DNA of 64,000 nucleotides from Chrysemys picta bellii (taxonomy: Eukaryota). Positions 1 through 64,000 of this stretch are shown one piece after another (positions within the stretch are counted from its first letter, which is position 1; every line of letters begins with the position of its first letter). The notes below the pieces were generated by a model. The model did no database searches, was not told the DNA's origin, and saw only the letters and a list, made by a program, of their open reading frames with translations. The stretch lies in NCBI RefSeq assembly GCF_011386835.1, contig NC_088801.1, positions 52,266,001-52,330,000 on the forward strand, given 5' to 3'. The position numbers were made by a program, and so were the translations under genes.

Positions 1-1774
1 GGAAAACCTAATTCTGCAGAGCAGAAGGAATGTACAACTGCCTATGCAGCATATGCATATGGTTTTTATTTGCAGTAAAGAAGCTGGTGTTTCAAAACAG
101 GCTTTTTAATTAGGTCAGATATTTTTAATGACTATACAGTAGGAAGCAGAGTAGAATTATTAAGGCGGCAGCAACATATTTCTTTCATTCACAAAAACTA
201 TATAATTCAAAGCATATTTTCTATTCTGCTTTTTTCCTTAAATTACTGGTTCACATTAGATCCTGAAAAATGCAGTAGCATGAATAATGAAAACTGCAAG
301 GTATTTAAACTGTTTAGTTATTATCTGAAGGGTTAGTCTTTTTCAGATATGGGCATGTACAATGTGCAATAAAACACTCATGACATTTTGTGAAAAATTA
401 TTTATAATACACTTGTGTGTGTAAGAGAGAGATGATTGGTACAGCCTGCATAGATGATGTAGGGATGAAAGTAGGTTTGTGGTTTTAATTTGCAGTTTTT
501 TAGAATGTACACTACAGTTGTTAATTTGGGGAAAGTACTTAGCATTAAAAAGTTTCGTAATTCTGGGGGATGATGTACATAAATTGATATTATAATAATA
601 AAATTGTCCTAGTTCTCTGATGTTTGGTACTCTTATGTTATAACCATATTTTTGTATTTCAAAACTGTTATATATAAGTTTTTTTTGTGCCTGATATAAT
701 GTGTGCACAGAAACACTTTACAATCAAGAACTGCATTATAAACTTTCAGTATAACTGCCTGCAATTAATCTTTTATAAACCAGAAGCATTAGCTGAAAGC
801 ATGGATTTATGGGGACATTTTTTGAGGTTTTTAGATAGAGGGAACTGCTCAAGTGAAGGGTTTGTTGAATGTAATTGTTTGATTTGTTGATGCAAGGACA
901 GTTGAGAAGTATTGTGTGCTTGCAGGCTGATACAAATCCCTGCCTTCAAAGACAGGTTAAGACATCAGATATGCAATGCTGAAAGCCCAAGCATAAATAA
1001 AGTAAAGATAAAGCAAAGTTCAGAGTCTCGTTACTCTCCTGTTGGTGAAGTTATGTAGTACTTATGAAGGTTTCCTTATGTAGTTGTTCTATTGTAATGT
1101 AGACTTTCAATATTAAAACCCCACTACTTATTGCAGCAGAGTCACCAGGGCCTCACACACACTCCTTACATATCCAGAAAAACAGTTGTTCCACTTTTGA
1201 AATTTTTGTCACATTTTGGTTTGGGTTAAAATGAAATAAAAGGGTTTAGCTGTGATTGGGGCACAAAATGGTTGCTTTCACTTGTCTCCTTAATGCTACT
1301 AAGGTGTCATTTTTTTGAATGGTAATAGTGGTGAAACTTGTGTTAAACTTCTCTTAAATGTGACAAAAGCTACTTCTTTCTCATAATCTTTTAGTAATAC
1401 CTGAAGGCTCGAAATAAATCTGTGTTGTCAGATTAATGAATTGTAAGTTTTAAAGCAGCCTAGAAATGCTATTATTGGAGAAGTTTACAAAAATAAACCA
1501 CGGTATCAATTTCTAGAGCAATATTAGGGTGCACTCAGATTGTGAAATCATTGCCCTAAAAACATAGCACAAATGTGGTGGTCTAATATTTCAAACTCCA
1601 TTCTTCACATACAATGAATTAAAATTTCCGCTTGGCAAAGTGTAACCCAGTTAAAGCTACAGGGACTTGTAAAGCTGTTTAACTTTTCAAACTGCTTCCA
1701 CTAGGAACCTATTAGGGCCAAATTTTCAAAATATAATCTGGAAATAAAGAAGGCAGACATGTACATTCTGTTAT

Positions 1775-1918
1775 TGGGAATGGGCGACAGAGGATGGATC
1801 ACTTGATGATTACCTGTTCTGTTCATTCTCTTTGGGGCACCCGGCACTGGCCGCTGTCAGAAAACAAAGGTCCATAAAGCCCAGTATCCTGGTCTGACCC
1901 AGTATGGCTGTTCTTATG
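1775..1918 (+). mobile_element. CR1 LINE 3' end fragment
   Basis: Ends in TTCTTATG. Matches the reverse complement of the CR1 3' end at 33370-33510 (ggatggatcacttgatga..cctgttctgttc; ggtctgacccagtatg..ttcttatg). Confidence 0.8.
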
Positions 1919-3820
1919 TCATTAGTTCCTGCAGTTGTTTGCATGTGAAAAATTAGAGGTGGAGTTCAGGAGCATTTGAACATTTGACCCTTGGAATCAG
2001 TGTTACCTTTTCACTTTTGCATCAAGTCACTATATAAATTACTTCAATTTTATCCTCTGGGTGTATTTAAAATGATCATACTAAAAGAATAGTAGAGATA
2101 TTTGAAGAAGATGAAGGTCTTTACCTTGGTTTCTACTGTGTCGTTTGTTTTCCAGAACGGTGGTAATTTCTAACCTGTGAACTAGTTCATACTTCGTCAT
2201 CTATTGCAATTGGACACCTAAAAAAATATTGGATTCTAAATGTATAGAAAGGCTTTTTGAACATACATTATTTGGATATGTTCATTTAATCATGATATTT
2301 TGAAGTTTAGAATAAGCATACAAGGTCATTTGGTCAGTTTCCTTTCCTTCCATTTCCTTTCTTAACCTCCTGTGGTGCAACTGTAAAAAGGGGCAAAAAT
2401 ACGCTGGTGCTGAATTTACCTATCCCTTTATCTGATCTGTAATTTTTCATCTGTCATTGGAACTCTCAGTCAAGGGGAGGGAACTCCCTGCATGAGACTT
2501 CACCAAATAAATAAAACTTTGTTCCTAGACCCATATCCTCTCTAAATCTGTATGCTGCTACTTGTCCTCCTTGCAAGTTTTACCTGTATGGGATTGGGAA
2601 GAAGTTCAGATTTCAGGTTAAACTTGATACTCAGATTAACCTGATGTCGATGAGTGGTTTGGGAAAACATAAAATCTGAATGTGATGTGTAATTTTCTTG
2701 TGAAGCAACATCTCTTTCCAAGTGATTTCACAATAATCTTTTATTTTTCAATGACATTCTCTTGTGTGCAATGTGATGTGAATGAGTTAAACCTTTCTCT
2801 AGACATTGCTTTCTTTGAACATTCTGCAAATTCAGCGTTCCTGTTGTCAGGATTTGGATTGGCTGCCCAAGGGAATGGTGTAAATAGGCCAGATTAACTT
2901 GATTTTTCATAAAATGGCATCAAGCCACAAACCTATTTTTTGTTTTATGGAAGGAAGAAGAGAATTTTATTTTATTTTATTTTTTACAGTTTTATACTGA
3001 ATTATATAATTGATTTTTCATTATACAAATCACGGCATAAGTAAACTAAGATGTAAAGCAAATAAAGAACAGTATTCGTATTAGGCCAGGTTTGTTTGTG
3101 TTTTGTTTTGCTTTTGCCAGAAGAGAAAGTATTGTTTTTCTAACCACTTCTGGAATCAGTTAAAAAGCCTAAACTTAAATATTAAATGAGATCTTTTCCC
3201 CTTCTGCTGAATTTTCATTGTTTAATAGATAAACCTTTAAATATTTAAGTCCTTACTTTTGAAAAACACATTTCAGTGTTCTATAGGATCTGATATAGTT
3301 TATTTCTGCAAATGGCACTGTAGTATAATTGCTATTTGAAGAGGAGAGGAAGGGCAATACAAATTAAATATTTAAGCTTCTCTGGACATTAAATTGTGTC
3401 AAGGACAGAAAGGAAAAACTAAACAGTTTAAAAGGATACCATCAACTTAAACTTCACACATATCTGTGTTGTTGCAAGTAACACCGGTGATCGCTGTAAC
3501 TGTAAAATACTGTTTTTCCTGTAATCTTTGCTCCTTTTGGCATCTTTATTTCTGTGCATTTGACAATATTTTGCATATAGTCAATTTCACTGTTTCCATT
3601 GTATAGTCAGTTTCCCCTGGAATTTGGCACACCAAGAATAGGGGAGAGAAAAACATTTTTAAAAATATGATTGTAAAATCCCCTAAATAAACAAAGGTCT
3701 CTGGCACAGATTGTAGTAAATGAAACCACTTTTAAGTAATCTATTTTTAATTGAGTAGATTTCATAATGAGAGGGTTCTTTCCATATCACAGAATTTTTG
3801 TAATTCAGGTTACAGACGTG

Positions 3821-3935
3821 GGGCCTGATCCTGCAGACACTGAAGCACATGCATAACTTTACTCATGTGAATAATACTGTGGACTTCATGTGGGTAAACT
3901 TACACAAACACCTGAGTGTCTGCAGGATTGGGCCC
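3821..3935. mobile_element. Short palindromic MITE-like element
   Basis: 20-bp terminal inverted repeats gggcctgatcctgcagacac / gtgtctgcaggattgggccc (18/20). Confidence 0.7.
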
Positions 3936-5220
3936 AAGGGGTACCATGCTCCTACTAGAGGACAATAATATGCTATTCATCACTTCCAATTATGGAAACC
4001 TTTTCCTTATTCCCATTTATTAAGTGAGGTAGTTTCTTCCAGAGGTTGTGCTAAAGGCTGTTCAATACATCGAAAAACATTATTGGCAAGGAGTGTGTTT
4101 GGACAACAGCACTTCCTTCTGCTAGAAACATTAATAGAGGTGCTTGTTCTCTGTCTACATATATACACACAAGCCGTATCCTCTGATCCAGAGTAATGGT
4201 AGAACATTAACTTTGGCATTTAGCTTATGCAATAGAGACTGAGGATTTTTAAGGTGGGGTCTCTTAGCCCTCTCAGCTTCTTAAAAGGAGAACATGGAGG
4301 ATGAGGATTAGCGGTGATCCTGATCATTTTGAACTGCTGCTAATAACACTGGAAAAATCATCCTTGTATGCTGGCTGGCTTGGGATCAGGAGTTTTGGGA
4401 AGATTTAGTGGAATGCATTTGGAAGCTAAAAGTAAAGGGGAAGGAAACACAACTTGGTTTTTCCAGTAACAAAACCCGCAGATGAATACTCCATATGGCT
4501 TGCTGCTCTTGCCTAGAGTAAACCTGCCTAAACGACGACTGTGAAATGAACATCAAACTACATCCAAACTCCACATCAACTGAAACCAACTCTCACTCCT
4601 TCATGGGCTGAAACACTCAACTTTAAAATAACTCAAAAATGGGTGTTAGAAATGGATGCTGTGACTGATGTTATCGTCAGCAGATGAAGTTTGTGTGGCA
4701 AAAGCTTTTTGAAATGGACTCCCCCTCCAACCCTTATTATCAAATGTCAAAGTTTTAAGGTGACAAGACAAAATTACATTATACAAACCAGAGCTGAACA
4801 AAACTGTTGACACCAACAAAAAGAAAAACGGAGATGTCATTTCTTAAAATCATAATGCCTTTATATACTTCCTAGAATGCTACCTGCTTTCAGCTTTCTC
4901 CTATTTATGGCTGTTAGGCATTTGGCACTTAGCTTAATCTCTGAAAATTAAATCTAAAATAAAAGTAAACCTCTGTTCCAAGAAATAAGTGTACCTTAGG
5001 GGGGTGATCTTGCTGAAACAAAGCCATTGACCCATCCATTTCAACCACATTCTCCAACATGTCCATTATTAGCCTAGATAAGTGTGTACAAAATCTTGTA
5101 CCCATAGATGGAGACAAGAAACAAGCAAAGCTCTTCTGCTGTCACTCATGCTGCAAAGGGGACAGGCAGACCATGCTAACAAGTGTGACATGGTTGTCAT
5201 CGGTGGTTGTCTGATATAAC

Positions 5221-5778
5221 CAGGGCCGGCTCTAACTTTTTTGCCACCCCAGGCAAAAAAGAAGAGCGCCACCCTGCCGAAACCCCCGCCCTGCCCCACC
5301 CCACCCCCCAGCGCTGCGCCGGGCTGCCCAAACCCCTGGAGCGCTGGGCCGCTCAAACCCTGGCCCCCCCAAGTGCCGCGCTGGGCCGCCGAACCCTCCC
5401 CCGAGCGCCGGGCCGGGTCGCCAAAACCCCCCGCCCCCGAGGGCCGGGCCGCCCAAACCCCTGGAGCGCCGGGCCGGGCTGGCCAAACCTCCCCCCTCCT
5501 CCCCCCGAGCACTGCGCCGGGCTGGGCCGCCCAAATTCCCAGAGCGCCGGGCGGGGCCGCCAAAGCGCCCACTCCCTCCCCTCCCCCCAGTGCCACGGGA
5601 TGCCGCAACACTCCCCGCGCTGCCCGGCCGAAACAAAAACAAAAAACCCTTGAGCGCTGCCCCGCTGAACAAAAAAAAACCCACCGCGAGCGCCACCTGC
5701 CACCCCAACATTGGCCGCCCCTTCTAAGGTGCTGCCCCAAGCACGTGCTTGGTTGGCTGGTGCCTGGAGCCGGCCCTG
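5221..5778. mobile_element. hAT-like non-autonomous DNA transposon with GC-rich minisatellite interior
   Basis: TIRs cagggccggctc / gagccggccctg. 8-bp TSD gatataac / gatctaac (7/8). Same TIRs as 58139-58564. Confidence 0.85.
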
Positions 5779-5909
5779 GATCTAACATCCCTTCTAGAAG
5801 GTGGCAGCTGAGTATTTTAATTTCTTTTTCAATGTTCTCTGCAGGAGAGCTGAGCTCTGTAGGCAAGGGGACATTATGGCAGAGTTCACTGGGATGAGAT
5901 AAGATAAAT

Positions 5910-6000
5910 TCTATAGATGGAGAAGCTGAAGCTCAGAGGTTAGGTGAGCTTGCCCAAGTTCACACTCCAATTCACTCTCAGAACCGGGAGTAGAACCTGA
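5910..6000 (+). mobile_element. MIR/CORE-SINE fragment
   Basis: Resembles the MIR core (agatg.agaa.ctga.gctcagaggtta.gtga.cttgcccaag.tcaca), from recall. Confidence 0.6.
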
Positions 6001-6230
6001 GGCACCAAGGCCAATTCCTAACTTTCTAGAGCAAAGAAGGAAAAAGCACCATTTAGCATGCAATTAATACAAAACCTGAGGGGAGGTGTGAGTGTACTGC
6101 AAACATGCAGGAAAAGAAACTTAGCTCAAGACTTCCTGAAGTCTTGTGCCATCCTGTCACTTTAAGAAGTTTAATATAATTTAGCAACAGAGAGTCCTGT
6201 GGCACCTTTAAGACTAACAGATGTATTGGA

Positions 6231-6270
6231 GCATAAGCTTTCGTGGGTGAATGCCCACTTCGTCGGATGC
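6231..6270 (-). ncRNA. Minimal type I hammerhead ribozyme motif
   Basis: GCAT-CCGACGA-A-GTGGG-cattca-CCCAC-GAAA-GC-TT-ATGC; helix I GCAT/ATGC, helix II GTGGG/CCCAC, palindromic AAGCTT at helix III. Confidence 0.75.
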
Positions 6271-6308
6271 AGCTGACGAAGTGGGCATTCACCCATGAAA
6301 GCTTATGC
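6269..6308 (+). ncRNA. Minimal hammerhead ribozyme motif (canonical CUGANGA core, weakened helices)
   Basis: gcag-CTGACGA-A-GTGGG-cattca-CCCAT-GAAA-GC-TT-ATGC; helix I has a mismatch next to the core and helix II a G-U pair. Confidence 0.6.
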
Positions 6309-8553
6309 TCCAATACATCTGTTAGTCTTAAAAGTGCCACAGGACTCTCTGTTGCTTTTTACAGATCCAGACTAACACGGCTACCCCTCTGATACTTAAT
6401 ATAATTTAGTTCCATTTGTTTGGTGGTATTTTAAATAACAGACTGTGACTAGTGAGGATAGCTCAATGGTCGAAACAGCTCAAGGGATCAGATAAAGTCT
6501 AATTAGGTTGTCATTAGGAGTGCCATGTAGCTAAGGATCCCTACCAACCACTTCCGGTGGAAAATGTGTGGAGACCAGAGGAGCCACAGAGTCTGTACAT
6601 TCAGTGACCCTTCTGCCCCCACATAGTGGTCAGTGGGTGTGAAATCCTCTATGTTGGAAAATGGAATGGAGATCTGGGGATTTGTGGAATTCTGGCCCAG
6701 AATTTTGTGGTCCATGCCCAGCTGTGTGGATGGAGTCTTCCACCGCACTGCCTTGCAGCCCAGCCCATAGCAACCCCTCTCGCATAGCAATGCTGCAGGC
6801 CTAGTAGCCATGCTCCTTGACTCACCGACTTCAACTGTCCTCTGTCCCTCTGCAGAGGGTAAGTAGGAGCGAAAGCTTTTTGCAGCAAGACCTGCTGACT
6901 CTTGCAGGCCTGGCAGGTTTGAATGTCACTTAGTGTGACTCCACCTCCTATCCTACCTGCATTTTCAGTTGAGGCCAGTTAGGGTATTGATATTTGGTGG
7001 ACAGGAAAGCTAGCCTCAAGGAAAGGGGGTACCTGCTCTACCCTGTTCCTTCTGTGCAGGCTCCTATCACAGTAGTCACTCCCCCATCTCTATTTGCAGC
7101 TCTTTGCAGTGCTCACTGGTGGTTGGGAGCATATGCACTTTGAGGATAAAGAATAAAATTGCAATATGTTGTTTTAGATTTTGCTATATTAGCAAAGATT
7201 CTCTAAATACTGCTTTGTCTTGCCCTTTTCTGGATTTAATTAAGCCATGTGGTGAGTCTTTTATCTTTTTATTTTAAATTCAGTTTCTAATTAAGAGCTG
7301 GCCTTACTGAAAGATGCTTTGTTCCCCTTTCAGGGCCAGATTGCTAACCATATCTACAGCCCAGCTATTTCCCAGAACTTGAGCAAAAGGCAAAACTTAA
7401 GCACAGTTGAAGAGACATGAAAACATCCTCTTGCTCTCCAGGCATTTTTCACCAATCTTACTATCTCTTAGCATGAGAAATTTTCACAACCAAATGAGCT
7501 GATGCTCTCATAAATCCTATACCAACTTAATTCCCTTCTCCAAGTCTTCAGGACTACAAAATAAATTCCTGTTGGGCTAAAAGAAGGAAAATGGAGAAGT
7601 ATGAAAGGTAGCGTACAAATGAAGGCACTTAGGACTGGATTCTGGCAGAGTGAAGGGGCCTAGAAGTGGATGTGAATTACAACCTAAGAATAATGCAAAA
7701 AGTGAAACTAATGAAAAATAAAGTAAATGTTACCAATTTTCAGTTACCAATTTAGGAAAGAATCTTTGTTTTAAACTGATAAAAACTATTTGCAACATGT
7801 GCATTCCCGTTGGACAGTCCATCAACTTGGGCACAAAACTTGTCCCTGTCTTTGTTACCAAATAAATGGATTATGTATTATCACAATTTTTTATGTTGGC
7901 AAAGTTATGAAGTCATGTCTTTTATGAATAATACTCTCATCAGCATGACTTCTGAGAACCTTATAGGTTTATCCTAATCCATAGGTGTGATCTATAGTTG
8001 GACCTGACTTCCCCCTCCCCCTCTTTCTGTCCAGGTGAAGGTAGGATTCCTGGGAATTTCACTTTGCTTTTTTATTCTTGGTTCAGTCTATGAGTGGAAA
8101 AAAATCACGTAAATCCAGTGCTGACATTAGGGAATAAATGTATTCCTCCATGTCAGAACACTCCTGCTCATTCTAAAGGTGCCATTTCTGAGTCCTTTCT
8201 TCGTCGTAAATCCTCAAACACAGTTGGGTGGCAAAACACGGAGGGTCAGGTGCTCCTCAAGTATGATCCGATGTCTTTATGCCACTTAATGCATTTTAGC
8301 AGATTAATTGGGACTATATGTCACTGAAGTCCATTAGAGCAACTCCATGGCTGCCCTAGCTCATACTGGGGTTGGCATGGCACTTGGAATCAAGTCATTG
8401 GAGCAGTGCTCGGCCACAGGAGAGTATCCGCCCCTGAGAGTCTGTCAGTGAGTTTCATTGCTTTGCCTTGCAAGTTTTTCTTTTACCAACTTCAGTGAGG
8501 CTGTGAATCCCTGTGTGAACTGGAACTCAGCAGTGCCCCTCAATATGTGTAGC

Positions 8554-9099
8554 CAGGGCTGGATTAAGGCAATCCAAGCCCCTAGCCACACTATGACACA
8601 GGGTCCCCCTGAAGCCCTGCCTCCACCTGGAGCATCATGATCTCCTCCCTTCCCAGATAGGCAGAGGGCAGCAGCTTGGATCTTCCAAGGGATGGCAGCC
8701 GGAATCTCCTAATTCCTTGAGAGCATCAGTGGTCCCCTCCCTGGAGAGGTAGGGATTGAAACAGCGGCTCTTCCTATACTTACCTTAGCAGGGGAGGAAA
8801 GGGTGTGAGTGGGCCAGGCCCGCTGTATTACTCTCTTCCTGCAACACAGTGACCTGTTGGGGGTGGTGGGAGATGTATGGAGCAGATCACCCTACTGAGA
8901 GATTGCTTCAGGCTGTTTCAGCCAGATATCACTGCGACTGGCACTGGTAATGTGTCAGTCACGTTTTCAATTTTTTTCCCCACAAACATTGTCTAGAAAA
9001 TGTTTTTGTAAATGGAAGTTGAGGTGCCCTCCTCATCACAAGATTCCAGGAGGCCGTGGGCATAGGCCTGTATAGCATCTCTGCCTTAATCCAGCCCTG
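8554..9099. mobile_element. hAT-like MITE (older)
   Basis: Perfect 18-bp TIRs cagggctggattaaggca / tgccttaatccagccctg; degenerate 8-bp flanks tgtgtagc / ggtggaga (5/8). Confidence 0.75.
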
Positions 9100-10689
9100 G
9101 GTGGAGAAACAGCTGTAGACTGTTTTACTGTATAGTAGGCATTGGGAAGGTGTCCGTCATGTTGTGTTACAATTCAAAGGTATTCTAAAGACTTCCCTCA
9201 GTGCAGTTGTTCTTCCATCTCCTTCTGCCTTGCACTGGCTACTAGACATTCCTTTGTCTCTCAGATCCCTGTGTGTGCTGCATCCTCCTTTTGGTTACTG
9301 GACGAGGCCTGACTGTTAACTGCTTGCTTCCCTCATGCAGTTTTGCATGGTGTATGCCTCAGACTCCTCAAATCAGTGGACTTCTTTGCTCCCAGGGTGG
9401 CATCTCTCTCCAGCCAATGGTATGCTAGGTGCGCACTGGTCTCAGCATTGATTCAGGCATGTGGGTTTTCTGGACTACAGCATGTTTCTTGGTGTGTATC
9501 GTGGTAAGCTTGCGGGCAGAGCTGACAGCAGGGCAGCTGTCCTGTACCTGAGCCTTCTGGGTCCTCTATCCATGACTCTGCTGCTGTGTGCATCTGTGCA
9601 GTAGATTCCTTGCATGAGAAGCAGGAGAAGGGCTGGCTGGTGCCACCAGGGCCTGCTGAGGAAGCCAGCCAGGGCACCAGTGTCAATAGAGACTACCTTG
9701 CAATCTGACATAAGGCATGAGGCAGCACTCTGCCTGACCTCTGTAAGAGAAGCCCTTGGCCTGCGTGGCTCCCTGGTAAAAGGGAGGGAAGATTTAATGA
9801 TGGGGGGGGGACAAGGAGGATGAAATACTAGGGGAGAAAGATGGGGGGGGGAGTGAAAGGCAAGGGGGCACAAGGACAGGTGAGAACAAACCTTGAGGAA
9901 AAGGGATCTGAGAAAGAGAGAGGTGAAATTAAACTGAGACTAGGAGGTGGAATGACAAATGGGGGAAATACAGACACGAAGCGTGAAGAGCTGAGACCAA
10001 GGTGTGGCACAGCAAATGAGAATTAAACACAGAGGAGGGGTAAGAAGCACAGTCTGAGGGGCCTGGGACAGAGAGAAGGTATGGGGGAAGGGCGTAGGAA
10101 TGGGTAGAAAAATGGTGGAAGCGAATGATCGTACTTGCCAGCCTCACGCATTTTGCTAGGCACAATCTTCCACATGAGGCGTCGGCCTCGGGCCATTTTT
10201 GAGAAACATGTATCATATGTGACTCTTAACAGAATTTCCAGACTTCAGTCAGGGCTGGCCAGGGTACTGAAATCACTACTTAGTGGCTGCATTACTGCTT
10301 CAGGAGAGGCACATCTATATTGTGATTAATGCTTTTATAGACTCCATAGTCTCCTTCCTTTAGCTAGACTGGAACCCAAACTAGTCTGCCTCTGATCCTG
10401 ATCCATAGAGGATATGTCTGTTACAGCCTCAGCTAGATAATTATGGTTGTTTAGCTCAATCTGTAACAACTTATGTTTTTAGCTCAGGTGGTCCCTGGTT
10501 CAGTCCTTCCTGTGTTGGCCAAGATGGTGGCTGTCACAGATGTAGTCTATCAGAAACGGGGGGACTGTAGCTTCTCCAGCTGAGACGAAAGGACTGGAAT
10601 TTGATTCTTTTGAAATGTATGCCCAGTCAGTAAGATAGTGGTAGCACCATGCTTTCTTTTAATAGATCGAAGGCAAGTAATCGGCGTTC

Positions 10690-10770
10690 AGAAACGGTGA
10701 GATTGAAGGACGTAGGGGTGGAGGGGACATCCTGGGTCATCAAGTCCAGTCCTCTGCTTATTACAGCCCA
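10690..10770 (-). mobile_element. Degenerate CR1 3' UTR fragment
   Basis: ggaggggacatcctgggtcatcaagtccagtcc resembles the antisense CR1 3' end; similar to 63611-63658. Confidence 0.4.
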
Positions 10771-11821
10771 ACCATATTTTCCTTACTATGCTATTTGGAA
10801 TGTTCTTGCTTTATATGTGAAAAGAAGACTTTACTGAACATGACATTTGAAAACATGAATCCTTGGAGGCTGCATAAATATCTGTGACAATGATGTGGCT
10901 TTTTTGTGTACTGTTTCCTTTAAATTCTAAGCAATCTCCATGGGTGAGGAATTCAGCAACCATTTTGTTCTCAGATTTCAGTGCAGACTGTTGGAGGAGA
11001 GAGACACTGTGCTTGCTCATGGAAACTTTACTTTTTGTACTGTTGCATTCGTAATCTATCAAAGGCCGTTGAATCAAAAGATTTGCTGGCATATTATGGA
11101 AAAATATAAAACTGTTGGCGATTAGTGGGGATGCAAAGCAAAGATTTCAGAGGAAGGGAAGAAGGAGTGAAGAGGTCCCCTAGTAGAAATTAATTAAAAA
11201 AAAGTCAAATGGCCACTTAGTGGAAATGTAAAATCTTTTAAAGTTTAATGAAAATGTTTAATGAAAAAGAGGAACAATATGGATCATAAGTACAGAGAAA
11301 GAAGGAATATCTTTAGGCAAAGGCTATACAATTTTTTTTTCCTAACGCCAGTTGGAAAAATGACACTTGGTTGAACACTTACGCTTTCCACGGGTGAGAT
11401 GGAGTTTAAGGATTTAATAAAGGATCTTAAAAGGAATTATGCGCTGAAACGTAACTGTGTTTAGCTGAAAGAGAGAAATAGTTCTGAATTACCAGCCTAT
11501 TCTTTTCCTTAAATATAAATAAAATAAAATAAATTTGGGGCCTAAAATTACTTGACGTTGGCCCTGTAAGAAGTGCAGTTTATGGTTTCCTTCTCCTACT
11601 AAAATGTATACATGTATTATGAATATAAACAAGAATGCACCTGTTATTGTATGGTATTGGCTTTGTTACGAATGTATGTCTTAATGAATACAGGTTTGGG
11701 AATTTATGTGGGAAAGTCAACTTGCAACTAAGTTGGTATTCCAGTATTTAACTTTTTTTTTATATATATATATTGGATCACATGTGTCTGCACTGTACAT
11801 AGGCATTAAAGACAAAGTCCT

Positions 11822-11893
11822 GGGATGAAATCCTGGGTCTACTGAAGTCAATGGCAGAACTCCCATTGACTTTAATGGGGCCAGGGTTTCATC
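11822..11893. repeat. About 70-bp hairpin element (cattgaagtcaatg family)
   Basis: Inverted ends gggatgaaatcctgg / ccagggtttcatcc; homologous to 20408-20479 and 54678-54739. Confidence 0.75.
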
Positions 11894-14572
11894 CGTCTCA
11901 TGCAGTTTACAATCTGCTATGCAGATACCAAACAGAACATTACAGACTCCGGTTGGGATCATAACATGACTTCCTCTACTACGTCCTTTTCAGCATTCCT
12001 GAAAACCAGTTTGAAGAGATCACAATTCACCTTCTATAGTCTGTGTTGCAAACATTCACCCTGCGTATGTGAGAAATCCATGTGCTGCCAGCATGCGCAG
12101 CAGAAATATAGCTGGGAGCAGTAGGTACCTCCTTTTAAGATCTGTAGATATGATGTGTGATGTGAACACTTTGGCATGGGTTTTCATGCTGGCATCCTTC
12201 CAGGCCAAGAATTTCATAGGGAAAATGACATCTAAATCACTGAAACTCTACAATGCCTGGAATGTGACCCAAAACTGCGTGCTCTCAAAAGAACAGTGTG
12301 TGTGCTCCCATTCCTTTAGCGCAGATATGCAATTAGGGAATACTTAACAGCTTTTTAATTTTAGTTTTTGAATTGGCTTTACGTGGAGACAGTGACAATT
12401 GACATGAAGACAGAAGCAAGGAAAAGGCTGTACAGCCAGCGCAGTTCTGGCATGCTTTGAAAGCTTGTTCCTTCAGTCCAGATGTTCTAAATCACATGAG
12501 GAGCAGTGTTTGTGGCCGGATTCTGTTTGAAACGAATTGTTGATGGTCTCCCGAGACAGCTTGTGACAAACTGTGTAATAAAAATGCTAAAAATAGCAAG
12601 TTATTCCCTGGAAAAGCTGAGTTCCCACAATTCAGTGAGCTGGGAAAATTGTTGAACTTTCTTTGGACACAATGTGCTAGTTCCCTGCTCTTGCAACCTT
12701 TCTGGGTCCCCTGCTCTTTGTTTATAATAATTTCTTTTTCTACTAGTGCTAAGTAACCCTGTCCTCAATCTTTACTGTACAGATAGTGAATGAATTTACC
12801 ATTGTCTTTTACTTTTAAAAAAATATATATATAATCTCGCACATTGGGAAATGCACTTATTAGATTCAAGCAATGTAACCGTTTGCAATCAGTTTGCAAT
12901 TGTGCTAGGGAGCTTTTCTGTTTCTTAGAAAGCTAAACTGTAGGAAATCTATGAGAAATAGAAAAAACTTGCTAAAATAGAACATCTTATTACAGATGTT
13001 TCATGCTACAGAATAAAAATAAATAGTCACAGCAGAATTCCTTCTGTTTTTTTTCACCCTTGAGAGAATGCATTTATACCGATTACTCTTCAGTCCAGTG
13101 AGGACTGAATGAGACCATTTTTGGAATTTGTACATTATATGTTACTCCTTAAATAGCCAGAGAGGTAAATATTGCATGAGTTGGGCAGTGCCTTTCTCCC
13201 CACAACAGTGAAGAGTGAGGGCCCAGCTCAGGGGTTTGTTTTGTTTTTTGTTTTATAAAAAAGAGGAAGGATTTTTTACGGTATAGTAGCAGAGAATTTG
13301 CTAATAGCTATTCACCACAAAAAAAACCCAATCTTCCCCAAACTAATCCAGGCTTGATGGAAGACGTGTCATAACTATAAAGGGAAGGGTAACAGCCCTC
13401 CTGTGTACAAGGGTATGTCTACACTACGAAATTAGGTCGACTTTATAGAAGCCGGTTTTATAGAAATCGGTTGTATACAGCCAATTGTGTGTCTCCCCAC
13501 ATAAAATGCTCTAAGTGCTCTAGTCAGCGGACTGCGTCCACAGTACCGAGGCTAGCGTCGACTTCCGGAGCATTGCACTATGGGTAGCTATCCCACAGTT
13601 CCCGCAGTCTCCGCCGCCCATTGGAATTCTGGGTTGAGATCCCAATGCCTGAATGATGCAAAACATGTCGTCAGGCCCCTCCCCCTCCGTCAGAGCACCG
13701 GCAGACAATAGATTCGCGCCTTTTTACCTGGGTTACCTGTGCAGACAACATACCACGGCAAGCATGGAGCCCGGTCAGATCAGCTCACCGTCACTATATG
13801 TCATCTGGGTGCCGGCAGATGTGGTACTGCATTGCTACACAGCAACAGCAGCTAACTGCCTTTTGGCGGTAGATGGTGCAGCATGACTGGTAGCCGTGGG
13901 GCTGGCAGCCGTAGGGCTGCATTGCACCAGCCCCTTGCCTTTTGGTAGAAGATGGTATATTACGATTGGTATCCATCGTCGTCGTACTGCAGTTGCTGTC
14001 AATCATGGGCACCTGGGCAGACATGCAACTGTCTCGATGATGATGGCTATCAGTCGTAGTATGCTATTTTCTGCCAATCGCCCAGTATTTTCTGCTAAGC
14101 ACCCAGAAGAGGCTGAGGGCGATCTGGGTGCTGGCAGACGTGGGGCTGGTAGACGTGGGGCTGCATTGCTACACAGCAGCAGCCCCTTGCCTTTTGGCAG
14201 AAGATGGTATATTACGACAGTTATCCGTCGTCGTCGTACTGCAGTGGCTATCAGTCATGCTGCACCGTCGGCTGCCAGCTTAAGATGTAAAAAATAGATT
14301 TGTTCTGTATTCATTTGCTTCCCCTCCCTCCGTGAAATCAACGGCCTGCTAAACCCAGGGGTTTGAGTTTAATCTTTGGGGGGGGCCATTCTGTGTGACA
14401 GTTGTTTGTGTTTCTCCCTGATGCACAGCCACCTTTCTTGATTTTAATTCCCTGTACCTGTACGCCATGTCGTCACTCGGCCCTCCCACCCTCCCTCCCT
14501 CCTTTCCCTGGTCCGTCAGATGCTAGTTTCGCGCCTTTTTTCAGACCAGGCGCCATAGCTAGCACTGGGATC

Positions 14573-15841
14573 ATGGAGCCCGCTCAGATCACCGCGGCAA
14601 TTATGAGCACTATGAACACCACGCGCATTGTCCTGGAGTATATGCAGAGCCAGGACATGCCAAAGCGAAACCCGGACCAGCCGAGGAGGCGATTGCAGTG
14701 CGGCGACGAGAGTGATGAGGAAATTGACATGGACATAGACCTCTCACAAGGCACAGGCCCCAGCAATGTGGAAATCATGGTGTTACTGGGGCAGGTTCAT
14801 GCCGTGGAACGCCGATTCTGGGACCGCATCGTGCTGCAGGTGTGGGACGATTCCCAGTGGCTGCGAAACTTTCGCATGCATAAGGGCACTTTCATGGAAC
14901 TTTGTGACTTGCTTTCCCCTGCCCTGAAGCGCCAGAATACCAGGATGAGAGCAGCCCTCACAGTTGAGAATCGAGTGGCGATAGCCCTGTGGAAGCTTGC
15001 AACGCCAGACAGCTACCGGTCAGTCGGGAATCAATTTGGAGTGGGCAAATCTACTTGGGGGCTGCTGTGATCCAAGTTGCCAGGGCAATGAAAGACCTGG
15101 TGATATCAAGGGTAGTGACTCTGGGAAACGTGCAGGCCATAGTGGATGGCTTTGCTGCAATGGGATTCCCAAACTGTGGTGGGGCCATAGACGGAACCCA
15201 TATCCCTATCTTGGCACCGGAGCACCAAGCCACCGAGTACATAAACCGCAAGGGGTACTTTTCAATGCTGCTGCAAGCCCTGGTGGATCACAAGGGACGT
15301 TTCACCAACATCAACGTGGGATGGCCGGGAAAGGTACATGATGCTCGCGTCTTCAGGCACTCTGTTTCGAAAGCTGGAGGAAGGGACTTTCTTCCCAGAC
15401 CAGAAAGTAACTGTTGGGGATGTTGAAATGCCTATCGTGATCCTTGGGGACCCAGCCTACCCTTTAATGCCATGGCTCATGAAGCCGTACATAGGCAGCT
15501 TGGACAGGAGTCAGGACCTGTTCAACTACAGGCTGAGCAAGTACCGAATGGCGGTGGAATGTGCATTTGGACATTTAAAAGCGCGCTGGCGCAGCTTACT
15601 GACTCGCTCAGACCTCAGCGAAAAGAATATCCCCATTGTTATTGCTACTTGCTGTGCGCTCCACAATATCTGTGAGAGTAAGGGGGAGACATTTATGGCG
15701 GGGTGGGAGGTTGAGGTAAATCGCCTGGCCACTGATTACGCGCAGCCAGACACCAGGGCGGTTAGAGGAGCACAGCAGGGTGCGGTGCGCATCAGAGAAG
15801 CTTTGAAAACGAGTTTTGTGACTGGCCAGGCTACGGTGTGA
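14573..15841 (+). pseudogene. Harbinger DDE transposase (HARBI1-like), frameshifted
   Basis: Three consecutive ORF pieces give WLRNFRM, ALWKLATPDSYRSVGNQFGVGKST, GAIDGTH, NRKGYFS, GWPGKVHDARVF, LGDPAY, VECAFGHLKARWR, CALHNIC. Frameshifts near 15055 and 15362; D/D/E residues retained. Confidence 0.92.
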
Positions 15842-15955
15842 AACTTCTGTTTGTTTCTCCTTGATGAACCCTCCGCCCCCCCCCACCCGGTTCACTGTAC
15901 TTCCCTGTAAACCAACCACCCCACCCTCCCCACTTCGAGCATCGCTTGCAGAGGC

Positions 15956-15995
15956 AATAAAGTCATTGTTACTTCACATTCATGCATTCTTTATT
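15956..15995. terminator. Convergent poly(A) signals of the two Harbinger genes
   Basis: AATAAA on plus at 15956-15961 and on minus at 15990-15995, between the two stop codons. Confidence 0.6.
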
Positions 15996-16009
15996 AATTC
16001 ATCACACAA

Positions 16010-18092
16010 CTAGGGGGATAATTGCCAAGGTAGCCTGGGATGGGTGGGGGAGGAGGGAAGGAACAGGACACACTGTATTTTAAAACTTGAACTCTTATTG
16101 AAGGCCAGCCTTCTGATGCTCGGGCAATCATCTGGGGTGGAGTGACTGGGTGGCCGGAGGCCCCCCCACCGTGTTCTTGGGCGTCTGGGTGAGGAGGCTA
16201 TGGAACTTAGGGAGGAGGGCTGTTGGTTACACAGGGGCTGTAGCGGCGGTCTCTGCTCCTGCTGCCTTTCCTGCTGCTCAACCATATGCTGGAGCATATC
16301 AGTTTGATGCTCCAGCAGCCGGATCATCGACTCTTGCCTTCTGTCTGCAAGCTGACGCCACCTATCATCTTCAGCCCGCAACTTGCTCTGTTCATCCCGT
16401 GATTCAGCCCGCCACCTCTCCTCTCGTTCATATTGTGCTTTTCTGAAGTCTGACATTGACTGCCTCCATGCATTCTGCTGTGCTCTTTCAGCATGGCAGG
16501 ACATCTGGAGCTCCGTGAACATATCGTCCCGCGTCCTCAGTTTTCTCTTTCTAATCTTCACTAGCCTCTGTGAAGGAGAAACATTTGCAGCTGGTGGTGG
16601 TGAAGGGAGAGGTGGTTAAAAAAAGACACATTTTAGAGAACAATGGGTACACTCTTTCATGTTAAATTTTGCTGTTCACATTACACAGCACATGTGCTTT
16701 CATTACAAGGTCGCATTTTTCCTTTTATAGTGAGGGCCTGCCGGTTTCGTGTGAGAGATCACTCACGCAGTGCCAGGCAACAGATTTCGGCTTGCAGGCA
16801 GCCATGGTAAGCCACAGTCTTTTGGCTTTTTTAACCTTCTTAACATGTGGGAATGGTTTCAAACAGCAGCGCCCTCATTTCCCATATCAAGCATGAATTG
16901 GGTTGGCCATTTAAAATGGGTTGGCAATGTAAAAGGAGGGGCTGCAGTTTCCGGGTTAACATGCAGCACAAACTCAACTAACCCCCCCTCCCCCACACAC
17001 ACACCCAATTCTCTGGGATGATCACTTCACCCCTCGCCCCACCGCGTGGCTAACAGCGGGGAACATTTCTGTTCAGCAGAGCAGGAACGGGCACCTCCGA
17101 ATGTCCCCTTAATAAAATCGCCCCATTTCAACCAGGTGACCGTGAATGATATCACTCTCCTGAGGATAACAAAGAGTGATAAGGAATGGATGTTGTCTGC
17201 ATGCCAGCAAACACCGGGACCATACGCTACAATGCTTTGTTATGCAATGATTCCAGACTACGTGCTACTGGCCTGGCGTGGTAAAGTGTCCTACCATGGC
17301 AGACAGGATAAGGCAGCCCTCCCCAGAAACCTTTTGCAAAGGCTTTGGGAGTATATGAAGGAGAGCTTTCTGGAGATGTCCCTGGAGGATTTCCACTCCA
17401 TCCCCATACACCTTAACAAACTTTTCCAGTAGCTGTCCTGGCCATGATTGCCAGGGCAAATTAATCATTAAACACGCTTGCTTTTAAACCATGTGTAATA
17501 TTTACAAAGGTACACTCACCAGAGGTCCCATGTGTGCCCTGAGGGTCTTGGGTGAGTTTGGGGGTTACTGGTTCCAGGTCCAGGGTGACAAACATATCCT
17601 GGCTGTTGGGGAAACTGGTTTCTCCGCTTCCTTGCTGCTGTGAGCTATCTACATTACCTCCATCCTTATCTTCCTCGTACCCCGCACCCTCTTCCCTGTG
17701 TGTTTCTCCAGTGAGGGAGTTGGGCACACGGTTGGGGTAGTCGTGGCTGCACCCCCTAGAATGGCATGCAGCTCCGCGTAGAAGCGGCAAGTTTGCGGCT
17801 CTGCCCCGGGCCTTCCGTTTGCTTCTCTGGCTTTGTGGTGGGCTTGCCGTAGCTCCTTAATTATCATGCGGCACTGCTGTGCATCCCTGTTATGGCCTCT
17901 GTCCTTCATGGCCTTGGAGACCTTTTCTAATACTTTGCCATTTCTTTTACTGCTACGGAGTTCAGCTAGCACTGATTCATCTCCCCATATGGCGAGCAGA
18001 TCCCGTACCTCCCGTTCGGTCCATGCTGGAGCTCTTTTGCGATCCTGGGACTCCATCACAGTTACCTGTGCTGATGAGCTCTGCGTGGTCAC
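16010..18092 (-). pseudogene. Harbinger Myb/SANT (trihelix) DNA-binding gene, two exons, one frameshift
   Basis: RAPAWTEREVRDLLAIWG..QQCRMIIKELRQ..CRFYAELHAILG. GT-AG intron 16591-17519 (G|GTGAGT..CAG|CT) joins in frame to AANVSPSQRLVKIRKRK and a coiled-coil region. Frameshift near 17720. Confidence 0.85.
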
Positions 18093-20407
18093 CTGTGCTC
18101 TCCACGCTGGGCAAACAGGAAATGAAATTCAAACGTTCGCGGGGCTTTTCCTGTCTACCTGGTCAGTGCATCTGAGTTGAGAGTGCTGTCCAGAGCGGTC
18201 ACAATGAAGCACTGTGGGATAGCTCCCAGAGGCCAATAACGTCAAATTCCGTCCACACTACCCCAATTCCGACCCGCTAAGGCCGATTTTATTGCTAATC
18301 CCCTCGTCGGAGGTGGAGTAAAGAAACTGGTTTAAAGGGCCCTTTAAGTCGAAAGAAAGGGCTTCGTCATGTGAACGTGTCCAGCCTTAATTCGTTTTAA
18401 CGCTGCTAAAGTCGACCTAAACTCGTAGTGTAGACCAGGCCCAATACTATAAAATCCCTCCTGGCCAGAGACTCCAAAATCCTTTTACCTGTAAAGGGTT
18501 AAGAAGCTCAGGTAACCTGGCTGACACCTGACCCAAAGGACCAATAAGAGGACAAGATACTTTCAAATCTTGGTGGGGGGAAGGCTTTTGTTTGTGCTCT
18601 TCGTTTTGGTGGTAGTTCGCTCTTGGGACTAAGAGGGACCAGACATCAATCCAGGCTCTCCAAATCTTTCTGAACAAGTTTCTCATATTTCAAACTTGTA
18701 AGTAAACAGCCAGGCAAGGCGTGCTAGTTTTTATCTTCTTTTCTCAACTTGTAAATGTACCTTTTTGCTAGAGTGTTTATCTCTGTTTGCTGTAACTTTG
18801 AACCTAAGGCTAGAGGGGGGTCCTCTGGGCTCTTTAAGTTTGATTACCCTATAAAGTTATTTTTCCATCCTGATTTTACAGAGATGATTTTTACCTTTTT
18901 CTTTAATTAAAAGCCTTCTTTTTAAGAACCTGAGTGATTTTTCCTTGTTTTTAGAACCAAGGGGGTTGAATCTTGATCCACCAGGAGTTGGTGGGAGAAA
19001 GAAGGGGGGATGGTTAATTTCTCCTTGTTTTAAGATCCAAGGGGTTTGGATCTGTATTCACCAGGGAATTGGTGAAGAGTCTCTCAAGGCTACCCAGGAA
19101 AGGGAATTAGCACATTGGGAGTGGTGGCAGCGGACCAGATCTAAGCTGGTAGTTAAGCTTAGAAGTTTTCATGCAGGCCCCCACATTTGTACCCTAAAGT
19201 TCAGAGTGGGGAAGTAGCCTTGACAACATGGTATAGGGAATTGGTAATAATGGACTATAGATACATTCACTGTTGAGTTCAAAATTCAGCTCACGTTAGT
19301 AGTGACCAAGAGTTGTTACCATTTGATAGCCATTCAGTGATGTGTGAAGTGTGTTGGTGGTTTGACTCCAATCCAACTACTAGTGAAGTGTCCACATTAC
19401 AAAAACTACCTTCCCATTGGCTGTATTTCCCTCCCCCCCCCCACCAACGAACCCCCAATTCTTTGGTCATGGAATTGGCCACAGAATCCACCACCTAGCT
19501 TTGGAATGTGCTCCAGAATCTAAATTTACATTTAAAACCCCCCACATATCTAGCCTGTGTTTGCACCATTAAAACGTGAACTGAGTGTAAATGAGGCATT
19601 GTCTGCCTGAGTCTGCAGACAGCTCAAAACAATAACTCTGCTTTGTGAACTGCCCCATTCATTTCATCTAGGGGTGAACTCTGAAACTTAACAATGGCAG
19701 CTTGTCTCAACATAGCTAACAATTTCACCGCTAATTATTTTAATAGAAATATCTAGTTCACATGCTTGTCCTACAGTCCCGCATCACTTCTCATGCTTTC
19801 TTAGGTGCCAGATCCTTAGCTGGTGTAAAACAGTATATCGCAATTGACTTCAATCATACTAGCTAAGGATCTGTTCTAGCCTCTGCAGTGCACTTGTGTA
19901 TTGTCAATATAAAAATCTGAGGCACTTAGAGGCAGATTGAAATAACTTGATGGTCGTATGAGAAGTAATCCAGCCGTCGTGTGTCGTTCATGTTATTGAA
20001 TTAATTATGAAAATGCTCCAGTCTCTGAAATGACCTTAATGCAGAATTTCCTGTTTGCTGAGCAGCAGCTGTGGAATTTAGGCTCAGCTCAGCACAGAAC
20101 ACATGGGGCCCTGAGGACAGTGCTCATAGAGCTAATGGGGCAGGGCAGCCCAATAGCAATGTAATCTGCTGGCAAAATGACTCAGAGTTCCAAACCCACC
20201 AACACAGTGGTCAGTCTGAATGCCTTCCTGCTAATGACCCAGATGCTGCCCAAAATAGAGCATATTCTGTGGCAGGGAACTGAGGTTTATTGTTGGCTCA
20301 CCGTTTGCCCACACTGCCTCCGGCCCGCTCCTTGACAGACAGTTATAGGTGGTGATTGCAACCTTTTCTTTCCTTGACAGTGTTCAGAGCTCTTCTTACT
20401 CCTGACG

Positions 20408-20479
20408 CAGTGAAATCCTGGCTCCATTGAAGTCAATGGCAAAACTCCTATTAATTTCAATGAGACCAGGATTTCACCT
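20408..20479. repeat. About 70-bp hairpin element (cattgaagtcaatg family)
   Basis: gtgaaatcctgg..ccaggatttcac inverted ends; homologous to 11822. Confidence 0.75.
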
Positions 20480-22014
20480 TCATTCTCGTTAATGTATGTC
20501 ACTATGGACGTTAATGTAAGTTACTGTGTCCAGACCTCCTCATCAGAGAGCAGTTTATTTGGCAGAGGGTAGAAATTAAAGGGAAAATCACAAAGATATT
20601 CACTTCTAGACAGATTCTGTGACAATATACAGTTAGGTGGACACCAACCCTGTGCAGTGAAGTATGAAAATATAACTTACATCACAGATGGACAAAGTGT
20701 CTTTCAGACTGGCAACATGTGACAAGCAGTGTCTCTCTCTCTTATAGATGTACAGTTTTTATCTCATTTGTTTGATATAGAAATGAAGGATATATCCATT
20801 TTAATATAGGATTCCATGGCCACTAATAACATTTGTTTCTTTCCATTGTTTAACCTCAGTTTCTTCTGTTATAACATGGATGTTTGACTAATATTGTTTT
20901 GTTTGGGTTTTTTTTTTTTAATTTGTTTGCTTGTTAGTGTTTAAAAGGATGCTAATGTACATTTTACATCTACTGACTAAACCAGGCCTAAAACATCCAG
21001 TGGGTTTTTCTTTCAATACTTCTCTGTTTGAATGGTCTGTTACTATGCAAATAAGTATGGTCCCTGTTTTCAGGCAGGCAAATTGGCTACGTAACATAGC
21101 CAAGGTGTATTCAGTTGTTCGGATTCATATAGGACTGGCAAAGCACAAGGTCACAATTCAAAATCTTTTTGTGATTGGGGGGAAAACATTCAGATCGAAT
21201 AATGAAAGCATTTCAAAGTATTTCAAGATAATAAAGAATAATTTTTGTGTGTGTTTTTAAAGTATTTTTAACAAATATAGAACCAGCAATTATCATTTAT
21301 ATTTGAGATAAAATATAATTTCTCTTAGCATGAAATTAATACAAATGCTGTCAGATGGGTTTTGAATCCACTGAGGAGTTAAATTCTTTTTACTCCCAGG
21401 AAATAGCAGATAGTGTACATCTTGACTATGTACCCGCTCCATTTTTGGCAAGTCTTGTTTCATCTTTTGTTGTTGATTTCAAGCACTGTGCATGATTGCT
21501 GACTGTAGCTGGATAGTATTGTTTATAAAACTGGCAGTGCAATTTATGTATTTCTTCACTGCAATATTCTTCCATGTTGTGTCAATGGAATAATATGTTA
21601 GGGAAGGAAAAAAAGTAGTAGTAATAGCAGTAGTCATCATATTGGTATGATGTTTGCAAACATATTCAGTGATAAAAACAGCACAGAATATTCCATACTT
21701 GTTACATTGACTTCTACACTTACCAGTCTTCAAGCTATAGCCATTCTAAGGGGGAAGTAAATATTTTATTTAGCTAAAGTTAAAGCCAGGTCAGCTACAG
21801 CCAGTATGAGGGTATATTATTGACTAAGCATTTAATGGCAATTGCACGGCCAACGCTTTGCAGAGAACGTATCCCTTTGATATGACATGGTCAGCGTTGC
21901 TATGCTACATGCTATGACAAGGTCTCATTGCCAGTGACACTCCAGTCAGAGCAATAGGGTAGATGATGATTAAGCAAATGTCACCCTGTGGATAAATACA
22001 GACGTGTTTATAAA

Positions 22015-22117
22015 GGGCTTGATCTTCCATTGGTGCTTAGTGCCCTCAGGTACCATTGACTTTAAAATTAGTCAAAAGGAGTTGAGAGCACTCAGCGCCT
22101 GGCAGGATCTTGCCCTT
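22015..22117. repeat. Short palindromic MITE-like element
   Basis: gggcttgatctt..aggatcttgccc inverted ends with a cattgacttt core. Confidence 0.5.
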
Positions 22118-22369
22118 TATAAATGGGGCTCTTCTATTTTCCAACGAAGTGACTTTGCACATCTATCACCTACCATATTGGTCCTAATGTTCATAATGTC
22201 TCCGGCAACACTGGCCTTGTTTCACACTATTATAATTGATTGCTGAGAGGTAGCTCAGTTAATTGGATTTCCCAATTAATCCTGCTCTCATTTAGCAGAG
22301 TAGACAGCATTAAAGAAACACACTGCAAGCCTTGGGTCTAAGAAGCACTGCTCCTATGCTACTATATAT

Positions 22370-22515
22370 GAGGAAAGTGCTGGCCTGGTAGTTGGGGTCT
22401 GCCACTGACCTATTGTGTGAACTTCTTTGCACCTTGGTTTTCCCCAAAGCCTTTGTCTTGTCTGTTTCGCTCTTTTGGGGCAGGGACAATCTCTGGTTTT
22501 GTACAGAGTGATGCA
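22370..22515 (+). mobile_element. CORE-SINE fragment with L2-type tail
   Basis: ctgccactgacc..tgtgtga core followed by ctttgtcttgtct..ctcttttggggcagggac..tttgtacag, from recall. Confidence 0.5.
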
Positions 22516-23544
22516 CTCTCAGTTGGGCTTTGGTGTTACTGCCATATAAATAGTGACCATATGGTCATCCACAACAAGTAGCACAGATAAATGTCTTCCA
22601 AGGAATCTCTTTTTTTCATTGCAGTTTACACTAATGTGTGAGGGGAAAGAACTGGTACTTGCTCCCACAGCTCCTAAATTTTCTATAATCCTATGAGAAA
22701 TGTGGAATAGTGTTACACATTTAGGCATTTATACAATGTCCATCACTTTGGGAGGAGAAAATAGACCCACCAGTGATAAAATCCAGTTGCCAGACACAGG
22801 TTTTAACTAGGGCTCTTGTTCTTTTAGGTATCTAACTGCCCCCACCGTCAGTATGTTTCTGGCACTGTCTTCCTCTGGGTGAAGTTCTCTAGATTAGTTT
22901 AGTTTAATTTAATTTAATTATTTTCAGAAGCTGGTTGGTAACAATTGGTTCATTGAAGAGGATGCTTTCCCACCTGTGAACAACTCTTAGATTGGCAGGG
23001 AAGGATGTAGAAGTCTCCACCTATTCATCAGAAAAGACTTTGTTTATGGGCCAAATGCTTTGCGCTGAGTCTGTGCACATGGGTTTAGGTATGGGGAAAA
23101 TCAATTATTTATGCTCCTTATAGTCAATTTCCTTAACAGCAAGGTCTGCTTACCTCCAAAGGTTATCATTATTGTCCCTCCAGTGCAAAAGTTGGGTTAA
23201 GTTTTACTTTGTGGACAGGGTGTGTCTTCTTGAAAGTATGTTTGAATACTCAAAGGAGATGAGAAATGTGGTACCCTTATCTGCAGGAACTCCTGAAACT
23301 CTTTCATGTCTGGAGAGCCTAACAAGATCTAGCCATTGGCCTTTGAGCACATTCCCCTTAATAATTCATGTGCTAAATCGGGTTGAGTTGGGGTTTGTCT
23401 ATGGGGCGAGTGTACCTTTATTTCCAGGCCCTTTCTCTCTTCTGAGGTATTTGATGTACAGATGCCTCCTACTTTGTTTTACACCAATAATAGGTTGCCT
23501 CACACAGTCTAATTTTGAGTTTATTGTTTCAAGGAAGAAGTGTG

Positions 23545-23735
23545 GTCTGACCACAGGACTGGGAGCCAAGACTGTCCTGAGCTGTAATGTACCACTGAAT
23601 CCTTCTGGTTTGGGGTAAGTCCATTAGTCTATCTCCCTCAATCTCTCCCTCTGAAAACTGAGGAGAATAATTGTTACTGCTCAGGGGTATTGTGAGAATT
23701 GACGTTTGTAAAGCAGTCTGAAAATGAAAAGCATT
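23545..23735 (+). mobile_element. MIR SINE
   Basis: ggactgggagcc..ccactga..ctcaat..ctgaaaa.tgagga.aataat..gtgagaatt..ttgtaaagc, MIR-like order of blocks. Confidence 0.6.
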
Positions 23736-25299
23736 ATTCCCAGGGAACGCTTCCTGCTTGAGATGAAAATCATGCCCACAAAGGCCCTCAGTTTTCTTCC
23801 TACTCTTGTGAGAACTTATTGCTTGTGTTTCTGCTTCTGAGTGTGGTTGGATGGCTTAAGGAGCAGCAAATGTTTGCCCTGCCTTTTTACCAGACAGCTA
23901 GGTCTATGAGCCTGAAATGGTCAATAAAATGGGAGAAATAGTCCAAGTTCAGATTCAACCTGGCTATATCCTCTCCATAGGTACAAATTCTTAACCTGAT
24001 AAAGGGTTACATTATTACTCTTTTTAAAAAAATAAGCAAGGAGCAGCACAATTCCAGACAATAGGTGACTTGATAGTGGAGTGCTGGATGCTAGGTAACT
24101 GGATAAAAGGCTGCCAACATTGAAAGCTGTAATTATGGAAAGGTTAATGCATTCAAGCAGAGTGAGGTATATTGGATTATTTGTTATATTGCCTGTTAAA
24201 AGCTTTGCCTTCCAAGGAAGGGCAGGGTCACCCAGGTATTCCTAATACCAATTTATCCATACAGAATTGGCCAAGAACAATTGAAACATCTCATTAGCTG
24301 CCATTTTGGCAGTCCAACCTCTTTGTAGGAAAATTGTTCAGTCTGCACCATCCCCTGAGAGTGTCAACTTTGGATTTGATGTAGAAACCCACAAGATATC
24401 TGATTACCCAGCAGTGTTTTCCCACAATTCATTAATATATTTTTCAACGTGATTTTATAACCCAGACTTTTTAATATCTGAGTCTCAAGCTTATCCTTCA
24501 CATCAGCAATGACCTAAAATCTTATAAACAAATGTTATTTAGCTGGGAAGGGAGATTTAATGTCAACGTTCAGTGTGTTATTTCCATTTCCTTTTGTTTG
24601 CAGGACTGGAAAGAAATTAAGACTGTTTCACTCCCGGTGCAGATGAATTCAGAGACAACACATTAACGGTAGGTAAATTACACCACAGTCTGGAATGGTC
24701 TCTCTGGAATGGTTAAGAGAATTCTCTTTGCTGTCAAAGCTGCTTCAGGAAGCATGGGAACACTGTTCTTTATTTTTTCCCCAAATGCTGAGATTCAGTG
24801 TAACTCATTTACAGATGTAGGCTTTTTAAAAACTGAAAATGCTGCTAGGTGTGTTTGCATAGCTGGGGTGACTGGTGGGCCATTAGCAACAGGTGATATT
24901 AAAGGACAATTTAGTAAGCTTCAGGGAGCTGATTAGGACATGCTGCACAGATAAATGTTACGTCCTGTCTTTAAATTTCTTTCTCACTGAGCTGGAAGAG
25001 GAGGGATAGGGTAGATCCTCAGAATTCCCTTCCTTTGCAGATGAAGCTAAACTAAAATGTTGCAAACACCATAGAAAGGACAGACCTATAATACAAAGAG
25101 ACTATGGGCCTGATTCTTATTCCAACACTGGTGTTAATCCATTGATACTAATATAGCTCCTCATGTTTTACATCGGTGTATGTTCAGAATTCGATTCTTA
25201 GGGAGGTTATAGGTAGGAGATAAGACACCATCTGGCAGGTGATAAGTGTCCTCATCAAACACTGGGTGCTCAGCACCTCACAGGATCAGGCCCAAGTTA

Positions 25300-25463
25300 G
25301 GCCTTGTCTACATGGGGTTTGTAGCTGTACCAGTGCAAACCCCTACTGTAGTTACAGTTTAAACTGGTACAGATCTCACGGCACTTGTGTAATTTGTGTC
25401 TATGCTAGGGGTTTGTATGCGTGCAATACACCCAGTTGCTAAAACCCCAGTATAGCCAGAGCT
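25300..25463. mobile_element. Harbinger-derived MITE (degenerate)
   Basis: Left end ggccttgtctaca matches the Harbinger TIR; right end gtatagccagagct; flanks tta/cta. Confidence 0.55.
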
Positions 25464-25482
25464 CTAGATCTGACTTGGACAG

Positions 25483-26635
25483 TGTGAATCCTGTAGGATT
25501 TTCCAGCATGGATTTTTCTCCCAATGCAAAACTCCTGTCACTTTGGGGTACGTACAATGATGATTCTCAGAGCACTCAAGACTGGGAGTCACCTTGTTAC
25601 CCCCTGCCTCCGGCGTGAGTGAGTCTTGCCTGCGCCTGACTGGGTGTCAGCTCCCTGACACCACCAGCCTCTCAGCCAATCAAGCTCTCTCCTCTGGGCT
25701 ATGCTAGTCCTGTCTTCACCTTGCAAGTTAACAATAGGTGCAACACAATCCCTTTGAATCATTCCCCCAGGATATCCAGCCCCTGACACTGGCTACTCAC
25801 AGAAATTCCACCCTAAAGATAAAGTTTTACTTGTAAGCCATGCTGCACTTGTAGGTTTAAACATAAGTAGGTTTATTTAAGAAATGGTAAAGACTTAACT
25901 ACAAATGAGAGAAAGCAATGAAAACAACTGGTTACAATACAAAACAAAATCATAAACCACCAACCTAGGTCTACACTTATTAATAGTTACTTTCCTATCC
26001 AGTAAAGTGGTTCTTTCCCAAAAGATCAGTCTGTTGCGGAACTGACTGGCTTCATAGGAACCAGGATTCAGTTCTTCATGAGAACACCTTGCTCCTCAAG
26101 ATGTCATTTCAGTGTAAGGATTTAGAGAACCCCTCTCTCCTTTGTGTTATATTGAAAAAGTCATAGACAGTGTGAATCTCTTGTCTTGTCATAATGTTCC
26201 TTTTTTTATTTTTATCTTCAAGAGGTTTTGATTGTTTCCAGTTGTCTCTGATGGTCTTCCATGGAAAGTCTTGGGACTGAGTAAGGTGAAACAACTGAGT
26301 CTTGCATTGCATCACTGGCTTAACAGGCGGGGTGACCATTCCTTGCTGACTGAATGGGCCATCATGGAGACATATTATCCCCGGTGATTAACTTTTACTC
26401 CAAGTCCATAAAGTGTACTTTCAATATAAATACATTATTCCTTAAATATTACCCATATAACACCTCACAATGATTATGAATTTTGACAAGTTATGAGCTT
26501 TCTGTAGATACCTAACATGCTATTTAGATAAATATCCATACGACGTGTTTGGGGCAGTGAGCTTGTCAGGTCTGAGAGCTGTTTGCAAAGAACAAGGAAC
26601 CGTTTGCCAAAAAACTTCTGTGGCATAATATCACA
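25483..26635 (-). mobile_element. LTR-like element (solo)
   Basis: TGTGA..TCACA ends; organisation similar to 56919-57591; boundaries approximate, no TSD seen. Confidence 0.45.
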
Positions 26636-28493
26636 CTATTCCCTTGGACCAATGGAACTGGTCTGCAGAGGCTCTGGTAATATATTAGATATATTGTGCA
26701 GTTCTGAGAAGGGTTTGAATTATTTTTCTGTTCCTAAAGAGGAAATATGCCCCATTTCAGAAAAGCTCAAAACATGGCAGAAAATAAAAGTGAGAACCAA
26801 CCTGGGGAAAATACAAGAGTATTTTAAAAGGAAGGATAGGAATATATGAAAGATCAACAAGTAAGTGATAGATTCTAGCAGTGATTATGTAACTGATTCC
26901 GTTGTCTTTTGAGTGCCTGGCAAAGTATCTCTTGAATTTTGGCTGATTCTGATGTCATTCACAACCATTCTCCCACTAGCTTAAGTGAGAACAGAATCAA
27001 GTTCAAAGTCTTTAATGGGGATCTTTTAATATGTGTTGTTTTTTTTAAAATCAGAATTATCCAGTTTGTAACTGACAATTTTTATGGTCTCATGACTCCA
27101 CCCACTGCTCCCAGATCATGAGCAAGTAGCCCTCTGAGATTACCAATGGCTTGGAGAAAGGAAAGAGTACTGAGGGGTAGCATTACAAGCCTCGTGTGTC
27201 TCATTTGTATCCGTGTCCTCTTAACTCTAGCTGCTTTCCCAAGTTACTCAAGGGGGAACATCCTCTTGAAACATTAGTCATGTGTCCTATCTACCCATAT
27301 CCTCAACAGATGCAACTGTTTAGGAGAATTTGTTGCTGAGGTCAGATGAATAGCTCTGGGTTTTGAACCTTTTATTTTATTAGCTGTGTTCTTTAAATAA
27401 AAAAAAAAGGAGTAGAGGTGACATAATGCAAATGGGTTTTACAGATCCTGAATAGACTCTTTTGAACTTAAACTGCTAATGATCCATTGCTGGAGATGGA
27501 AATGTGATGATTTTTTACTCTGCTTGGTGCATGGTAATCTAAACGGAATTAACAGCACATGTATTAGGGTTTGGGGTCTTTTCGGGGGTGGGGTATTTGT
27601 TACAAGAGGCAACTAGACCACTGACTGCTGTAGTAAACTGCATTTTTACCAGAAAGAAAGCAATTAGGCAAAAAGCCCCTGTCAAAGTTACTTTGTCACT
27701 AAAAAGAGGAACTGGGCTCCACACCCTGGCCCCAAGGGAAAAGTTTCCTTCACTGAGAGCTCTCCTTTGGAAGTTTGTCCTGACCCAGCATATCTAGCTG
27801 CATAGGTTTGCTTTTCACATGTGTCCAATTTTTTTTGCACTGAGAGATTTTCCAGTGCCCCGATATGGCCCCTTTCCCTCTCTTCACCCTTGATTTTTAC
27901 ATGACTTCTCTTCTGAAAGGCCTGTGCATCATCAATTTTCAATTGTGATAAAAAACAAAACATGCAAGCTCTGTCCAAGTGTGCCTCTCACCCAGAGGAA
28001 TTGTTTGTAATTTATAAGTGTAAACCTTATGGCCAGAAGCTGCAGAAGAGAAAGACCTGTCTATTGGTGAAAATTTATGCTACAGAGAGCTTCATTTGCA
28101 TAGGCTACCTACCCACAATTCTTCTAGTGGCATTGAGGAATCACCATAACTAGCATGGACTTGGATTTTGGGGTCAGTGAGCTCAAATGCTGTGAGATAG
28201 GGATAGAGTTATTACTTTGTGGCAAAGAGCTTATTCCAAGAACGCCGAGACTCTGCTCAAAGATCCTAACTGCTCTTGGCTCCCCTCCTATTGAGACTTT
28301 ACTGCAAGAGGCCATGCAGACTGAAGATGCCACTGTAAGAGATGGAATAGACTAAGGGCTTCACTGTAAGAGCCATTGCAGATGACAGTAGCTGAGCTGT
28401 GTGGACTCAGGTGAGGCCTTGCCTTCCCACCACCTTAACAAAACTGAATCACTGTCATTATTACAGGGCCAGCTGCCACTCCGACCTCTCCCT

Positions 28494-28749
28494 GGGTGTG
28501 TCTGTGGCATGCTGGCATACTCATACTCGCTTTAATCTAGCTAGAACAGCTAAAAATAGCAGTGAAGACATGGCAGCATGGGCCCATCCAGGACCATGGG
28601 TTCATACTTAGGTGTAAGACTGCACTGAAGCCCACAGCCCATGTGACTGCATCTTCATTGCTATTTATAGCCATTCTAGCTAGGTTAAGGCTACCATGAG
28701 TATTGCAACGTGTGCTGCAATCGCCTCTGATTGCAGTGTAGACATGCCC
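28494..28749. mobile_element. Harbinger-derived MITE
   Basis: Ends gggtgtgtct.. and ..gcagtgtagacatgccc match the Harbinger TIR core; internally self-complementary. Confidence 0.6.
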
Positions 28750-29101
28750 TCTGGGTGCACTATTACCCATGTCAGACATCATGCTTTTACCTTCCTTGGG
28801 GTGGAATCACACTACTTTTCCACACTTAGACCTGGTCCTAAGCTACAGTACCATGTGTATTGGCTGTGCTTACTCAGCAGGTCGGAGTGGATTCAGTAGC
28901 TGCGGACCATTCCTTCAAGAATCTGTAACCAGTGGATTACAGTGACCCAAAACAGTTTCCTAAAACAAAAGCATTGTTTAGCAGCAGGAACAAAGCATAA
29001 CATAAGAGAAGAGGATTTTTAAACAACAAAAGGTCTACACACATCTCTCTTACCTGCATTATCTTTTAAATCAACCTCTGTACCAGATGATTGGTGGATA
29101 T

Positions 29102-29335
29102 CTAATATAACGTCAGTTTTCTAAAAAGGCTCCAGCGGCGATCCTGGCAATTACAGGCTGGTAAGCCTAACTTCAGTATCAGGCAAACTGGTTGAAACTA
29201 TAATAAAGAGCAGAATTATCAGACACACAAATCAACACGATGTGTTGGGGAAGAGTCAATACGGCTTTGTAAAGGGAAATCATGCCACCTCAATCTATTA
29301 GAATTCTTTGACAGGTCAACAAACATGTGGACAAT
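29102..29335 (+). mobile_element. CR1 ORF2 internal fragment
   Basis: Translates to ..KGSSGDPGNYRLVSLTSVSGKLVETIIKSRIIRH..GKSQYGF..GKSC.LNLLEFF. Confidence 0.85.
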
Positions 29336-30184
29336 CACTAAGCTGGGTTAGGTGGTAGCGCCTCCTGGCATGACCATGCAAGCAGCTTCCTTAGGACTGC
29401 AGAGAAACCCACAAAGAGACACTTGGACTACTGATACTAGCTGATCCAAACTGTGAGAGGGGTTTGGTGGATGAGTGAGGTGGCTCAGCCAAGGGATTAT
29501 CACATTCTCACCCGAGGGTGGGGAGGGAATTAGACTGACTACTTCCAAATTCCTGAAGGGAGGAGTATATTTTACTTCTGATTTGCATATATATTCTGTG
29601 CTGACTGTGTTCCCTTTCCACTAGGAAGAATTTCCTTGTTTGTACACAGTCTGAGTGCTTGTGAATGAGGAAATTCTGCCTGTTAAGGGCAGCTAGGGAG
29701 AGTGCTTTTAGTTTCCCCAGGTTTCTGGGTGGGACACTGGGGCTCAAGTAAGTTTAGTTATTTGTCAAGAGGAACCTTAGATATATTGAACTCAGCCCTC
29801 TTTGCTGCCCTTAATCACCTGGCAGAAGGCTCACACAAGGAAAATTATTGCACAGACTGGAGAACACCGTTATTTTGTAACTAATGACAGCACTGGATTC
29901 AGAGATGAATCACAACAAATAGGAAGGCACTGAATGGATTTATAAAGATCTCCCATCCATGTGCTGAAACATGAAGGCTTTTTAAGTGCTAGGATTTCCC
30001 CTTGTATACAAATTACTGTAAATGGTGATTGAACTGAAACAATGCTAGCAGCTTCCAAGGTGCTGCCACTGAATTTGGAACCCTGTTGTAAGTTATAAGG
30101 TGATGGAATGTGAAAGCACAAGCTCTACAGATGTTTTGCTAAGTGGAAAATCTTCAGCATTTTTCAATAATAAGTAATAGCAAT

Positions 30185-30310
30185 ACTATCACTTAACACT
30201 TCTCATCTTCAGATCACTTTACAGAGTCACTAATGCTCACAACTCCTCAGTGAGGTAGGTAGATATTATCATGTCATAGATGGGAACTCTGAGTCACAGA
30301 GATTAGAGGA
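30185..30310 (+). mobile_element. MIR SINE fragment
   Basis: ctcacaactcc..gtgaggtaggtag.tattatc..atagatgggaactctgagtcacagaga. Confidence 0.6.
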
Positions 30311-30550
30311 GAAAAAAGGGAAATCCAGTTAAGTACATATGTGAGCACTGAATGCCCCCATATCTGGGTGAGGGTGCCAGTCAGAGAAATGACATCTACC
30401 CACATCAATGGGTGAGGAAAATGGATGGGGCTGGCTGTGAAAGGGGGACACTTGCCAAAGGACGATGGATAGCCCCAGTGATTTCTCTACACCCCCCCCG
30501 AATTTCCTAACATCCCACCCCCCCAGTTTTGTGAACTAGTTACATGCCAA

Positions 30551-31820
30551 ACCTGGTGGCTGAACTTTGTGACTTTGTCCTCACCCACAACTATTTCACA
30601 TTTGGGGACAATATATATCTTCAAGTCAGCGGCACTGCTATGGGTACCCGCATGGCACCACAGTATGCCAACATTTTTATGGCTGACATAGAAAAACGCT
30701 TCCTTAGCTCTCGTCTCCTAACGCCCCTACTCTACTTGCGCTACATTGATGACATCTTCATCATCTGGACCCATGGAAAAGAAGCCCTTGAGGAATTCCA
30801 CCATGATTTCAACAGTTTCCATCCCAACATCAACCTCAGCCTAGACCAAACCACACAAGCGATCCATTTCCTTGACACTACTGTGCTAATAAGCGATGGT
30901 CACATAAACACCACCCTATACTGGAAACCTACTGACCACTATAATTACCTACATGCCTCCAGCTTCCATCCAGGACACACCACACGATCCATTGTCTACA
31001 GCCAAGCTCTAAGATACAACCGCATTTGCTCCAATCCCTCAGACAGAGACAAACACCTACAAGATCTCTATCAAGCATTCTTAAAACTACAATACCCACC
31101 TGGGGAAGTGAAAAAACAGATTGACAGAACCAGAAGAGTACCCAGAAGTCACCTACTACAAGACAGGTCCAACACAGAAAATAACAGAACGCCACTAGTC
31201 GTTACCTTCAGCCTCCAACTAAAACCTCTCCAACGCATCATCAAAGATCTACAACCTATCCTGAAAGATGATCCCTCACTCTCACAGATCTTGGGATACA
31301 GACCTGTCCTCACTTACAGACAGCCCCCCAACCTGAAGCAAATACACACCAGCAACCACACACCACAGAACAAAAACACTAACCCAGGAACCTAGCCTTG
31401 CAACAAAGCCCGATGCCAACTCTGTCCACATATCGATTCAAGTGACACCATCATAGGACCTAATCACATCAGCCACACCATCAGGGGCTCGTTCACCTGC
31501 ACATCTACCAATGTGATATATGCCATCATGTGCCAGCAATGCCCCTCTGCCATGTACATTGGCCAAACCGGACAGTCTCTACGCAAAAGAATAAATGGAC
31601 ATAAATCTGACATCAGGAATCATAACATTCAAAAACCAGTAGGAGAACACTTCAGCCTCTCTGGCCATTCAGTAACAGATTTAAAGGTGGCAATTTTGCA
31701 ACAGAAACGCTTCAAAAACAGACTCCAACAAGAAACTGCTGAATTTGAATTAATATGCAAACTAGATACAATCAATTTAGGCTTAAATAGACTGGGAATG
31801 GCTGAGCCATTACACATTGA
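30551..31820 (+). pseudogene. Penelope RT-thumb-Zn linker-GIY-YIG endonuclease ORF
   Basis: GTAMGTRMAPQYANIFM, YLRYIDDIFIIW, IHFLD. One in-frame TAG at 31393-31395, then the same frame gives PCNKARCQLCPH..VIYAIMC..MYIGQT..RINGH. A small deletion near 31790 breaks the LNRDWEWL end seen in the 50719 copy. Confidence 0.92.
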
Positions 31821-32017
31821 ATCTATTTCCCCATGTTAAGTATCCTCACAAACTGTCTTAAATGGGCTATCTTGATTATCGCTACAAAAGTTTTTTTTTT
31901 CTCCTGCTGACAATAGCTCATCTTAATTAATTAGCCTCTTAGAGTTGGTTGGGCAACTCCCACCTTTTCATGTTCTCTGTATGTATATACATCTTCTTAC
32001 TATATGTTCCATTCTAT

Positions 32018-32057
32018 GCATCCGATGAAGTGGGTTGTAGCCCACGAAAGCTTATGC
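32018..32057 (+). ncRNA. Minimal type I hammerhead ribozyme motif
   Basis: GCAT-CCGATGA-A-GTGGG-ttgtag-CCCAC-GAAA-GC-TT-ATGC in the pLTR; predicted cleavage after 32053. Confidence 0.8.
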
Positions 32058-33369
32058 TCAAATAAATTTGTTAGTCTCTAAGGTGCCACAAGTACTCCTG
32101 TTCTTTTTGCGGATATAGACTAACACGGCTGCTACTCTGAAACATGCCAATTTAGTGACTGTTTGGAAATTTGAATTGAAATTGAAACATTAATACACAC
32201 TTTAAAAGCATATAGAGTGTATTATAAAATACGTGTATCAGAAAAAGTATAATAGATTTGAAAAGTATGAACATAGACTAGCTTCCTTATACAGCTGTTG
32301 TTTTTATGACAATGTCAGTGCATTCATTTCGGTGATGTTGGCCAACCTAATAATTTCAAATGATGATTTGTAATCAAAGTCTAAATGAGCTCTCCCTGAC
32401 AGCTAGTGATGAGCTGGGGCTGGGGAGAAAGGCTTCAGGACCAGATTGTATTTACATTCACATCTAATCTTCCTAGGTATCCAGCAAACAGAATTGTGTT
32501 GCCCAAGTGATAGATTTTGGCTGGGGTTGGGTTACAAATCACTTGAATGCGGGGTGGGGGGTAATGAAATGTTGTTGTTCTTATTGTATGAGTAAAGGCC
32601 AGTAGCACTGTACTTAGCCTGTGCTGATTGAGGGCATCAAGAGAGAGGGTGGGGACCTGTCCCTCTCCACTGTTTAAAGACAGAGCTGATTAGGCTCCAT
32701 AGCTAGTCTTTTGTTCTGTTAAGTGACGACTGCAGATGAAATCACTGATAATCGGGTCTAAGTGCTTAGTCGTGCTGTGGGGACAGTGTTTCTGTGGAAG
32801 AGACGGCCCAGACTGCACTAGCTGCGAGGTTCCCCCACTGAGAGCTCAGCTGAAATCACTGAGAGCTGGGTGGAACCTCAAGAGACCAACTCGCAGAGGT
32901 CACAGTGGCAGGTGGCAGCAGAAGGTGACTGCACAGGGCCATTGGCAACAGAGTGGGGAGTGAAGGGTGGCACAACGAACAGCAGTGGCCAGAGCGAACA
33001 GTGAGCAGCTGGAGGAAGGAGCAAGGTGCCTTCTTGCCCCCCACCTGGGAGGTGTACTCACATGAAAGCACCTCTGAACTCTGAGTCTCCACTGACCAAG
33101 GACAACACCGGTGAGTGGGGTGCGGTGGAGGGAAAAGTGAGGGGCGCGTTAAATAAACATTTGTTTGTTGGACTATATTTTAGTGACTTTGCTCCAGAAT
33201 GCTAGATTTGTGACTAGGAATGGAAACTTATATAAATGTTTCCTAGTAGGCCAAGATTTTTAAAATGCTTTATTTACCAAGGTTGTTATCTCACATCGTT
33301 GCTATCTTGAGAGGTCATTATGTTGTGGAGTTTCTGTACTAAACGTTTTTATTATTATAATTAATTTTT

Positions 33370-34692
33370 ACATAAGAATGGTCATACTGGGTCAGACCAA
33401 TGGTCCATATAGCCCAGTATCCTGTCTTCCGACAGTGGTCAAGGCCAGGTGCTTCAGAGGGATTGAACAGAACAGGTGATCATCAAGTGATCCATCCCGT
33501 TGCCCATTCCCAGCTTCTGGCAAACAGGCTAGGGACACTCAGAGCATGGTGTTGCATCCCTCCCCATCCTGGCTAATAGCCACTGATGGACCTATTCTCC
33601 AGGAATTTATCTAGTTCTTTTTTTAATCCTGTTCTAGTTTTGGTCTTCACAGCATCCCCTGGCAAAGAGTTCCACAGGTTGACTTTATGTTGTGTGAAGA
33701 AGTACTTCCTTTTGTTTTTTTAAAACCTGCTGCCTATTAATTTCATTGGGTGACTGCTAGTTTTGTGTTATGTGAAGGATTAAATAAAATTTCCTTATTC
33801 ACTTTCTTCACACCAGTCAAGATTTTATAGACCTCTATCATATCCCTCCTTAGTCGTCTCTTTTCTAAGCTGAAAATTCTCAGTCATTTTAGTATCAGAG
33901 GGGTAACCGTGTTAGTCTGCATCTGTAAAAAGCAACAGAGAGTCCTGTGGCACCTTTAAGACTAACAGATGTATTGGAGCATAAGCTTTCGTGGGTGAGT
34001 GCCCACTTTGTCGGATGCCATACCCCTAATCATTTTAGTTGCCCATCTCTGTAACTTTTCCATTTCCCATATATCTTTTTTTGGATTGGGTGACCAGATC
34101 TGCACACGGTATTAAAGGTGTAAATGTACCATGGATTTATATAGAGGCAATATGATATTTTCTGTCTTATTATCTGTCCCTTTCTTAATGATTCCCAACA
34201 TTCTGTTGGCTTTTTGACTGCCGCTGCACATTGAGTGAATGTTTTCAGAGAACTATCCACAATGACTCCAAGATCTCTTTCTTGAGTGTTAACAGCTAAT
34301 TCAGCCTCCTTCATTTTGTATGTATAGTTGAGATTGTTTTCCAATGTGCATTACTTTGCATTTATCAACATTGAATTTCATTTGCCATTTTGTTGCCCAG
34401 TCACCCAGTTTTGTGAGATCCCTTTTGTAACTCTTCTCAGTCCGCCTAGGACTTCCCTATCTTGAATAGTTTTGTATCATCTGCAAATTTTGCCACCTCA
34501 CTGTTTACCCATTTTTCCAGATCATTTATGAGTATGTTGAACAGTAATGGTCCCAATACCGACCCCTCAGAGATACCACTATTTATCTCTCTCCATTCTG
34601 AAAACTGATAATTTATTCCTACCCTTTGTTTCCTGTCTTTTAACCAGTTACTGATCCATGAGAGGACTTCCCTCTTATCCCATGATGGCTTA
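33370..34692 (-). mobile_element. CR1 LINE, 5'-truncated
   Basis: 3' end acataagaa (rc TTCTTATGT); ORF2 pieces SWISNWLKDRKQRVGIN..GSVLGPLLFNILINDL..KFADDTKLF and QERDLGVIVDSSLK..QCAAAVKK. Confidence 0.93.
33891..34018 (-). mobile_element. Penelope pLTR fragment nested in CR1, with decayed hammerhead (33979-34018)
   Basis: Nearly identical to the 6185 insertion; core reads CCGACAA (G8 to A, CpG-type change). Confidence 0.9.
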
Positions 34693-37600
34693 TTTTTCAA
34701 AAGTCAATTTAAATTAAATACATTTTTTTTAAATTATATTTTTTTAGAAATCTAGACCTGTTATGTGTTTTGGTGTAACTTGCATTATCCTTATGTTAAA
34801 CTTGCATTATTTTAACAAAACATTTACCTTATTCATATCTCTTTTATATATCTCATCGGCCCTGACACCCCCCCCTGTAAATTTGAACACCCCCTCCCCC
34901 CAATTTCAATTCCTGGGGAAACCACTGGATAGCCCCTCTCCCTGGGAGTCTCTGGCATCCATTGGCCAGCTGAGGGAGAGAGGTACTGATTGGCCAGCAT
35001 TCCCCAGCTCCCAGGATTTAACTCAGCAGCGCCCCTAACCACCCAAACTAGGAATGGGAACCCAGCCTGATGGATGCTGCAGGTCTTGCCGATTGCCTAT
35101 TTAGGGGGTCAGGAAGGATTTTTTTTTCTCCCGGGGCCAATTGGCAGAGGACCAGGGATCTTTTTGCCTTCATCACAACATCTGCAAGTTACGGTGGATT
35201 GAGTAGGGAACACGTTTAGTACCTAACTGAGGCATTGGGTTGGTGTTGTTTATTCATCGCAACTTGCAGCCGGTTTCCAGTGCAGTTAGGAGAGTGAAAT
35301 GAACAGTTCCAGGAGGAAAAGGAGTTGGATTTGGATGATGGGCTTTGGGCTCATGTGATAGGTGAGGCCTTGTGGTCTTTGGGGGCTGAGGTCTCCATCC
35401 TGCTGCACCCTCTGTGCCCCTTGTGGGGGGGGGCAGGTGAGGACTCAGAGAGAGATGAGTGTTGGGGGGCAGGCTGAGGAGAGTCTATCCTCCATTATGG
35501 CTTATATGGTAAACAGCCCTGTAACCCTGGTGCCAATTACGGGCTATATGGTAAGGAGCACTGTAATCTCTGCACTAAAACCAATTAAATGCCTGGTATA
35601 GGAGAGTATGGGTGATGGGTGCATAATGCCTCTCCCTTGTGTTAAAGTTTAATAAAATTTGCGGCCTGCCACTTAATTCTATGCATGTGTCTGTCCTCCT
35701 TTTGCCACTGTGTTCACATCAAATACCTTTGTAAAATGTCATGATTGACAGAACAATGTGACATCACACATGATAATTGTGATATCACAGAATGATGTAC
35801 ATTACTATTTTATAGCATCTGAAACGGGTGCTACGTTCTTCCCAGAGGTCAGACACAATCCCTGCCTAGGAAAACTTCAGTCTATGTTTTTTCATGTGGC
35901 AAAGTGAATGAGGATTATCAAACAGCAGGCGAGGATGGGGAAGGATGAGGGTTACAGCAGTAAAATCACATGAAGGCTCAACGTAGGGGTGTGCATGTCG
36001 TGGGACATGTAATGAATGACATTGACTTGTAAGCCTCAGAGAAGAGGTGAGTTTCCTGGAGGCTTGTGAAATAAGGACCGAGTAATGGCTGGGTGGTGTT
36101 GGGTATGTATATTGGAGTTGGGATCAGAGCCCATGGGCTTGCTCAGATCATGGTGTTACATATTGCTCTTAAACATGTCTGTGTCTCTCCATCAGCTCAC
36201 TGATCTTCAGCTTGGTGCGGCCCTTCTGAAAATTCCCAGCACTGCTTCCTCTAAATGCTTTGAGCATCCAGGATCCTTGGGATGGTCTGGGTAAAGTTGC
36301 ACTCTCTGGTACATTCCTCTGTAGCTGGGTTCTGAACCCCCTATCTAAGGGGCCCTGGCAGTTGGCAGAGCTATTTTAAAAAGGAAAATTCTGGGCTCCA
36401 GCCAGCAGTGGCCACCATGTGGGGTGCAGGCAGGAGGCCTGAGGATGGCTAAGCATTCCCTATCCCTGACTGAGCACTTAAGCTGGGGCCTGTGGCAGCC
36501 TGACACAGAGAAGAAGAGGCACAAGGGAAAGTGGCCAGGGAGGACAACAGCAATCAGTAACCCTTTCCTAACTCAGTGGGTCCTTCTCATACCTCACCCA
36601 GTTCTCCTCAACCCAGGGAATCCCCTGCTGGCCCCAAACACAGCAGCTCCTCCTGCTGTCCCAGCTCCTCACTCCAGGATGATGATCCCCTTTCTTCTTC
36701 CTCCCCCAACAGCCACTCTCCCTATTTCCAGGCCCTCCCACTGCTTCCCACTTACCTTTGGGATCTTTGGAAGAGAAGGGAAGTGTCTTCCTGCCTCCCG
36801 TTCCATCCCATTGTCTTCTGAGGGCAGCTGACTGACTCCCCACCTGCCACAGGGGGACCCCTTCCTCTCTCCCAATCCTTGGGGAGGGCAGATCTTCATG
36901 GGAAGGGCAGCTGTCTTCCTTTCCCCTACCACTACCGCATGGTCCAGCCCACAGACTGAGCTGGTGGGACTCTGGCCCTGCACTTTGTAGGCCATGCTAA
37001 GGAACCTTCCTTGTGCTGAGAAATCCCATCCAGTATGTATGGGACTCCCTAGCACAGGGTAACCCAGCCCCTCTCTGCCTGCAACCTCCCCAGGCACTGT
37101 GCCTCCCATCCTGCTGGATACCCAATCACTCTTCCTGACTAACAGCTCCCTGGGGACCTACCCAGTCTTCCTGCTTTCCTGTCTCTCTACCTCTCTGCCA
37201 TGCCATTAGCCTAGCTTCCTTCCCTGCCTTGCACCCACTCAGCCGCCACTCTACATACACTGCCAGATTCCCACCTCAGGACTGACTGAGTGGGAAAGAG
37301 TTGGGAGCACCGAAGGAATGGGGGAGAGGGCAGCAGAGACTTGTTGGAGGACAATGAGGGGATGTATTAGAAGGCAAATACCCTTGGGAACTTGAGCTGG
37401 GAAACTGAGACCACACTGAGGCTAGGCAGGGAGCACAGAAGGATTCACTGGGGGTTAAGGCCACCTATGGGGAGCTGTAGAGAGCGTCCTCTAGATGTTT
37501 ACCCAAACCACCTACTTTAATTCCCAGGTGACAGTCAAATGGAGAGAAACCTGGAGGTCACCAATGGGAAGAGAGAGAGAGAGGGAAAGGGGATAAACTA

Positions 37601-39120
37601 GAGTCAACACTGAGAAAACAAAAGGGGAGCTGCTGTCTGAGGGGAGCTGCAGTGTGCATGTGATGACAGACTTGCTATTCGCCCTCTCAACACCCTGGAG
37701 GGGACCGCCTTTTCTACCTCCCCAGTGAAGACAGCCATATGGGGAGGTGGTTTTCTTTAGGGACAGATTATAGGAGAGTGTCATGGGGTGGCTGGCTTCT
37801 GGAAGTTGATGAGCATCCACACTCTAGATCTTTATCCAAACCTCCTGAGAATTCACTAGAATACCCCATGGACAGCATGTCCCTGTACAATTGAGCCCCG
37901 CCTTACGTAGGTGCTTGCATTCGTGCTGGGATTTTCTCCTCCACTGCAGAAGATCAGTATGAATAGCCACCTATTCCTGCTCCCTTGCAATTTTACAGAT
38001 GCACTGCCTTGCGGGGACTTTCCCACCTCTGGTGGCACTTACCTCCTGCAGTGAGATCTCCATAAAAGATGTTCCCTGGCACAAGTGCTGAGAATAAAAA
38101 GCTGTTCTCCCCACTCTGAAACGTGCAGAGTCACTAATGACTCCATAAATCCATGCCCTCCAGTGCTGAAACTCGAGAGGTTATATTTTTATTGAGATGA
38201 GAGGATAGTCATCTCACAAGGAATGCATTTTCCATCATGCAGCAGAGACCATTTTCTGGACAACCCTTTTGGAATGAAATGTACACTGCTAAGGGTGGTT
38301 TTATTTAACCCCCTTTTTTTATAAAGCTCAGAAGCTTGGAACCAAAATTTGGTTCTTAACAAAACAAAACAAAAGCCCTTGATTCTTGCAAAGCCATGTG
38401 CACTGGTTAGTGAAAGATGGATCCTGGATGGTGAAGCTGCTATCACTGATTTGGTTGGTTTAAACAACAGCAATAGAAGCATTTGTCTAACAGGGTAGGC
38501 TTGATATGTGTGTCTATGGGAGCCATTCCATTGACTTCAGTGGAAGTTTGAGTCAGACTTCATTTGAATAAGGGAAACTTTAAAGATCTTATTAAAAGGT
38601 GTTTCAGGCTCTTTCCCCCATAAGTGAAAGATTCTTTGCAAGTGGGGGTTTGGCAATGGAGATCTATAGCAGAGATTTGGGGTCTGGTTTAAGAATAGTT
38701 GCTAACTTTTTATGTGCAGTTCTCAGGTTCCTTTTGGAGCTGGAAATACAAAATATCCCCATTTTTAGCAAAATATCTATCATTTTCCAGCTTTATGCAG
38801 CTATGATTGAGCCCAGTCTAAAATCTTGGCCCTAGAATCAGATCTGCATTTTGAACATCACCAAAGTAGGAGACTGTTCAGATCCCAGGTTCCAAAAGGA
38901 GGGAATCTCCCTCCAAATGAGTTAGGTGAGGAGCAACCTAGGAAATGGTGTTTGAAAACAGGCTGAAGAGCAGTGGGAAAGAGATTAAAAAGATCTCCTC
39001 CAGCCCCCCAAAGCCCTGGCCACGGCCCTTATTATAAATGCTATCGGGTGACTCAGACACTTTTTGGCAGAAAGGAATCAGTGAGCAGCACAGAAAGTCA
39101 GCCACATGGGAACTTCAGAG

Positions 39121-39126
39121 TTTATT
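39121..39126 (-). terminator. Probable TSSK6 poly(A) signal
   Basis: First minus-strand AATAAA I found, about 490 nt after the stop codon. Confidence 0.55.
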
Positions 39127-39609
39127 ATAGTCCATTAGGGAGTAGGTGACAAAGATCTTTGCTGCTATTTGTCCCATCATCTCACCCGTACGCTACCACC
39201 TTCAGGCGTTGTGGTGAAGTCCAAATCTGCTTGCAGGGGGGATCATCTTCTTCCTGCTGCCACTGGTAAGTTGATGGTACTCCAATGTTCCCTGTGGTAA
39301 ATGCTTCTTTAAACAGCCCCCATTTGTCATTCTTGCCACTAGCTCAGCATGGTCCCGGTCCCTTGAAATCCAACCTGCAGCAGCTTCATAGGGTGGTTGG
39401 GCCTTTAACCTTCTTCTAGCAACATGTGGTCACATCATCACTTTAAATCTTACTATCAGCTTCATGTGGCTGTTGCACCTGTAAATGACCCTAGTCCTTT
39501 CCAGCTCCTCATTGTCAATATCTGTTTAACGTGCTGCTCCACAGGGTTGGTGCCCCAGCTGTCCCTGCACATGTCCTAGGGCTGGAATATATGGGGGAGC
39601 CTTGCCCTT

Positions 39610-40545
<936 letters not shown>

Positions 40546-40999
40546 TCACCCCCCCCTATGTTCCCACTGGGTACTTGGTCCAGGGCATCACTGCTCACCC
40601 GGGTATTGTGATGTGCTAGGAGTGTCATGGGCCACTCCCTTTGTGTGTTGCCAAGGGTGTCAAGTTAGCTCCCTTTCCTTCCTCCGCTCTTTGGGATCCT
40701 GGGCATATCATGTACAGAAGCAAGGGGAAAGCTCCTACTGTTAATTTTCTTGAGATTATTGTCTCTTCCACTTGAGTTTGGGCTAGGCTTCTTGAAATAA
40801 TAAGAGCCTAGTCATGAGCTTTCTGAAAGGAGCAATTAATTTCTGGTTTTTGCCAGACTGATGCATATTCTGCACAGAAAACTAGATATATTCAAGTCAG
40901 GATTTACACAAAGTGGTGCAAAAAGAATGGTTTTATACCCTGCCAAACTACAAGTTGTTTTGGGTGACTCTGAATATATATTTTGTAATTCTGAGGCTG

Positions 41000-42907
41000 T
41001 GTTACCGGAATATTTTAAACCAATTGAATTTAGCCAATGATGTTGCCTACAAATGCTGCTCTTAATTTAAAACCTTTATTTTTAATGTATCTGTTCCGGT
41101 AATTAAGGTTGTGGCCCGCCCTAAAGGAGGTTCCAGGGAAAGCCGCAGCTAGCTAACTTTCCCTTGAAAGGACACGGATACAGGCCTCTGATCAAGAATA
41201 GACAGTCAAGCAGTGAATCTTCGAAAAGAAAAGTAGTATTTATTTAGAAGTGAGTGGTTCCAGTAAAAGAGTAAATATAGATAAAATAAGGTTACAGTTA
41301 AAAAGGGAATGAAACGGCGCAACAAATAAAAACGCAACACTACAATAACAATTTCAATTTAACTCTACGGCATATAACAATATAATCATTCACTTACTAC
41401 TCTATACCGTATAACAATATAATAATTGAACATGTAACAATATATTAATTAAACATTCAATATTAAATACTTAAAACTAAGCACCTAGGAAGCGCTGGCC
41501 TGGTGGTTACTAAATGGGTAGAAGCAGATCTCACTCAGACAGAAACATCCAACTTTATTTACACTTGCAGCCCCTCATAAATGAAAGATGGGACTTACAG
41601 GGGCTTTCTTAACAATCCCTCTGCACTGTCTTCGAGGGCCTTCTGCTTGGTCTATGTTTTGGGAGCGCTCTGTGCTGTAGCAATCTGTGCTGTTGTTCAA
41701 GCGGCTGCCTGCTTCCACTGAGGTAAAGTTTCTCCTCAGGGAGCAGATACAGAAGCCTGCTTGGCTGTTGCTGAGGTAGCTGCTGCAGTGGCCTCGGCTG
41801 GCTGGGTGGCAGAAACGGCCATTGCCAGGGGCAACCTTGGAACCCTGAGTGGACTGCTGCAAGAGCTGCTTGGGAACGATGCTAGCGAGTGTGGGTTGCG
41901 GGGCTGCTGTTGTTGCTTTGCTAGGATGGAAAGGCCATTAGCTACTTACAGAAGCCATTGTTATGGCTTGTGGTGCTGCTGCAGTAGTAGCTGCTTTGTG
42001 AGCGATGGCTGCCAGTGAGCATTTTCTGAGGCTAGCGAGCGCTGTCAATGCTTGTGATCGTGGGTAGTTAGCTACTCTGCTGCCGTAAGGCAATAGTTAG
42101 CTTTCTTACCCAGCAGGGCTCCACTGGTGTGGTTGCTGCAGCTCTGTGAGCATCTTCTTTCTTCCAGGTGCCCTGCAGCGTTCCGCTCTCCTTCAGGGCC
42201 TTGTCCCCTACAAGGTTTTAGCCTGTTGGCTATCGCCTTTATATACGATTTGCAGCGCATTGGCTGAATTACGATGATAAATTATAGCTAATCAACTTTC
42301 AGGGATTTGCATATGCAAAATTGTCACATGTACCGACATGTGACACTCAAGCTCAGCCAATCAGTTTCCAGCGATTAGCATATGTTAATTATATGCTAAT
42401 TAGTCATGTGTCCTGGTAGCTCCTCCTCCTATCATAGACCTCTATGGGTTCAGTGTATTCCTATGGAGTTTTTCAGCTGACCTTTGGATGAACCCTAGCT
42501 ACTTCCTGTTTGAGAGTCCCATGTATTCCTATGGGCGTCAATGTATCTCTATGGGATTTTGATGAGTCATTCCTCACAGGAAGTGGAATTATTACATCAG
42601 AGGCAATGGACTCCTGGGTGCCTAGAAATGGGATCTCCCATTATATTACATCACCCTATAGCCACCATTACTAGATTTTCTAATTTAAACTATTCTTAAT
42701 TTTTATTTAATTACAGATTTATTCCTAAAACTAATTACTGTTCTGAGCATTCCAAAGGCTCCTGATACTATCACTATTCATTTTACATTCAATTAAGCAG
42801 TTTATAATTTTGCCAAATTTACACCCCAACCTGAAGTTTTTCTGCAAATTTCCAATTTAAAGTGTTGTAAGGCATTTTGGGCAACTGAGACAAAATCTCT
42901 GGTCACA
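41000..42907 (-). mobile_element. Long solo LTR (1908 bp)
   Basis: Termini TGTTACCGG / CTGGTCACA; 4-bp TSD gctg at 40996-40999 and 42908-42911; minus-strand TATA 42238-42245 and AATAAA at 41075, 41239 and 41554. Confidence 0.7.
42238..42653 (-). promoter_or_regulatory. LTR U3 promoter/enhancer cluster
   Basis: TATATAAA, CCAAT boxes (42259 and 42357), octamer ATTTGCAT 42305, AP-1 TGAGTCA 42563, ETS sites 42501 and 42577, ATTACATCA twice (42591, 42645). Motif matches only. Confidence 0.55.
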
Positions 42908-43624
42908 GCTGGAGAAGCGTATTTACCAGCTATGGTTGTTCCTCCTAAGGGTTTAGAGGAGGACTCTCTCAATTTATCTTCCAGTAAAGAACCCCCAAAG
43001 AACTCCTACTGCCTAAGTTCTTGAACTTGAAATTTTAGTCCTTTGAATTTTTAAAAAAGTAATAGTTGGGGCTGCATAAGAAAATTCGGACCAGAGGCCT
43101 CTTAGAGATCTACTGAATTTTAGATTTTTAATTTTGTTGGGGCAATGATCATTATTCTGAGGACACATTTGAATAAATGTACTATTGATAGCATATATTT
43201 ATATAAAATGTTTTAACTCCCCTCCCCAGTTTTTCTTGAGCACTCATTTGCTGAAGGTAAATGGTCTTTGTGGTTCTTGGTATAAATGTAGCTTGTCTGG
43301 ATTGTGTGTGTGTTTTTTCTAATTTTTTAATTAGACACTCTGAACAGCCCAAGGAGGCAACAAGAGAGCCCTAGGTACTGAAGAGAATAGGGGATTTGGA
43401 CAGTCACACGGAACCCTTGCCTACACACGCATAACGTCACTGGTAGCCGTAAGTAAGGGCAACAAAAGGGGCATCTGATGCCTCCAGCTACCCAAATGGG
43501 CCACTTGTTACTAACTCAATGGGGCAGGGAGGAGGGGAATAAAGTACAGCCCCACCAAGGGAAGTGAAGAATACTATATCTAACTGAAACGGGGGAGGGG
43601 GATTTGGAGAGGCAGGAAGCAATT

Positions 43625-43830
43625 ACCTGGGTTGGGACTTGGTGGGAACTACAGCATTAGCCGCCCTACTTTTGAGAAAAGTGAAGTGGGATCTTTAATG
43701 ACCTCTATTTGGGTCTCATATGAAAGACATCAGCAAAAATGCCCCTCAAACAGCCTGCCAGATTTCAGACCCAATAACCGACTCAGAGGAAAGAGCGCTG
43801 CCTACCTTCCGTTCTTAAGCACTGTTGTTT
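43625..43830 (-). mobile_element. DeuSINE (AmnSINE1-like) fragment
   Basis: Reverse complement has gtaggcagcgctctttcctctgagtc, gtctttcatatgagac and ggtcattaaagatccca..cacttttc..aaagtaggg, resembling the Deu domain (from recall). Confidence 0.55.
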
Positions 43831-46175
43831 TTTCAAGATATTCCAAGGTTCTAGTCCACGTTAGGGAACAGCTGCCTGAAAATTGTATATATATATATAT
43901 TTTTAGTTTATAAAAAAAAGTCTGAAACCACAAAGCCCTTCATGGTTCTAATAATACTTTTGCCAATCAGTGCTGAAAGAAAAAAAAAATCAGTCCAGGA
44001 CTGAGCACTATCTTCCCTTATTCAGTCATTTCAGTATTTTTTAAAGTCACTTGAGTTATATAACCACTTGAACAAATAGTAGTTATTAAAGCAGCTTTAG
44101 TTATATGGGTTCATTTGATGGCACCTACTGTATTATAAGCACAATGTTAATTTTTATCTGCTATAGTACTTGCTGGCTTTACCCAACCCTCTCTCCAAGA
44201 GCCATCTTTTCTTCTCACAATCCTTTTGCAAATACAGGAATTCACTATGCTTTGAAAGCACAGCTTTTTATTAGGCATGATGCAGGGAAGCATCACTCCA
44301 GTAACAGCTGGAGGAGTCATCCAGCTTTAGCCAGGCACCACACTGCCTGAAATGCCTTGAGACAGGGGAGCAATATAAATGTTGTACTACTCAGTTACAG
44401 GGTGGAATATTTGTTTCCTCCAGTGTGTGGACACAACTCCGCTGGCTGGTGGGGTGAGAAGTGGGTCCCTTAATCCCATTCCATCCTCATCTTCTTTGAA
44501 GAGTGTGGAGTCAGTGTAGCTACTAGGGGATCACATCTGTATGGAGGCATAAGGGAGGAGGTTTCTTGTCTCTTATGTCCATGTGGTGCCAGATGCAAAC
44601 TGGCCCACAGACTCTTTCCATGCAGGCAGTCTAATGAACAAACTTAGAATTCCTGCTTCTGAAGTGGTTAAGTCATAAACTTTCTGCAGAAGAATTTGCC
44701 CAGTTTCCTGGTTTCGCAGAATGACATTGGCAACCTGGGGGTGGGGAAGGAGAGAACGAAGAAGAAACAATTGGCTGAGCTACTGAAGATGACAATTAAA
44801 AAAAGAGAAAAGAAATCCAGGAACAAAAACTGACAAAAATTCAAGATTTTAGGAAAGAACTGCAGCTTGAACCATATGCCACGAATGCTTTTATTTAAGC
44901 ACAGAAAAAACAGCACAGCACTCAGTAGGCCAAAGAGCTGTGGAAAGTCATTTATTTCTGTGGGCTACAGATTAATTCCTGGCACTTACAATTAGACTGT
45001 GATTCATAACCACAGTGACTTCAGATGAGGTTCAGGCTGCACTTTCAGTAAGAAGTGAGCACTCCTAGATGACTAAACACCACTGAGCCGAAGTAATAGA
45101 TTTGAGGAATTTTTATGAGGGAAGATGATACCCCACGTTTCCATTGGTTACAAAAGTTCTCTTCTTGTTATATATCACTGCCACTGAGAAATGCAATCCT
45201 CACTTCTCTAAGTTGACAGGTAGGTACCATTACATATGTGTGTAAGCATAGTGGTTCTGATGATGCACAGTACTTTGGGCTAAAGCAAGACTTGAACTGT
45301 AGGCTGTACAGCAGTGGAATACATGGTGATCGCAGGGGGTCCATGGCAGAATCCTCTTTTAGGGGAAGCCCGTTTGTGATGTTCCCAGAAGAGATGTGGC
45401 CCGAAGCACTGTGGGAGAAAAAAATGAAGTAGCTACTATGAACAATACCCAAATGGTAAAGGTTGCTGTGGCTTTGTATCTTGTAATACTGATAAACCTA
45501 CATCTGCTGAAGTGAGCTCCCAGTTTTAATGTTTCCAGCAAACTTGGTTGAGACTGCTGTACTCAGGTTCAGATTAGCAACTGAGCTGTTTTCTCAGCCA
45601 TTCTCTACTCAGAACAATACCTAGCAGTTAGAAAACATAGAACTGTTATAAATCCAAAGGTCGCGTAAGGCGATGCCATGGTGGTTAGGAGAGAAGAGCC
45701 CAGCTGAAAAATAGGGCCGGGAAGGGCTTCTTCCCCAGATGGGGAATCTTGGGGTATCCAGTGTGATACTAATATATATTTCTGATCTTTCTGTAAACCC
45801 AAGGCTAAACTGTTGTTTGTTGTTGTTGTTCATGGTCGAGACGTTCTTTTGCAGCTCTATTCTTAGCCTGGTTCCTAACCCACAGTCTGCAGTATGACAT
45901 GCCTTTCAGAAAAAGCACTGAACTGAGACAGCAAGAGGAAGGAATGAGATCTTTCTTCTTTGGAGAACACCATTAGATAGAGAAGGAGGAAAGAGCCCTG
46001 AGTTCGTCTTTCTGTGCTGTGCTTGGACTTGTATTTTTTGTTTCCTTTGATTTTTTGGCGTTCAGTTTCTTAGCATAAAAATGTACCCAAAATCTGCTTT
46101 GCTTCCATCCCTCCACCTCCGATTGTGCAATCAGTACTATAAATATTTAGCCAAAGTCAATACATTGTAGTGGCG

Positions 46176-47127
46176 TTGACAGATATGGCAATATTCTGGC
46201 CCAACCTCATTGTATTACGTTTAACATCTTTGGAGTTCATTGTATTAAAAATGCAAATGTTTATGTATTATTGTGGGACTGTTTGGAACATTTATAGGAG
46301 GAAGATATGATTAATGCAAGCTCTAGGAAGCGTTATAAACCTCAAAAAACTGTTTGGGACAATGTGTGTAAGGTGAGTTTTCCATTAAGTGCTTGGGAGG
46401 AGGGAAATGCAAAGTCTCACCTCCAAAGCCAGCCTTTTGAAACTGCACGCTGGGGAGAGAAACTGATTGATTGCCTAGAAACTCCAGCCCAAAGACCTTT
46501 GAACTATATAAAGGATGGATTAACTTTTCATGAGGGTTCCTGTTCTGGACAAAAGGGTTTTATGAACTTGAAACCTCAGGAACACCTCTGTGGGGAGTTT
46601 TGAAGGACTGCTCACCTGATAAACTTATTAGCAAGCATGTAGGTTATTTCTATATTGTTTTCTCTGTAGTGCTTTTGCCTTAAGAATAAAATAGGGTTGC
46701 TTAGAAAGGACTGTGTGGTTACGTATAACTGGAGCAAAATTACGCTGTGTACTGTCCCTGAGGAGAGAGGTGAAGTGGGCCTGCTTAGGCAGATGGTCTT
46801 TTGCTGGGAATAACACAGTGAAGACAAAGATGTTGTTATTTAGCTTAACAAAGAGAAGATTAAGAGGTGACTTGATTACAGTCTATAAATACTTACCTGG
46901 GGAGGTTCTCTGGCCTGTGCTATACAGGTCAGACTAGATGATCACAACAATCCCATCTGACCTCAGAGTCTAAGCAAAACTGTTCAGCCTGGAAATATTG
47001 CGGTTAGAGGGGAGAAAGATGCAAGTCTTCACCTAAGAGAGGCTACTGCTGGGGAGCTGGAAGCCTAGAGTGGGTGTCCTTGGACCACTGAGGAGAAATA
47101 CAGGTGCAATTGCCCTGAACTGTAACA
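46176..47127 (+). mobile_element. Solo LTR interrupted by a CR1 fragment
   Basis: (t)tgacagatatggc..ctgaactgtaaca ends; flanks ggcg/ggca (3/4). Confidence 0.55.
46836..46972 (+). mobile_element. CR1 3' fragment
   Basis: Translates LFSLTKRRLRGDLITVYKYL, then ggtcagactagatgatcac..cccatctgacct. Confidence 0.8.
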
Positions 47128-47924
47128 GGCATAATCAGCACTAAGTATGTAAAAGGAACTTGAGCCCTGAGCCTCCTCACATGCTATACCTACTGGTAAT
47201 AACAGGAGCTTGATTGTGGAGCTGTCTAAATTGTTTCTTTGAATGACTCTAATTAATTTCTATAATAGTTCTAATACTTGATAAACAGCAGTTGCTCTAC
47301 AAAGATACAAATGACTTGGTAGTAATATTTTTACATTCAATAATTTATTTAATGACTTGAAAAATCTGCAGAGGTGGGTCACACTTTATATTGTTTCCTT
47401 TAATAAAGTTTTAATAAATTACTAATAGGTGTTTTAATAAATGGTTAATTGATTTTTGTAAGCAACTATTGACCTGTTGGACTCTATACCAATCTGTAAC
47501 TGTCTTCTATTGATGTGTATCAAACACTACTTATGTTTGCAGCATGGTTATACTTAATTAATAATTAATCCTTTATAAATCCATTGACAAATAGAGCCTT
47601 CATTATAAAGTATGACAGAGATACATAATTAAATCCTCAAGCTCTATGGGTTGCTTTGGAATATCACTGGGGATAACTTAAACCAAACTTTTGTAAAGAA
47701 TAAAGAATATTTTCCTCACTAAATAATAATGAGCTTGCAATACTGTTGTTCTGAGACATATGGTAAAATTTTCAAACACACCTAATGACTTAGGCTCCAA
47801 AGTTTCATTTTAAAAAGTCCCTGTAGGTTCCTAAATGCCCAAGTCTTTTTTGGCTCCTAAGTCACGGAGCCACTTCTGAAAATGTAACCTAATTTATAGC
47901 AGGGACAGAAATGGGGGGTACGGG

Positions 47925-48085
47925 AGGGATCTGGGACTCAGAGGACCTGGATTTGATCCCTGGATTTGTCACTGACTTTTTATGTAGCTACAGGCAAGTC
48001 GTTTAATGTGTGTCTCATTGTCCCTTTTTTACAAACGGGGAATCTTTTTACCCACTGTTCTGTAAAGTGCTTTGAGATCCTTTTG
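47925..48085 (+). mobile_element. MIR SINE
   Basis: ggactcagaggacctgg..tcactgact..ggcaagtc.tttaa..gtaaagtgctttgagatc. Confidence 0.65.
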
Positions 48086-48846
48086 TAAATATGGCAAAGG
48101 GATGCAACCCTGTATGGGGACATATGATTTAGGGTATGTTCAGTGTTTTCTGTGGAGAGGAGGTAGGCCTTCCCCGCCCTCTGAGGTGAGCAGCCACCTC
48201 CTCTCACTTTCTCAGAGGGAAGTGACAGTTGGAGGAGAGGAGGGGGATGGTTGAGGGATAGAGGCAGGCACTGTGGGAGCCTGAGAGAAACAGACTCTGT
48301 GAGTAAACTGAGAGAAACAGGGAGCCCCCAGAGGGATGGGGGGAAACCCTGACTGAGAGAAACTGAGAGTAAGTAGAGAGGCTAAGATTGGGCAGGAAAG
48401 ACAAACATGCAGAAGAAGGTCCCTTTAGTTTAAAGGTGGCTGGTCAAGTCAGTCCATGTTGGATGGTGTGTTCCTGAGCATCCCTTCCTCTTTGTTCCTA
48501 ATCATCGGTTCCAGTCATCTCCTATCATTGATTCATGTGGCCATGGAGATCCGGAACAGGAGATTCAAAGGTCCTTCAGATCCAGTGGGTTTGGTCTAAT
48601 GTGCAGCCCCGCAAGTAAGAATCACTGGAGTCAAGTCCATCTCTTCAGGAAGTCATGAGAGGCATTTGAGGTCAAAGGCTGTCTTGGGCGGTAGACAGCA
48701 TCCAGTGAGATATTTGGGGAAAGGGGAACCTTAAACTAGAAAAAAATAACCTATAAAATAATAGCCTGTGCTTACAAAGATAGCTATAGGGATATTTCTT
48801 TATTTAGAGTTATATTTAGTTAAGTACACTTAGCAGTAAGTTATGG

Positions 48847-48890
48847 GGTGTGTGTGTGTGTGTATGTGTATGTATATGTGTGTGTGTATA
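48847..48890. repeat. (GT)n/(GTAT) microsatellite
   Basis: Read directly; a second (GT)n run lies near 48990-49010. Confidence 0.9.
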
Positions 48891-50271
48891 TATTTGAACC
48901 ATTATAAATTTATTATATGTATTCTTCATCAATTTAATGTTATTGTAGGGAGGTGGAATCCAGTTCTGGTTTAAATAAAATCTCCGTTATGTATGTGTGT
49001 GTGTGTGTGTTTGTTTTTTGACAACTAGTTATATTATCTCGGCTACCATTAAATAACCTTTTATCATGATGTAAAATCTCCCTTTCGTCAGCTCTTGCCT
49101 GCTGTTTAAATTATACTACCACTGTGGTGGATCATTACTAAATCTTGTTCAGTAGTTCTGGGACATGGTGACCTTCAGAAGTATTACAAATTATAACACA
49201 ATAACCCTCCTCTGAGAGGTCTGTTGACAATTGCATGACAGTCACTACATAAGTGCAAGGTATTTTGTAAACACAAAACCCAGAACTGTTTTATCTTGAT
49301 GAGAGCATGACCAACAAACAAGTCAGTGCCTCTTATGCCCCTTGGAGGAGCATCAGGGCAATGAGAGAGAAAGAAGTTGGTGTATAATTGGGAGGCCCCG
49401 TCATGTGGCTGGAGGATGTTTTGACTTTCTGTATTTAGGGAATGGGAGGGGGCTTCCCTTGTGAGACTATCACTCCTGTGGTGGAGTTAGTAGCTGGGAA
49501 TTCAAAAGCAGATTAATCTCAACATTCAGACTAATCAAACATGTCTCTGTGCTGTGTATTTTGCTGTGGCTGCCCTTTCCCTGAGCTCCCAGATTGCTAG
49601 AGCTATGCCAGTTTAATTATTGGACTCTGAAGTACCAGCTGTCATTCACTACAGCAAACAACTGAGCTAACAAAACAGTCATGAGAACTTGTTTACTTGG
49701 GATCATTAGTCCACTTCTTTGCATTCTTATTTATCTCTGAAGTCCCTATTATGATGGACTGTGGTTTATTTCAAAGGAAACCTCTATTTTCCATTTAGTT
49801 CTAAAATGTTCTAATTTTTTAATTATGAACAACATTTTTATGTACCATGGGCCAAACTTTACTGTTCTTACTTAGGTGAAGACAACGCATGGTGTGGCTG
49901 AACAGGGAGTGCAGCATTTGGCCCTGTATTTGGAATTAATAATTTTAGTAAAGTGTTGCCTGGAGGTTTCACACATGGCATCAGATACTAAAGTGATGAG
50001 AATTTGTAAAATCTTATTTTAGGATAACCACACCATTAGCAAGAGTTGTATATAAAGCAGTTTCTCCATATTAATGATAGGCAAACCTCAAAAAGTTTGG
50101 GGCTTCCAGTCAATCAGATAAGGACACTACAGCTTGCATATTTACCTAAAGTTTATTTTAAATATCCAAAGCTTTTAGGACTAAGTGTATTATAAACTAC
50201 CATGGAAAGTTAGCTTGGGTGTATTCAATATATGAAAAATGTATATAACATGAGGTGCTTGTCTTATGTCC

Positions 50272-50390
50272 CAGCCCTATGATCAGACCCATGTAGATGG
50301 GCCATGAGGAGTCCCCCTGAAATCAATGGGGCTCTGCATGGGCTCAAGGGTTGGCTGGCATGGATCTGATTGTAGGGCTGTTGGGTTGGG
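50272..50390. repeat. Short palindromic MITE-like element
   Basis: cagccctatgatcagacc / ggatctgattgtagggctg inverted ends; gaaatcaatggg core. Confidence 0.6.
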
Positions 50391-50492
50391 GGATTTCTTG
50401 TGTGAGTGAACACTACCTAGTACACCACTGGCATACAGAAAACTAATGTTAACAATTTCTATTAATGGAAGAACTGTAACACCTAGTTCTGA

Positions 50493-51140
50493 AGTATCAG
50501 GGGGTAGCCGTGTTAGTCTGTATCTACAAAAACAACAAGGAGTCTGGTGGCACCTTAAAGACTAACAGATTTATTTGGGCATAAGCTTTCGTGAGTAAAA
50601 ACCTCACTTCTTCGGATGCATAGAGTGAAAGTTACAGATGCAGGCATTATATACTGACACATGGAGAGCAGGGAGTTACTTCGCAAGTGGAGAACCAGTG
50701 TTGACAGGGCCAATTCAATCAGGGTGGATGTAGTCCACTCCCAATAATAGATGACGAGGTGTCAATTCCAGGAGAGGAAAAGCTGCTTCTGTAATGAGCC
50801 AGCCACTCCCAGTCCCTATTCAAGCCCAGATTAATGGTGTTGAATTTGCAAATGAATTTTAGTTCTGCTGTTTCTCTTTGAAGTCTGTTTCTGAAGTTTT
50901 TTTGTTCAATGATAGTGACTTTTAAATCTGTAATAGAATGACCAGGTAGATTGAAGTGTTCACTTACTGGCTTATGTATGTTACCATTCCTGATGTCCGA
51001 TTTGTGTCCATTTATTCTTTTGCGTAGGGACTGTCTGGTTTGGCCAATGTACATGGCAGAGGGGCATTGCTGACACATGATGGCATATATAACATTAGTG
51101 GATGTGCAGGTGAATGAGCCCTTGATGGTGTGGCTGATGT
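50493..51140 (-). mobile_element. Penelope-like element, second subfamily, 5'-truncated
   Basis: 7-bp TSD gttctga at 50486-50492 and 51141-51147; open GIY-YIG frame VIYAIMCQQCPSAMYIGQT..LNRDWEWLAHY; pLTR. Confidence 0.95.
50579..50619 (-). ncRNA. Minimal type I hammerhead ribozyme motif
   Basis: GCAT-CCGAAGA-A-GTGAG-gttttta-CTCAC-GAAA-GC-TT-ATGC; compensatory G-C to A-U pair in helix II relative to the other copies. Confidence 0.8.
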
Positions 51141-51165
51141 GTTCTGACTATCGCGCTATACCTTG

Positions 51166-51285
51166 GGCTCTGATCCTGCAAGTTACAATGCGTGAATGTA
51201 CCTGCATAGAGCCCCTTTGACTTCGGTGAGGCTTCAGGTGAGTTGAGGGGGTTCTGCCCATGTTGTAACTTGCAGGATCAGGGCT
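51166..51285. repeat. Short palindromic MITE-like element
   Basis: Perfect 19-bp inverted repeat ctgatcctgcaagttacaa / ttgtaacttgcaggatcag. Confidence 0.75.
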
Positions 51286-52623
51286 GTAGGTATTTCTAAG
51301 GCACCAATCACCTCTCTATCTAATCTTTGTGGTATCTCACTGATCAGCACCTATATATGTAGATAAACACATACATAAGAATTGAAGGCAACTGACAGTT
51401 AAGGTCTCTAAGTCAGAATATTATGTAAGCCTGTGCAAATGGGCACCATAAATTATTCCTCTTCATCTGTTTTTGAATAATTGGGATCCTATTGCTGGCC
51501 ATAAATGGGATGATTAGTTTTTTAAAAAGTTTTTCCACATTTTTCTGGTGTTTAGTATTTCTGAATTTATTTGATTTTTTTTTTTTTTTTTTGGTCATTT
51601 GGAAAGAGAGCCCTGGGCTGAAAAGACAACAGCTTGTCTTCATTATTGACGGTCCATATGAAACATTGGGACTAGGTTAGTGCTGGCATTAAGATTTGTA
51701 TTTGGCTCTGCAGCCAGAATCACATACTGTACCTTTTTGAGTCCAGTAGCGCACGCTCAGGTTATTACCATATGGAACAAATACAAGCGAGGTTAGGATT
51801 GTAACCCAGGGCAGACATGTTTTGATAGGCGATAGCAAGGAAGCAATACTGCCCATAGTAGCAGGTGTTGTTTCTTTCAAAAATGTTATTCTCCCTTTTT
51901 TTTAAACTGCAAAATGCTATTCAGCAACTAATCTCAGAAGTGTTAAAATAGAGCACACCCAGTGCTGGTTCGGTGCAGTTGGAAAGCAAGCAGACCCTTA
52001 AAAGGGATGTACCAGACAGCAGAGGAACAACAAATCCAGATTGCTCAAAGACAATTCATTGCCTGGGTCCCTTTTCTGCAGTAGAGCCACTACTCCAAAT
52101 CTACTATAACTGCAGGTGTGATTATTCCTGTTAGTTTATTTTAGCCCAGTAACGCTGTGGTTTGGCAGAGCTGTACTTGCAGAAGCAGAAACAAACGTGA
52201 CTGAGCACAGAGCCTTGTCTATGAATGTTTTATGAAAATGTGTGTGTGGAGGCAGCAACAGCAGCCTGAGGTGAAATCTCATGTTGTTGGAGGTTCTCCG
52301 GTCCCTTTGAGCAGCAACAGCAGCGGTGATCATAGAGAAAGGCAGGGTTGTGTTTGGTTTGAAAGTCATACAGGTAAGATAGATATGGTAATTTGTATAA
52401 TTTCCCATTCTTCCCCCTCCCCCCCCAAGAACTGGGTGATCATCAAAATACTCCGAGCTGGGTTTTTTCCCCTTCCTATGCATATCAAAAGATTTTATAA
52501 CTTGCTTTTTTTTACTGTTCAGGAGTAGGTGTGATCCTCACCTGAGTTCTGTCCCTTTGGCTGTCTGCTTCTCTTTCAGCCTCTCTCTAAAAAGGAGTAA
52601 GATAGACTGACGTTTGTGATTGG

Positions 52624-53543
52624 TGTGACCCTGAGACCTCCCCAATCCCAGTTGGCACACTGTTGTCATGATATGTACCCCAAAGGTGGTATGTAATATG
52701 TCATTGGAACACTAGTATCTCAATGATCATTAATGTCTTGTGTGATATATGTACATCCACACACGACCTTACAGATATGTGCTGCAAATGTGTTCCTAAA
52801 ATGTATTTGTTGAGCAATGCCTAAGCTACTCTTGTTCCAGACAAGGGAATATGGTTCCACCTGCTTGAACATGTCTCCAAGGTAAATTAGGCAAGGCGTG
52901 ACCAAAGGCAAAGAAAAGCAGATTGACATGCATGGTAAACAAAGCCATCAGAAAAGTAAGCAGGGAAAGCTGAATATTTAACATATGGAGACTGTACCCC
53001 AAGGGAAGCCTTCCTGCCTCTTGAAGCAGGGTCAATGAACTTGGGAAGACAGCATGGTGTCTATACCCCAACAAGAGAGAGAAGCGTTGGCTGGGTTTAC
53101 TTTCCAAAGAATATTCTAACATTTCTAAGGTTCACTGGGACTATGAAAAGAAAGGGGAGAGATCCCCACAATTATCCTTTACTGGGCAGAGACATGAGGC
53201 TAGGGCCCTTGTACAGATGAGAAAAGTGCATCTGGGTTGAAGTTTCCGGGAACTGAATATAGGTGAGAAACCTGGTTAGGCAAAGTTTGGAACTTGCTGA
53301 AGTTAAATTTTAGTCTTAGAACAGTATTTTTACTTTTGTTTGTAACCATTTCTGTCCTTACTCCTTGTACTTGATGTACCTATACATGGGTATATCACTT
53401 ATACCCAGGACTTGTTGTTTAATCAACTTGTTTTAGTTTTACTATGAACCAATCCAGTCCCTGGGCTGAAGGGAAAGGTATACTAACCCCATTTAAGCTA
53501 ACAGGCTGCAGTATATCGTCTCTTTACTGATGGTAGTATGACA
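52624..53543 (+). mobile_element. Solo LTR
   Basis: TGTGAC..TGACA ends; start resembles the reverse complement of the end of 56919-57591; no TSD seen. Confidence 0.5.
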
Positions 53544-54677
53544 GACCCATCCCAATGAATTGTGGATCAAGGCCTAAAAGGTTCTTACAGACTGAAGGGT
53601 TATAACTCAATTTTTCTGTTTTCAAAAATCTTCTGGGGCAAGTTCAAACCTTGCTTACATGTGTACACCCGACTAACTTCCATTTAGAGCCTGTCTCGTG
53701 GTAGAGTTAACACTGGTAACTCAACAGCAGATTGACTTCACCTCAGTATAGTGACTCAAGTGCAGTTGTATGAATAAAACTGAGGGCAGAATTTGACCTT
53801 TTATAGTCTTTGGTTTATCGTCAGGGTTGATAATGCTGCCTATTATTAAAGATGCCTAACACTTCCCATTATAAATAGTGTATGCAGTAGATGGATATCT
53901 CTGGAGACTGAAGGGCCTCTCTTTTAAGCACAGATCAGGTACAGTATAGGCAAAGGGTTCTCCCACACCCTGCCACCAATATGCTTTAGTTCTGATGAAC
54001 CAGCTTCTAGAGATGAGTGTAATTTTCTTTTCATGTCTATTTAGCTTTGACCTTTCTGCAGTGATTTGCAAGAAGAGTTGATATCTTTCCTCTTCCTTTT
54101 GTAAGCTCAGCCTTTTGCTGTCATAAGAGTCACAAGTTGTTGTTTTTTCGTGTAATTGCAGTGACTGTCTATTATCCATCCAAAGTTTCTTGGGTTTAGG
54201 AAGAGATATCAAATCTTTATAAGAATCAACATGAAGAGGAAAAGAGAGATGGTTTCAAATGATGAAGAGTCAAAAAACTATAGCCATCAGTGGGTTTTCA
54301 CAGCTAAAAGAGAAAGAAGTATATTTAAAATCATCAGTAAAAGAATGAATCATGGTAAGAAGGTTTAATACATACTCAAATGTAAGTCCATACAGAATGA
54401 ACTCACTTATTGATTATTCCTAAATCATTCTAGTCTTCATTATCTTTCATATTAATTTGTTGTGACAGTCTCTTACATAATTCTGCTTCCAGGAATATGA
54501 GTGGTAATAAGTAGAAGGTATTTTAAATTAGGATTTGACCTAATGCTTTGTGCAAACAAATGTTTTTGAAGTGCTTTTCAAGTGTTTTCAAGTGTTCTGT
54601 ATTTTTTAATTCATTCAAATACTGTCCTCTGGTGTTCAAATGTCTGCATTGCACATAAGTTAAAGAAGCACATTATG

Positions 54678-54739
54678 GGTGAAAATCTGGTCCCATTGAA
54701 GTCCATGGCAAAACTCCCATAAGGCCAGGATTTCGCCCT
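54678..54739. repeat. Hairpin element (cattgaagtcaatg family, internally deleted)
   Basis: gggtgaaaatctgg..ccaggatttcgccc. Confidence 0.7.
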
Positions 54740-55279
54740 ATGAGATGTCATACGTAGGAGAGACACATAAGTAATAAAATACATTAACTAAGAAAGTGAC
54801 CTAGATGGTGAAATGTATTTTTAAGAAATGTACAGACCACATGGCAAAAACAAAGTTCTTTTCACAAGATGCAGAATAATTATCATGGAGAGTAATGTAG
54901 AAAAATGGACCTAAAACACAGTGCCAATCCTGCAAACACTTGTGCCTGTGCTTACCTTTACTACCATGAGTAGTTCCATTGATTTCAATAGAATACTCAC
55001 AGGAGTAAAGTTAAGCACATGAGTATGTGCTGCAGAATCCATGTCCATGTTCGACACTTGTTAAGGTTGTGACACTGGTCCAGCAAAAGCCTTGCCTCAC
55101 TTCAAACTTTGACAGCACAGCTGTGTGATGAAGGATTAGGCTTTACAATGAGATATCTCTCTCTCTAAGGCCTTGTAGGTTACTCGCCTTTGACCTGTTT
55201 TTAATTGTCACATACAGAGCCTATGGTGTAACATTATTTATTAGAGGCAGGGTTGGTAATGCTGCCTATAGATAAAATT

Positions 55280-55695
55280 GCCTGACACTCCCCATTGTAG
55301 AGCTCTGTTTCAGCTGTTTATGACTTTGCCAAACTTTAACTGTTCAGGATGAAATTTTTCATGGCAGGAGTCCACCTCAGGCTGATTTGTTCTGGGAAAT
55401 TTCAGCTAAAATGGCCAAGCTGTTTGTCAGAATGAGATTAAGAAACATATGTTCTTTTGCCATGTTAAAAAAAAATTGTACAATTGTTTCATTAAGAAGC
55501 TATAGTGCCTCTGGGCTTTAGAGCAGGGACATGAAATTTAGCAGGGGGTCAGGGATGAGCCTTTTGCCATACATGTGAAAATTTGCCCTAATTTGGCCAC
55601 GTTATGAGCCTCTGCAAAATCTCAGTTTGCACATGCTCAGTAGAGACTTGTTAGAGTTTGGCATCTAAATACTTCAAAGATTCCATTGGCACTGA
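55280..55695 (+). repeat. Unclassified dispersed repeat (second copy about 62865-63130)
   Basis: Shared blocks actttgccaaactttaactgtt, gctga.t..tt.tgg.aaatttcagc; both copies are followed by purine-rich tracts. Confidence 0.65.
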
Positions 55696-55994
55696 GGCCT
55701 GGTCCACGCTAATCCCCCACTTCGAACTAAGATACGCAACTTCAGCTACGTGAGTAACGTAGCTGAAGTCGAAGTACCTTAGTTCGAACTTACCGCGGGT
55801 CCAGACGCGGCAGGCAGGCAGGCTCCTCCGTCGACTCTGCGTACTCCTCTCGCGGAGCAGGAGTACCGGCATCGACGGCGAGCACTTCCAGGATCGATCC
55901 GGGATTGATTTATTGCGTCTAGACAAGACACAATAAATCGATCCCAAAAGATCAATGGCTACCGCCGGACCCGGAGGTAAGTATAGATGTACCC
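55696..55994. mobile_element. Harbinger-derived MITE, 299 bp
   Basis: Ends ggcctggtccacgcta / aagtatagatgtaccc; perfect 3-bp TSD TGA; nested internal palindromes. Confidence 0.85.
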
Positions 55995-56634
55995 TGAGTG
56001 TGCTCCAGTCCAGGGCAGCCGGCAATTTCCCTGCAGTTACCACTTCTGGCCACTGTGTCCTGGGCTGGTGCCGGACACAAGAACTAAGAACAGGAAGATG
56101 GTCTCCCCTATGTTGTTACTGCTCATTGTTAGTGGTCAGGCAGTGTGAAGGAGAAAGAGGAATCACCCTGACTTGAATTTTGAGGGGTGGTGGTGATTTT
56201 TTTTTGCGGTGGTGGAGGGAGGGAGAAGAGGGGTTGCAAGAGCCAGAGAGTGAGGGGAGCAGAGGGAAGGGAAAAGTCAATGGAGTGGGGGGGAGCAGAT
56301 GTGGTGGGACCAGGAGCCAGCCTTCTGGGGGTGCATAGGGCAGGAGAGAAGAGTACAGGGGAAGGGGCCAGGAGCTGGAGTGGGGGATTGGAGAGGAGCA
56401 AATGTGGGAGGCAGAATTGGTTGCTCATGAGAAGCTCAGGAGAAGGGAGTGGGGGCCAGGGCAGAGGATTGAATAGAAGCTCAGGAGGAGGGGGCCAGGA
56501 GCTGAGGTGGGAAGGGGTGTTGAATAGGAGCAGAAGGAGAGGCAGGTAGGAGCTGGGTGCAGAGGGGGAGAAGGCAGGAACTGCATATAGTGGTGTAGAT
56601 AGGCACAGAGGTGGAAGGGATTGCAGGAAGAGAG

Positions 56635-57780
56635 AGGACAGTCTAATGGTTAAGGCAGTTGAATGCTGGAGAACTGGACTCTATCCCTGCCTCTGCCACA
56701 CAGTTTCTGTGCAAAATCACTTAAACCAAACTTTTCACAGGGAATCACTCGTGTGTTCCTCAGTTTCTGGGTGTCCATCCTAAGACCTGGGGGGAGGGAT
56801 TGCTTTGCAGAAGTACTGAGCACTCATGGGTGCAACTGAAATCAATGGGAGCTTTGAGTGTTTTGAACATATAAAATGCTATACATATGCTAAGTTCGCT
56901 GAAAAATTGAGCCCTAGCTATGATGCCTCTTGGGGGTATTAAGGGTTGTGCTGTACTGTGCTACTATCTGCCCTTAGCTTGAGGAAGCCTTGTTATGCCT
57001 GCCAGGGGTCAGCTCCACTGGTCCCGGGAAACACAGATGTCTTCCTCTAGGCCTCGCAGGCCCCACTTCTCTCTACAGGTTAGCATTAGGCAAACCCCAC
57101 CCCTCGAGCCTTCTGAGCATCTCCTTGGAGTGTTCATCCCCTGATTTACTGGACACTCACAGTATTCACAGATTCACTGCTTCCAAATAAAATGTACACC
57201 CCAGCTTAGCAGTTACACCTCAGGTTACCACTCCACTTAATACACAGCTCTGAGATATGTTTATAGGGAAATGAAGTATAAGCTTATTTAACAAAGCACA
57301 GAGATTCAAGTAATAGCAAGCAGAAGTGTTGGAATCAAATGGTTACATATAAAATAAAATCATACATGCATTCTAGAACCTTGACTTAATTAACTAGATA
57401 CTCTCCTGACTTGTAGAGTGATACTTACCCAAAGTCCTTGCAGCATTTTACAGCCAGACTTGGCAGTGAATCTGCGCATCTAGCCTCTTTTAACCCTTTC
57501 CAGGTGAGTGTGTGGAGGACACCCCATCACACTGACCTTATGCATCCCCTGGGACCTATGCCAGTTGGCACCAAAAGGTTCTTGGGTCACACTAGGTATC
57601 TCAAATTGGGCTCCTGAAATTAGTGGACATGTGACAATGTTGACCATAATCGCTCTGTGCCTTCATTTCCCAGCTGTAAAATGGGGATAATCTCACCTAA
57701 TCTCACAGGAGTATTGATGTGAGGCATTCAGATACTATAGTGATGAGCGCCACAGAAACACCCAGAAGGAAATAAATAAT
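56635..57780 (+). mobile_element. MIR-like composite SINE split by an LTR
   Basis: tRNA-like head (gtctaatggttaaggc) at 56640 and MIR tail (ctgtgcc..tttccc.gctgtaaaatggggataa) at 57650-57690; target gccctag|ctaggtatc duplicated around the LTR. Confidence 0.55.
56919..57591 (-). mobile_element. Solo LTR
   Basis: tatgatg..gggtcaca ends with a ctag duplication on both sides. Confidence 0.6.
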
Positions 57781-58138
57781 TTTGTATTCAGAGCAGGATA
57801 TGGATGGTATATGGTAAGTAAGGCCTGCGGCCACACTGAATAAGAAGGATAAAAAGAAATATTGAAAAACTACTCATTTACTGTGGCAAAACATAGGTTT
57901 TTTGGATATACTTAGAATACAGCTGTATTTTGTGTAATACTTTTCATAAGCAGTGTGTCTCAGAATATTTTGCAGAACTAAATAATGCATGACAGAAAAC
58001 AGTCATGCAAAGACAGATCTAGTGAATATACTAAAGCACACAATGCCGTTTGGGTTTTATCAAACATGAGAACTGAAGGAGAGCCAGGACCCAGCAGAGA
58101 CACAACTTGACCTGGGAAAGCATCTTTACAGGTACAGG

Positions 58139-58564
58139 CAGGGCCGGCTCTGGCTTTTTGGCCGCCCCAAGCAAACAAAAAAAAAAAAACAAAAAAAAAT
58201 CCTGCGACGTGGCCGGAGCGTGGGTGCAGGGGGACTGGCTGGGGCGGGGGGGGGAGCGGGCGGGAGAGAGAGAGAAGGGGGCGGCCAGGGCTACAGCAGG
58301 GGCGCTGCCACACAGCCCCTCCCGCTGCGCCGCCTCCTGCCGCGAGGGCTCCGCTCCGGTCGGCGGGGAGGGAAGGAAGAGGACTGCCCTGCAGGGCGCT
58401 CTGGTTCTCCGTGCCGCCACCCCCTACAGGACGGCCAGAGTGGAACAAGAACAAAAAACAAAAAAAAAGCAGCCTTGCCGCCCTAGGATTGGGCAGAATG
58501 CCGCCTCCAACAATCTGCCGCCCCAAACACCAGCTTGCTCAGCTGGTGCCTGGAGCCGGCCCTG
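58139..58564. mobile_element. hAT-like MITE (CAGGGCCGGCTC family)
   Basis: Perfect 12-bp TIRs and perfect 8-bp TSD ggtacagg. Confidence 0.92.
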
Positions 58565-60110
58565 GGTACAGGAAGTAGAACGGTGATAGAAATGGAGCAA
58601 GAGCTTTATGAGAAGGGGTTAGCAGGAGGAGGAGAATCAGGAAGTAAATGGTTCTTAACAGAATAAATTATGATAGTTAAAGGAGGTATAAAATCAAAGT
58701 GGGGTTGATTCAGAGAAATGTGTGAGTGTTTTGAGCAGTGCTTTAACCATTCCTAATGAATACCACTTACATTTCTTCCACATATTAATTACTTACCTGA
58801 TTATCCCAAATCAAAATGTTTTTTATGTAGTGGTATGTGCGGTATGAAGATTTTGTTGTCTGCCGCATCAGTATAATGGGCCACATTTAATAATAATTTA
58901 ATGGATGTTTTGCTCAATTAAAGGCTTTGATCCCTAACGAGGATATGGCAATCTGTTGTATACTGCATTTGTAGAATTGATGGAAGAATGCTCTGTCATG
59001 GACTCACAGAGCAGATGTTTCAAACATTTTAAAATGGTACAATGGGATTTGGCACAGGTGGAAGGTAACCGGGTTCCTTTGCTGAGCTGCCTTAAAATTA
59101 GGTGCTAGAACCCTGTCTAAAGAATCAGGGTAATTACTACTGACTCAGACTGATAAGTGGATCTAGTTAGCCCCAACCAAGATAGAAGAGGGTTTGGAGA
59201 GAATGAGGTAAAAGGAGCTATGGACTAGGACAGAGGAGGTCCTACATGGAAGGCCTAGCTTAGGATCTCTCGAGAATGGAGGCTTGTTTGGATGATGGGT
59301 AAAGCCAACTCTAAGAAGGGGGTAATTTTGGACTATATGCTGTGTGTGTGTATGTATGCATCCCATTTGGAGGAAGGTGGGAACTCCATGTGCTTATAGG
59401 TACCATATTGACAATTCCTGTTTCTAAAGGGTATTCTGAGCTAATACAGAGAAGATTTAAAAAAAATAAAACTTCCGAGAAACAAAGAGAGAGGAGTGTA
59501 ACTTTGAGAGCAAAGAGGCCACCATGGGATTATATGAATAGTGTGTTAAGTTATTTGAATTCAAAAACTGAGTAAAGAATTTTGTGTTCTAGAATTCTCA
59601 TTTATAAATGTATGCTTATTATAATGTAACTGGAAGAAGGTTCCTTGCTCATTTGCATAAAAGACTGTTGAAAATAAACTTCTGAGAGAAGTAGATTGGA
59701 TCAGGAGATCCTGAATGCAGATTCAGCTCACTCAATTATCTGAAGTTTGGGGTATTCCTTCCCAACTGGCTAATCAAGGTTATACTTGTATCTGTGATGT
59801 TGCTTCATAGAGAATATAGAAGTTGAAATAAGTTGACTTTTCTCATTGCTGTGGAGCACATCTGTTTTCCCAGGAGGGTCCAAAAGTCAAATTTATCAAC
59901 AGTCACTGTTCAAGCTGTTCATGTCAGGGTGCAGGGTTCTGCTGGCAGGCCTGCATATTGGATGAAAAAAATGGTTTGTGGTTATCTATTGTTGGTACCC
60001 ACAAGTTAACAATATCCCCTCTGGCCTCTTGGGGGCAGGTGTTCATTACAAATAGAGTTTTGGATACAGATGCTACAAATCTCATTGTTTGTTACTTTTA
60101 TTTCTTTTAG

Positions 60111-60245
60111 GAGCTAATATTCCCTACATTAGTGACAGGCTATTTCCCATCAATAACGACTTTACCTAAGGAAGAGCTTAGAATTGTGGCCATGGAAAAT
60201 GTTTATTTAAAAATTTTTTTCACTGCCCTACTTGTTTTGGGAACT
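60111..60245 (+). other. Candidate exon (135 nt, open frame, strong splice sites)
   Basis: Acceptor tttatttcttttag|G, donor ACT|GTAAGT; GCCATGG start at 60192 gives MENVYLKIFFTALLVLGT. Gene not recognised. Confidence 0.35.
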
Positions 60246-61569
60246 GTAAGTTCTGCAGTGAAAGAGCAATGGCGTGGGGGAGGGGAGAGGAAAGCTCCAG
60301 AATGAAGATGGCACTCTGCCCCCACAAATGAAATCTGTCATCTTGAAACACTTTCAGATGACTCAGCCTCAGCAAGAAACAAATTGTTTTAACAATAGAC
60401 TTAATTAGCTGGTGTTTGTATTCCTTTGCAGCTTGCCCGAGTCCCAGCGCACCTGCTGGTAGACCTCACTTGAAGCCCTGCCGTTTCCTGCAAAAGAATG
60501 TGAAGAATGAGTGAAGCGGTAAATAAGGACCTCAGTAGGTATGTCTGTTCCCTGCTGACTGCTAGAAACATCCTGGGAGGAAGGGGGGCATACTAGGTTT
60601 CTTTTTTCCTGTAGTTTTTGCAGCACAATCTTTTCTTAAACACATCAAGAAATTAAACTCAAATAAACAATGTAATTTCCATTGAGTATTTGGAATGATT
60701 CCGTTTAATAATATCAAAGAAAATGCGGTTCTTTGTTTTTTGTATACTCTGACATTTTTCTGATAGCTAGTCTTTATATAATTCCTCTTAGCTCTAACCC
60801 TATTACATTTAACACGAAACATAAATATGTGGTATGCTTTTTCATATCTCGTTTGACTTAAGACATGAAAACAAATGCTTTCCCTTCCTCCATCCCCCAA
60901 AATACTTCTATCCTAATATGGACTCATCATTGCCAAAATTTCTTATTTTTGCGGCCTGTTAGGGATTACTATGCAACCATGTATCTTTAACTAAGAAAAT
61001 AACAAGATTGTGAAATTCATTGTTATCTCTTACATTTGCATGTAAAGCTGATGGTACCTTTTATTTGAACAAATTAAGGGAAAAAATCAAATCGTGGTAA
61101 TGATACAGTGGAAGTATACCTGCTGAATGGCAAAGGAATTCATAGTCAAGTCCACAGTGCCCTTGAGGTGTGATTCTACCCTGAAGTGTGATTGACTGTA
61201 CAAATGGCATTGAGAGGTTTCTCCATGTACCAGATCTAGGCTGGTTATTGTAGATGTAAAAAAAAAAGATTTCTTAAGTGCCTGGTCTGAAAGCTCATTC
61301 TGGGCTCTGGCAGTCAAGCTATTCTTTTTCCTTCTCCTGAATCATTACCAGTAATAAGACCTCTGCAGACCAAATTATGTCCCCAGCTGTGAATATATAA
61401 CTTAGTGGATATTGCTGGAAGACAATGGGCTCGAAAGCAGAATTAGGACAGCAGCATCACTTGGGAAGCCATAACACAGGTTAATAAATCTCAGTGTCAG
61501 GAAGGTTTACATGATATTAGGAATTTGAAAATTTAGGATGAATTTCATCCTATTACTCCTAGTTATATG

Positions 61570-62525
61570 GGCATCCAACATCTTGACAGATGAAAGGAAA
61601 CATGACGAAGCCAGTCAGTCAATGGTGCTTGACAGTAATGTGGGAGAAGAGCCCAGTGCGCGAGCGGCAAACCTTCCCACAGTGGCTATAGGTCCAGATA
61701 GAGGCTGGAGCACACTCTGCTTCCTGGCTTGCCTGTGAGCCTCCCCCTGGACTCTCTGCAATGACTGACTGCACCAGCCTTAACCTGGCTGCTCCAGACT
61801 GAGCGGCTTTGGGCAGCATTCTCCCAAGTTGTCAGTGTGAATGCTGAATTTCTTGAGATCTTGCTTGACCGTGTCGCTGTATTGGAGCTTAGGTGGCCTT
61901 CCTCTGCGTCATGGGTAGTTCTTGAGTTGGCCATAGAGCACAGCCTTCGACAGACAATCTTGAGGCATATGCTCCATTCCGTGTCCCAGCCAGTGACGCC
62001 TGCGAGTGTCCAGTGTAGTCTGCATAGACGATAGGTTGGTTCTCTTGAAGATCTCAGTGTTAGTGATCCATTGGTCCCAAGTTACTCCCAGGATTTTTCT
62101 GAGACAGCAAAGGTGGAAGCTGTTCAGTCTCTGCTCTTGGTTGGAGTATGTGACCCAACTCTCGCAGCCATAAAGGAGGGTCCTGAGGAAACAATCCTGA
62201 TAAATGGACATCTTTGTATTTAGGGTTAGCAGCTTATTTTTCCAGACAAGTGAGGTAAGTTTGCCAAAGGTGACAGACAGAGGCTTTGCCAATTCTCACA
62301 TCAAATTCTCTATCAAGGCTAAGTGAGCTGGTTAAATTGAGCCAAGAGAGCAGAAGTGATTCACATTGTCCAGAGCTTCATTATTGACCTAGATTTTAGG
62401 TGGGATATTAGTGCCCTGTGACATGACAACTGTTTTCTTGATACTAATTACCATACTGAAAACGATACATGCGTCAAAGAACTTATTTATCATGATCTGC
62501 AATTCACCAGGTGAGTTAGAGTTAA
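61570..62525 (-). mobile_element. RTE-clade LINE 3' portion
   Basis: LQIMINKFFDAC..ISIKKTVVM; TLLYGCESW..RLNSFHLCCLRKILGVTW..WLGH; C-terminal CGKVCRSRTGLFSH. Confidence 0.9.
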
Positions 62526-64000
62526 GGAATTATACACTCTTTTATTATGTTCAATAATCATCCTCCCTCCTTAATGCTTGCACCCTTCAAATAGTTGTGG
62601 ACTTCGGCTGCCCTTCTTCGTCACTTGGGCAACTGAATATTAATGTTTTCCTTGTGAGGCAATCCTTCCACCCCACTAACCATTTTCACTGCTTTTCTCT
62701 GTAGTTCCACTAATTAGGCATTATTATTTGGTACCGTGTTCTTTTCCTGGCACTTCATTATTCCAGGTGCATTTGCATCAGAGCTATTTCGAATAGGGAC
62801 AAATTGCTTCCTCCCTGGTCCATGTCATGTTGCCCTGATTTTAGGTAAATCTGGTAGCCCTCCCTATTATTAGGCTTGCTTGACATTTCCCATTATAGGA
62901 CCCTCTTTTGAGTTGCTTATAACTTTGCCAAACTTTAACTGTTTGGGATAAAACGTTCCATGTTGGGTGTCAGCCTAAGACTGAATATTTTTGGAAAATT
63001 TCAGCCCAAAGGGTCCAGCCATTTCTGACGACAAAGCAAATGATGCATACGTTGCCCATGTTACCAAAATCGGGTAACCTTTTTTTTGAGACATTCTAGT
63101 GCCCCCACGCTTTGGCACCGAGTGTTAACATTAGTCAGCGGTGGCCTTTGTGTCGGTGGCGGGGGGGACAGTCTTTGGCCACTGCTATGAACATTTGGAA
63201 AAGTTCTAAGCCTTTGAAACATTTTAGTTTCCACATGCTCAGAAATGACACGCTAGAGCTGTGAAGCCAAAACCGCTGAAGATTCCATGCGCACTGGGCA
63301 CGCGCCAGCCTGGGGCTAAGCAGGATTTTCGCTGAAATTGCAGCTCTGTGTTGCTGTGGGCCACTGTCAGCGCTGGATACCACAAGCAGGGAGGCTGTTT
63401 CTCTTGTGTTTTCAATGCCCCTCTTGCTGGCATCCAGGCAGCATGGAGGAGGAAGCTGCCTGATTCAATGCACCAGGGACAAGAGCCAGAGGTGAGTACA
63501 TTGGGATAATAGTGAGGGATACTGGGAATTGAGGTCGGGGAGACTGGGACTGATTGGGCAAGGAGAAAGGGAGTTAGTGGGGGGAAATTGGGATTGGCAG
63601 CAGAAGATTAATAGTTTTTAAGACCACAAGGGACCATTAGGTTCATCTAGTGTGACCTTAAAAGGCACTGGGAAAGGGTGGGCAAGGAGACTAAAACTGC
63701 GAGTTGGATGGGGGCAAGAGGAGACTAAGCTCAGTGAGGAGGCAACAGGGAAGATTGGAGCTGGCTGGGCAGCAAGACTGGAACCAGTGGGGTGGGGGCA
63801 GGAGGTGAGAAGGAGACAGATCTGACAAGGAACCAGGTGTGAGGGGAGAACTAGGACTAGAGAAAGGTGGAGAGCAGAACAAAGAGCTGGAATGAGACTG
63901 GGAGCCAGTGGGCTTGGTGAACATAGCTGAGGGGAAGGAGTGGGAAACTGGAGGCCAAGAGGTGGGAGAGAAAAAGAAACAGTTTGGATAAGGAACCAGG

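Follow-up and report, generated by a model that had tools for sequence, protein, structure and literature searches.

The five hammerhead-like motifs in a 64,000-nt stretch of Chrysemys picta bellii DNA (the window) are, with a probability of about 0.88, inherited copies of the minimal hammerhead ribozyme (min-HHR) of the pseudo-LTR (pLTR) of turtle Penelope-like elements (PLEs), persisting as passive relics at their loci. The class is already known, the min-HHRs of metazoan PLEs having been published in 2014 with turtles explicitly listed (Cervera & de la Pena 2014, PMC4209133). As motifs of a published class in dead, truncated insertions, the copies make a finding that is correct but ordinary, and the high interest that a first-pass annotation of this DNA had given them is not sustained.

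Motif copies and class membership

The copies, 40-41 nt each and named A to E, were recovered by a covariance model (CM) at exactly the five positions given by the first-pass annotation, with E-values of 1e-11 to 1e-16:

6231-6270, minus strand: motif copy A; C at position 4, C at N7, otherwise intact; CM 59.3 bits
6269-6308, plus strand: motif copy B; T at position 4, G at 2.1, U at 11.1; CM 49.2 bits
32018-32057, plus strand: motif copy C; helix I GCAU/AUGC, core CCGAUGA with a bulged A, helix II of 6 bp, then GAAA, the AGCU palindrome and U17; position 4 is 32023, and 32033 partners 32042; CM 66.3 bits (the best)
between 32053 and 32054, plus strand: predicted cleavage site of copy C
33979-34018, minus strand: motif copy D; dead core (G8 to A at 34009); CM 50.7 bits
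50579-50619, minus strand: motif copy E; C at position 4, A at N7, helix II GUGAG/CUCAC; CM 55.3 bits

Their earlier description as minimal type I hammerheads with a palindrome for helix III fits the hallmarks listed for metazoan PLE min-HHRs, namely an extra nucleotide between 9 and 10.1, a G10.1-C11.1 pair, a palindromic 15.2-16.2 segment, a short helix I, and a long helix II (PMC4209133). The 3' core box GAAA (G12 A13 A14 A15.1) and AAGCUU are unchanged in 5/5 copies, and in each the palindromic AGCU at 15.2-16.2 is followed by U16.1 and H17, giving the predicted cleavage triplet CUU (some relatives have CUC). One unpaired nucleotide lies between A9 and G10.1; it is an A in all five copies, as first reported, and in all complete alignment rows except two (Pelodiscus copies, with T). 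Likewise as described before, N7 varies (T in C; C in A, B, and D; A in E), loop II is not alike between families, and helix II shows a compensatory pair, GUGAG/CUCAC in copy E vs GUGGG/CCCAC in the other copies. The first-pass annotation had missed two changes in copy B, in which the innermost helix-I pair is broken (G at 2.1 opposite A) and helix II is closed by G-U rather than the G-C of A, C, D, and E, owing to the U at 11.1.

The canonical box CUGANGA (C3 U4 G5 A6 N7 G8 A9) is found only in copy B, as CUGACGA, where it probably arose via CpG decay. The other four copies read CCGANGA (U4C), in keeping with the earlier count, and D departs doubly through U4C and the loss of G8, which had also been noticed. 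Because the homologous motifs of relatives are canonical and the core in the window is not, membership in the class rests on descent, the copies being a core variant, rather than on the strict descriptor. The element in whose terminal repeat they lie encodes reverse transcriptase (RT) and a GIY-YIG endonuclease (Pfam, tblastn, DNA identity), and compensatory changes in helices I and II are found in the wider set of relatives, with one such pair within the window.

The motifs share their catalytic core boxes and type-I topology with Rfam Hammerhead_1 (RF00163) and the other Rfam hammerheads, but unlike these models they lack helix III and the loop-loop contacts. At the thresholds tried, the Rfam hammerhead models (RF00163, RF00008, RF02275-7) gave no match in the whole window at the gathering threshold and none at E<=10 on 200-270-nt pieces around copies A/B and C, the sole Rfam matches being spurious miRNA-like ones on the A/B hairpin. 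In a chance test, a relaxed min-HHR descriptor matched none of 100 shuffled versions of the window, and every real match falls in a PLE tail; a chance origin of the motif is excluded.

The insertions that carry the motifs

By self-BLAST the five copies are one repeat in three sub-families, with identities of 93-98% within A/B/D and of ~80-86% for C and E, both between these two and against A/B/D, and they are therefore not five independent observations. This repeat is the 3'-terminal ~130 nt (the pLTR part) of turtle PLEs. The earlier claim that the motifs are Penelope-borne is borne out by RVT_1 and GIY-YIG ORF remnants 5' of copy C and a GIY-YIG remnant 5' of copy E, while A, B, and D were assigned to PLEs via 80-98% DNA identity to the tail shared with C and E. 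The insertions and their parts are as follows:

30538-32143, plus strand: 5'-truncated PLE with copy C, ~1.6 kb (ORFs, Pfam, tblastn)
30544-31392, plus strand: RT remnant of the copy C element (Pfam RVT_1)
31513-31836, plus strand: GIY-YIG remnant of the copy C element (Pfam), in the same frame as the RT remnant
31984-31989, plus strand: TATA-like box, 29-34 nt upstream of the first base of motif copy C
32070-32130, plus strand: tail stem-loop and ACGGCU
32070-32077 and 32117-32124, plus strand: tail stem, GUUAGUCU pairing with AGACUAAC
32125-32130, plus strand: conserved ACGGCU after the tail stem
50492-51141, minus strand: 5'-truncated PLE with copy E, ~650 bp (self-BLAST, Pfam, tblastn)
50722-51078, minus strand: GIY-YIG remnant of the copy E element (Pfam)
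50647-50653, minus strand: TATA-like box of the copy E element
6171-6184, no strand: left target-site duplication (TSD) flanking the A/B fold-back, 14 bp, AT-rich, TTAATATAATTTAG
6185-6270, minus strand: fold-back arm A, 3'-shortened, starting at the motif 5' edge; 97.7% identity to D (self-BLAST)
6269-6395, plus strand: fold-back arm B, full tail (self-BLAST)
6396-6409, no strand: right copy of the 14-bp TSD, the same 14-mer as at 6171-6184
33888-34018, minus strand: mini-insertion D, 131 bp, starting at most a few nt from the motif 5' edge

The copy C element has 86% identity to turtle PLE proteins over 30550-31791 (tblastn), its frame is broken by at least one in-frame stop (31393-31395), and its motif starts 178 nt 3' of the RT/GIY-YIG ORF remnants. 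The 3' end at 32143 recurs across the genome, the loose ends in the read pile-up being heterogeneous, and read depth along the element runs from 558 (upstream) to 1380 (motif) and 3190 (tail). Among the best-supported variant bases of this pile-up, neither 32023 nor 32042 is listed. The source element is ordered, from 5' to 3', as the RT/GIY-YIG ORF, ~180 nt, a TATA-like box, ~30 nt, the 40-nt motif, 12 nt, an 8-bp stem-loop, ACGGCU, and the element 3' end. In the alignment, the TATA block is conserved across PLE lineages at 27-35 nt upstream of the motif, and the box may be a promoter. The tail stem covaries, with 99% of cells paired and compensatory changes at 5/8 pairs in the tail alignment; by analogy with the AC-rich stem-loop of an Anolis element (PMC11167929), it is the probable start site of reverse transcription.

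Copies A, B, and D are ~130-bp mini-insertions with 5' ends at the motif 5' edge, those of B and D being ambiguous by a few nt. A and B were produced in one event as a fold-back between the TSDs, an arrangement typical of PLEs (PMC8557442), and D has a possible 7-10-bp TSD (AAAATGA) with 11 nt of filler. All three keep 36 nt 5' of the predicted cut, which indicates that their templates were uncut. Cleavage as the origin of their 5' ends was rejected, since these insertions start ~36 nt upstream of the predicted site. No head-to-tail tandem repeats of the HHR unit were found in the window by self-BLAST, which gave dispersed copies and one inverted pair; a retrozyme tandem array was rejected for this reason.

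Folding of the motifs

In the minimum free energy (MFE) fold of copy C, helices I and II form (z = -2.1), and copy E also folds into both helices, whereas helix I does not form in the MFE of the copy B monomer. A transcript of 6185-6395, spanning A and B, forms, when folded, a single long hairpin that is nearly perfect (-157.7 kcal/mol). A dimer mediated by AGCU, with a helix III of 4 bp, was not the best fold in RNAcofold, the output of which had domain-swapped helices I and II only. Dimer cleavage of PLE min-HHRs has reportedly also been described by Lunse, Weinberg & Breaker in 2017.

Conservation in relatives

Relatives were found via the protein or the tail, and not via the motif, in alligator, Pelodiscus, Emydura, Chelonia, Chrysemys, Malaclemys, and one further assembly, and they have the motif at the same element position. 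PLE lineages at 43-50% protein identity share this position, the canonical core, and compensated helices. The covariation noticed in the first pass comes down, within the window, to a single double change at one pair of copy E, and is borne out in the wider set, in which double changes occur at 6/10 helix I/II pairs and 4/4 helix-I pairs covary, representing ~6 independent compensatory events, not twenty. Paired cells make up 92.5-92.7% vs 86-87% in shuffles (0/500) and 22-50% in slid-partner controls, in an alignment fitted to the model and with many rows that are copies of few families; RNAalifold on a MAFFT alignment that was not structure-fitted predicts the same helices. The tolerance claimed for N7 is likewise upheld, all four bases being present in the wider set with the rest of the core fixed; in undecayed copies C3, G5, A6, G8, A9, G12-A15.1, and U16.1 are fixed while N7 varies. 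Together these patterns show selection on helices I and II and on the hammerhead core across PLE lineages.

A lizard locus (L003) had no motif by descriptor or covariance model, and a Logan contig (L004) has a degenerate copy with GACC in place of GAAA. All five matches to the tail-motif pattern in metagenome and prokaryote-genome collections were rejected as chance matches, without the repeat.

Position 4 is C in 18 hard-shelled turtle copies vs T in 9, and T4 accompanies T at the other CpG (C/C 16, T/T 7, mixed 4). C4 is present in 6 identical young Chrysemys/Malaclemys copies. Outside the hard-shelled turtles T4 is found in 9/9 copies, the canonical CUGANGA occurring in the homologous motifs of alligator, Pelodiscus, Emydura, and two further assemblies, and sister PLE lineages keep U4. 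On this distribution, C4 is the master state in the families of the window and in other hard-shelled turtles. The published descriptor demands CUGANGA and would therefore find mainly T4 copies, which here look CpG-decayed (PMC4209133). U4C is a documented natural variant that is partly active, with some activity in vivo in a viroid, although activity is lowered (PMC3088659).

Comparison with known systems

The window motifs resemble metazoan PLE min-HHRs (PMC4209133) in lying in a PLE terminal repeat downstream of the RT/GIY-YIG ORF, in type-I topology with a helix I of 4 bp and a helix II of 5-6 bp, in the bulged nucleotide after A9, the G10.1-C11.1 pair, and the NUH triplet, in GAAA followed by an AGCU palindrome replacing helix III, and in being scattered singly or as opposite-strand pairs that stem from truncated PLEs. 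They differ in that the predicted ribozyme of the window families has C4 as its master state.

Poseidon PAc of Anolis carolinensis is also a reptile PLE with an HHR in its pLTR and AT-rich targets, and its protein both cleaves and extends the two DNA strands, in line with the fold-back insertions seen here (Frangieh et al. 2024, PMC11167929). Reverse transcription of PAc starts internally in an AC-rich stem-loop, defining the 3' 'tail' of insertions (PMC11167929); the stem-loop in the window, by contrast, has this function only putatively. Unlike the PAc HHR, which overlaps the ORF start (PMC11167929), the window motif looks non-coding, as an AUG in the core box is found only in copy C, where the frame closes after 18 codons.

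Non-LTR retrozymes of animals are short non-autonomous units from PLE pLTRs with a type-I HHR, reptile units averaging ~176 bp with many 'monomer' copies (Cervera & de la Pena 2020, PMC7229834; Li et al. 2026, bioRxiv 10.64898/2026.07.22.740005), and A, B, and D resemble their solo monomers. Unlike retrozymes, the window units form no tandem array and look like run-off cDNAs from the pLTR RNA start and not like unit-length cleavage products.

Possible roles of the motif

An alternative for the U4C families, possible though on balance doubtful, is that the motif is no longer a ribozyme and is instead a structured 5' leader with a vestigial hammerhead likeness, in which helices I and II, together with the fixed single-stranded boxes, act in transcription initiation, RNP/RT binding, or template choice. 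The master state C4 in families with thousands of copies and identical young copies would agree with this, as would the place of the motif between the conserved TATA block, which it follows directly, and the covarying putative RT-start stem, 12 nt further on, the derivation of the mini-copies from uncut RNA, the dispensability of HHR cleavage in vitro for the Anolis PLE (PMC11167929), and the good proliferation of PLE clades without an HHR (PMC8557442). However, all core positions but N4/N7 are fixed in undecayed copies while N7 is free, a signature of selection for catalysis and not of a generic hairpin, and U4C remains a partly active natural variant (PMC3088659).

It is very unlikely that C and E, at least, are working ribozymes whose transcripts form dimers in trans with further PLE RNAs and then cleave at CUU. 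Both match the intact motif of the family, fold helices I and II, and keep a TATA-like block upstream, PLE-derived sequence is abundant in assembled RNA contigs, and U4C hammerheads have some activity in a viroid (PMC3088659). Against this, both lie in truncated elements with broken ORFs and have no same-strand partner in the window, helix III is just 4 bp and is not predicted by cofolding, PLE min-HHRs cleave poorly in vitro even as dimers (PMC4209133), U4C lowers activity further (PMC3088659), and the assembled RNA contigs are uninformative on ends, strand, and locus of origin. That the hammerhead resemblance is chance within a conserved repeat, as the missing Rfam match and the single compensatory pair in the window might suggest, has a negligible probability, being effectively refuted by the shuffles and by the motif in relatives at 43-50% protein identity, covariation, and RNAalifold.

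Origin of the copies and significance

Under the preferred reading of inherited min-HHR copies, pLTR-initiated RNA of active masters would begin at or just before the motif, and reverse transcription would start in the stem-loop downstream of it. Two motifs could pair via the AGCU palindrome into a double hammerhead cutting after CUU, but cutting with U4C and a 4-bp helix III would probably be slow and not required for insertion; in vitro, PLE insertion does without the HHR, and RNA ends at the site were not seen in Anolis (PMC11167929). C and E are ordinary 5'-truncated insertions. Among the relics, D has lost G8 and B its helix I, a long hairpin would hold A and B together, and self-BLAST of the window found no same-strand partner for C or E.

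The value of these copies is modest, as a clean case for two questions, whether cleavage is needed in retrotransposition and where the motif lies in the element RNA. The first is answered in the negative by the argument from the master state U4C and from mini-copies made of uncut RNA. As to the second, the motif apparently stands right at the 5' end of the RNA, shortly before the covarying, probable RT-start stem. Tentatively, and at somewhat less than even odds, the data may reflect a turtle PLE radiation of thousands of copies with U4C, with identical young copies persisting in emydid turtles, in which the motif forms the first ~40 nt of pLTR-initiated RNA, ~30 nt after the conserved TATA box, and the abundant ~130-bp mini-insertions are run-off cDNAs of uncut RNA. 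If both the U4C radiation and the motif at the RNA start were true, they would constitute a natural experiment, which would show either that U4C is compatible with the dimeric min-HHR or that PLEs can do without catalysis and retain the motif for some other function in their RNA.

Penelope-like insertions in the window

The five minimal type I hammerhead ribozyme motifs (min-HHRs) placed in the window by the first-pass annotation (copies A to E) were all found at their positions on reading the sequence. The window contains five exact matches to the 12-mer GAAAGCTTATGC, all of them at the motif sites, a 20-mer from the tail downstream also occurs five times against 0.01 expected by chance, and a relaxed min-HHR descriptor gave 0 matches in 100 shuffles of the window. 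By self-BLAST of the window, the five motifs belong to a single ~130-bp repeat and lie at its 5' end; in this repeat, A, B, and D share 93-98% identity and C and E are ~80-86% identical to each other and to A, B, and D.

Motif copies and their host insertions
6231-6270, reverse strand: copy A, mini-insertion starting at the motif's 5' edge
6269-6308, forward strand: copy B, mini-insertion starting at the motif's 5' edge
6171-6409: spacer-less A/B fold-back, with a 14-bp AT-rich target-site duplication at 6171-6184 and 6396-6409
32018-32057, forward strand: copy C
30538-32143: 1.6-kb element with copy C near its end and ORF remnants matching RVT_1 and GIY-YIG
33979-34018, reverse strand: copy D, mini-insertion starting at the motif's 5' edge
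50579-50619, reverse strand: copy E, in a 650-bp fragment that begins inside the GIY-YIG domain and ends with the motif-bearing tail

The proposed Penelope origin is borne out by this shared repeat, by RVT_1 and GIY-YIG remnants upstream of C, and by GIY-YIG upstream of E. The ORF remnants of the copy C element are 86% identical to turtle proteins of Penelope-like elements (PLEs) in a single frame, with an in-frame stop at 31393-31395, and the nearest protein matches of the PLE remnants are from turtles (Chelonia, Chrysemys, Caretta, Lepidochelys, and others). Proteins P0001 and P0005, which NCBI lists under Listeria monocytogenes, lie on contigs of 252-345 bp and show 77-82% identity to the turtle PLE GIY-YIG fragment; they are probably turtle DNA contamination of bacterial assemblies. 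The PLE reverse transcriptase (RT) fragment also lies inside RefSeq "isoforms" of turtle host genes (P0012, P0013, P0017, P0024, P0045, and P0064), for example the KIAA0930 homolog, TANGO2, DNAJC15, MVB12B, PIGX-like, and WDR86, reflecting either exonisation of PLE pieces or errors of annotation.

Copies A and B share a flanking target-site duplication and are therefore the product of one insertion event, with a 3'-shortened arm of 86 bp (A), a complete arm of 127 bp (B), and a 2-nt overlap at the centre. Fold-back insertions are a known PLE trait (PMC8557442), and the Anolis PLE enzyme acts on both DNA strands, cutting and extending each (PMC11167929), an activity that by analogy would give fold-backs of the A/B type a simple origin. 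Two other repeat pairs detected by self-BLAST, one adjacent and direct (5318-5431 and 5443-5570, 74% identity) and one dispersed and inverted (33370-33512 and 1919-1775, 75% identity), are unrelated to the PLE tail.

Hammerhead core and predicted folding

The core described by the first-pass annotation was recovered in every detail: GAAA and AAGCUU are invariant over the five copies, the predicted triplet is CUU, T, C, and A all occur at N7, loop II varies from family to family, helix II is GUGAG/CUCAC in copy E and GUGGG/CCCAC in the others, an extra A follows A9 in all copies, position 4 is C in four of them, and copy D has lost G8 (A at 34009). In addition, the innermost pair of helix I is G opposite A in copy B, which also has U at position 11.1; its helix I is lost, and its minimum-free-energy fold differs from the hammerhead fold. 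A and B together are predicted to form one long near-perfect hairpin (-157.7 kcal/mol). Copies C and E retain the family-type motif, with helices I and II predicted to form (z = -2.1 and -1.5), in broken elements and with no same-strand partner. An AGCU dimer helix was not favoured in cofolding, and cleavage by published PLE min-HHRs is poor even in dimers (PMC4209133).

Hammerhead identity and covariation

The Rfam hammerhead models gave no match in the window, nor at E<=10 on short pieces, a failed test that is unsurprising because the motif is without helix III. All four features that emerged beyond the descriptor of Cervera and de la Pena are present here, namely families rich in compensatory changes, an extra nucleotide separating positions 9 and 10.1, pairing of G10.1 with C11.1, and a palindromic 15.2-16.2 (PMC4209133).

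Relatives were gathered without using the motif, by tail BLAST on two Chelonia loci and through RT-homologue loci (alligator, Pelodiscus, Emydura, Chrysemys, Malaclemys, and one ENA assembly) with the window's RT fragment as query, and the motif was present in the PLE 3' region of each relative collected. A covariance model built from 12 relatives' copies found 37 copies across 351 kb. In the alignments fitted to this model, 92.5-92.7% of cells hold standard pairs, against 86-87% when shuffled (0 of 500 reach the observed value) and 22-51% with slid partners; all four helix-I pairs show compensatory change, and both sides have changed in 6 of 10 pairs against ~3 in shuffles. RNAalifold on an unfitted MAFFT alignment returned the same two helices with five compensated pairs. 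The covariation claimed for the motif, thin inside the window, thus holds in protein- and tail-anchored relatives, with independent compensatory events estimated at about six because many alignment rows are copies of few families. All four bases are seen at N7, and elsewhere the core shows no change other than CpG-type decay, which is the pattern that would be expected for a hammerhead under selection. A distant PLE on a Logan contig (L004, 571-610; GIY-YIG 43% identical) carries the motif with the canonical CUGAUGA, GACC instead of GAAA, and a helix II mismatch, and its tail is still recognisable.

Core position 4

Base at core position 4 by source
Alligator, Pelodiscus, ENA assembly, Logan contig: C4 0, T4 8
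Emydura: C4 0, T4 1
Window, Chelonia, Chrysemys, Malaclemys: C4 18, T4 8

Several T4 copies of the first group have intact neighbouring CpGs. In hard-shelled turtles including Emydura, position 4 and position 11.1 (the other CpG) are C/C in 16 copies, T/T in 7, and mixed in 4, and this linkage of T4 with T at 11.1 is what decay of a C4 master at CpGs would be expected to leave. The motif is identical in six copies from loci of Chrysemys and Malaclemys (C4, N7 = A, all CpGs intact), and several of these copies lie in fold-backs; they point to a recently active PLE family, and C4 is therefore taken as the master state of recently active families.

Identical C4 copies
L014 (outside locus): 3095-3134, 15124-15237, 17359-17437
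L015 (outside locus): 57823-57862

A U4C change causes considerable loss of activity in vitro and nonetheless permits viroid infectivity (PMC3088659).

Tail stem, element ends, and proposed transcription start

Features flanking the motif
32070-32130: 8-bp long-range stem, GUUAGUCU with AGACUAAC, then invariant ACGGCU, 12 nt downstream of the motif
6321-6382; 33905-33966, reverse strand; 50505-50566, reverse strand: same tail stem in other copies
31984-31989; 50647-50653, reverse strand: TATA-like block

The tail stem is 99% paired, with compensatory changes in five of eight pairs (turtle, alligator, and one further PLE lineage). In the Anolis PLE enzyme, reverse transcription begins at an AC-rich stem-loop (PMC11167929), and by analogy the tail stem is probably the RT start site. 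In genomic reads, heterogeneous loose ends mark 32143 as a recurrent element 3' end. Summed read depth is 558 upstream of the motif, 1380 at the motif, and 3190 in the tail, an increase that fits a large excess of mini-copies.

Six sources supplied 14 long copies, and these share a conserved TATA-like block 27-35 nt before the motif (alignment A6). The 5' ends of short copies (A, B, D, L001:22394, and two Chrysemys fold-backs) cluster between the first base of the motif and ~6 nt upstream of it. Together, these suggest that transcription from the pseudo-LTR (pLTR) may start at the hammerhead's 5' edge. The 36 nt that precede the predicted cut are kept in the mini-copies, whose RNA templates were therefore uncleaved.

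Relation to known elements

Judged by sequence, the motifs are the PLE min-HHR of Cervera and de la Pena (2014), who named turtles (PMC4209133), and the finding is already known. Four of the five window copies depart from the strict CUGANGA box and are therefore filed as members by descent with a core variant. The fold-backs and tails agree with later PLE work (PMC11167929; PMC8557442). Animal non-LTR retrozymes also occur as solo "monomers", which the mini-copies resemble; the tandem arrays of those retrozymes, by contrast, have no counterpart in self-BLAST of the window. The analysis adds a little to the study of PLEs, namely C at U4 as the master state, the distance from TATA block to motif, and a tail stem that covaries.
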